This document shows, piece by piece, positions 1 through 55,508 of a stretch of DNA of 55,508 nucleotides; the stretch's first letter is position 1, and the number at the start of each line of letters is the position of its first letter. This DNA is from Octopus bimaculoides. Taxonomy: Eukaryota. The notes beneath the pieces were generated by a model, which saw only the letters and a list, made by a program, of their open reading frames with translations, made no database searches and had not been told where the DNA came from. Location: contig NC_068981.1 of the NCBI RefSeq assembly GCF_001194135.2, forward strand, positions 114,593,638 to 114,649,145, in the 5' to 3' direction. Both the position numbers and the translations under genes were made by a program.

Positions 1-580
1 TATGGGTATAGGTATGTGTGTATGTATATTCACATGTAGATGTATCTACATGTGTTGTCGTTATTGTTGTTGTTGTTGTTGTTACTGTTATTGCTATAAA
101 TACTACTCCTGTGTGCACCCACCTGTATATTTACTTACCTATTTGTTGGTATATGCGTGTATATATATGCACATTACTTTTGGTATTGTTGTTGTTGGTT
201 TTTATTACTATAAATACTCCTCCTGTTTGTATTCACCTGCATATCTATTTGCTTGTTAGTGCATATATGTGTATGTATATATATATATGTGTATATGTGT
301 ATATATAAGTGTGTATGTAAGTGGGTATGTAGTTGTGTTCATACGGATGTACTGATTGTTGGATACACAGTTGTGTATGTATGCACATGTATGGGTGTAT
401 GTAGGAATATGTATGTAGATGTGTGTATTTGCTGGTATTTATATGTGTGTATGTTATGTCCGTGTGTGAGTATGTGCGTACCTGTGTACTTACAATCATC
501 CATGAAAATGTTGTGTGCCTGTAGAGATATATATGCACAGGGACATATGTATGTGTGTATACACATTTCGAGTGTGTGTA
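1..580. repeat. Compound low-complexity tract ((TTG)n, (TATG)n, (GT)n, (TA)n)
   Basis: Directly visible simple repeats; the ORFs called here are C/V/Y/M or H/T/Y repeats. Confidence 0.9.
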
Positions 581-2439
581 TATAGGAGAATATGGGGGCA
601 ACTGCTTTACGTGTACTAGGGCCTCTGGTACTCAACAATATTCTGCCAGGATTTGGACGGTTTTATTCATCGATTGTTCGTCTGATTATTATCTACTTAT
701 CTACCCATCTAAACCAATGTATTAATTAACCAGCCAGCTATATAGAATACAGTGGGGTGTTGATGCTGGTGGTGGCAGCAATAACAATGATAACCATTTA
801 TTCATTCATTTATTCAATTATGTAAGTCAACGATAGCTAGGTAGGATACTTAATCTTAGAGTCATCCCCTTTCATTATTATCTCTATGATAATTAACGCC
901 CCTTGTTTTAACCAAACAGTGGAAACAATGAAATGCAATCACACGTAAATTCACTAAGTCCACAAATAACCACCATAATGGCTCACTTTGAGTGTATCAA
1001 CTATAAATAGGATACCTCTTAGCATGTATGTGTGTGTGTATGTATATATATATATAAACAAATAGTAAATGAGTACATGCATATATACGTACAGGTATGT
1101 GTATACCGACATCCACCTGTATGTATAGGTGCATATCTGGGTACAGGACATTATGTGTGTGTGTGTGTGTGTGNNNNNNNNNNNNNNNNNNNNNNNNNNN
1201 NNNNNNNNNNNNNNNNNNNNNNNNNNNNNNNNNNNNNNNNNNNNNNNNNNNNNNNNNNNNNNNNNNNNNNNNNNNNNNNNNNNNNNNNNNNNNNNNNNNN
1301 NNNNNNNNNNNNNNNNNNNNNNNNNNNNNNNNNNNNNNNNNNNNNNNNNNNNNNNNNNNNNNNNNNNNNNNNNNNNNNNNNNNNNNNNNNNNNNNNNNNN
1401 NNNNNNNNNNNNNNNNNNNNNNNNNNNNNNNNNNNNNNNNNNNNNNNNNNNNNNNNNNNNNNNNNNNNNNNNNNNNNNNNNNNNNNNNNNNNNNNNNNNN
1501 NNNNNNNNNNNNNNNNNNNNNNNNNNNNNNNNNNNNNNNNNNNNNNNNNNNNNNNNNNNNNNNNNNNNNNNNNNNNNNNNNNNNNNNNNNNNNNNNNNNN
1601 NNNNNNNNNNNNNNNNNNNNNNNNNNNNNNNNNNNNNNNNAAGAGAAAGAGATAGAGTAGCGTCGGAGGATATGAGTTACGAAAACTACTTACATTTGGA
1701 AGACGCTGCGTTCAATCATGTAAAAACAAATAGTAAATGAGTACATGCATATATACGTACAGGTATGTGTATACCGACATCCACCTGTATGTATAGGTGC
1801 ATATCTGGGTACAGGACATTATGTGTGTGTGTGTGTGTGTGCATGTGTATGTATATACATAAGGATGGTTATTTATTCTTCTTATTATTTTTATCTGCAT
1901 ATAGACTTCTTAAAAGTCTACTAATTAACTCCTATTGCCATTGCATTAATATTTTCACTCCTTCTATATAAATATAAAGTAGAATTAAGAGATGTGTGCT
2001 TGCACACGTACATGTGTATATACATATATGTACGCGTGTCTGTGTATATGGGGAGATATACATAGCACGCGTTTGTGTGGGTGTACGTGTGCATGCACGC
2101 CCTAGCCTCTTGACCAGTTAGTGTCTATCCAACCATAGCTAAGCCTAGATAGTTTCAAACTATAGTTGTCCAATTAGATGGGTGGAATTAACTGTAGAAT
2201 TTAACCCTCCCCCAATAGCAGCAGAACGTTCTACCCATTGAAAGAAGCAACAGGATATCCTAGACCGCAAAGTTAGAAAGTTTGGCATATTATTATTATT
2301 GTTGTTGTTGTTATCATCATCATCATCATTATCACTGTTGTTGCTACTAGAACATTAATAACTCGTATAAAATGAACCTCCACATAAACCCATCCAAAAT
2401 ATACAGAACTGACACGCATACACTCAGCAAAATTTCTTT

Positions 2440-2642
2440 AAAAAAACACATACAACTTCCAAAACATGGTATATAGCACTGATGCCGGGAACCGCGTACG
2501 TAGTGGAATGCCCCTGATGCGTCGAGCGATATGATATGCTTGAGAAGACCTGTTGAGTCAAGTAAAACCGATATCATAGCTGTGGCAAATCGTCCAACCC
2601 ATGCTAGCATGGAAAGTGGACGTTAAACGATGATGATGATAG
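2440..2642 (+). mobile_element. RTE-LINE-type 3' tail fragment (non-autonomous)
   Basis: Ends in ccaacccatgctagcatggaaagtggacgttaaacgatgatgatgat, the same terminus as the long RTE at 26765-30000. Confidence 0.75.
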
Positions 2643-3785
2643 ACTTGCCCAAATGCATCAATAAATTAACATCAATATATTTTTCACCTTTGTTACAATC
2701 ATCTAAAATGGAAGCGTTAAAATGCAATACTAAAGCAGTTTTGCTATTCAACTTCAAAAATGGATGTAAAGCAGCTGAAACTGCTCACAATATCAAGAAA
2801 AATTTTGGTAAGGAAATGACCAGTGAGTGGTCAGCTCGAAAATGGTTTAAACAATTTTACAGTGGAGACCTGAGCCTTGAAGATCATGAGTATTGTGGAT
2901 GCACAGCTGTCATGAATGACTGTCAATTAAAGACCGCCATTGAGAAAGTTCCATGCAAAACCACTCAAGAACTGGCAAAGGAACTTTAAGTTAGCCAGAA
3001 AACTGCCTGCAACTATTTGCATGCAATCGGAAAATCAAAAAAGCTTGAGAAATGGGTACCACACGATTTGAATGAAAATTAGAAAATGCACAGATATGGA
3101 ATTTGCTTGTGCTTCTTCTCCATAACCGTATTATAACTCGCAATGAAAAAATGGATTCTGAATGATAAAAAATAATGTTCTTCGCAGTGGTTGGACCAAA
3201 ATGAAGCAACAAAAACCTTCCCTAAACCTGAGCTCTTCAAAAAGAAGGTTATGGTAACTGCTTGGTGGTGTACTGCTGGACTCATCCACTCTAACTTCTT
3301 AAAACCTAGAAAAATCATCACTGTAGAAACATATTGCTATGAAATTGCCAAAATGAACGCAAAACTGCTACTCCTCTATCCCAGACTAGTCAACAGAAGA
3401 GAGCCAATCATTCTTCATGACAATGCTCAACCACACGTTTCATTAATGGTGCTCCTGAAGTTGAGGGAACTTGGCTATGAAGTTCTTCCCCACCCAGCTT
3501 ATTCCCCAGACCTTTCTCCTACCGACTACCACTTTTTCAAGCACCTTGATGGCTTCCTGTGAGAGGAGTTCAAAAATCAAACCAGTGCTGAAAGTACGTA
3601 CAAAGAGTTCATCAGCTTCAGAACTCCAGATTTTTATGTTACTGGAATAAACAAACTTGTAACTCATTGGCAAAAATGTGTTGATTGTAATAGTACTTAG
3701 TTTGATGAATTAAATTTCCACATTGTTGAAATATATTGTGATGAATTTCATGTTTCAGAATGTTGCTTATTTTTTACATATATAT
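2643..3785 (+). mobile_element. Degenerate mariner (Hsmar1/Mos1-like) DNA transposon
   Basis: Broken transposase across ORFs 2630-2989 and 3191-3562: HTH region (AAETAHNI...RKWFKQF), WVPHDL, HDNAQPH, YSPDLSPTDYHFF, C-terminal WQKCVD; stops at 2987 and about 3080; TIRs not confidently seen, so ends are approximate. Confidence 0.92.
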
Positions 3786-3788
3786 TGC

Positions 3789-4625
3789 ATTCTTCGTCCA
3801 TTTCCGGCTGTTGCCTCCACACCTGTTCCCCACCCTCTCTCTCAGACTTTCATTAGTTTATTCCAAGTGTTTGGCAGCTGATGACACTCGAAAATATGCA
3901 CAGCTAAGAATCTCTAGCTTTTTAATTGCCTCATTCATTCAAACTCATCTAAAATAATTCTTCCTTGTTTGTTCTAACCCTACAATGACTAACCTTGTTT
4001 CTTGGCTACATATATATATTTATTTCGTACTTTTCTCTATAGTAACTCCTTCTTGTTCATTCTTGCCTTTAAAATGACCTTTCAAAAACTGTAAACTTCT
4101 ATATTAACTCATCAAATAACTTCCAAATTTGCAATCTTCCCCTCTAAAATAATAATCTCTTCCCTTGTTTCTTGACTACATATACATATTCCGTAGGGTT
4201 CACTAAAATAATTTCTTTCTTTTCTGTCTGTATTTCTCTTATCTCTTGTTGCAATGGCTATTCCCTGTTATTTCTCATTGAAGCCTAGGGCAAAGGCTGC
4301 GTTCTTCATCCATTTCCGGTTGTTGCTTCCACACCTGTTCCCCCCACCCCACCTCTCTTAGACTTTCATTAGTTTATTCCATGTATTCGGTGGCTGATGA
4401 CACTCGAAAATATACACAGCTAAGCTAAGAATCTCTCCTGTATTTTTTTTTTTAATCGCCTCATTCATTCAAACTCATCTATTCTCTAAAATAATTCTTT
4501 TTTGCTTGTTCTTACCCAACGATGACTAACCTTGTTTTTTGGCTACATATATATATACGTATTTCGTACTTTTCTCTAAAATAATTCCTTCTTGTTTGCT
4601 CTAGCCCTTACAATGACCTTTAGTA
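3789..4625. repeat. Imperfect local tandem duplication (~280-bp block, period ~510 bp)
   Basis: ttcttcgtccatttccggctgttgcctccacacctgttcccc...gctgatgacactcgaaaatat...ccttgtttcttggctacatatata occurs at ~3790-4065 and ~4300-4620. Confidence 0.85.
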
Positions 4626-4949
4626 TCGGTGGTTGCACCCACCCTTTCTCACCCCAACCACCAATACTGGAAATCTCTTTCTCTTTCTTACCGGAAATTT
4701 CTTTCTCTTTCGGGACATCCAGTTGCCCTTCCCCTCTCTCCTTTCTCTTCACCCCCACATCTCTAGACTAACTAAACCGCATAGTAGCCTACTTACTTTT
4801 TATTTATTTACACATATCTGCAGCATCAGTAATGCTTTACCCACTAGGCTCATAATGCTTATATTTACAACACTCCAAACACTTTCATATACAATGCCCC
4901 CACCACCGTAGAAGTAACAACCTTAACAACTCTAACACGTTTGAATGAC

Positions 4950-5925
4950 AGAAGGTTAAAAGCAAGAAGAACTATTATGACCTGAAGGGGTTTGTGTGTT
5001 GTCTACCTTCCTACTTATTAGGACTTTGGTTTTAGCTAGGTTGACTCTGAGGCCCTTTGATTCTAGTTCCTGCTTCCACACCTGAAACTTCTCCTCTAGT
5101 TCTGATAGTGACTCAGCAATTAGTGCAACATCATCAGCATAGAGGAGCTCCCAGGGGCATACTGTCTTGAATTCCTCTGTTATCACCTGGAGGACTATGA
5201 TAAATAGGAGGGGGCTGAGGACAGAACCTTGGTGGACCCCTACCTCTACCCGGAATTCATCACTGTACTCATTTCCAACCCTCACCTGTACATGGTTCGC
5301 ACAGCTCTCACTAACCATTCTTCTATCCCAAGTTTCCTCATTGACCACCAGATAAGGGATCGGGGGACCCTGTCAAAGGCTTTCTCTATGTCAACGAAAG
5401 CCAGGTACAGATGTTTATCTTTGGTTAGGTATTTCTCCTGCAACTGTCTTACCAGAAATATAGCATCAGTGGTGCTTTTCCCTGGCACGAACCCAAACTG
5501 CATCTCATCTAAACTGATTCGCTCCCTCATTAGTTGGGCTATGACCCTCTCCATGACTTTCATTACCTGAATTAACAGCTTGATACCTCTGTAATTATTT
5601 GTATCTAAAGCGTCACCTTTACCTTTGTAGCAGTTGACTATGGTGCTGCTACACCAGTCGTTGGGTATGACTCCTTCATGTATCACCTGGTTCGCAATAC
5701 GAGTGACTAGGCTATAGCCGACACTGCCAGATATTTTGAGCATCTCTGCAGTGATTCCTGATGGGCCGGGGGCTTTCCCTGTCTTCATACTCTTAATTGC
5801 TTTATCTATTATGGTACTGTCAACTCGGATAGCAGGTCCCTCTGTTGGGTCGACATACGGCATACTTTCTTTCTCCCATTCATTCTTTTTAAAAAATGTT
5901 TTAAAAGATTCAAAACTCTGCAAAA
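4950..5925 (-). mobile_element. RTE-clade LINE, 5'-truncated RT fragment
   Basis: ORFs 5282-5923 and 4956-5348: KAPGPSGI, NYRGIKLL, QFGFVPGKSTTDAIF, FVDIEKAFDRVP, GVHQGSVLSPLLF, LLYADD. Confidence 0.95.
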
Positions 5926-6229
5926 ATCTGGTACAAATTTATTCCTATGTCAACATTTCTGTATAAAGCTATATTTGACCGTCAAGTTTAAGTCAAACAT
6001 ATAAGTTGCCATACATTTCTTCAGGGAATAATCTTTTAGAACAAACAAACAAACAAATCAGACAAAAAATCAAAATTTGGAGATCAATACCGTATTTCTA
6101 GATTTCTTCCATATTCAAATTTAACATTAAATGGCTCATTTCTATTTCTGTTCCTTTCTAAACAAAGTCCATTAAGGGGAGGTAACCCCTTGCCATATTA
6201 TAAGAATTGTTCACAATTTTTTACTTAAA

Positions 6230-6776
6230 TTTCTATTCTAATAGGAATTAAATTATATTATCTTAGGAGCTATTGTAAAGCCTACAATTCCTATTGGTAA
6301 ATTGTACATTGATATGCCTGCCTTAAGAGCTAATATTATACTACATTGTACTATAAAATATAAATAACTCTCAATTACAATAGGAATTATTATCTCTAGG
6401 AGCTTTTTCAAAAACCACAGCTGCTATATGTAAGTTACATATTAATATATTAATATGGCCTGCTTTAGGGCCTAATATTATACCTTATGCACTCTAGGTT
6501 ATAAATTATAAATAATTTTCCATTAGAATGGAGATCAATAGTGTGTTATCCTACCTCTAGGAGACTATGCAAAACCCACAATTGCTATTGTCAAGTTATA
6601 CATTTATATAGCCTGCCTTAAGATCTAATATCACACTATATTGTACTATAAATTATAAATAACTCTCCATTATAATGGAATCCATACTAAATTGTGCCTT
6701 GAAGTTAATGGCAAAACCACAGCCGCTATTTGTAACTTTAATATTTTAATATAGCCTGCCTTAATGTCTAATATTA

Positions 6777-6810
<34 letters not shown>

Positions 6811-7224
6811 CTACAATCAGTTTCAATATAGTAAACCTCTTTGTAACCTGTCCAATTTAATGCCGAATTAAAGAATTGAGCTTCATTATTAAAAATCCTA
6901 TTATTAGCAGATAATCTGGAGAGTCTTAATGAAATATTTTTAACTAAATTATCAATAATACCTCTAGAATGGTTACTACAATGTACTATAAATTATAGTC
7001 AATTCTCTATTACAATGGAACTCAATCCTCAATTGTCACTAGGAGTTTTAGTAAAGACCACAACTGCTATTGGTAAATTATACACTAATGTGGCCTACCT
7101 TAAGACCTAAACTTATATTGTAATTTACTATAAATTATAGCTAATCTTCAACTACCATGGGAATCTATACTATATTATCTTTAGAGGCTTTTACAAAATC
7201 CCTGCTGCTATTGGTAAATTATAT
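6230..7224. repeat. Degenerate AT-rich minisatellite, unit ~142-153 bp, about 6 copies
   Basis: Anchor gcctgccttaa recurs at ~6316, 6458, 6611, 6754 and 7093 (last interval lengthened by a 162-bp insert and an (ATT)n expansion); ctattggtaaattatac and tactataaattata also recur. Confidence 0.85.
6816..6977 (-). mobile_element. Isolated 162-bp copy of an internal segment of the adjacent Penelope-like element
   Basis: About 92% identical by eye to 8034-8198 (encodes SNHPRKIIDNLVKNISLRLSRLS...ALNRAGY); ctaca on both sides. Confidence 0.9.
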
Positions 7225-7234
7225 NNNNNNNNNN

Positions 7235-9470
7235 TATGTAATAAAGTTCTAAGGTACATAGCGAACAGTATTTCTTACCCTTATTGTATGGGAATGATCT
7301 CGCGATAACCGGCCATTCTAACAAATATTGCTTTTTTTTGTTCTTTGAGTTCCCAGATGAATTTACTAAGGCTAGTGCTTGCTATTTTCCTTCTATCTCT
7401 AAAGGTACTATAATGATTAGATATTCTTTTACAGATTTGTCCCGAAGTACATCCCAGGTATCGCCTAACATCTGTCTGAGTCCTTACCTTACATTGATAA
7501 ACTACATTTCTAACTCTCGCATTAGGGCCTTCAAATTTCAATCTTCTAGGGTTGACCTCTGTTACTGTAATCAAATTCTGATTATTACTATCATTATCAT
7601 TATTATTAATACCGCCATAATAATAATAATAATAATTATTATTATTATTACCATTTATATCAGGGTTCATATCCCTATCCACCCCTATTTCTTTAGATTT
7701 CAGTATTTTAAAATTATGGGCTGCAATTATTTGTGCTAAATTCATAGTGTTCGAAAACCCAAATCTAATGATATGTGCATTAATAATTTTACCATAGTGT
7801 GAATTCTTTGGGAAATGTCTAAATTTTGCAATCAAGTTACTTTTAATATTCCTCCCAAATGGGATTATGAACCACACATTTTCATCTTTAGTATTATCAG
7901 AGTTACCAGTATCATTCTTAAAAAATTTTAAATTACCTATGTTACGTTTATGGAAATTCTTGGGTTTATTTTCCTTATTTCCATTGAGTTTATTCTTATG
8001 CCTATTATTGTTATCTGTCTTAACGTTGTTGCTATCAGTTTCAATATAGTAAACCTTCTCTTTGTAACCTGCCCTATTTAATGCCGAATTATAGAATTGA
8101 GCTTCATTATTAAAAATCCTATTATTAGTAGATAATCTGGAGAGTCTTAATGAAATATTTTTAACTAAATTATCAATAATTTTTCTAGGATGGTTACTCG
8201 ATTTATTTATATATTTTAGGTTAGTTAAAGGTTTATGATATGGTCTCTATGTCTCATTTTTAATATCTAATGTTACATCTAGCCAGTCTACCCTTAATCC
8301 TCTGCAGTTTCTGGTTGGAGCTATTCCTACTATATAGAAGGCAGTCATCCCTATATAGACCCCCCCCCCTCCTAATCATAGGGAATTGATCATTTAATTC
8401 ATAAAGAATGAAGGAACCCACCATATCAGCTATTTGTGCTGAGTCAGAGCTCCCCATGGGGACATCGAAAGCATCTGGTGTATCCTTCCGTATTCATACT
8501 TTATCATTAAGACTAATAAAAGACTTTCTAGCAGCTGTTATCACTTTAAATTCTTCTCTACTAAATCCAGCCTTCTTATGGAAAAACCACATTGCCTTAT
8601 TTAATATGATCAGGTTAATGGATCCATAAAAATTAGCTATATCAAATTGAATGAATTTAGTATTTTTTTTTTGTCCTCAATAGAATTAAACCATCTGATT
8701 ACTTGGTCTGTACTTGACCATAAATTTAACTTCAACCTATCTACTATCGTAGTTATGTACTTATTGATAATATTTTTACTTAATATCCCTATGTCCGATT
8801 TTGTTGGGCATATAAGCCTTAAAGATGGTTGTGTCCAAAAATTCACTTTATGATCTTTAAGAATGAATCTCGGTTCTTTTGGTATCAAGGGTTCTGTCCT
8901 ATCTGTCTGGTTGTATTTTTCCATTATCTCTTTGATTTCCATATTTGCCTTCTTAAGTGTATTTTTATTTATTACCTTATAACTTTTCTCAATTTCTTTT
9001 TTCAGTAAGTCTTTGTAGTTCTGTCTGGTTAATTTATAGATGTTTCCTTTTTTGTCAGATTTCACCAGAATCTTGTCAGTGTTCCTTATTTCCTTAATAA
9101 TTCCTTCTAGGTGTTTCAGGTGTTGGTTCATTCTTGGTGATCTATTAAATTTAATGTTCTTTACGACAGACCAAATATCTTCTTCAAATTTGTCTAATTT
9201 GTGGTTATACAGCGGATTTCTTCTAGACTTAAACAATCTCGTGTATCTTGATTCATCTTTCGATATGTCATTTTGTTGTTCTTTTTTATCCCAAAAGTGC
9301 GCCCTCCATCGAATTCTGTTTATAAAAGAATGTGTTTTTTGGATGAGCTGCTCAATATAAATCTTTTTTGGTGGGATGGGTATGTTTTTCATGGATGCGT
9401 CTATGTCAAAAACCTCCATTGGTAAACAGTTAGGTAGCTGTGTCTACTATAAGACGAGAGGTAATATATA
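7235..9470 (-). mobile_element. Penelope-like retroelement, Naiad-type (RT + C-terminal GIY-YIG), near full length, frameshifted
   Basis: N-terminus SMKNIPIP...FINRIRWRAHF; KSDK, LKDHK...RLICP, QFDIANFYGSI, PMGS.DSAQIAD, LYRDDCL, SNHP thumb; NVVYQC...YLGCT (GIY-YIG), T.LSKFIWELK, PYNKGKKYCSLC.LE; 3' end runs into the 10-N gap. Confidence 0.92.
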
Positions 9471-9779
9471 ATTTTTCATAGAAAACTATGTAATCGTTAC
9501 CAATATAGCAGGAGATTTCACCGCAAAAAAAATCTAAATTAGACTCCTTAGAGATCGTTCTCCTTGTTTATATATCCAAAGTTTTAAATTTTTACATTTA
9601 AGAGAGAGATTTGACGCTAATATCCATTATCAATGTAACTTATTCCTATGTCAACATTTCTGTATAAAGCTATATATATATGCATGCACACACATATATA
9701 TATATATATATATATGTATACATGTGTATATATATACATATACACACACACACGTACGCATATAGACATACATACATAA

Positions 9780-10105
9780 ATATATCATAGTGAAAGTGTT
9801 AATAGTTTCACTATTAAAACTGAAAGTATTATCTCGTTACAATAGAGATGTTATTGTTTCACTTTTGACACGTAATACTGAAATAGTGTAAGAAATTAGG
9901 GATTGCTCCAGGCTCACATTAAGCAAGAAGGTGAAAATTTTTTTGGCCCATGACACTGCATGGATCCTAAGCAAAGTATGTGTAAAATTTGCATGAAATT
10001 GGTTGGGTACTTCTTGAGTTTTAGTGATGCATACATACAGACAAATACACATTCTCAGTTTTATATATACTAGCAGAGATACCCGGCCTTGCTCGGGATT
10101 AAAAT
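9780..10105 (-). mobile_element. Non-autonomous Helitron-like element with a tail-to-head junction
   Basis: Minus strand reads cccgagcaaggccggg (hairpin)-tatctctg-CTAG joined directly to tatatataaaactgagaatgtgtatttgtctgt, a typical Helitron-N head. Confidence 0.6.
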
Positions 10106-10109
10106 GGCA

Positions 10110-10370
10110 TAGTTTTTTATTGTTTTACTTGTTTCAGTCATGTGGATGTGGCCATGCTGGAGCACCACCTACTAATTATTCTATCAGTGCCTTTTTGCCA
10201 AACCACTAAGTTATAGGTATGTAGACACACCAACATTGGTTGTAAAGTAATGGTGGGGGTACAAAAACACGTGCACACACACACTAATATACACATATAT
10301 ATGACTGTTCTTTTAGTTTCTGTCTACGAAATCCACTCACAAGGCTTTGGTGGGCCAGAGGCTATAATGT
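10110..10370 (-). mobile_element. tRNA-derived SINE body (head missing)
   Basis: ttttacttgtttcagtcat...ggccatgctggagcacc and aaatccactcacaaggctttggt match the reverse complement of the headed copy at 20466 and the copy at 48696-48890. Confidence 0.75.
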
Positions 10371-10634
10371 ATATAGTGGTGAGGGTTGATGGGCAGGTGT
10401 ACTTGTAAACATTAACCGATTTGGCTGGTATTTCTAGCACGTCCTGCCATCACTGAACAGGTATTTGCGAATAACTATTATGTGGTAGCAGCACATGCTA
10501 CACTAGCCCTTACCAGTGTGCGCAGTAAAAAATCTGATTAAAAACAATCGAGAATTTGCAAACGTTATTGTCGGGCCTTTCGTATCATTAATAATGTTTG
10601 ATACAAGTTACTGCCCCTTGTATCATCTGCCATA

Positions 10635-11012
10635 AGATAGATATATATTGTTGTGGCCGATGCTAGTACTGCCTGACTGGCACCGATGCAGGTGGCATGT
10701 AAAAAGCACCATTCAAGTGTGGTCAATGCCTGTGTCACCTGACTGGCTCCTATGACGGTGGCACGTGAAAAGCACTATTCGAGCATAGTTGTTGCCAGTG
10801 CCGCCTGACTGGCTCCCATGTCGGTGACATGTAAAAAACACCGTTTGAACATAGTCGATGCCAGTGGTTGGCATTAGTAAGAGCATCTAGCTGTAGAAAC
10901 CTTACCAGATCAGATTGGGGCCTAGTGCAGCCTCCTGGCTTGCCAGTCAGTCAAACCATCCAAGCCATGCCAGCATGGAAAGCGGATGTTAAACGATAAT
11001 GATGATGATGGT
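10635..11012 (+). mobile_element. RTE 3'-UTR-derived element with ~4 copies of a ~58-bp unit
   Basis: Repeated gcctgactggctcc...ggtggca.gtaaaaagcaccattc unit, then the RTE terminus gccagcatggaaagcggatgttaaacgataatgatgat. Confidence 0.85.
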
Positions 11013-11379
11013 GGTGATATATACACATACACACTCACACACACATGTGAATGTCATACATTTAAAATTAAAAGAACAATCTGCATTACTAAAGGCTTCT
11101 TCAACTTTATTTTAAAAAATCTCTTAAACTTCTTTGTCATTGTAAGGTTTTGCTTTCATTTTGTGAGAGACGGCTGTCACATAGAAATTGCCAGCTTCCC
11201 ATTCCTGTTTTCTAATTGGGTAAAACTTATCAAAACTTTAAACCTCTGTATCATCTTTCTAAAATTTTTATGGAACAAATGAATAACAAAATTGGATTCA
11301 GTATGAAAAATTACATCAATATATCAAATTTGAAAAATTTCCCTTGATTTTAAAATTTCAAGATCTATGACAGCCTCAG

Positions 11380-11930
11380 AAAAGACTTGCCTTTCCTAAT
11401 GTCATCCCACTTTACAGAGTGTCCTGGGTGCCTTTTTCATATCACCAGCACTAGCAAGGTTGCCAAGTAGCATGCAAGACAAAACCCTTTGATCGAGGTA
11501 GGGAGTAGTATTGAGAGAGGTGACTTTGTGCCAGGTGATAAGTTAAAAGAAAGACAGAAACAAGTGTCTTATTATAGAAGAGATACTTGACTACCCCCAC
11601 TGGAAAGAAGAGAAGATGGAGATTAGGTGCCAGGGCATACCTTCAATGTACAAGCAGGTAAATGTGATGGGATGAGGACAGAAAAACAAATGACATATAG
11701 GGACATAGGATCGCATAAATTCACAAGAGGGTTAGGTAAATGACAGATGGTTAGAGGTAGGCAATTATTTATCTATCTCACCATCATTTAACATCTGTTT
11801 TCCATGCTGGCATTAGTTGGAGGACTTGGCAGGAACTGCACTGGGTTCCATAGTCTGTTTTGGCTTGCTTTCTACAAATAGATGCTCTCCCACTTTACTG
11901 AGTGTACTGGGTGCTTTTTACGTGGCAGTC
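11380..11930 (-). mobile_element. RTE-related non-autonomous repeat(s)
   Basis: Reverse complement of the RTE tail (catcatttaacatctgttttccatgctggc) plus a purine-rich body shared with 13640-14150 and 21400-21960. Confidence 0.65.
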
Positions 11931-12176
11931 AAAACACAATATCTTGTCTGTGTAAAGGTGCCTAAAATAATTTTTTTTTTTTTTTTTTAATCAAGATGTG
12001 GTTAATATTTAATTAAGTAGCTGATGATGCATTGTTTGTGAAAGATGTCAAAGATCAAGAGTATATAACATGAAATTAATGTTGATACTGATATTTTTAT
12101 GTGGCTTTCCATTTGAAATAAAACTCCAACTAATTGTTTTATTTAATTGTATTTCTTTTTTTTTCTTTTTTTATAG

Positions 12177-12330
12177 TGATCTTCTACAGAATCCACTTCT
12201 TGTACCTGTTAAAGTTCTACATGGTCATGACTCAGTGAATGGTCTTGGAGTATTGGACTGCCAGTTCCACCCCACGCAACCCTGGCTCTTTTCTTCGGGT
12301 GCCGATGGCTACATTCGTTTGTACACTTAA
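12177..12330 (+). CDS. BOP1: Ribosome biogenesis protein BOP1/ERB1, terminal coding exon (last WD40 blade)
   Basis: [50 protein letters not shown] closely matches the BOP1 C-terminus (human, from memory: [18 protein letters not shown]...[28 protein letters not shown]); long poly-T tract + AG acceptor at 12175-12176, phase 2. Confidence 0.97.
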
Positions 12331-12390
12331 AGAGAATTACTTTCTACATAGATATATTTTTCATCTTTACACTTATGCAGCAATCTCCAT

Positions 12391-12396
12391 AATAAA
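12391..12396 (+). terminator. Probable BOP1 polyadenylation signal AATAAA
   Basis: First AATAAA, 60 nt after the BOP1 stop. Confidence 0.55.
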
Positions 12397-12511
12397 ACTA
12401 CTCATAACACCCAAAATAATTCTATTGTTGTAGTTTACCAACAAGTTCATCATTAGTACAGCTGTAGATGCATCACTGAAATGATGTCCATGAATTTTAC
12501 TAAAGGCTCAC

Positions 12512-12557
12512 TAGTAATGAGTTGATAGTAATGAGTTGATAGTAATGAGTTGATAGT
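12512..12557. repeat. 14-bp tandem repeat (tagtaatgagttga) x3
   Basis: Three perfect copies directly visible. Confidence 0.95.
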
Positions 12558-12618
12558 GAACTGATTAACAAACTTAATGCTTAAGTTGATGCTAATATAC
12601 TGTGTATAGTTTGTTTGT

Positions 12619-12804
12619 TTAACCCCATAGCATTAAGTCTAATTTAACAAATGTAATGCTTATTTAAAATTAGTCATGAAGTAGTTGTTTATTTGTAGAA
12701 TGACATTGTAGGGTAGATGTGAGAGGCTGGATCTGGCCAGTTCCAACATAAAACAGGTAGAATATTTGGGCCTGGTATGGTCAGAATCAATGCCAAAAGG
12801 TTAA
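12619..12804. mobile_element. piggyBac-like MITE
   Basis: TTAA-cccc-atagcatt ... aatgccaaaa-gg-TTAA: imperfect TIRs with TTAA at both ends, ~185 bp, non-coding. Confidence 0.65.
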
Positions 12805-13004
12805 TCTGTTTTTCTTTGTTACCAAGATTTGATGGGGAATTGATTTTTGGATAAGATTTTCTCTTGTTGCTAACCCTCACCTGGTTTCCAAAATCACAGA
12901 GCAGCCAGTCATAATATCAACATCAGTCCTGCTTTGTCTACACCATCACTAGTGAAATGAGAAGATTCAGACAGATGCACGCGTGCACACACACACACTC
13001 TCTT

Positions 13005-13035
<31 letters not shown>

Positions 13036-13099
13036 TGAATTCGTTACTAGGCATTAGTCAGTCTAAAGTGACAGTAAAGAGTGTCATGGTGCCATGCAG

Positions 13100-13440
13100 T
13101 GGGACTGAAATTTTAAGCCAAAAACTTGTGCCGGTGGCATGTGTAAAGACATTCGAGTGAGATCATGCCAGTGCCGCTAGACTGGCTCCTGTGCAAGTGG
13201 CACATAAAATACACCATTTTGAACGTGGCCGTTGCCAGTACCACCTGACTGGCCTTTGTGCTGGTGGCACGTAAAAGCACCCACTACACTCTCGGAGTGG
13301 TTGGCATGAGGAAGGGCATCCAGCTGTAGAAACTCTGCCAAATCAGAGTGGAGCCTGGTGTAGCCATCTGGTTTCTCCAGTCCTCAATTAAATCATCCAA
13401 CCCATGCTAGCATGGAAAGCAGATGATGATGATGATGATG
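13100..13440 (+). mobile_element. RTE 3'-UTR-derived element with ~3 copies of the ~58-bp unit
   Basis: Same unit and (GAT)n terminus as 10635-11012 and 29510-30000. Confidence 0.85.
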
Positions 13441-13487
13441 AATCAACATTACACTTTTAACATTGAAAATAACCATTATCTAAACCA

Positions 13488-14490
13488 TCATCATCACCAT
13501 CTAATGTTCATTCTCCATGCTGGCATGGGTTGGACAGTCTGAGAGGAACTGGCAAACGAGCTCCAATTGTTTGTTTTGAAATGGTTTCTACTGCTGGATG
13601 TTCTTAATTCCAACCATTTTACAGATTGTACAGGGTGCTTTTTATGTGACACCAGTACAGGTTCTTTTTTACATAGCATCAGCATGGGTGCTTTTCCAGC
13701 TCCTGCAGGATTACCGAGTAGCTTGCAGGACATGGACCTCTCAGTTGAGAGAGAATGAAAATGAGAGAAAATCCCATGAGCCAAGCAAGAGGTTGAACTA
13801 TTATGAAGGGACAGGGATAGCTGTCTTACTACAGAGATACTTGGCTACCCCAGTAGTATAAAGAAAGAGAGGGAGGTTTAGAGAGAAAGGCATACCCACA
13901 AGGAGCAGTGGTGGAGAATATAAGTAGTAAGAGTGTGAGAGGAATTGGAGTAGCTGGGAGTTGGGTCTGGAAGATATGTAAAGGAATGGAGAGTGTGCTG
14001 ATAGGTACATGAGGGAGAGTGGAGTGGCCTGTAGTGGGTGGTGGGTTTTGTTGGGAAGATGGGTTATGGGGGAGTTTTGCCAAAGGACAGAATTGTATGT
14101 GTGAGGGGAATGGGAGTATGGCTGCACAGGACTTCCCTGTATGTATGGTCATGATTTTACTAAGCTTGACATGTCTTCTCTAGTACAGCAAATCACCAAA
14201 AGTCTTGGTCTTTTGTCATCTCTGTGAAATTCAACCTCTGCAGATCATTTCGCACCAGTTCATTCCATGCCTTCCTGGGTCTATCCCTTACACAAGTTCC
14301 CTTCACAGTTGGAGATTGGCACTTTTTTATACTGCTGTCCCCATCCGTATGCATCACATGAGCATACTAGTACAGTCTTCTCCCTTGCATGCTATATTTG
14401 GTGCCCCTTATACCCAGTTCTTTTTCAATTTTCCTCTTAAGTCATTTACACTCTGTTGTACATGCACACTGACATTACCCATCCAGCAAA
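13488..14490 (-). mobile_element. RTE LINE 3' fragment with long 3' UTR
   Basis: Reverse-strand (GAT)n terminus at ~13490; 14200-14490 encodes the RTE C-terminus (RLVWYAHVMRMDG...GRPRKTW-like). Confidence 0.7.
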
Positions 14491-15045
14491 CCATGTTCGC
14501 TTTATGCTCCAGTTAATACTTATCAGAACTATAGTATGCTGTGGGAGATTGTTCCTTACAAGTACAGTGACAATAGTTTCAGTCATATTAAATTACATTG
14601 AAGCATAGTGAAACTGTGACTGCAAAATCTCACATTAACTGAGAAGATATAGGTTATAGTGACTTCCATGAATAACTGATTGACAAACTTCTATCTGTTA
14701 ACAGTTAAATAACCATTAGAGATGTGGGTAATTACCGTTGAGATGAAATTTCTAGATGTTGGGCCTTAAACAATATAAAGAACAATGCAAAAGACAAGCT
14801 TGAAATAAAAATATTAGAGTCCTTATCTATTGCCAGCAAGTGTGATGATAATGATAGAATTTCAGTGATAAATTGATGGCAAAAAAAGGATGTGACTAAG
14901 CTTTGTCTGAGTTGTTTGGATATTTTCTTTCGGATTTGAAATATATAAATAAATGTTGTATTTTACTGTTAGCTCATTGATTTGGAGTTCAAATCCAGCA
15001 TAGGTGTTTTTTTATAGACTAGAAAAAAAAAAGAAATTATGCACA

Positions 15046-15232
15046 TCATATTTCCTGGCATACAAGTTGAATTTTTCAGACTAAAATTTACAGCCAAAAA
15101 AGGTAGGTCAACTTATACACCAAAACAACTTTCAAGAACCAAAGATTCTATGTGAAATGCAGCAGGATTTGGAAAGCAGTGACAATGTTTGAATACTATA
15201 TTCTATATTGACTTGTATGCTGGAAAATAGTC
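15046..15232. mobile_element. pogo/Tigger-like MITE
   Basis: ~22-bp imperfect TIRs: atatttcctggcatacaagttga ... ttgacttgtatgctggaaaatag. Confidence 0.6.
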
Positions 15233-15969
15233 TTTTATGATTAAAAAAAGTACAAAATTAAATTAGCCAAAGTGATGTGGGAGGAGAAAATGAAAATTTA
15301 GAAGTTCAGATATTAGTCCTACAAGTGCAAGAAAGGTGGAGGAAATGTGTGACTGTTGGGTGAGCAGGAGTGAAAAGAATATAATAATATCAGAATGGAA
15401 GTTGAAGGAAAAGGATCTGGATAAGATGTTGAGAGAAAGGAGATGGTAATAGGTAGAGAGACAATTGACTAGAGAAAGCAAGGTCACAGCAAATAAAGAA
15501 AATAATGATTGTGTACATCGTAGAAATAGAGAACGCACACAAAACAAGAAAGCACTTTGGGTTGTTATCCTTTCAACAACCATCCAGTGTATATTTATTA
15601 TGAATTGAAAGCAACACACAGTGTATGTGTTTTATTTATACTTCGAATTTGTGGGATAGCATCATTGAAAAGCTTCCTATACATACCAAGTGTTAAAAAA
15701 AAACCCTCCCCTTGCTCACTCTCTCACTAACATTGTTTTTGTTGTCTTTTTCAAGAGTCTCTGGTTCACACTTCACAGCTGATACAATCAACTCATTAAA
15801 ATATCTCACTTGCATTCATAACTCAAAACATGTGGCACATGCTAACTTTTCATTTCCTTTGAATATTTTAGCAGCATTTAGCACATAAAAGGTCTGGACA
15901 CCTAGTAAAGCAATTCCAAAATCTTGATAGCCTTTTAAAAAATTTATACTTTACAAGAAAATATTCACA

Positions 15970-17060
15970 CTTGTATCAGGAGGATGTTGATATGAATAAA
16001 ATTCTTTGAAGAATGAGGTGTTCCAGATTGGAAGATGGTGTTTTCAAAGGAAATTGCGATGTAGAATAGAAGTGTATTTGGATGGATGGTGGTACACTTG
16101 CACTTAGTGATTCTGAAAAGAAAGCTTCTACTAATGGAAACTGCTAAATGTGGAGAATGCAAGGATGAAGGAAAGTCTTCTTAATGTGGACTCAACAGGG
16201 ACCAGCTATCTGGGTTGACAGCAGTTTGATAGACAAAGCAATTGAGGATATGAAGACTGGGAAAGCCCTTGGTACATTAGGAATAACTGCCAAGGTCCTT
16301 AAAATACCTGGTGGAGTGGGATACAGCCTAGTCACCTGTATGGCTGATCAGGTTGTCCAGAAAAGTACTATAGCCAATGACTGGTGTAGCAGCATTATAG
16401 TCAGTTTCTACAAAGATAACAGAAAATGCCTAAGAAGTAATGACAAAGGTATGAAATTTCTGGTCCAGGTCATGAAAGTTACAGAAAAGGGCTTAACTAA
16501 ATTTCTTACTATGTTCATCGTTAATGCTCAACTTACTGACAGCATCCCTGTACTAGCCATTTATCTACTAACTTCCACAGTGGCTGCTGGATGTGAGAGT
16601 GAGGGACAGTGTCGAAGGCTTTCCCATTTTGACAAATACCAAATTCAGCAATTTACTTTTGGCTAAATGCTTTTCCTGCAGTTGTTGGACCAGGTAGTGA
16701 AAGTTACAGAAAAGGTTATCCCTCAACTAATTAGGAAGAAAGTTAACCTAGATGAGATGCAGTTTGGTTTATGTTCCAGGAAGAAACACTGCTGATGCTC
16801 TCTTCCTAATAAGGCAACTGTAGAAGAAGCAAGCCTTTGACACTGTCCCTCATTCTAACATCCAGTGGTCAGTGAAAGATAAGAGTAAAATGGCTAGTGA
16901 GAGCCATTCAAGCCATGTACAGGGATGCTGTCCGTAAGGTGAGAGTTAACAATGAATATAGTAAGGCACTTAGTGTGAAAGCAGGTCACCAGGGCTCGGT
17001 TTTTAGCCCCTCATTTATTTATTATAGCCCTACAGGTAATGACAGAAGAGTTTAATCCTA
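15970..17060 (+). mobile_element. RTE LINE fragment, highly degenerate
   Basis: QGPAIWVDSSLIDKAIEDMKTGKA, NDWCSSIIV, LDQVVKV..KVIPQLIRKKVNLDEMQFG, HQGSVFSPS. Confidence 0.88.
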
Positions 17061-17319
17061 TTGTGCTGTGTTCCTAGTATAGCAGGAGTAGCCTAAATGT
17101 AACCTCTACAGGATTCCAGTTAAAGCAGTAATGAACAACACAAATAGAGAAAAAAAAAAGATAAAATGTTAAAAATAGTCAACTGATCATATTGCAGCTT
17201 TGTAGTCATTGTGTTTATGACTCTTTGTTAATAGTGTCTCCTATAGCTGTTTACTTTTGTTTTTAATTGAAAAGAAAATGAATTTTGTGTTGGACCCAGC
17301 ACTTTTCTACTCTAGAAAC

Positions 17320-17520
17320 AAGGGCTGAAATTTTGGGGGAGAGGGCCAATCGATTAGATTGACCCTAGTATGCAGCTGGTACTTAACTGATCGACCCCCC
17401 AAAGGGATGAAAGGCAAAGTCAACCTCAGGGGAGTTTGAACTCAGAATGTAAAGACAGATGAAATACCACTAAGCATTTCACCCGACGTGCTAACGTTTC
17501 TGCCAGCTCACTACCTTAGA
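17320..17520 (-). mobile_element. tRNA-headed SINE (second family)
   Basis: Minus strand: ggtagtgagctggcagaa (A-box-like) ... gagttcaaactcc (B-box-like), then gttgactttgcctttcatccc...agtaccag central block, resembling from memory the MetaSINE-type domain. Confidence 0.8.
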
Positions 17521-17899
17521 TGGACAGACTATTGAAAAGGTTGGAAGATGTAACGAAAATTTTAGAAAAAATAAAGAAGTAAATGAGTGGAAACTGAACT
17601 GGTGAGTGTGTTAAATAATAAGGGACAAAAAGAGAATGGACCCAACACTTTCCTAGAATTGGTCTTAACTAGAATAACAACAATAATGATGATAATAGCA
17701 ACAACACCCCAAATGCTGACAACAATACCAACATCATTCACACCACTACCACCAACATCAACATTATCCACAATAATGACAACAAATGGACACAACACAA
17801 GCTCTACCACCACCACTAGCAACAACAATGCCAGCAATTATAACAACAACCACGACGATAATAACACCCTACACTCTGTCTTTTATAACCCTAACAACA

Positions 17900-18720
17900 A
17901 ATCATATGACATGACAAGGATTTACCCCATAGACTTAACCTTCAACAAAAGGGTATGTATACCACTCCAGATTGACAGTGAGAGTCTATTTCTAGCAAAG
18001 GTCTCCTTAGTTAGAAATAGACTCCAACACATCTTAGACCGGTACAACAAAACCACTAAAAAACATAATGAAGGGGAGACCCACCAACTCAGTTCATCTG
18101 TTGCCAAAGGCAAAAACTGAAACAGCAAATTAGGAATACAGAATTACTGTGCTTCCCTACGGACAAGTCTGGCAGACTGTCAATTTACAGCCCACAGAAT
18201 TATGTCCAGACCATGCAACAACACATCAGTAGCATGAGAGAAGTTGCACCACAGGAACATGAAAGAGTGGAAAAACTCCTCAATGCACACATGAGAATGT
18301 GGTGCAACATACTCCAACCCAAAAAACGGGCTGCACATAATTTCCAAGTGTTCAACAATGATGTTCCTATGCTATACAGGTTACGTAAAGACCACAAACT
18401 CTACGTAAACCTCGTTATGGGATCCCCATCTCGACCAGTTTGTGGAGTGAATATCTCCAGCAATTATAGGCTTATCCTACTTCCTCTCACAGGTATTACA
18501 ACCACTCATTGAAATGTCCCCAGGTGTCTGTGAGCACAGAGTATCTCCTCAGTAGAATCAGTAGTGGCAACCACTCCAATGACCTAACAGGTTGTGTAGT
18601 GGATAGTATGAGACAATATGACGACAAAATACTATCCTCCATACTCTACCAACAATGGAGGCAACTTGGGTCAACTTGACATCCACATTTTATCCAAGCA
18701 CCTGAAGGACCCAACAAATG
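17900..18720 (+). mobile_element. Highly degenerate Penelope-like RT remnant
   Basis: EKLLNAHMRMW...PMLYRLRKDHK...GSPSRPVCG matches the PLE RT domain 1-2 pattern (LYGLxKxHK...RPV); many stops and frameshifts. Confidence 0.6.
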
Positions 18721-18854
18721 CAGGAGTATGTCCACATAAATGAAACATCCCCAGTACCAAATAGGAAATATACGTAGTAGGTAGCTATACCTACAGTTTA
18801 TATATATATATATATAGGTAGAATAGTTAGTGAACTATGTTATGTAGATATGCA

Positions 18855-18887
<33 letters not shown>

Positions 18888-20109
18888 TATTGTATAAAGG
18901 ATCATGGGTAAGGCCAAAATAATGCAATGTAAATGCAAGGTAAATCACAAGAAAACAAATATGTGAATTAATTCAGANNNNNNNNNNNNNNNNNNNNNNN
19001 NNNNNNNNNNNNNNNNNNNNNNNNNNNNNNNNNNNNNNNNNNNNNNNNNNNNNNNNNNNNNNNNNNNNNNNNNNNNNNNNNNNNNNNNNNNNNNNNNNNN
19101 NNNNNNNNNNNNNNNNNNNNNNNNNNNNNNNNNNNNNNNNNNNNNNNNNNNNNNNNNNNNNNNNNNNNNNNNNNNNNNNNNNNNNNNNNNNNNNNNNNNN
19201 NNNNNNNNNNNNNNNNNNNNNNNNNNNNNNNNNNNNNNNNNNNNNNNNNNNNNNNNNNNNNNNNNNNNNNNNNNNNNNNNNNNNNNNNNNNNNNNNNNNN
19301 NNNNNNNNNNNNNNNNNNNNNNNNNNNNNNNNNNNNNNNNNNNNNNNNNNNNNNNNNNNNNNNNNNNTATATATACACATACATGTATATACGTATAGAT
19401 ATGAAAACAATTGCGGCATGGAAGGTGTTTATAAGCCATTTAAAAACACACAAAAACCGTTATATTCCCTTCAACATTTAAATTTAATTTGCCAAAATAT
19501 TTTTGTTGCTTTGAGACTGTGACCTGTTCACTGACAAAATTCCATGCTGGTAAACAGATAAGCAGGTACATAAGTAATATGAACAGACAAGTACACGTAT
19601 GGAGACACATCCATACATGACAGACACACATACATAGTCACAAAAATCCATACACAGACACACTCAAACATGCACACACACATATGCAAACACACAAACA
19701 CATGAATATGCAGAATACATACATACAAACGTACACACATACACATGCATACATGTGTATGCGCACGCACACTGACCCATACACGTGCACAAATAAACAA
19801 AAAGAACGCAGCTCAGATAATGGACAGAATAAATGCAAGACACAATGAAAATTTTAGTAAAAATAAAGAAGTAAATGAGTGGAAACTGAACCAGTGAGTG
19901 TGTTAAATAATAAGGCACAAAAAGATAATGACTCTCCCCAGACACAACAAAATATGCTTCAACACACAAACTCACATAAAGAATCTTGCAAACCAAAATC
20001 AATTATTGTCATTCTCCAGAATTTTTTTGTGATTCTGTCCATTAGCTTACCTGCAATCATTACTCTGAGCTGTGTATACAACTATTTACATTTTTGCCCA
20101 GGGTTACTG

Positions 20110-20465
20110 ATTACTCATGGAAGCTCCTCTGATGTCCTTGTTCTTATATCTGATTCTATAGTGGAATTAAATGACAGAGTTAACTTAGCAAAAACCTAAG
20201 TCCTAGTAAGCAGGAAAGCAGACAAATTACTAATCTTTTTCAGGAAATGGCCCTGCTTGATAGGTAGAAATTCCATACTGTTTACCCAATGCAAGCTGTG
20301 GACATACAAGAGGTGCAATGGAAGCACAGGGAGGTCAACAGAGAAAGTAGACTTTGCATGTGGCAGATGTGCAGCAACAATAAACACTAAGAACATACAG
20401 GAAATAGATTTCCTCAAATGCTCAAGTGGACCCTTAGAGGCAGTAGATAGTTTCTTTGACCTAAG
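20110..20465 (+). mobile_element. RTE LINE fragment (YADD region to Cys-rich insert)
   Basis: WKLL...VLISDS, RVNLAKT.VLVSRK, CKLWTYKRC, CGRC. Confidence 0.75.
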
Positions 20466-20624
20466 GCACAGGTGTGGCTGTGTTGTAAGTAGCTTGCTTC
20501 CCAACCACATGGTTTTGGGTTCAGTCCCACTGTGTGGTACCTTAGGAAAGTGTCTTCTACTATAGCCTCGGGCCAACCAAAGCCTTGTGAGTGGATTTGG
20601 TAGATGGAAACTGAAAGAAGCTCA

Positions 20625-20660
<36 letters not shown>

Positions 20661-20830
20661 ATATTTATGTGTGTGAGTGTGCCTTTGTGTCTGTGTTTGT
20701 CCCACAACCATCACTTGACAACTGATGTTGGTGTGTTTACCTTCTTTGTAACTTAGCAGTTTGGCAAAGAGACTGATAAAATAAGTACTAGGCTTACAAA
20801 GAATGTCCTGGAGTTGATTTTTTTTCAGCT
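20466..20830 (+). mobile_element. tRNA-derived SINE, full length, inserted in an RTE
   Basis: Head ggtgtggctgtgttgtaagtagc (A box) ... gggttcagtcccac (B box); internal (TA)n/(GT)n; tail taagtactaggcttacaaagaat. Confidence 0.85.
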
Positions 20831-20859
20831 AAAACCCCCTTTAAGGTGATGCTTAATAG

Positions 20860-21975
20860 TTAACAGTGGGATAGGATGCTCTGAAAGCATAGTCACTAGA
20901 ATAGGAATCAGCTGGGGAAATTTGGAGAGAAATCTTTGTTGATAACAAAGAGCTTCTCCTCAGAGTGAAAGGCAGATTATATGATGCTTGCGTATGAACA
21001 GCTATGCTACATGGTAGTGAAACTTGATCTATGCATGCAGAGGATATGGGAAAGCTTGAATATAATGAAGCCAACATGCTCTGCTGGGTGTGCAATGTCA
21101 GTGTATATGTATGACAATGTGTAAATGTGCTGAGAGAAAAATTGGGCAAAAGAGGCATCAGATATAGTGCACAAGAGAGGAAACTGCATTGGTGTGGTCA
21201 TGTGATGTGTATGGATGAAAACAGATACATAATGAAAGGCCCATCACAAAATGTGGCTGGATCTTGTGGAAGAGGAAGACATGAAACAGTGATGAAAAAT
21301 GGCCTTCAGATGTTGAGCACCACAGGAAATGACAACAGATTGGGATGATTGGCAATTTACTGTGCTTATGAAAACCCATTAATCTAAGTAAATATGTGGC
21401 CCTAAAGGGACATTGTTTATATCTATGCCCCTACACACAATCTGTCCTTGATAATACTCTCCCCTACAACTCACTTTCCTAATACCTCCTCCCTCAACCC
21501 ATGTTCGCCATTTACTACATTCCCCACCCCTTCTTCTCAGTTTCCTTTCATTCCAGTAAACTTACTTGCCCTCTCAGCTTATCCAATCTTCTGTACTCCT
21601 TATGTACACCCCACTGTAACTCGAGGGTATTCTCCTACACATTCTTCTTCACCATCTCCTCTACAGCAAGATGTTATTTCTATCCCTCTATCATACTCTA
21701 TATTCTCATCACCTGGCACAAAGCCACCTCCTTCAATACTAGCCCCTTCAATACTAGTTGAGGTAACTTGTCTTGCAAGTTACCTAGTTACCTTGCTGGT
21801 GCTGTACCACATAAAAAGCACCCAGTACATTCTGTAAAATAGTTGACATTAGGGAGTACACCTAGCTGTAGAAACCATGCCTAAGCACAGCCTGCTAGCT
21901 CAGCTCCTATCAAATCATCCTGTCATTGCCAGCATGGAAATGGACATTAAATTATGACAATGATGATGATGATAA
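20860..21975 (+). mobile_element. RTE LINE 3' part with pyrimidine-rich 3' UTR
   Basis: LSLRVKGRLYDACV, MLHGSET, LREKLGKRGIR...LHWCGHVM; ends gccagcatggaaatggacattaa...(GAT)n. Confidence 0.85.
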
Positions 21976-22004
21976 ATGTCACATTTGCCTTTGTGTTTTT
22001 ATTT

Positions 22005-23795
22005 TCATCATCATCATCATCGTTTAACGTCTGTTTTCCATGGGTTGGACGGTTCGACTAGGGTCTGGAAAGCCAGGAGGCAGCACCAGGCTCCAGTCTG
22101 ATCTGACAGTGTTTCTATAGCTGGATGCCCTTCCTAATGCCAAACCACTCCGTGAGTGTAGTGAGTGTCTTTTAGGTGCCACTGGCACAGGGACCAGAAA
22201 AGGCTAGAAACGGTTGTGATCGGTTGGTGCTTTTTACGTGCCACCGGCATGGAAGCCAGTCAAGGCAGCACTGGCATCAGCCACATTCAGATGGTACTTT
22301 TTACGTGCCACTGATACGGGTATCACAACTACAATTTCCATCTGATTTTCATTTTGATGTTGATGTACTTGACTCAATAGGTCTCCTCAAGCACAGCAGG
22401 TTGCCCTATGATCCAAGGTACTTTTGAATGGGCTGGGGCTGGTTATGCGAAACTGGTGTAGGATACAGCTGTGAACTCATTTTATTTGCTGGGTCTTCAC
22501 AGTCACAGCATATCTCCAGAGGTCTTTGTCTTTTGGCATTGCCTTTGTGAGGCCCAATGTTCAAAGGTCATGCTTCACTACCTCAGCCCATGTCTTCCTG
22601 GGTCTACCTCTACCCTGGATTCCTTCAACTGTTTGGGAGTGGCACTTCTTCACACAGCTCTCCTCATCCATCCATAGTACATGACCATACCAGCACAAAT
22701 GTCTCTCTTGCATGCCACATCTGATGCTTCTTATGTCCAACATTTTTCTCAGGGCGCTTACACTCTGTCGTGTGTGCACACTGACATTATACATCCAGCA
22801 GATCATGCTAGCTTCATTTCTTTCGAGCCTACGCATGTCCTCCGCNNNNNNNNNNNNNNNNNNNNNNNNNNNNNNNNNNNNNNNNNNNNNNNNNNNNNNN
22901 NNNNNNNNNNNNNNNNNNNNNNNNNNNNNNNNNNNNNNNNNNNNNNNNNNNNNNNNNNNNNNNNNNNNNNNNNNNNNNNNNNNNNNNNNNNNNNNNNNNN
23001 NNNNNNNNNNNNNNNNNNNNNNNNNNNNNNNNNNNNNNNNNNNNNNNNNNNNNNNNNNNNNNNNNNNNNNNNNNNNNNNNNNNNNNNNNNNNNNNNNNNN
23101 NNNNNNNNNNNNNNNNNNNNNNNNNNNNNNNNNNNNNNNNNNNNNNNNNNNNNNNNNNNNNNNNNNNNNNNNNNNNNNNNNNNNNNNNNNNNNNNNNNNN
23201 NNNNNNNNNNNNNNNNNNNNNNNNNNNNNNNNNNNNNNNNNNNNNNNNNNNNNNNNNNNNNNNNNNNNNNNNNNNNNNNNNNNNNNNNNNNNNNNNNNNN
23301 NNNNNNCTATGTACACCTTTTCTAAAGATCGAGCAGGGCCACCTACCACAGTGGGTGTGTGATGTATTCACCTTCCTACTTACTAGAACTTTCGTCTTTG
23401 CTACATTGACTCTAAACCTTGCTTCCATACCCAACATTTCTTCTCTAGTTCTGGTAGTGATTCCACTATGAGGGCCAGGTCATAAGCATAAGGGAGCTCC
23501 CAGGGGCAACCCATGTTGAACTCCTCTGTTATTGCCTGGAGAACTATGATGAATAAAAGAGAACTGAGGGCTGATCCTTAGTGGACCCGTACTTCTACCC
23601 AGAATTCTTCACTATACTCATTGCCAATCGTAACCTTACTAACGGCCTCTCTGTATAGGGCATGTACAGCCCTTATTAACTATTCGTCAATCCCCAGTTT
23701 CTGCATCGCTCACCAGATAAGGGATCAGGGGACCCTGTCAAAGGCTTTCTCCAAGTTCACAAAAACCAAATATAGGGGTTTATCTTTTAGCTAGA
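22005..23795 (-). mobile_element. RTE LINE (RT to 3' tail), interrupted by the gap at 22846-23306
   Basis: FVNLEKAFDRVP, GCPWELPY, RVNVAKTKVL; after the gap RRLERNEASM...GRGRPRKTWAEVVKHDL; VNTR units and (GAT)n terminus at ~22005. Confidence 0.9.
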
Positions 23796-24199
23796 TTTTT
23801 GTATGCAAATATTATCGAACTTGTTGGTGATTAGCCTCAACCCATTTTCCTGTCCACAATGATAACATGGATGACAATAAATGATGAACTATGACAGCAA
23901 ATCAGAAAGTTATCCAATTTTTATTTACATTGTTTTAGGACTCACCTTTATACATAGTGCTGCATGCAAAATTTTTATTTTCTTTGTTGCAGATGTAAAA
24001 CTGTTGAATAAAGTTTATGATCAGTATAAATGCAGACAAGTGTTTCATCAAACTAATTTTCTTTATTTGGCAAACTCAAACTACATACTATTCTTTTAGA
24101 AGTAAAATGTAAATAAAAATAATTGAATATGATATTTTTTTAAAAAATCTAGAAATATTGAAGTTTGATAATTATAAAATAATTTTACAAATAAGGGCA

Positions 24200-24450
24200 G
24201 GTAGCACGTAAAAACACCTTTTGAGCATGGTCGTTGCCAGAACCGCCTGACTGGCCTTTGTGCCAGTGGCGTGTAAAAAGCACCCACTACACTCTCGGAG
24301 TGGTTGTCATTAGGAAGGGCACCCAGCTGTAAAGACTTTGCCAGATCAGACTGAGCCTGGTGCAGCCTTCTGGCTCACAAGTCCTCAGTCAAACCATCCA
24401 ACGCATGCCAGCATGGAAAGCGGACGTTAAACGATGATGATCGTGATGAT
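24200..24450 (+). mobile_element. RTE 3'-UTR-derived element (~1.5 VNTR units)
   Basis: gcacgtaaaaacacc...cctgactggcc...gccagcatggaaagcggacgttaaacgatgatga. Confidence 0.8.
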
Positions 24451-25689
24451 GAAACAATAGCATGATAAACCCTTTTATTACTATATTTCTGTTGAAATAT
24501 GCAACTTTCAATAATTAATCTTAAAAATAATAAAGAATTTAGTAAAAAAACTTATTATCAAGCTGGTATTTGGAACATAGTAAACTTTGATATGATCAAT
24601 TCAAATATGAATTAGAAGCAGTTCTAGTGTTGCAAACATTACCAAACATACAGAATCAATGTATGTGCTTTGCTTGTTCTCCACCACACCAAATTGCAGC
24701 CTATTGGTGAACAAGTAACGCACACACATTGAGTATGTGTGTTGGATAGGATGTTTTTAGATCATTTTAAAACAGTCAGCTTGTCTCATAGAACCAGGAG
24801 GGGTTTTAGGTGGGTTGGTACCAAAAGGGTTAAACTAGCCATTTTAAAATTATAAATATACCAGTTATAAAAGAAATATGAACTGTATATAATATTACGT
24901 GCACAATATATGAAACAGATAAAATTACTTATCAATCTCAAAATTAATTTTATCATAATTTCATTTTTAGGAGAAGATAGTAACTTTTTAGAAATTTTAT
25001 CTCAACTTAATAGACTATTAATACTTACAGTCCCTGGGTTAAATTATTCAGAAAAACCAACATAATTATTTCTAATGCTAAAGTGTTGGTCAGCTGAAAT
25101 CTAGATGAAAAATGTTGTTTTCCTTCTAATTAGCTCCTCTCTTAAAGAGAACTAACTTAGAAAGATTTGCTCTTTATCTTTAATGCAAAATTTGATATTT
25201 GATAAAACTATTTCTCTCTTTTGTTTTTAAATCTACATATGTATTTATTTTATATTTTTAATTAATCATTAGTCTTTGGCATTTATTATAAGCAAAGTAT
25301 CATCAAAAGTTGTGTCAGTCTGGAGTCATTATATTAACTAAATGTTATATTATGTGAATATGTGTGTAAAATGTATGATAGTTGACATAGAGAATTTAGT
25401 CTCTCTCTATCACCTTTCAACAGCATTTTATATATGAAGAGACATCAGAACAATTAATAACATAATAAAAAGGTTTTATTTATGATGATACTTGGTTATA
25501 CAATTCCTGTCATTCAGCTTAGCAGCCGCTGGTTATGTTGTAGTTGGTATTGGAAGGTTAAGGGCTTCCTTGATGCCTGCCAGAGAACAGTGTAAAAGTG
25601 CTTCGTGGAGGAGCGAGGTGTTGTTACGTAGAAGGTCTCAGCTCAACTCGCTTAACAAAGTGAAACTCTCTCTTTAAGTACGAGTTTTA

Positions 25690-25770
25690 CTACGCATGCG
25701 CAACTCGAGGGGCTTCCGGTGGTGAAGTCCCCTGCCATGCGCAGAATAGTACTTCCTCAATGGCGGCTAT
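25690..25770. promoter_or_regulatory. Putative (bidirectional?) core promoter
   Basis: In a CpG-enriched non-repeat island: NRF1-type CGCATGCGCA (25693-25702) and CATGCGCA (25736-25743), ETS-type CTTCCGG (25713-25719) and ACTTCC (25751-25756), YY1-type AATGGCGGC (25759-25767); motif match only, no expression data. Confidence 0.6.
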
Positions 25771-26764
25771 AATTTCGTGCTACCACATGTGTATGTATCT
25801 ATAGATATCATGTCCTTATATATTGGGTGCATCAAATAGTGAATGTAACTTTAACAGGGCCATCAGTGGATGATGATAACTTTGATACTGTGGCATGCAC
25901 CAAACTGAATGTGAATGCTGTTATTTCTTTAGGGAATGGGGTATATTGTAGTTTTGTCTGTTTAGAGTTTTTGCTTTTTCTTGTGATATGCTTTATTTTC
26001 AGTTTCTATGTGTGGGTATATGTGTGTGTATGTACGTGTGTGTGTGTGTGTGTGTGTATTGAAGGGTAACTTTTCATGAAATTTGATTTCGTGACTTGGT
26101 CTTGATCACCACTTGTTTCATATAACGAAGAAAAAATATGAATGCAACAGCCTATTATCTATAATTTTGTTTTCTATCTAACCAAGAAATCGTTTTCATA
26201 ATTATCATAACCAATATTGTTATTAACATATTAGAAGGAGTGATTACATGGTCATTTAGGTAGAGCAGCGGACTGAGTAGCTTGTATTCTGTCTCATTCC
26301 TTTACATTTACATTATATTACGTTTCAATTTTAATAGTGTCAACTTATTTCATCCCTCTTTGTTCAATACAGTTAGGATCAGTAAAGTACTGGTTGGATA
26401 CAAGTGTCTATGATGCTGCCATCAGGGATTGTCACATTCTGTCTATGTTAGGAAACATTATCATTAGAAATGTGCCTGAGTTATGAGTGAAATGTTGAAT
26501 TAAATCAGTATTAATAGGTTGTGCAATTGGACACTATCATGGTTGATTTAACTCATCAAAAAATTTAAAAAATAATTATAGTTATTAATATAGATAATCA
26601 AAATTCTCTTGAAATACAAGAGGTGAGTGGATAAGGTATGAAACTAATTGGTCAAATGTTCACATTTTGCTACAAGAACTGTACTGCAAATCCAAACAGT
26701 GATAAAAACATCTGATCATTACAATGTTGTTTTTAAAAAATGTTTATGCTTTATTAGAAAAAAA

Positions 26765-29700
26765 GAAATAAAATGTTTAAACGGAGACATGTAGATTTGT
26801 ACTGCATCCAAGAAGTAAGGTGGAGAGGAAGTTCTGCTAGGTTCCTCACAGGCAAAGAACATAGGTATAACATTTTCTGAGCTGGGGAGTGAGTATACTT
26901 CTTGTGAAGAAATGGGTTGATAAGGTAATTGAGGTTGTCAGAGTCTGTGATAGAATACTTAAGATTAGATTAGTGCTGCAACATGGGTTAGCAACTATTA
27001 TCTCGGCTTATACCCCTCAGCCAGGGCTACCTGATGAACAGAAAGACCAATTTTATGACACCCTCTTGCAGACTACCTCGTCAACAAATGACAGGGACTT
27101 TCTCTTTGTGGCTTATGGAGAAGAAGGATCTGGAAGCTTAAGGGTTCTGCGAATGGACAGAGATTTAGAAACATATTACTTGAACTTTTGACGAAATAGA
27201 GGGGTATATAGCATCCTATGATGTAGAAGATAACTGGCGGTTCCTATGGGACAACCTGTTGAGAGCTACTGACCAGATCTGTGGGTGGTGCAAAGTCCCC
27301 TCTCGACCCAAGGTAACATAATGGTGGTACAATGTATTTGACAGGGCCATTAGGGAAACGAAACAGACATGGAAGGACTGGAAGAACAGTGGTAGCAGGA
27401 AATTGTACCATGTTGCCAGAAAGGGAGCTAGGAGACAGGTTTACTTAGCCAGAGGGGAAGCAGATAAGAAAAAATTTGCCAATGTTCTGTGTCGTGAGGA
27501 CCAAATACTTCAAGTATTTCGTGTTGCAAGACAGTCTGTAAAAGAGAATCATGGTGTCATTGGAGAGAAATGTGTCCACATGGATGATGGCTCACTTGCA
27601 GTTAATGAAGCTGCAAAGAGAGCAACTTGGAGATGCCACTATGAAAGGTTGCTAAATGAAGAGAATGAATGGGAGAAGGAGAGTCTGCCAAATGTTGACC
27701 CAACAGAGGGACCAGCTATCCTAATTGACCGTACCTTGGTAGATAAAGAAATTAAGGGTATGAAGAATGGGAAAGCCCCCAGCCCATCAGGAATCACCAC
27801 AGAGATGCTTAGAATATCTGGTGGTGTTGGCTATAGTCTAGTCTTCCATATAGTCAATCAGGTGATACATGCAGGAGTCTGACTGATGTAATAGCACTGT
27901 ACTCGACTGCTACAAATGTAAAGGTGATGCATTAGATGCAAATAATTACAGAGGTATCAAGTTGTTGGATCAGGTAATGAAAGTCAATGCCCAACTAATT
28001 AGGGACTAAGTCAGTTTAGACGAGATGCAGTGTGGGTTTGTGCCAGGGAGAAGCGCCACTGATGCTATATTTCTGGTAAGACAGCTGCAGGAGAAATACC
28101 TAGCCAAAGATAAACCTCTCTACCTGGTTTTTGTTGAAATGGAAAAAGCCTTTGACTGAGTCCCTTATCTAGTAGTCAATGTGGAAACTAGGGATAAATG
28201 AGTGGTTAGTGAGAGCTGTACAAGTAATGTACAGGGAGGCTGTCAGTAAGTTGAGGGTTGGCAAAGAGTACAGTGAAGAATTATCGGGTAGGGTAGGGTA
28301 GGGGTAGGGTAGGGGTCCATCAAGGATCAGTCCTTAGCCCCCTCTTATTTATTATAGTCCTCCAGACAATAACAGGAATTCAAGACAAGATGCCCCTGGG
28401 AGCTTCTCTATGCTGATGACCTTGCCCTAATAGCTGAGTCACTGTCAGAACTACAGAAGTTTCAGGTGTGGAAGCAAGGTCTAGGATCGAAGGGCCTTAG
28501 AGTCAATCTAGCAAAAACCAAAGTCTTAATAAGTAGGAAGGCAGACAAATCACAAATCCCTTCAGATAGATGGCCCTGCTCAATCTGTAGAAAAGGTGTA
28601 GGTAAAAACTCCATAAGATGTAGCTGGTGTAAGCTATGGACACATAAAAGGTGCAGCAATATCAAAGGAAGGCTAACTGGGATGATAGTTTTTATGTGTG
28701 GCAGATGCACAGGGGTAATAAGCACTGAAAATGTGCAGAAAACAGCTTCCATCACATTCCAGGTGGAAAAACTACAAGTAGTTGATACCTTCCGTTACCT
28801 AGATGACCAAGTCAGTAGTGGGGGTGGATGCTCTGAGAGTATAGCTGCTAGAATAAGAATAGCTCGGGCAAAGTTCAGAGAGCTCCCACTTCTGTTAGTG
28901 ACAAAGGGCCTCTCACTCAGAGTAAAAGGTAGACTTTATGATGCATGTGTGTGAACAGCCATACTACATGGTTGTGAAACATGGGCTGTGACTGCAGAGG
29001 ACATGCATAAGCTTGCAAGGAAAGAAGCTAGTATTCTCCGCTGGATGTGTAATATCAGTGTGCATACATGACAGAGGGTAAGCACCCTGAGAGAAAAGTT
29101 GGACATAACCAGAATCAGATGTGGTGTGCAAGAGAGACAATTGCACTGGTATGGTCATGTGTTGCATATGGATGAGGACAGCTGTGTGAAAAAGTGTCAC
29201 ACCCTAGCAGTAGAAGGGAACCTGTGGAAGAGGTAGACACAGGAGGACCTGGGATGACGTGGTGAAGCACGACTTTCAAACGTTGGGCCTCACGGGGGTG
29301 ATGACAAGTTACCGAGACCTTTGGAGATATGCTGTACTTGAGAAGACCCTGCAAGCCAAGTGTGACTGTAACCGTGGCCTATGCCAGTGCAGCATAACCA
29401 GCCCATTTAAGAGTACCCTTCAATCATTGGGCAATAAACTGCACTTATGAAGACCTTTTGAGTCAAGTGAAATCGTTGTCATAACCAATGACAGTACTAT
29501 CCGATTGGCACCTGTGCCGGTGGCACATAGAAAGCACCATTCGAGCATGAACAATGCCAATGCCACCTGACTGGTCCCGTACCAGTGGCACGGAAAAAGC
29601 ACCATTCAAGTGTGATTGTTGCCAGTGCCACCTGACTGGCTCCCTTTGCTGGTGGCATGTAAACAGTACCATTCAAGTGTGGTCAATGCCAGTGCCGCCT

Positions 29701-30000
29701 GACTGATCCTGTGCTGGTGGCATGTAAAAAGCACCATTCGAGTGTGATCATTGCCAATGCTGCCTGACTAGCTCCTGTGCCGGTGGCATGTAGAAAGCAC
29801 CATTCAAGCTTGGTTGATGCCAGTACCATCTGACTTGCCCCCATGCCAGTGGCACATAAAAAGCACCCAATATACTCTCAGAGTGGTTGGCGTTAGATCA
29901 GATTGGAACCTGGTGCAGCCTTCTGGCTTGCCAGCCCTTAGTCAGCCCATGCCAGCATGGAAAGTGGACGTTAAACGACGATGATGATGATGATGATGAT
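26765..30000 (+). mobile_element. Near full-length RTE LINE (APE + RT + 3' UTR with ~6 VNTR units), inactivated
   Basis: APE: CIQEVRWRG, RILKIRLVL..., ISAYTPQPGL; RT: KAPSPSGI, NYRGIKLL, FVEMEKAFD, HQGSVLSPLLF, LLYADDL; C-terminus GRGRHRRTWDDVVKHD; 58-bp units 29510-29860; (GAT)n end; multiple stops. Confidence 0.95.
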
Positions 30001-30238
30001 GTTACACATCTCATCATTATTATTATTAATACTTCAGACATCAACTGAAGATTTTTTTACCCAGCAGCTGTCCCTTAAAAAAGTGTCTATCATAGTGGTT
30101 TACTTAATTATTTTCCTCTTTTATTGTTTTGTTATTTACTTACTGGAAAAATTCAAAAAGAAACATATATAATGGTATCAAATAAACTCAGGAAAATGTT
30201 GAATTGAAATTCTTGTAATATTTTTATTGATGTCTGGT

Positions 30239-30305
30239 TTATTTGTCTTCAATCTTTGATTTACAGTTTGGGCAAACAAAGTCTGGATTCCTCTTGAGAC
30301 ATCTC
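30239..30305 (-). CDS. DEF8-like terminal exon: (R)RCLKRNPDFVCPNCKSKIEDK*
   Basis: Acceptor cacttcttccag, phase 2; final C...CPxC of the RH domain; TAA at 30241-30239; AATAAA on minus at 30228-30223 and 30125-30120. Confidence 0.92.
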
Positions 30306-31001
30306 CTGGAAGAAGTGCACATTAGAATTAATAGGTTGTGTATGGTTCTTTAGCATGTAATTATATTTGATATTCATTTAAAATTTCATCTTTATCCTCC
30401 TTTGAACTCTGTTATAGTACAATAACAATTTAGAGTATGAAGTTTAGACATTTTATGTAGTGACTCTGGGCATCTACCTCAGTTCTCCTGTCCCACAAAC
30501 ATATTTCACTCTCATAATATGGCTGTGGATATTTGCTCCAATAGTATTTAAATGACTGAATTGCAAAACTATACAATTCTACCTATGCTAGAATAGGAAA
30601 ATGGATGTGAAATACTCAGGAAATCATGAATTTTTATGCCAAAGAAATGAATTGACAAAGGAAAGAAAAATAGAAAATCAAGAACACAAAATATTTGTAT
30701 CCTGTCCTCATTAATAAACCCAAATAAAAACAACAAATAAATTTCATTACAAAAGTATTTCTTTTTACCTACAGAAACACTGAAATCTTGTAACTATGTA
30801 AGAAATTAATACATCTTATTTTGTAAGATTTCATAGTTATATTTCAGGATATTCATTTTTTTTTTTTTTTGCCAAATAAACACATGCACTATATAGTTGT
30901 TCTTCACTTCAGCTTTGGTATTATTCTTATTTTAGTGTGCTTTGTCTGAAATCTTTCATCACACATCCTGTGATCTCTTCAGCGTCTCTACATCCCATGA
31001 A

Positions 31002-31057
<56 letters not shown>

Positions 31058-31071
31058 TTAAATAATAATAA

Positions 31072-31312
31072 TATTAAAAAATACTCAGACAAATACATAA
31101 CAAAAATACCAGGACTTACAAATATATGTAACATACAGAAAATTGCACTACTGGGTACTGCACACATTCTACGCAAAACACTTTCAATACAGTAAACATA
31201 AAAGCACCACAGCAAACCACAGCACATACCCAAGGTGCACAGAGCTGCGCTCGGTAGTGAAGTGAAAGCACGTTATAAAAATAAAACTACTGAACAATAA
31301 TAATAATAATAA
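31072..31312 (+). mobile_element. R4/Dong-like LINE 3' end embedded in (AAT)n
   Basis: IQKIALLGTAHILRKTLSIQ* plus 3' UTR; (AAT)n on both sides. Confidence 0.8.
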
Positions 31313-31518
31313 TACAGCTGAAGTGAAGATCAAATATATAGTGCAAGTGTTTAATTGGCAAAATATGACCATCCCTAATCATAACAATATCTGTTTCAAC
31401 ACACAATTTCACACCAGGTCTCTTGCAAAACAAGTACATAAATGTAACAATATTTCATTCTCTTGCTAAAAGTAAGACAATTCTCTTCTTCCTCAAAATA
31501 AAAATGAAAACTGCTAAC

Positions 31519-31673
31519 CTATGAACACAAACTGGAAATGTACATTCTTCATTTGGACATTTAATGACACTATTTTCAAAAGGATAGAGAACATCTTCAA
31601 ATTCTTTATTTATTTCACTGTCTGGTGAAGCTGGGCAACAGATGGCACAACTGTAAGATTTACTAATACAAGT
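31519..31673 (-). CDS. DEF8-like exon: TCISKSYSCAICCPASPDSEINKEFEDVLYPFENSVIKCPNEECTFPVCVH(R)
   Basis: Acceptor ttcctgcatttcag, donor AG|GTTAGC, phase 0 to 2; matches the RH pattern C..KGF.C..C...D.LFPF....C..C...H. Confidence 0.93.
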
Positions 31674-32099
31674 CTGAAATGCAGGAATAAAATTTAATAT
31701 AGATTTAGATTATTATTCAATATTAGCATTTTTGAACAATCTGATCAGTTGATTAGATAAACAAACTTTTTTGTCAGTAAATAAAATGCTAAATGTATTT
31801 TAATAGTAAATAGTTACTAACGTTTCACAACTGCTGCCTGGATTCCATCTACATTCAAATAGAACCTTTGCACATACCTTCCAACTTCTCAACACTTGTG
31901 AATAAACTCATTTTTAAGATTCAATCAAAGCAGCCTTATAATGACTGACTCATTTCCCCTAAGTATTTTTTCCATTACTTAAACTTTCTAGCTTTTGATT
32001 GGAAAAATTCTCCTTGTCTTTGTTTCTATAATCATGGGAGATCCCTATTGGCTATAAGCAATATTCTTTTTTAGATACAACAACAATAAAGTGAACTTG

Positions 32100-32720
32100 G
32101 CCCATCAGGTCTGGAAATAACTAAGCAAAGAGTATTGCACCTTACTCCACTCCTAACAAGAATAGTATGCTCCAAGAACCCTCAGAATTGTTTCAAATGC
32201 TAGTCTTCACCACCACTGAGGGTTTACCCCTGACAAATTTTCAAACAAAGCAAACACTGCACCTAGAATTTAGAGCCAGTAAATATTTCAGTTCCCAACA
32301 ACTACTGAACTTGTACAATACCCAAATGAAGTACTGCTCTCACATTTGGCATGGTGTTGTTGCTACATACACAGAAGTCCTAGATCACATACAAAGGGAT
32401 ACTGTTAGACTGATTGACATGACCTCTTTCACTATTACACTTCAAATTCTATCCCCAAAATGTACTCTCTCTTTTATCATCATTTTCTATGTCTCTTCTT
32501 CAGAGATTGCTGCCACCTCCACTTAGGGACCCCCAGCTCACTTGTCTCTCCCAATCCCATCATTCTTATTTATTCCACCATGGTCCATACTAACCACTAC
32601 ATACAATCCTTTCTCCATAGACTATACCAGCTTTCTAAAATTGCCTCCAGTTTACATGTTTTCTTGTAGCTATCAACCTGCAACAGTTCAAGAGAACATT
32701 AATCAGTCCTACGAATCTCA
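32100..32720 (+). mobile_element. CR1/Jockey-like LINE C-terminal fragment
   Basis: LLNLYNTQMKYCSHIW...LDHIQRDTVRLI resembles the post-RT motif LYK.QIRP.LEYCSHIW...LD.VQRRAIRLI. Confidence 0.65.
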
Positions 32721-32807
32721 GGTGGCCTAAACAAAGCTCCTTCCTTCAGAATAAATAAAAAAAATATATTCTTCTTTTAACACTGTGATCCAGTTTTGAT
32801 TACTAAC

Positions 32808-32978
32808 CTTACAGTTATGGCGAACATGTTGAATTATCTTCTCATGTGACTCAATTACAATTGGGCAAAATAAGTCTTTAGATGGGTTTTCACAGTTGAA
32901 ACACTTATAAATATCTTCAAAATTCGAAAGAGAAAAATGGAGGGGTATCTCAAGTAAATTAGGCCAACAATTTTTGAT
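32808..32978 (-). CDS. DEF8-like exon: IKNCWPNLLEIPLHFSLSNFEDIYKCFNCENPSKDLFCPIVIESHEKIIQHVRHNCK
   Basis: Acceptor ttgttctttccag, donor AAG|GTTAGT, 171 nt phase 0 to 0; ends in the RH ...HV...C motif. Confidence 0.92.
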
Positions 32979-34336
32979 CTGGAAAGAACAAAAATAAAAT
33001 AAATAATTAAAAAAGGAAAGAAAACAATGATGATTGATACAAAGTCCTGTTGTTGAACAGAAGAGGTTCAATCATTTATACCAATATCAAAACATAATTG
33101 GATATGTACTTTATCCCAATATGGAGAGATGAAAAGCTGACCTCTTTCTGATTGAAACTAAAAGTATAAAATAATAGAAGGGCATTTTGTCCCATGCTTT
33201 ACCATATCTGTTACTTCACCTTTCTGTATTAGTTCGTATCTTCTCTTACTTGGATATCTGAATTGCTCTTAATCTCAAAACCCAACCTTTATTCCTGAAT
33301 TATTATCTCTGCATTCATTGAATTGTCCCATTAGTACCTAATAGAGGAACTGTCCTGTACAGTTCTCTGATACTTCTTCAGTTAATTCTCATAGCTCTTC
33401 TACTTTTATGCCAACCACCCTTAGTGGTGAGTATGTTTCACAACCAACCAATCTGAGGCAGCTAAACAGGTGATGGAAACTATACTCTAAGGCATGTCCT
33501 TTCACATCCCTCACATAGCAAAGGCTGATAACCACCCACTCTCCAGGTTACTTACCACAGCTGTGCTGCAGGATTATGGACTGTCAGTATGACTTCTATT
33601 GAGTTAGATTTATCTGCACCTTGCTTTCCTATGTCCTTCAGCTCTGGAGAACTTCTGTGAATGTAATAACCATTTCTAATCATCTCTCAAGTCTTGGATC
33701 AGAAGCTTCTGTCAGACCTCCCTATTATAACAGGTGCTGACAGTGCAATCTCCAGTTGACATTCCATCAAATCTGATGTACCTCTAAGTTCATTAATGTC
33801 ACTCACTTCTAACTACACATACTCCTACACTATATTACTTTACCATTCTTTAACTAGTAACAGACAAGTGAAATTCACACATCGACTAAATACTTCTACC
33901 AAGCATTGCTTATAAACCTTGAGAACATCCTTCAATGAAGATATGACAACTACATTTCACTCAACAACACGAGACATATCAAGAGAACACCTCATATTCT
34001 CAGCCTCAAAATTTCTACAGATATTAGGCCTCACAATCTCTGATGGCAAACCCACATATATAACATATATCAACTACATCACAGACACTAAGATTCTTCT
34101 TTAGTTGCTATCTCTCTGCAAAGCTTATACAAGACTCACATAAACTTCCTACACAAAATCAAAATCCTCTCAACCTTTGCTCACTGTTTTCTTCTTTGTA
34201 TACAATGTAGGGACAATGAAGTAATACTTACTGTCCACCAATGTGTCAACATATCAATCATGTCCAGTTTCTTTATATAGGGTTTACTTTATTAGTTATT
34301 TATTAATAAGGCTTTGTATTAGTCATATATACTAAC

Positions 34337-34414
34337 CTTGTATAATATTCTGTCAAAAGCTTTCTTGCACTCTGGAAGATTCTCATAGTATGATATAATC
34401 TCCAGTAATATTCT
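34337..34414 (-). CDS. DEF8-like exon: RILLEIISYYENLPECKKAFDRILYK
   Basis: Acceptor gctttttcag, donor AAG|GTTAGT, 78 nt phase 0 to 0; with the previous exon aligns without gaps to DEF8 [22 protein letters not shown] (from memory). Confidence 0.88.
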
Positions 34415-34943
34415 CTGAAAAAGCAATTTGAACATTTATAGAAAATTTCCTTTTTCAAACTGCTCAGTTGATATTGCACATCATTGGTAGAGAATAAATT
34501 GAGAAGAAAAAACATTTTGATTTATGAAATTATAAGTTGGACCAGGATTTCAAACTGCCTTGTTAAACACTTATCTCTTACAAAACAGAGCTTGGTATTT
34601 ACATTAACATAAAATAAATATTTAAGAGCTTGTAATGGAAACATGAATAAATGTTGAAGAAAAAAGATAAGCATTAAGTGATTCTGGAATTAAGTGATAT
34701 ATTTCTTCTTAACCAAAATTTTGTATTTATTAATTAAAAATAAAGATAAAGATATTTTGTATTATTATAAGCCAGAAATTTAGTCTTGTCTGGTATTTGT
34801 TGTCTTAACTATACAAAGATCAAAAGCAAAGTTAATCAGGTAGAATTTGAACTCAGAATATAGGGCAATGGAAGTGAAACAAAGTTTTGTGCATAAGGTT
34901 CCATGTGTTATAATTTGTAATTCTTGTTCACCAAGGGGAAAAC

Positions 34944-35006
34944 ATATGAAGGATTTTGAATGCATGTATCTCAGGACAAGTCTTGACCAATCACATACCT
35001 ACAAAT
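34944..35006 (-). pseudogene. Partial duplicate of exon 35728-35615 (acceptor + first 18 codons)
   Basis: 63 bp, 60/63 identical to 35674-35736. Confidence 0.9.
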
Positions 35007-35614
35007 TCTCTTAGCATGTCATTTTGTAGGGTGCAATCTTCTCCATGCTAATCCTTTTTTGGATTCATTTCAACAACTAAACAGTCTTCACAGCTTACAA
35101 TAGTATGTACACATCTGCACAGTGCTTAATTAAAGTTAAACTAAATTGTTATAAATAATCTTCTTCTACGACACAATGCTGCAATACATGAGACATTATA
35201 CAATTGAGTGACCTTTGGATAAGTAGGTTTGGGGTTGGCTGCAACGCTTCATATGAATGAAATACATTTGTACCCAACATGTATCCGTAAAACGATTTCT
35301 AAGATTTCGTACAGGAAGAAGTTTTAAGTTATTACATTTTGCACATCACTATAGCCTATATAGGTGATTCATGCCTAGAATACTGATGAAAGCCGAGGTC
35401 TGAACGCTGAGAAACATCCCAGAGGCCATATATTTGTATATTCAGGGATATTGACCTATCGGCTACCCTAAGTCAGCACAACCAAAGCTTATCAGAAATA
35501 CTCAATAACAATACTAATACATTAAAAAAAACTGAAAAACAAAAGTACTGAGAATAGGAAAAATTGAGGCTTAGATTTTGGATTTGCCAAAACTCTTTTG
35601 ACTTGTCTACTTAC

Positions 35615-35728
35615 TTCAATTGATATGAGTTCCCGGTGTAGTTGTATTACGAGTGAAGAAACTTCCTCCAGTGATATGAATGATTTCGAATGCATATATC
35701 TCAGGACAAGTCTTGACCAATCACATAC
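35615..35728 (-). CDS. DEF8-like exon: VCDWSRLVLRYMHSKSFISLEEVSSLVIQLHRELISIE
   Basis: Acceptor ctgttattatttgtag, donor GAA|GTAAGT, 114 nt phase 0 to 0; aligns with DEF8 [37 protein letters not shown] (from memory). Confidence 0.92.
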
Positions 35729-35809
35729 CTACAAATAATAACAGAGCTCCATGTTATAATTTGAAATTATATATTAATGTTCTATGGTAGACACATATAG
35801 AAGGTGGAA

Positions 35810-36030
35810 GGAGAAACTAACAAAACAACCTAACCAAAACACTACATACTCTCCGACAAGTAAAAGGCTCTCTAACCAGAAATCACCAGGCCCAGACAGA
35901 ATACAAGGTTATTGAATTGAAAATTTGAAGTCACTACATCAGAGAATGTAATAAATTCTTGATGAAAACTTTGACTCTAATTCTATCTCTATATCGTTAA
36001 CTAAAGGAATAACAGTGCTCAGAATGAAAA
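35810..36030 (+). mobile_element. R4/Dong-like LINE RT N-terminal fragment
   Basis: KRLSNQKSPGPDRIQGY*IENL...LTKGITVL resembles NWKAPGPDGVQGYWIK in the element at 51057. Confidence 0.6.
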
Positions 36031-37604
36031 GCAAAGCAAAAGGAAAAGATGCAATCACTTCTTCCGATAATGCGAAATCTACTGATCAGTACAATCACCG
36101 AAGAAATCAACCAACATTTGAATACTAACTACTTCCAGATGAAGAGAAAGGTCGATAATATATAAAAAAAAAGGACAAAAAAAAAAGACTGTCTGAAGGT
36201 TGAATGATCAGGTGGTAATATATAATGGAGACGATTTATGCGTTCAGCACCTCTGTTCCGTCATTCAGGGATAATTATCTCGGTTTCTGTGTATAGCCAC
36301 CATGATCATAACCTGGTTCCTGTTCCTACCAGTACGAAGGTCTGGTAGACACCGAGCAACTTACACAGCCCGCCGAACAAAGCTTTACAATGCTGGCCAG
36401 CGGCATAGTGTTTTCTGTATAAATTTTTGTTTCTTTCACTGTCTCGTTTTCATTCAGAACGCTACCGATTGCCTGTACTTCCGTAGTATCAAATACCATT
36501 TCACTGACCTGGGTTGCATATGCTGACACAACTCGTCCGCTGCCCAGTTCGCACAGAATAGCTCTCAAAGTTTCTAGTTTACACAATTGGAGCTCAGATG
36601 CCAGTTACATACAAAAGGAATGAGAGAGGACACTCTTGACGGACCAAGCGTATGAACAAAAACAGCTTTGATTGGTGGCTGTTTTGGTTGGCCACCAAGC
36701 AGTCCATTGTACAAGAGACCATTGTACATTGAAGTGATCCAGTATCCGTAAACGTGATCAAAAACAGCAGCCCCAAGGACAGCTTTCAAATAATACTCCT
36801 CAACCTTGTATAAAGCCTTCAACTGATCCTAATTTATTTGTGTCTTTCGAAAGCCAGGTTTGTTATCCACACTATATACTATGTATCGGATGAGGAGGAC
36901 GTTGTTGGAGATAGATTTTTCAGGGATCGCACGGTCTGCACTTTCGTGACAACACAAACGACAACAAACGCTAAGCTCTTTGACAGCACGTCTTATGAAG
37001 ACCTTAGCCAAGATTCAAAACCAAATCTAGATTTTTCTATGAGATTCATTCTATTGTTCTCGACTTTTGCACTAGGAAGTTTATGAGAATCGGCTGTTAA
37101 CCAGTAACCTTTCGAGTCAGTCTTAGGTTAGAGCAGATAAGAGACGGAAAATCCATTTTTTAGTCAGATTTGATTTAGTCAGAGAAAAATGTAAATATGG
37201 AGCCCAAACTTGGTTCTACCTCTTTCGCTTGGCCCCTGTCAAAAGGTGCACTTCACATATGATTTGTCAAAGCGAGACTATTCCACTTTTACTCACTCTA
37301 TTTGTCACGCCGAAGAGTAAATGCATTTGCTCTTTCTCTCTCCTTCTTCTATCCGTCCTCCTAACAAAAAATGAACTTAACCACCCACAGAATGGAACAG
37401 CAAATAATCTGTATATAACATTGTATCTTACATTCTAACGATGAAAATAAAGAGCCATTTCAACAATATTTTTCTTCTCACTTATTTGCTACATATCATC
37501 GTTACACACCCTGATCAAAAATTGCAAATTTGCCTTTAGCACAATTATGTTGACGCAAATTATCAATTGAGATCTTTTTCTTCGCATTTTTAACAGTGTT
37601 GCAG

Positions 37605-39355
37605 CTCCTCGGTTTATTTAACTCGGAATATCAAAAGAGGAATCTTTCGAGAGGACAGACTGTCGCCTGTTCTATTTGTTGTCTGCATACTGCCACTAAC
37701 GAGCGTTTTAAGAAAGATGCGTGTGGGGTACATGCTAGGCAGGGCGAAAGTAAACAACCTGTGGTTTATGGATGACCTAAAGCTATTCACTGAGACAAAG
37801 AAAGAAATTGAGAGTTTGACGGCAACTGTGCAGATGATTAGCAATGTTATTGGCATGGAATTTGGGATCGAGAAATGTGGTGTAATGATTCTCAAAAGGG
37901 GAAAAATCAATAAAAGCCATGGGATCAAGCTGGAAAGTGGTGAAACTATAAAGGAAGGTGGAGAGAGTGGATATAAGTTCTTGGCTATCATTGGAAGAGA
38001 TAAAATGAATGAACACACGATAAAAGAAATGTACAGGAAAGAGTATTTGAGGAGAACTCAGCTTGTACTCCAATCAAAGCTAAATGGCTGCTACAAGATT
38101 AGAGCAATTAACACGTGGGTGGTTGATGAGATATGGGGCAGGAATAGTATCTTGGAAGAAGCATGAATTACAAGTGAAAGACCGGAGAACACGTAAATTT
38201 AATGACAATGAACAAGGAACTATGCCCCAAGAGTGATGGGTCATGATTGTATATAAAGAGGGAAGAAGGAAGACAAGCATTGGTGTGTTGTGAAGGTTGT
38301 GTAAGGGAACAGGAGAATAGCCTGGCTTGGTATGTCAAGGGGAATAAAAAAGAAATGATTGAAACAGTGAAAATGCAGGGAACCTTAAAAGTGAACGAAA
38401 CCAGAAATCCAACACATTTTAAGAAAGGCCAGAGAAAGCAGATGGAGAAAATTTGGTAGGACTAGAAAATGCACAGTCAGTTTTTGAAGAATAAAGATGA
38501 GATTGATTGGAATAGAACCTGTAAATGGCTGAAGAAAGGGGACTTAAAAGGGCCCACTGAGGCATTAGTGTGCAGCGCTCAAGAACAAACTCTCAGAACA
38601 TCTCCAAATATCACATCTATAAAAACACTGACTCACCACAGTGCAGGATGTGCTTGAGAAGGGAGAAAGTATAAGCCATATTGTGAGTGAGTGCTGTAAG
38701 CTCACACAACGCGAATACAAGAGGAGACACGACAATGTGGCCAGATATGTCCACTGGCTATTGTGCGGTAAAGCAAACCTCGAGAGAGCCAAACAATGGT
38801 ATGGGCACAAGCCAGAGGGAGTAATGGAAAACAAATATTACAAAGTACTCTGAGATTTTAATATGCAGTGCGACCAAATCATAGAGGCGAGACGACCAGA
38901 TATCGTGCTCATCCTTAAAGATGGAAAAGAAGTAAAGATAAAAGATATTGCAATACCAGACGATTCGAGGGTGAAATGTAAGGAAACAGAAAAGATTGAG
39001 AAATACCAGCCACTGCAGGACGAGATAGGAAAGTTATAGGGCATAAGGAAAGTAATGGTGATACCGGTGGTAATTGTAGCATTAGGGGCAGTTTCCAAGG
39101 GCTTTGAAAAACATTAAGAATATTGGAGCTGATGTCAAGCTCGAGGTGATCCAGAAGACAGCATTGTTGGGTACAACTCGCATTCTGAGGAGAATATTGT
39201 CTCTTTGAGTCACAGGAGAAGGTATTACTTGAAACATTTGGTGATTTGTTATTGCTTGCTTTCAAGTAAAGAATAACCGTTAATTAAGAACTATCTGAGA
39301 GTCTTTCAGCATAACAATGATAATAGTAACAACAAAAACAACAATAATAATAATT
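37605..39355 (+). mobile_element. R4/Dong-clade non-LTR retrotransposon (RT-CCHC-RLE), 5'-truncated, antisense in intron
   Basis: IKRGIFRGDRLSP, LWFMDDLKLF, CRMC.EKGESISHIVSEC, RHDNVARYVHW, RRPDIVL...IKDIAIP, QKTALLGTTRILRR; (AAT/AAC)n tail. Confidence 0.93.
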
Positions 39356-39481
39356 TCTAGCACCGGCTCACAGCCCATTGGTGATAGGTATATACAATTA
39401 AGAGCGATCACAGTACTTAATCGCTAGTTTAGCTTTTGGAGCCTAAAAGAACAAAAGACTAAGCTGACCTCTGCAGAATTC

Positions 39482-39514
<33 letters not shown>

Positions 39515-39567
39515 TCTTAAAATATGAATCACTTGCAACTTGTGGGCTGCTCAGTGTGTTAATTTAC

Positions 39568-39692
39568 CGTATCAGGAGCGAAGTCCCAATGGAGAAGAAC
39601 CCTCTCTGGTAATATTTCTGAATGGTTGCTATGGCAATTAGTGCAATAAAATCTTTTGCTGAAGTGACAGAAACGACTTTCGCGTTCACAAC
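39568..39692 (-). CDS. DEF8-like exon: (G)CERESRFCHFSKRFYCTNCHSNHSEILPERVLLHWDFAPDT
   Basis: Acceptor ttttatttttcaacag, donor ACG|GTAAAT, phase 1 to 0; hallmark RH motif R.C......YC..CH.......P.R....WDF. Confidence 0.95.
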
Positions 39693-39824
39693 CTGTTGAA
39701 AAATAAAATAAAACAGAACTTAGGCATAGTAGTAGTAGTAATAGAGTGGTTGTACGGGAGCAATACTCTGTAACAGTGTATCGCTGCTTCCACCAATTAT
39801 TGGTAATTCCCGACTCCAGGTGGA

Positions 39825-40030
39825 TGACACCTTTATTTTTTATTGCACACAGGGGGCTAAAAATAAAGGGGACAAACAAGGACAGACAAAGGGATGAAGT
39901 CGATTATATCGATCCCCAGTGCGTAACTGGTACTTATTTAATTAACCCCGAGAGGATGAAAGGCAAAGTCGACCTCGGCGGAATTTAAACTCAGAACGTA
40001 ATACCGCTAAGCATTTTGCCCGGTGGTGCA
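39825..40030 (-). mobile_element. SINE of the same family as 17320-17520
   Basis: Reverse complement of gaggtcgactttgcctttcatcctctcggggttaattaaataagtaccag; matching 3' end also seen at 40646-40700 on +. Confidence 0.8.
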
Positions 40031-40759
40031 CCACTCAGGCAACAACCCTTCAATCCATGGGTTTCTTTTGAGTAATCGTTTCTGGTGAGCGTTTTATGGT
40101 GTCGGAGTGCAAATCCTACCTCAATCTCTTTTAGTCACCTTTTACGACAGGCAGAAAAAACGTTGGGTCCAAGCATAATTTTGCTTAGACAAAAAGGAAA
40201 TGGGAAAATGTGACACGACGAACATTAATACACTTTTTCCTCTCCTATAAACNNNNNNNNNNNNNNNNNNNNNNNNNNNNNNNNNNNNNNNNNNNNNNNN
40301 NNNNNNNNNNNNNNNNNNNNNNNNNNNNNNNNNNNNNNNNNNNNNNNNNNNNNNNNNNNNNNNNNNNNNNNNNNNNNNNNNNNNNNNNNNNNNNNNNNNN
40401 NNNNNNNNNNNNNNNNNNNNNNNNNNNNNNNNNNNNNNNNNNNNNNNNNNNNNNNNNNNNNNNNNNNNNNNNNNNNNNNNNNNNNNNNNNNNNNNNNNNN
40501 NNNNNNNNNNNNNNNNNNNNNNNNNNNNNNNNNNNNNNNNNNNNNNNNNNNNNNNNNNNNNNNNNNNNNNNNNNNNNNNNNNNNNNNNNNNNNNNNNNNN
40601 NNNNNNNNNNNNNNNNNNNNNNNNNNNNNNNNNNNNNNNNNNNNNTCTCTTTGTTTGTCCCCTTTATGTTTAGCCCCTTGTGGGCAATAAAGAAATATAT
40701 ATAAAAGTATGCATGTATGTATGTATGTATGTGTGCATGCATGCGTGTAAAATATAAAT

Positions 40760-40902
40760 AGGCGTAAGCTGTGTGGTTAAGAAGTACGAAGTATGCTTGC
40801 TTTCCAACTACTTGGTTTAGGCTCAGTCCCTCTGAAATATTTTCTAGTACAGCCAAAGGTCCACCAGCGCTTCATGAACGGACTTGGTACAAAAGAAGCC
40901 TG

Positions 40903-40945
<43 letters not shown>

Positions 40946-41085
40946 NNNNNNNNNNCACCGTCATATAAGCGATGCTTGTCGTTTCCAGTCTTCTGTCCAG
41001 CCATAGAAAAATATTACCTTGCTTGAAACTGGTGAGGTTTGGCGACAGGGAGAGCATGTCCCCCACTCCGGCCACAGCTTTTTAA
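40760..41085 (+). mobile_element. Degenerate tRNA-derived SINE
   Basis: ggcgtaagctgtgtggttaagaag head, ggctcagtccc B-box-like, gaaactggtgaggtttggcgacaggg tail. Confidence 0.55.
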
Positions 41086-41419
41086 TACATTGTTAAAAAT
41101 ATTTCAGAGAACTCCAAGATATAGACGTGGATGTATTAAAAGAACCACTTAAATAAGATATCAAATGAATCCATATCATGGCAAGAAAAGCAAATGAAGG
41201 CGATATTTTATGAGACCGTCATTCACCAAAACCACGGAGAAAGGGCCGTGGATATGAACTGAAATAAACTAATAATCACACCAATGACTGTTTCCCAGCA
41301 ATAGTACCAATATATATAACATATATATATACCAGTATATATAACATTCGTAAGGTATATTACAAGCATGGAAACCAGATCTGATATTTTTCACAGAGAA
41401 AGTTCTCAAAAACACATGT

Positions 41420-41530
41420 GGTTAAAGACAGGGCTTTGCTCAGAAAGCCGGTGGATCGCAGGGCACTGTTTCGACTTGGTTTGGTCTCCTCAGTAACGAA
41501 TACCCTGATCGTTCTGTGCTAAGCCCTCCA
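41420..41530 (-). ncRNA. Hammerhead-ribozyme-like motif (intronic, sense to the DEF8-like gene)
   Basis: Minus strand: CUGAGGA (41493-41487)-GAC caaaccaa GUC-GAAA-CAG, with a downstream CUGUC (41431-41427) that can form stem III and supply a GUC cleavage triplet; stem I is imperfect. Confidence 0.5.
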
Positions 41531-41787
41531 CCAAAAGAAAAAAAAAGCTCGTTCCGATATTGAAATCAGTAAACAATACATTTATTGATTTGCGCAAAAG
41601 CTAGCCAGGCTATAATTAAATAAACATATGTACTTAAATTAAAATAAACATATGGCTTAAATTAAAATACAGGTGTAGATTAAAATGCTGTACTCGGGTC
41701 AGTATGATCAACAAAAACCTTGAAAACGTTTCCCTCCGTGGCTCTGGCTAACAGCTGAAATCAACAAATGAATAAAAGGGTACTAAC

Positions 41788-41878
41788 CATAAAGATCACT
41801 ATCACATCCGTAACAAAAGAATTTTTGTGTCATCACTGTAGAATGTCCTTCGTGAAGAAAAGCAATTCCCAGAGAAAG
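41788..41878 (-). CDS. DEF8-like exon: LSLGIAFLHEGHSTVMTQKFFCYGCDSDLY(G)
   Basis: (CT)n tract + tttag acceptor, donor TATG|GTTAGT, phase 0 to 1; Q.F.C..C start of the RH domain (DEF8 QDYRCAEC). Confidence 0.92.
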
Positions 41879-41884
41879 CTAAAA

Positions 41885-41922
41885 GAGAGAGAGAGAGAGA
41901 GAGTTAGCGGTAGTTAGTTAGT

Positions 41923-41968
<46 letters not shown>

Positions 41969-42000
41969 CATACATACATACATACATACATACGTACATA
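41885..42000. repeat. Compound microsatellite (AG)n-(TTAG)n-(ATAG)n-(ATAC)n
   Basis: Directly visible; the (AG)n block forms the polypyrimidine tract of the 41878 acceptor on the minus strand. Confidence 0.95.
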
Positions 42001-42159
42001 CATTATGACTTCGTCGTTATAACTGGTGACTTTGTCGTTACGGACCGACCATCATAATTTTGTTACACATGTATGTGTATACATGTGTAACAAAATTATG
42101 ATGGTCGATCTGTAACGACGAAGTCACCAGTTATAACGACAAAATTCAATGTCATAATG
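42001..42159. repeat. Fold-back (MITE-like) inverted repeat
   Basis: Arms 42011-42074 and 42079-42142 (64 bp, 4 mismatches, 4-nt loop); outer cattatgac/gtcataatg also complementary. Confidence 0.93.
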
Positions 42160-43383
42160 CATCGGGGATAATAATAATATTATTATTACAGTGCATAGAA
42201 AATAAACAACTTCATCGAGTTATATGTATGTACAGCTTGTTTGTAGATTTCGAGTCCATTCCTTATGATAGTAGTTAGTTTGATCTCTTTGACTATTAGA
42301 GAGAGAAAGAGTAAGAGCGACAACACTGACAGAAACGATAAGGGATTTACCTTCATACATTTATCAACATATTAGTAGATATGCTCTTGGTTGACACCGA
42401 ATTACCAAAGAAGTCAACTGATATTTTTATTGTGCATTTATATTCATGCTAAATAAGTTAGATCAAGCTAAAACAATGGATTTCTCTTCTGTAATCAATT
42501 TTGACCAATGAATGCCATGAAAAGGTCCAAGAGGTCAACTTATTCGCATTAATCGCTTTGTGCAGAAAGGCTAAGACAATGGGCCGAGGACTTGTGTGGC
42601 AATGTGTAAAAATGTGAATTCAGTTTTGAAATCTAGCCTATACATGTACAGCAAGGAATAAGAGATGTGTGTGTGTGTGTGTGCGTGTGTGTGTGTGTAT
42701 GTGTATGCGTGCGAGTGTGTGGGCATGTGTGTGTGTTCTTATATCTATCTATCTATCTACCTGTCTATCTCTCTAGTTATCTGTATGTATGTATGCATTT
42801 ATGTATATCCCCATATATATATATATATATATAAACATATATATATATATANNNNNNNNNNNNNNNNNNNNNNNNNNNNNNNNNNNNNNNNNNNNNNNNN
42901 NNNNNNNNNNNNNNNNNNNNNNNNNNNNNNNNNNNNNNNNNNNNNNNNNNNNNNNNNNNNNNNNNNNNNNNNNNNNNNNNNNNNNNNNNNNNNNNNNNNN
43001 NNNNNNNNNNNNNNNNNNNNNNNNNNNNNNNNNNNNNNNNNNNNNNNNNNNNNNNNNNNNNNNNNNNNNNNNNNNNNNNNNNNNNNNNNNNNNNNNNNNN
43101 NNNNNNNNNNNNNNNNNNNNNNNNNNNNNNNNNNNNNNNNNNNNNNNNNNNNNNNNNNNNNNNNNNNNNNNNNNNNNNNNNNNNNNNNNNNNNNNNNNNN
43201 NNNNNNNNNNNNNNNNNTGTATGTGTGTGTTTGTGTGTATTTTTTCAATGTGTACAAATAACACGGAAAAAAATAAATAATTACCAGGGTAGCAAAAATT
43301 AACATAAGTGCCAAGGATATTACAGCTTGCTTATAAAGGTAGAAATTCCAAGGTTAGGCGAAATGATTTTGTATAACAGATAA

Positions 43384-44757
43384 ATAAAGAAATGGAGTTA
43401 AACACAGGTATTATTCAAATATTTATACTTCTAAAGTATGTTTCGAAGAAAACATTGGTATTATTCCGGAGGAAATAAAATGATGTAAAACAATGCAATC
43501 ATCATGCCAGGGAAAGAAAGAGAAACAAAACACATCAATAAGCCATTTTAACTGAATGTGATTACGGCGTATATGATGAAGGGGAACACTGGCAAGTTAT
43601 TTTTTAAAAAACTGTTAATAGTTTTAACATCAAAGGCAATTTGGAGAAAGAGAAAGAGGAGAAAGAAAGAAATTAAAAGAAAATTAAGCGTGATAGATGA
43701 ATGGGAATAAAGTTTAAAAGCGTGGAAATAGATATATGTAGTGGAAATGAAATGTAAGAAGACAGTTAAAGGTCGAATAGGGTTTTCAAACATCAAAAAC
43801 CTTTTACAAATCATCTCTTCGCTTAACAATACGTTGCTAAATACAAATCCACTTAATGAAAATAATAACATTGCTAATCATTCTTTGAACAATAATAACA
43901 ACAACATTAATATTTCTGATATAAATTCGAATCGTATTCGTTTCCTCAGCACTAATTCTAAGACTAGAAACTCTGTTTATCAATGTAAAATTACTTCCGG
44001 TTCTGATGTCTTTTTTTTACATAGGTTGTTCATCGTCTCAGTTGTCGAAAAGAACATATAATCATTACTCTACATTTAGACATATGAATAAACGCAACAA
44101 TACAGGGCTTAGTAAATTAATTTGGTCTCTAAAGGAACATAAACAATTTGATTTGGAATGGAATATTCTATTAGATCCTTCCCATATGATAAAGGTAAAT
44201 CTTTTTGTTCGCTTTGTAACGAAGAACAATTTCTCATCCTGTTCTTGGAGAGTTCTTTTGTAAACAGGTTTAAAGAACGCGTTTATCATTGTAAACATTG
44301 GCAAAAACACACCTTTAATTCCTATAAGTAATTTCTACCAGTCTACAAAATTCGACCTTTAACTGTCTTCTTACATTTCATTTCCACTATATATATCTAT
44401 TTCCACGCTTTTAAGCTTTATTCCCATTCATCTATCACACTATATTTCTCCACACTTAATATTCTTTTAATTTCTTCCTTTCTCCACCTTCTCTTTCTCT
44501 AAATTGCCTTTGATGTTAAATCTATTAATGTTTTTTTAAAAAATAACTTGCCAGTGTTCCCCTTCATCATATACGCCGTAATCGCATTCGATTAAAATGG
44601 CTTATTGATGTGTTTTGTTTCTCTTTCTTTCCCTGGCATGATGATTGCATTGTTTTACATCATTTTATTCCTTCCGGAATATCAATGTTTTCTTCGAAAC
44701 ATACGTCGGAAGTATAAAGATTTGACTAACACTTGCATTTGACACCATTTCTTAATC
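43384..44757 (+). mobile_element. 5'-truncated Naiad-type Penelope-like element with inverted terminal (pseudo-LTR) duplication
   Basis: Body 43770-44340: NSVYQC...FYIGC, T.LSKLIWSLK, FPYDKGKSFCSLCNEE, CKHW; 43384-43768 is the reverse complement (~85% by eye) of 44350-44757. Confidence 0.9.
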
Positions 44758-44958
44758 TATCTATCTGTCTGTCTGTCTGTCTGTCACATATATATATATA
44801 AAAGACAATACTTAATGAAAGGGAATTGAATGTAAATGCTTCTTCTGTCAGGAAAATGTACTGTTAGTTTTTTCACTATCATACTACCGACACGACCAGT
44901 AACGGTTCCAATAAATTACTCGATAATACTTTATAGATGGCAAATTGTTATAACTTAC

Positions 44959-45023
44959 GTATGTTGAAGGGCATTCAAAATTGTAGAAGTGTTTACAATC
45001 ACTGTGTACTTTTATTCCACATT
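44959..45023 (-). CDS. DEF8-like exon, second half of C1B: (E)CGIKVHSDCKHFYNFECPSTY
   Basis: Very strong poly-Y acceptor (ttttctttttgcag), donor TAC|GTAAGT, 65 nt phase 1 to 0; C-x4-H-x2-C-x7-C. Confidence 0.95.
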
Positions 45024-45799
45024 CTGCAAAAAGAAAAAAAGAAAAGAAAAGAAAATAAATAAAATTATCTTACTGGAATTTTGGGGGCTGAAGAAAATGG
45101 AATGGTGCAACTTTACTATTCTCAAGAGAATAAACGGAGCATGTAAATGGAAGCACATACATAATTAAACGGAAATTAAAATCGTAATTAAAGAGCTGTA
45201 AAGTACAGTTAAAAATATATTTTACGTATAGAACTCTGAGGAATAGAGTGCAGAGGTACATTTATTATGTAATTAGTGATAGTTTGTTCAAAGTTTCGCG
45301 ACGTACTGGGCTATTCACAATTGTGGGGAAGAATATATTTTTGGCAGTTTATATGAGGGTGGATTGATTTTGGAAGCGTGTTTATGTATGTGTATGAATA
45401 AGGTGCTATGTGTCTTTGCAAATAAATTTTAAGGCGAGGAGATTGTAATGAAAAGTTATTGTCAGGGTGTGTGTAATTATGAATGCGTGGTGACAGTTCT
45501 TAATTCTATTCATGATTGGGACGCTTTTTATATCGATTTGAATAGCAAGACTTAATTGACACTGTTAGAATAGGGGCGTGAGGTTACGTGCCGTTCATTA
45601 CCATTCTACTAAAGCTTGGGACGGGTTTCAGTGCAGAATCTAAATAAACTCTTATGGTTGACATCTTGGGAACCGATCTGTTAAACAACACTTCCTAAAG
45701 ATTTTAAGAAATCAAAGACATTGAGGTAAAAATTACACACAAACATACAAATGAGAAATCAACAGCACAAATGAATAGTCGTAAAGAAAATACTTTAAC

Positions 45800-45926
45800 C
45801 TTTACACTTGTAGGCAGGAGTAAGGAAAATATCCAGGTTAAAATGACATTTCTCACACTGTGTCCAAAATTTTTTGTAGGTTAATACAAATTTATGTCCT
45901 TGTATTTCATTACAAAAGTTATCTTT
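45800..45926 (-). CDS. DEF8-like exon, first half of C1B: KDNFCNEIQGHKFVLTYKKFWTQCEKCHFNLDIFLTPAYKCK(G)
   Basis: Acceptor cgttttggtttcag, donor AAAG|GTTAAA, phase 0 to 1; H-x12-C-x2-C-x13-C. Confidence 0.93.
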
Positions 45927-47733
45927 CTGAAACCAAAACGAAAAATAAAAATCAGAAAGTAGAAGAAAAATGTAAAACAGAAAAAAATATGATAGAAAAC
46001 ATATAATAGCAAAAATATATTTAATTTTACATTTTAAAGATGGTAGAAAAGAATTTATGTGTCGGCTCTTTGTCCATCGTATTAGATGTATAAGTAATGT
46101 AAAAATTTTACAACTAAAAATAGACAAAGTTCAGCTAATAATATTGATGGGAAGAGAATCTGAGCGGTGATCTCGGCATGTAAAGGAATTCACTTTCACT
46201 ATATACTAGTTACAAATACAAGAAAATATGAATAAGTCAGTTGATCTTTAACAATGATTATTTGTTCTTTGTTCAAGTATTAGACTATTTTAGGTCTTGA
46301 CATGCCTAGAGTAGTGTCCTCATCAGGATTTTATACACACACACACATACACACGCACGCCCCTCCCCCCAAACACAGAATAAATTTTCTGACATCTTAA
46401 CTTCCAGTCATGTGCTCGATTATCCATTTTGCCTGATTAACAGAAGGTCCAAAATAATAATTCAAGTTAATTTCCTAGGAGACTGCACCGCCACCATATT
46501 AACCAACCTTCACGACACACTTTTGTTTATTCACCAGAAAATCTGCTACAAAGTTGGAAATATTCTTCCAACCCTTCACCTATGAAGGTGCAAATGTCTA
46601 AGAAAAAATCGAATGCCACGCCCTAACCTCCTAAACACTGGGCCCTCACTTAGAGTTCAGTCGTTTATGAGACCGATATTACAGCAGTGCTACAAGGTAA
46701 CGTAATCGAAAAGAAAAATTACGCGGTCTATGTGAAGACAATTTTAAAAGACGTTATGCAATCTACCAGTCTTCTTTTTGACACATAGACAAAATAAACC
46801 GCTAAGCTGGTTAGTTATATGCGGGATCTGATGGAAAATTGTGGAGAAACCCCTGTCATATGTAAATGAATGAAAGAGATGCAAGCTATGCTTTGCTGAA
46901 AGATCACACATTCTTTTTAGATCTAAGAATTACACCACATTACGTGATTCGAGATCCTAAATTTTCAGCAAATGGAAACACAGGTACAAAATTCTTTTGT
47001 CGAACTGGAGGATAGACCCTCCAGGTTGAACAGCTGTCTTGCAGCTGTTGGCAAGCCCTCCTCACCGATCAAATATTCTACAGACAAAGAGGATGCAACT
47101 TTTGGCTTCTTTCTCTTGTTTCCTTTCTTTTCCCGTTATTATTCATCCTTTCTCTTTTTGTTCCGCTTTCCGCACCAACTTTCTAGTTTATTTTTTCTCG
47201 TGTTTTCTTATGTACTAGCATCCTGGTTTTCAAATAGAACTAACCATGTACACTGAGCCTGAAGGAGTACTTGGAGACACAAGATACGCTAAAGGAATCT
47301 GCCGAATTACCGTGTCTCCACGGCATGAAACTATTGGAAGCTCTTAATTTAATACTGTGTACTATATATATATATATATATATATGTATGTACTATATAT
47401 ATATGTGTATGTATGTACGTATGCATGTATATATGCATGTATGTATGTATGCACACACACTCACACACACACACACACAAACACACACACAAATACACAC
47501 ACGTGCTCGCACAAATTTCTTAGTAGAGTATAGATTTGTATATTAATGGCAATACTAATAGAATTTAAAATTAGCCTCAAGTAATGAAGCTATCATTACT
47601 TGTAGCTCAACCCCCTATGATTTCTGAAGGCGTTATAATATGTAGAGTGGATAAAGAAAAATGTGAGGCGAGAAAAGTAAGAGTTAAAAGGAGAATGGTT
47701 GCTAATAAAATATTAGTAATGTAATTATATTAC

Positions 47734-47798
47734 CTGCACAGTTTTGCAAGTAAGCTTCATATTCCCAATACAATGTGGGTGGCAGATAAAGTTGCAAA
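47734..47798 (-). CDS. DEF8-like exon, second half of C1A: (V)CNFICHPHCIGNMKLTCKTVQ
   Basis: Acceptor atgtcgtttcag, donor CAG|GTAATA, 65 nt phase 1 to 0; C-x4-H-x2-C-x7-C; not in the ORF track in this frame. Confidence 0.9.
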
Positions 47799-47838
47799 CT
47801 GAAACGACATTTAAGATTAAAACTAAGAGTAATTAAGA

Positions 47839-47892
<54 letters not shown>

Positions 47893-48392
47893 GCCTTGAT
47901 GCAGTACCAGGCACTGACTCTCATAACCTTTGATTTTAACTGATTGGAAGTGCTATCATATACATGTTTTGTTTTGGTATGAAAGATGAGCTACAGCAAA
48001 TATTCAGCTCAATACCACAGATTTGCTTGGTGCTTGCTTGACCTTAACCAGTTGAGCATGTCCCTTAGTGGCTGACGATATGTGCATCTCTGATCACGAG
48101 CAGAAGTAGTGGGCGGGGGGCATCATAGCCATGTGTTGAGAGCAATTCTTTGGAGTTTGAATAATTCACCTCTGGTATTTCGTTCACCATCTTTAAACAA
48201 CCTTTATTCAGGAGCCTTTTGAATGGGATGAGATACTCAACCCGAAGAAAATTCTATCTGGGTCTCATCTGTAAGGTCATGTGCTGTGCATGAAGTAACC
48301 TTATCAGACTGGTAGTTATGATGGGTATATTGGGCTTCATATACTTTACCCCAGTGTCACTTTGATGGTAAGCATTGCTCTCTCACTCAATA
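47893..48392. mobile_element. ~500-bp interspersed repeat (SINE-like, microsatellite-associated), copy 1
   Basis: Reverse complement of 54645-55185; short fragment also at 53290-53352; preceded by (AAT)n. Confidence 0.8.
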
Positions 48393-48695
48393 AACAACTA
48401 TGACGATTTGAAGTGGGAAATACGAAGGTTGTGATCAATGAGGAGAGTAGACGTGATACCAATAGTAATTGGCGCACTTTTAAGTATCAGCACTCAACTT
48501 CCAACATGGCTTAAAAAGAGTGGTGCAAGTGTGAAAGTAGAACACCTACAAAAACCAGCATTGCTTGGAACTGCAAGAATTCTTCGCAGGGTTCTTGAAG
48601 CAAGACCAGTAAACAAATGTCTGCTGGCTGTGGACAGCTGACACTTTCCATCATACCCAGCAAAATAAGCTGTGAGGTTTCATATAATGATAATA
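48393..48695 (+). mobile_element. R4/Dong-like LINE 3' fragment
   Basis: YDDLKWEIRRL...VDVIPIVIGAL...HLQKPALLGTARILRRVLE. Confidence 0.85.
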
Positions 48696-48890
48696 CTCTT
48701 TTACTTGTTTCAGTCATTTGACTGCGGCCATGCTGGAGCACCANNNNNNNNNNATCCACTCACAAGTCTTTGGTCGGCCTGAGGCTATAGTAGAAGACAC
48801 TTGCCCAAGGTGCCACGCAGTGGGAATGAACCTGAAACCATGTGGCTGGTAAGCAAGCTACTTACCACACAGCCACTCCCACACCTATAA
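48696..48890 (-). mobile_element. tRNA-derived SINE (gap inside)
   Basis: Reverse complement of ggagtggctgtgtggtaagtagcttgc...ggttcattcccactgcgtggcaccttgggcaag. Confidence 0.85.
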
Positions 48891-48919
48891 TAATAATAAT
48901 AATACTAGTAATAATAATA

Positions 48920-49141
48920 ATAATAAAGCATTTTCAATACAGTAACCATAAGAGCATCACAACAAACCACAGCACATACCCAAAGCACACAGAGCTGCGC
49001 TCGGTAGTGAAGTGAAAGCACGNNNNNNNNNNAGAGCATCACAACAAACCACAGCACATACCCAAAGCACACAGAGCTGCGCTCGGTAGTGAAGTGAAAG
49101 CACGTTATAAAAATAAAACTACTGAATAATAATAATAATAA
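48920..49141 (+). mobile_element. R4/Dong-like 3' UTR fragment in (AAT)n
   Basis: Same sequence as 31190-31312; the internal duplication across the 10-N gap is likely an assembly artefact. Confidence 0.75.
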
Positions 49142-49142
49142 A

Positions 49143-50590
49143 ATTTGTGATGGATGGTCCTCCTGATACAGGAGGACTTCTAGGGATGATCGAGAAACCC
49201 CGCCAACCAAGATCGCCCTAAATACCATGGACAAATACCTTTTCCAACTCCTTTCCTCCGACTCACAGGTCTACACTGAGAGTGGTACCATCCACTCTTG
49301 CCATACTCGCAGCTTTCACCCACCTTTTCATAAATTCACTCGAGGACAGCGCCTCCCTCTCCACCCTCACTTTCCTTTTCGAGTGAAACTTGAAAGTCGA
49401 TGAGGGCTTTACCAAAGACGAATGTCTCTGTCCTCATTCCTTTCAGCCTCATCCACCAAACAACCTCTTTTGGCACAGCAACAAGGCAAAGGAAAACTGC
49501 TTTGCCTGCCCGATTAAAGTAGGGCAGCAGGGCAATCATCACTATTCACGCGGGTGACAGACGGATCCGTCCCACACCCTTCAGCAGCTGTTCGGCATAA
49601 TTCCCACAAGTCAACAATAACCGAACACTCAACGAGTGTATGCATAATGGTTTCCTCGCCTTGTGGGCACCTCGGACAAGGCCATCTGACAGAATATCCG
49701 TACCTGTAGAGTTTATCTTGAACCGGTAGCACCCTGCGGTAGCACTGCCAAGCCAAAGACATATGGGGATTATCCATAATAGTCCCCGATCGAAAAGTCC
49801 TCCGGAACAGACTAGTCAGTTCATCTTTGTCAACGCCCACAGTCTCCCTTAGGATATCGTCGCACTTTCCCGCCACTAATCCTCTATAAATAGCTAAAGT
49901 GGAACATCCACCGATCCTGTTGCCCGACTGGTAGAGGACAGTGAACGCCTGACGATATTCTAAGTGCCAGGCACCCAGTCTTGGTCTATCCTTCACCCAG
50001 AACTGCTACTCGTCAAAGAGACGAGTTGCGGAAATACGTGTCTCACAAATGGAGCCCACACGCATTCACCTTTTATAAAGCATTGCAGGTGGTGCAACCG
50101 GAGCGCATATCTACGCATCAAAATCCACAGCATGCCTAAGCCAACACTCAGAGGGAGCTGACAGCAGATTGACCACCTGACCATTGGAACGCGTCCCTTC
50201 TACAAGAACATGAACAAGAGACGCTCCAACTTGATCAAGCAATAATGGGGTAAGGCACGACGGTTAGACGATAAATGGATGCGGAGGCGATGTAGGCATC
50301 TGCCACCTCTGCTCGACCTTTCAGGGACAGTTTCTTCTCAGCCCATTTCTGGGTAAGACTGGTCACCCACTTCATCACCTCGTCCCAGTTCTTATTCACC
50401 TGGAGGTCAGGACCAAACTAAACCCCGAGCAGTTTAACTGGTCCGTCAGTCCAGTATCCGACGACGCCAGCTGACAGTATTGACCTGCCTCCACAGATGC
50501 TCAGTCGCAAGCCCACCGATATCTCAGCATTGATTTTAGCCCCTGCAACCGATTCATATTCTTCAAGAATGGAGCCAACTATCTCCACTT
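49143..50590 (-). mobile_element. Tx1/L1-clade LINE, 3' portion
   Basis: YESVAGAKIN, VKLLGV.FG, W....LSLKGRAEV; zf-RVT CPRCPQGEETIMHTLVEC; GC-richer than the flanks. Confidence 0.85.
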
Positions 50591-53280
50591 CTGGTGGAAA
50601 AGAAGAATACAGACAGGGTTAGATATGCTCTCGAATGACATTTCTGTGTTAGATCGAAAAGAGAAAGGGGAGCTTAAAAGCGAACAGGGTGCTGAATACA
50701 GGGTGCTGAAAAGGAAGTGTAATACTGAAAGTGGTAATGGAGGAACTGAAACAACGCCTCGTTGCAAAGAAAGCAAAGATGGTAAGATACGACTAAAGAA
50801 TGAAGGGTTACCAGTAGAATAGGTTATTCAGAGTAGATCAGAAGGGATTCTATAAAGAAATAAATGGAGAGTGTACAGATGAAAAGTTGATACCAGATAA
50901 CATTGAAAGTCAAGGGTTTTGAAGTGACATCTGGAGCAAAGACAAAGAGCACAAGAAGGATGCTGAATGGTTGCAAGAACTGAAACAAACAGTAGTCTGT
51001 CCAAAACAGGCAGAACTAGTCATTTCAGTTAGGGAAGTGAAGGAAATTAGCAAAAAATGAGCAACTGGAAGGCCCCGGGCCCAGATGGAGTTCAAGGCTA
51101 CTGGATCAAAAGATTTGGTGAATGTCATACACGAATAGCTGTGCAACTCAACACCTTGTTAAATTCCGACCAAGTAGCACCAGAGTGGTTGACATTGGGT
51201 GAGACAGTGCTGTGCCTGAAAAACATCAGAAAAGGCAATACGGTAGACAATTGCAGGCTGATATCCTGTTTGCCACATATGCGGAAGTTAGTGACTGGAA
51301 CACTCGCAAAGTCAATGTACGAACATCTGGAAAAAAAATGGAGTTCTGTAACATGAGCAGAAGGGTTGCAAGTGTAAGTGCAGAGGTACCAAGGATCAAC
51401 TCCTGATAGACAAAAGTGTACTTAGAGACTGCAAGAGGAAGAAAACTAATTTAGCCACGTCATGGATCGACTATCGTAAGGCGTACGAAATGATCCCACA
51501 TTCTTGGATTATGGAATGTGAACCTATTTGGTATTGCATCGAATGTTGAGCGATTGCTTGGAAAAAGTATGGCGAATTGGAGGACAGACATGACAGCATA
51601 AGGAAGAAGTTTAGGGACTGTAGAAATCAGGAGGGGCATCTTCCAAGGGGACTGCCTGTCCCCACTGATCTTTGCACTGTGCATGATACCACTAACACTG
51701 ATTCTGAAGAAAATAAAAGCTGGGTTTGTATTCAAGAGCTGCAAATAAAAAGTCAACCATTTGTTATTCATGGATGACCTCAAACTTTATGGTAAAGATG
51801 AATCCCAAGTCAGTTCCTTCGTCGATACGTTGTATACTTTCAGTGCTGATATCAGAATAGAGTTCGGACTGAGAAAGTGTGATGTGTTAGTCTTGAAGAG
51901 AGGCAAAATAAAATGTATGGACGGGCTAACGATACCGTCGGGTGAGTTTATGAAGCAGATAGAAGAGACGGGTTATAAGTACACGGCGATTTTGGAAATG
52001 GATAAATTAATGGAGAAAGAAATGATAGAAAAATTTAAGGTGGAGTACTTGCGCAGACTGAGACTGATCCTTAAGTCAAAATTAAACGGATGGAATTAGA
52101 TAGTAGCTATCAACACCTGGGTGGTTTCACTCCTTAGATATGGAGCAGAGGTAATCGCACGAACAATAGATGAACTAAACAGTTTAGACAGAAAGACAAG
52201 GAAGTTGCTGAGTAGATATGGGACACTCCACCCAAAAAGTGACACAGACAGACTGTATGTACCAAGAAAAAGAGGGGGAAGAGGACTGATTAGAGGTGAA
52301 CACAGCATTAGAGCAGAAGAAAACAACATAGCATAGTATGTAAAAAATGCTATTATTGGAAGTAAGGTCAGGCTTGTGTAGGATGAAAATTGCTAAGATA
52401 AAGCACTGTACAAGCACTTGAGAATGAATGAAACTGAAAATAGGTGGGTAAAGAAAAGAATGCATGGACAATTTCATAGGGATGTTGAAGATACTACAGA
52501 CAGAGAAAAGAGATGGCTATGGATGACTAAAAGAGATTTAAAACCGGAAACAGAGGCTCTAATCTGTGCTGCCCAAGAGCAAGTATTAAGAACAAATTAC
52601 ATAAAATACAGAATAGACAACACATCAGAAAGTGATAAGTGCAGAATTTGTGGACAAAATGGTGAATCCGTATGGCATATTACCAGCCAATGTACGCCAC
52701 TAGGTGAGAAGGAATATAAGAGACGTCACGACAATATAGCAGGGCTTGTCCATTGGACACTTTGCAACATGTATGGACTTGATAGAGCAAAAAATTGGTA
52801 CGACCACAAACCCGAAGTATCATCGAAAATGATAATTCAAAGATCCTATGGGATTTTATGATTCAGTGCGACCATGAGATAAAGAATAGGATTCCATATA
52901 TAGTATTAATTGAGAAAGAAAGTAAATTATGCTGGATCATAGAAATAGCATGCCCAGCTGATAACAATGTATGCAATAGGGAAGAAAGAAAAGTCGATAG
53001 ATATGACAGGTTAGCTTGGAAGGTTTAGCAGTTGTGGTCGATGAAAAAGGTGGTAGTCGTACCAATAATTGTCGGAGCCCTAGGAACAATGAGGGTGGAG
53101 CACTTGCAGAAAACAGCACTGCTTGGAACCGCTCGAATACTCCGGAAGGCGCTCGAAAAATAAGAGGTGTTACCTTAGTTCACTGGTAGTGAACAGCTGA
53201 AACCGTAGTACATCTCTAGCGTTAGAAGCTGTGCAAAGGCTATAATAGTAACAACAACAACAACAACAACAACAATAAAA
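50591..53280 (+). mobile_element. R4/Dong-clade non-LTR retrotransposon, 5'-truncated, antisense in intron
   Basis: [95 protein letters not shown]...IEIACP, QKTALLGTARILRK; (AAC)n tail. Confidence 0.95.
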
Positions 53281-53409
53281 ATAATAATTGTCCTAATGCA
53301 GCACCAGGCACTGACTCTCATGGCTTCTGATCTTAACTGACTGGAAGTGTTAATTCTTTCTACTGTAGGCACAAGGCCTGAAATTTTTGGGGAAAGAAGT
53401 ATAAATAAT

Positions 53410-53785
53410 AGATGTTGCAATACCAGACAATTCAAGGGTGAGATGTAAGGAAACAAAAAGATTGAGAAATACCAGCCACTGCAGGACGAGATAGGAAAGT
53501 TGTGGGGCATAAGGAAAGTAATGGTGATACCAGTGGTAACTGGAGCATTAGTAGCAGTTTTGAAGGGTTTTGAAAAAACATATTAAGAATATTGGAGCTG
53601 ATGTCAGGCTCGAGGTGATCCAGAAGACATCATTGTTGGGTACAGTTCACATTCTAAGAAGAGTATTGTCTCTTTGAGTCACAGGAGAAGGTATTACTTG
53701 AAACCTTTGGTGATTTGTTGTTGCCTGCTTTCAAGTAAAGAATAACTGGTAATTTCGAACTATCCAAGAGTCTTTCAGAAAAATA
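53410..53785 (+). mobile_element. R4/Dong-like 3' fragment, same family as 38940-39340
   Basis: Near-identical to the 3' end of the 37605-39355 element (EKYQPLQDEIGKLWG...QKTSLLGTVHILRR). Confidence 0.9.
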
Positions 53786-53812
53786 ATAATAATAATAATA
53801 ATATTAATAATG

Positions 53813-53895
<83 letters not shown>

Positions 53896-53938
53896 AAGAA
53901 GAAGAAGAAGAAGAAGAAGAAGAAGAAGAAGGAGAAGA
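53783..53938. repeat. (AAT)n followed by (AAG)n microsatellite
   Basis: Directly visible. Confidence 0.97.
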
Positions 53939-54371
53939 TTAATGGGGTTTTTATAGAGAAAGCGATGACATCGAGGAAAGTAGAAATGAAGTGAGGAAAT
54001 GATACTTTAGGGAATATAAAACAAGTACATAACTGAAGTTAAAAGACAAAAAAAAAAAAATCAACGCGAGTAAAATGGCGACAGAAGAAAAGAAAAATGT
54101 AGAAACAAAGCTAAAAATATTAGAAACTGCCATATTAAAATGATGATATGAAAATCTTGTACATGATCAATACCTGAAGAAAGTGAACAGAGTGAAAGTA
54201 GACAAGAACAATTATGAATTCTATGATTTGTGAAGAATGATGGACAAGTATGATAATTGTATCTTCGTAAAGAACATTAGAGACATATATGAAATACACC
54301 TAAATAAGACATGACACTATTTAACTCTACTCCTAGAAATAAAACATTACAAAATATAAAAAGAGGCTTGC

Positions 54372-54528
54372 CTTTGCAAACGTAACACAAATGGTAGTAT
54401 CTTCCGACGTAACCTGCGCAACACCAGCATCTTCTTGTGTGAAACTGCTTCTTAACCAAAACCAGTTTATGACCTTCATAGCAGATTTCCTTAACAAGCT
54501 TTTCTTTTCTATCAACATCTGGAAATCC
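54372..54528 (-). CDS. DEF8-like exon, first half of C1A: GFPDVDRKEKLVKEICYEGHKLVLVKKQFHTRRCWCCAGYVGRYYHLCYVCK(G)
   Basis: H-x13-C-x2-C-x13-C-K; donor AAAG|GCAAGC (GC-AG) at the same codon position and phase as the C1B exon; completes a full C1 only when joined to 47798-47734; acceptor ttttcag is short, so the exact 5' edge is less certain. Confidence 0.85.
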
Positions 54529-54644
54529 CTGAAAATTATTATTATTATTATTATTGTTGTTGTTGTTGTTGTTATTGTTGCTGTTGTTGCTGTTATTGTT
54601 GTTGCCTTTGTCATCGCTGTCATTATTATTTCTATTATTATTGA

Positions 54645-55185
54645 GTGAGAGAGCAGTGCATGTCATCAAAGTGATACAGGGGTAAAATATACGAAACCCA
54701 GAATACCCACCATGACTAACCATCTGATAAGGATACACCAGGCACATGCACCACAACCATATGTGCACCACAACGACATGGTGATCTTATATCAAGATAA
54801 ACAGCACATGACCTTGCAAGTGAGACAGAAGTTAAAATTTTCTTCAGGTCGAGTAGCCCATCCTGCTTAAAAGGTCTCTGAATAAGGGCTATCTAAAGAT
54901 GTTGAACGAAATACCCATGTTTCCAGAGATGAATTATTCAAACTCCAAAGAATTTCTCTCAACACATGGCTATGATGCTCCCCCACTACTTCTGCTCATG
55001 ATCAGAGATGCACATATCATCAGCCATGAAGAGACATGCTCAACTGGTTAAGGTCAAGCAACTGACAAGCAAATCTGTGGTATTGAGCAGAATATTTGCT
55101 GTAGCCCATCCATTATACCAAGACAAACAATGTACATGATAACACTTCCATTAATTTAAGATGAGAAGCCAAGTGGTTGGCTGCA
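54645..55185. mobile_element. ~500-bp interspersed repeat, copy 2 (opposite orientation to 47893-48392)
   Basis: gagtgagagagcagtgc...gagatgcacatatc...aatctgtggtattgagc...aacacttcca is complementary to copy 1. Confidence 0.8.
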
Positions 55186-55394
55186 TATGAGTGATTTATC
55201 GCCTGTTTATCACTTTTGCTTTGATTTACATCAGCTAAGGACATGTTATTTGTAACAGCAATGATCCTTCTTGAAATTCCCAAGCTTTTCTAATGCTGAA
55301 TTGAGAGACGGTAACCAAGCAAAGTTCTCAGGGTAGAGAGATAAGGATGGGTGGTGGAAACAGAATATAAATGACAAGGAAAGAAAACATATTC

Positions 55395-55508
55395 ATGCAT
55401 GCATGACTACATGCACACAAACACATACATACATACATACATACATACATACATACATGCATACATACAGATATACATGCATAGATACATATATATATAT
55501 ATATGTGT
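55395..55508. repeat. (CATA)n/(TA)n microsatellite
   Basis: Directly visible. Confidence 0.9.

Follow-up and report, generated by a model that had tools for sequence, protein, structure and literature searches.

The minus strand of the 55,508-nucleotide stretch of Octopus bimaculoides DNA analysed here (the window) carries the larger part of a gene that is best read, with a probability of roughly 70 per cent, as a lineage-restricted paralogue of DEF8 that arose by way of cassette duplication and would encode a zinc-rich adaptor with an altered interface on its Rubicon-homology (RH) domain. RH-domain proteins (Rubicon, Pacer, PLEKHM1 and DEF8) are a small family that, through Rab7, controls the traffic of late endosomes, lysosomes and autophagosomes. 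The octopus protein may be regarded as a natural variant that retains the RH scaffold while differing at most of the mapped Rab7-contact positions and carrying extra copies of the C1 domain next to it, and it would thereby serve to test which residues of the RH domain determine the choice of partner and what role the poorly understood DEF8 C1 plays. No general principle is altered by this one further lineage-restricted gene innovation in the octopus catalogue. The gene is already present in databases as automatic predictions under an automatic name (RefSeq XP_014778342.1, UniProt A0A0L8GT81), so that only the description of its architecture is new.

Gene model and complete protein

Eleven minus-strand exons, running from 54528 to 30239, were rebuilt in frame into 1215 nucleotides that encode 404 amino acids. 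The preliminary description had proposed this model with proper splice sites throughout, and it stands with two amendments: one donor is GC, and the 404-residue product is truncated at its 5' end. All ten acceptors are AG and nine of the ten donors are GT, the exception being the donor of the first exon (AAAG/GCAAGC), which is also GC in O. sinensis; all ten splice-site pairs (nine GT–AG and one GC–AG) and the intact reading frame are kept between the two species. Because exon 1 (54372..54528, minus strand) starts at an AG acceptor, the 404 residues are not the whole protein. This exon, which is colinear with residues 80–131 of protein P0001, is coding exon 4 of a gene of 14 coding exons, and the window holds exons 4–14, the last 11. 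The full O. bimaculoides protein has 476 residues (A0A0L8GT81), of which the C-terminal 404 are the window model and the first 72 are encoded past the end of the window. A third C1 domain (the upstream C1) is encoded 5–9 kb past that end, giving three C1 domains for the whole gene. The full protein begins MGCASSRN, with 21 residues preceding its first C1; the predicted N-terminal Gly2/Cys3 acylation motif, a consensus match alone, lies off the window, and it is missing from O. sinensis isoform X1.

The five assembly gaps all fall within introns: two (48744-48753 and 49023-49032) in the intron after exon 1, one (42852-43217) in the intron after exon 4 and two (40253-40645 and 40946-40955) in the intron after exon 5. 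Since the O. sinensis locus is free of N and its RefSeq protein XP_036365480 is colinear with the 404 residues with zero indels, no coding exon is hidden in them. The chromosome-level O. bimaculoides assembly (CM046601.1) is 100 per cent identical to the window and has the same runs of N.

The two Octopus species differ in this gene by 21 synonymous and 15 non-synonymous changes (dN/dS 0.16), and the identity of the paralogue between them is 95.4 per cent, as against 96.9 per cent for conventional DEF8. The paralogue is maintained by purifying selection. It is scarcely credible that the gene is instead a degenerating copy on its way to becoming a pseudogene, with an odd architecture that serves no function. 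Such a gene might well be strongly diverged from DEF8 (20–26 per cent identity) and narrowly distributed, as this one is, but its frame is intact, its ten splice-site pairs are conserved under a dN/dS of 0.16, the O. vulgaris model, though partial, is 99 per cent identical to the O. sinensis protein, and the relatives are expressed.

C1 domains

On re-reading, the Cys/His patterns of the two C1 domains and the 14-residue linker given in the preliminary description match exactly. C1A (residues 20-70; 47746..54471, minus strand), an atypical C1 identified from its Cys/His pattern, reads H20-x13-C34-x2-C37-x13-C51-x2-C54-x4-H59-x2-C62-x7-C70, and C1B (residues 85-134; 44971..45896, minus strand), which corresponds to the one C1 that conventional DEF8 has, reads H85-x12-C98-x2-C101-x13-C115-x2-C118-x4-H123-x2-C126-x7-C134; the linker comprises residues 71-84. 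Each domain is divided between two minus-strand exons. Exon 1 encodes residues 1-52 plus one nucleotide, and with them C1A from H20 to C51-K52, the first half of the domain; exon 2 (47734..47798, 65 nt) encodes the second half (V53-C54 to C70) and runs into the linker. Exon 3 (45800..45926, 127 nt) completes the linker and covers H85 to C115-K116, the first half of C1B, and exon 4 (44959..45023, 65 nt) the second half (E117-C118 to C134). The phase-1 intron that splits C1A between K52 and V53, within the second C-x2-C, is 6.6 kb long and rich in retroelement pieces.

The claim that C1A and C1B precede a full RH domain holds up. Against the Pfam PF00130 C1_1 gathering threshold of 26.5 bits, C1B scores 31.2 bits when scanned alone, the upstream C1 24.7 and C1A 12.6 (E 0.12). 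C1A nevertheless keeps all eight zinc ligands invariant in relatives that share only 27-31 per cent identity over the C1A segment, and when modelled on its own (AF2, pLDDT 74.6) its top 22 Foldseek matches are all C1 domains, with TM scores, normalised on the query, of 0.42-0.64 (0.5-0.64 in all except three). Within the full model the pLDDT of C1A is only 56-77. As modelled, C1A adopts the C1 fold.

These domains are not expected to bind phorbol ester or diacylglycerol. The groove consensus of typical diacylglycerol- and phorbol-binding C1 domains comprises Pro11, Gly23 and Gln27 together with hydrophobic residues at 20–24 (PKC delta C1B numbering). Aligned with PKC delta C1B, the C1B domain has W in place of Pro11, D in place of Trp22, I in place of Gly23 and P in place of Gln27, and in C1A, read directly, the Pro, Gly and Gln are absent at the corresponding groove positions. 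All of the C1 domains here are atypical under the accepted distinction (PMC2427238), C1A and C1B both falling outside the diacylglycerol/phorbol-binding consensus.

It could be asked whether C1A belongs to the protein at all. Exons 1 and 2 might be pseudo-exons or part of another transcript, with the product starting downstream as in isoform X4, and several observations could be accommodated in that way: the donor of exon 1 is GC, the following 6.6-kb intron is full of retroelement pieces, Pfam fails to recognise C1A, and the predicted isoforms are varied. The O. bimaculoides RefSeq model XP_014778342.1 has a 34-residue cassette (102 nt, 50590-50489) inserted between the two halves of C1A, which, if really used, would break C1A in that isoform, and O. 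sinensis RefSeq isoforms X3 and X4 are predicted with downstream starts, X4 beginning MKLTCK. Octopus transcript contigs encoding the exact full-length proteins (P0176 and P0172) were looked for, and none is on record. A foreign C1A is nonetheless very unlikely, because O. bimaculoides and O. sinensis share every amino acid of the C1A core (100 per cent identity), exon 2 is the same at 65 of 65 nucleotides, the GC donor is itself conserved and the model of C1A takes up the C1 fold. In addition, two distant relatives from transcriptomes (SRR27666059 and SRR8281693) each encode C1A–C1B–RH in a single ORF on an mRNA-sized contig, with eight of eight C1A ligands kept.

Descent from DEF8 and duplication of the C1 cassette

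Beyond its own clade, the best named relatives of the protein are DEF8 proteins of annelids, gastropods, nemerteans, amphioxus and others, the top matches being those of Paralvinella, Bulinus, Lineus, Octopus, Holothuria and Branchiostoma. Their measured identity of 20-26 per cent is in line with the earlier characterisation of the protein as DEF8-like and highly diverged, at roughly 25 per cent identity to human DEF8. A conventional single-C1 DEF8 in the same genome, the presence of which had been suggested as a check, does exist: it is 579 residues long in octopus (XP_014789610 in O. bimaculoides; also XP_029640714). From the C1 to the stop codon its nine exons have boundaries identical to those of window exons 3-11, the intron inside its C1 is in phase 1 and at the same position as that of C1B, and HMMER alignments of conventional DEF8 proteins begin at C1B. 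The proposed paralogy is thereby upheld, both by the conventional octopus copy and by the shared intron positions, and at the level of DNA the gene reads as a divergent second copy of DEF8. In O. sinensis the two genes lie on the same chromosome but about 105 Mb apart, and a tandem gene duplication with conventional DEF8 was rejected on that account. In an NJ tree of the C1B–RH region the clade is monophyletic, but its long branch takes the midpoint root.

The published architecture of DEF8 has a single C1 (C1_DEF8) and an RH domain (PMC10564863). The order of DEF8 (differentially expressed in FDCP 8), a C1 followed by about 40 residues and a full RH domain, is retained here, with one further C1 ahead of it within the window and two when the whole gene is counted. 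The paralogue also differs in its MGC start, three clade-specific RH insertions, replaced Rab7-contact positions and non-basic C-terminus, and it is missing the helical N-terminal region of about 270 residues that in DEF8 includes a conserved EDHF...EEL..AI..CK...LV.KL..LR block.

The source of the additional C1 domains is suggested by their exons. All of the C1 modules are symmetric two-exon cassettes, and the four modules compared are all split in phase 1 at C-x/x-C; the exon for the second half is 65 nt long in C1A and in C1B alike, and the first-half exon of the upstream C1 is apparently 127 nt, equal to that of C1B, with boundaries read by eye. The copies are 20-36 per cent identical to each other and to the DEF8 C1, where the ligands alone give 16 per cent. 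The same intron in every cassette points to tandem cassette duplication, and its shared position indicates that the C1 tandem arose within a DEF8-type gene and was not inherited from PKC. As such, the gene offers a clean case of domain gain through tandem duplication of a symmetric two-exon cassette.

The resemblance to PKC had been raised on the basis of linker length. Conventional and novel PKCs likewise have two tandem C1 folds, C1A and C1B, joined by a short linker, which is about 15 residues long in PKC alpha and 14 here, and Foldseek aligned 117-122 columns to full-length PKC beta across both C1 domains. The resemblance in length stands, but it goes no further. The extra C1 domains arose within this gene; unlike PKC, the protein has neither a kinase nor a C2 domain, and both of its C1 domains are without the phorbol/diacylglycerol consensus.

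On the evidence of sequence comparison, an ancestral DEF8 gene was duplicated, introns included. One of the two genes then underwent tandem duplication of its two-exon C1 cassette, which is phase 0-0 at its ends with the phase-1 intron in the second C-x2-C; this gave the two transcriptome relatives two C1 domains each and Octopus three. The same copy lost the long N-terminal region of DEF8 and has the short MGC... start in its place.

The multi-C1 RH layout is real and rare. Among the best 150 matches from a search of 1.84 billion representative proteins and their fetched cluster members (179 proteins together), the C1-C1-RH layout occurs outside Octopus in only two transcriptome proteins (P0003 and P0170). 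At least two C1 domains before the RH domain are found only in the paralogue's own clade among the 150 best representatives, so two-C1 DEF8 proteins, which had been named as a finding that would undo the proposal, are not widespread in that set. No description of the layout was found in the searchable literature, and a search for DEF8 with octopus returned nothing relevant. The preliminary description had held a C1A–C1B–RH protein to be unfamiliar in any described member of the family; rarity is borne out, with the corrections that the full gene has three C1 domains and that automatic predictions of it exist.

RH domain and positions aligned with the Rubicon Rab7 interface

The remaining exons, all on the minus strand, encode the RH domain. 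Exon 5 (41788..41878) encodes the linker and leads into the RH region with the first C-x2-C of zinc cluster 1, and exon 6 (39568..39692) carries zinc cluster 1 (CHF...YCTNCH) and the conserved motif LPERVLLHWDF. The helical stalk extends through exon 7 (35615..35728), exon 8 (34337..34414), in which E263 occupies the position aligned with Rubicon T825, and exon 9 (32808..32978), which also bears a clade-specific insertion of about 9 residues (YKCFNCENP). Zinc clusters 2-4 and the clade-specific insertion PASPDSEINK are encoded in exon 10 (31519..31673), and exon 11 (30239..30305) ends the gene with the final zinc ligands (RRC...CPNC), followed by a short, non-basic KSKIEDK tail and a TAA stop.

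The domain is complete, as had been claimed, and ends in CPNC: Pfam PF13901 RH_dom matches nearly end to end (residues 175-399 against positions 1-203 of a 206-position profile) at 98.1 bits with a cut-off of 28.1. Its Cys/His columns, which make up four zinc clusters, are invariant or nearly so across 38 sequences and align with those of Rubicon. A phmmer search of the PDB returned the Rubicon RH domain (6WCW) at 7e-8 over the whole domain, and the AF2 model (pLDDT 83.8) has 6wcw_A as its best Foldseek match (E 2.7e-11, 255 columns, TM 0.66 on the target). The modelled RH domain adopts the L-shaped fold of 6WCW. The likeness to Rubicon, the RH domain of which binds Rab7-GTP, extends to fold and zinc-ligand pattern; identity, however, is 24 per cent, and the octopus protein is without the RUN domain and the PI3K-binding region.

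There is reason to think that the Rab7 interface has nonetheless changed. The residues of Rubicon that contact Rab7 have been experimentally validated; they include the basic helix alpha13 (R931/R934/R938/R939), and the mutation T825D lowered colocalisation of Rubicon with Rab7 (PMC7382272). At six contact positions (T825, L883, A886, K887, F889 and R931) Rubicon has T, L, A, K, F and R, while the Octopus paralogue has E, T, S, K, Y and N, the T, S, K and Y being encoded in exon 10. Among clade members T825 is replaced by E/E/D, L883 by T/K/E, K887 by K/H/Q, F889 by Y/Q/Q and R931 by N/G/G, and five of the six positions are changed somewhere in the clade, in an alignment to Rubicon at 24 per cent identity. 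In place of the arginine-rich helix the protein ends KSKIEDK-stop. To our knowledge, the contacts between DEF8 and Rab7 have never been mapped directly. Conventional DEF8 proteins from six phyla largely keep the contact positions, either identical or conservatively replaced, with L at 883 (one T), K/R at 887, F/Y at 889 and R/K at 931; position 825 is usually S. Given the replaced contact positions and the loss of the basic C-terminal helix, Rab7 binding by the paralogue would be expected to be weakened or its partner changed.

These substitutions also weigh on a simpler account, in which the gene is an ordinary DEF8 duplicate whose RH domain binds Rab7-GTP and serves lysosome positioning or fusion, perhaps in another tissue (subfunctionalisation by expression). 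In its favour, the RH domain is intact and keeps its zinc ligands, K887 and an aromatic residue at 889 are retained in Octopus, and the gene is under purifying selection comparable to that acting on conventional DEF8. An ordinary duplicate would, however, have to be reconciled with changes at five of six Rubicon-validated contact positions in the clade, with an acidic residue at T825 and with the lost arginine-rich C-terminal helix, when conventional DEF8 proteins from six phyla largely keep those positions (roles as in PMC7382272), and also with the missing conserved N-terminal region. We regard it as unlikely, though a serious contender.

Under the preferred reading, that of a paralogue with an altered RH interface, the product would be a zinc-rich adaptor working in the endolysosomal or secretory membrane system. 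The Gly2/Cys3 acylation motif and the array of atypical, non-diacylglycerol C1 domains may anchor it on membrane or on protein partners, while the RH domain may dock a small GTPase or an RH partner; Rab7 binding that is weakened, or a partner that is switched, would imply sub- or neofunctionalisation and not redundancy with DEF8. It is only tentatively suggested that the clade represents a distinct and undescribed RH subclass of lipid-anchored, multi-C1 DEF8-like adaptors with a non-Rab7 interface for another GTPase or partner, arising through duplication of an exon cassette in cephalopods or slightly more widely.

Within the Rab7-linked endolysosomal family, PLEKHM1 and PLEKHM3 (PMC2993745, PMC7382272) combine a RUN and/or PH domain with one C1 and an RH domain, and as in the octopus protein the C1 lies directly before the RH domain; no RUN or PH domain is present here, however, and DEF8 proteins score higher.

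Gene structure and the full-length protein

The peptide quoted in the preliminary description lies on the minus strand at 54477–54373 and 47799–47746, and a homology search with the draft exons led to an O. sinensis RefSeq protein (P0001, 483 aa, 'differentially expressed in FDCP 8 homolog B-like isoform X1') carrying the Pfam domains RH_dom and C1_1. With this orthologue as guide and splice sites setting the boundaries, eleven minus-strand exons were placed at 54528–54372, 47798–47734, 45926–45800, 45023–44959, 41878–41788, 39692–39568, 35728–35615, 34414–34337, 32978–32808, 31673–31519 and 30305–30239. They total 1215 nt, or 404 codons plus TAA, the same length as the in-frame join originally proposed, and the rebuilt protein reproduces the proposed Cys/His spacings of the two C1 domains (C1A and C1B), their 14-residue linker and the CPNC end of the Rubicon-homology (RH) domain. 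The splice sites described earlier as proper are so for AG at every acceptor and GT at nine donors, but the first donor (54371–54370, AAAG/GCAAGC) is GC, with flanking sequence that suits a GC donor well, giving a GC–AG intron, and is conserved in O. sinensis (23779–23780 of its locus, L002).

All five runs of N are intronic, with two each in the introns that follow exons 1 and 5 and a single one in the intron behind exon 4. Given that L002 contains zero N and that the O. sinensis protein aligns to the 404 aa with no indel and 15 substitutions, no coding exon is concealed by assembly gaps. The chromosome-level O. bimaculoides sequence (GCA_001194135.2, CM046601.1) matches the window at 100% identity and has identical gaps. 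Long homopolymer (poly-T/A) and TAA/TTA trinucleotide runs and (CA/TG)n tracts, typical of this assembly, flank several of the gaps (53740–54000, 47830–47920, 39480–39530 and elsewhere).

Because exon 1 begins at an acceptor, the protein must extend upstream. The window product matches UniProt A0A0L8GT81 (P0176, 476 aa, O. bimaculoides) residue for residue over its final 404 aa, and the remaining 72 aa come from three further exons of this gene, 5.4–9.3 kb past window position 55508 (3001–3030, 4528–4654 and 6882–6940 of L005, a region of CM046601.1). The first yields MGCASSRNVA, and the other two a third C1 domain (HHFYKQEVCWNRLCSLCDQ...KWCAPHFKSFC) split by the same phase-1 intron as the others. 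The full architecture is therefore C1-C1-C1-RH, of which the window holds the second and third C1; the C1A-C1B-RH layout first reported stands for the window but not for the whole gene. The gene is cut off at 55508 because this end adjoins a 1076-N gap in the chromosome-level assembly (L005 11250–12325). A consensus for Gly2 myristoylation and Cys3 palmitoylation is known at protein N-termini, and the MGCASS start fits it as a candidate site; the start of P0003, a transcriptome-derived relative, likewise matches the myristoylation consensus (MGGKNS).

Bordering the exon 1 acceptor on its upstream side, an (AAT/AAC)n microsatellite (54531–54640, minus strand) continues the exon 1 frame as poly-Asn inside an ORF (54771–54277), such that an ORF caller would falsely lengthen exon 1 into it. 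A partial copy of exon 7 (35006–34944 against 35736–35674, minus strand; 60 of 63 bp identical) comprises the acceptor and first 55 nt, lies ∼730 bp downstream within the following intron and has an O. sinensis counterpart (L002 40255–40344); no obvious in-frame donor was seen for it, and it may represent a decoy acceptor or a relic of exon duplication. The RefSeq model XP_014778342.1 (510 aa) adds 34 aa (EVEIVGS...LSICG) between the halves of C1A from a 102-nt minus-strand cassette (50590–50489) within the first intron of the window model, which likewise requires a GC donor. The cassette adjoins LINE-type reverse-transcriptase pieces (49514–49996) and may be retroelement-derived. The insert is absent from all four O. 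sinensis isoforms and probably reflects either an artefact of gene prediction or a minor isoform in which C1A is disrupted.

Relatives, domain identity and descent from DEF8

With P0001 as query, HMMER run exhaustively over 1.84 billion representative proteins gave 479 hits at E ≤ 0.001, the best 150 of which were examined for architecture. A single full-length protein matched across C1A, C1B and RH: P0003 (545 aa, 231 bits, 34% identity), from the Logan assembly of SRR27666059. Searching with P0003 recovered P0170/P0179 from SRR8281693, 54% identical to the query. All other P0001 hits score at most 88 bits with alignments beginning at C1B, and those with names are DEF8s from annelids, a gastropod, a nemertean, a sea cucumber, amphioxus, a priapulid and Octopus itself. 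The Octopus hit is a conventional DEF8 (579 aa, one C1), the second gene that the preliminary description had suggested looking for; Octopus carries both, and in O. sinensis they lie on one chromosome at 72.8 and 177.8 Mb. C1 domains upstream of RH were counted in 179 fetched proteins by regular expression and by a custom C1-HMM, which agree: among these proteins, which comprise the best 150 of the 479 hits and cluster members fetched with them, at least two C1s occur only in the clade of the Octopus paralogue, P0003 and P0170/P0179. The possibility that two-C1 DEF8s are widespread was thus not borne out, as multi-C1 forms among the proteins searched are confined to Octopus species and the transcriptomes SRR27666059 and SRR8281693. 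RefSeq and UniProt already list the proteins with automatically assigned names, and a literature search found no paper mentioning them.

The RH domain scores 98 bits against Pfam RH_dom (cut-off 28.1) and, by phmmer against PDB sequences, matches the Rubicon RH structure 6WCW over residues 153–398 (7e-8). The 404 aa modeled with AlphaFold2 (38-sequence alignment; mean pLDDT 83.8, pTM 0.72) have 6wcw_A as their top Foldseek match (E 2.7e-11), followed by full-length PKC beta over 117–122 columns covering its two C1 domains. C1B scanned alone reaches 31.2 bits against Pfam C1_1, and C1A just 12.6 bits. All eight C1A zinc ligands are invariant in relatives with 27–31% identity across the segment, and a C1A-only model from those four sequences alone (pLDDT 74.6) has C1 domains as its top 22 Foldseek matches (ROCK2, PKC delta and theta, GEF-H1, MgcRacGAP, Munc13, Raf and others). 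On its sequence and modeled fold, C1A is a true but divergent C1.

Divergence between O. bimaculoides and O. sinensis comprises 21 synonymous and 15 non-synonymous differences (dN/dS 0.16), the C1A core is identical between them, and both distant relatives are single ORFs on mRNA-sized contigs. Together these show that the gene is not a pseudogene and that its C1A exons are not decoys. A look-up of octopus transcript contigs for the exact full-length proteins found none.

Conventional octopus DEF8, mapped to its own locus, has nine exons from C1 to stop, whose boundaries coincide in the alignment with those of window exons 3–11. Its C1 is split in phase 1 within the second C-x2-C (TGT CAA G/gt...ag/AA TGT), as are C1B, C1A and the upstream C1, and every C1 is a two-exon cassette with phase 0 at both ends. 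For both C1A and C1B the exon encoding the second half is 65 nt, and the upstream C1, on our reading of the boundaries, has a first-half exon of 127 nt, as does C1B. Common intron positions and symmetric phase-0 cassettes are the signature of DNA-level gene duplication followed by tandem exon-cassette duplication, and the reading of this gene as a DEF8 duplicate that later multiplied its C1 cassette is well supported. The DEF8 paralogy proposed earlier agrees with both the named hits and the exon boundaries. C1B is the copy most similar to the DEF8 C1 and sits at its position; the copies are only 20–36% identical, too little to tell parentage among them.

Rab7 interface and proposed function

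The gene descends from, and probably works like, DEF8, but departs from it on three points: it has more than one C1, it lacks the N-terminal region conserved in DEF8s, and it does not keep the conserved residues of the Rab7 contact. 'DEF8-like paralogue with a C1 array' describes it best. The PKC-like C1A–C1B linker noted previously holds as a structural resemblance and nothing beyond it.

DEF8 itself, described as a C1_DEF8 plus RH protein, stabilizes the PLEKHM1–RAB7A complex and influences where lysosomes are positioned (PMC10564863). The Rubicon RH domain binds Rab7-GTP through zinc clusters 2–4, the end of a helical stalk and a basic C-terminal helix, and Rab7 colocalization is reduced by T825D, L883D, K887D, F889D and the quadruple R931/934/938/939D (PMC7382272). 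Aligned to Rubicon at low identity, conventional DEF8s of six phyla for the most part retain L883, K887 (K/R), F889 (F/Y), R931 (R/K) and an arginine-rich tail, with position 825 usually S. In the paralogue clade (Octopus, P0003 and P0170, respectively) T825 is E, E and D, acidic as in the disruptive T825D mutant; L883 is T, K and E; K887 is K, H and Q; F889 is Y, Q and Q; and R931 is N, G and G. The Octopus C-terminus reads KSKIEDK, and three RH-domain insertions are common to the clade.

Relative to PKC delta C1B, Pro11, Trp22, Gly23 and Gln27 are replaced in the paralogue C1B by W, D, I and P. The diacylglycerol/phorbol groove consensus is missing from the paralogue C1s, which places them among the atypical C1s, and these tend toward protein contacts (PMC2427238). 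We infer that the paralogue would best be viewed as a membrane-associated adaptor, in which an acyl anchor and the C1 array may supply avidity for membrane or partners and the GTPase specificity of the RH domain may be weakened or altered.

Other features of the window

No further host gene was seen in ORF translations of positions 1–30000. Transposable-element fragments, recognized by reading ORF translations only, lie on the plus strand at 3191–3562, 16184–16666, 27403–28954, 37717–38166 and 52418–52861, and on the minus strand at 4956–5923 and 49514–49996. Several are of LINE reverse-transcriptase type, three of these lying inside the gene's introns, and a mariner-type transposase is represented by one piece (…HDNAQPHVS…SPDLSPTDYHFF).
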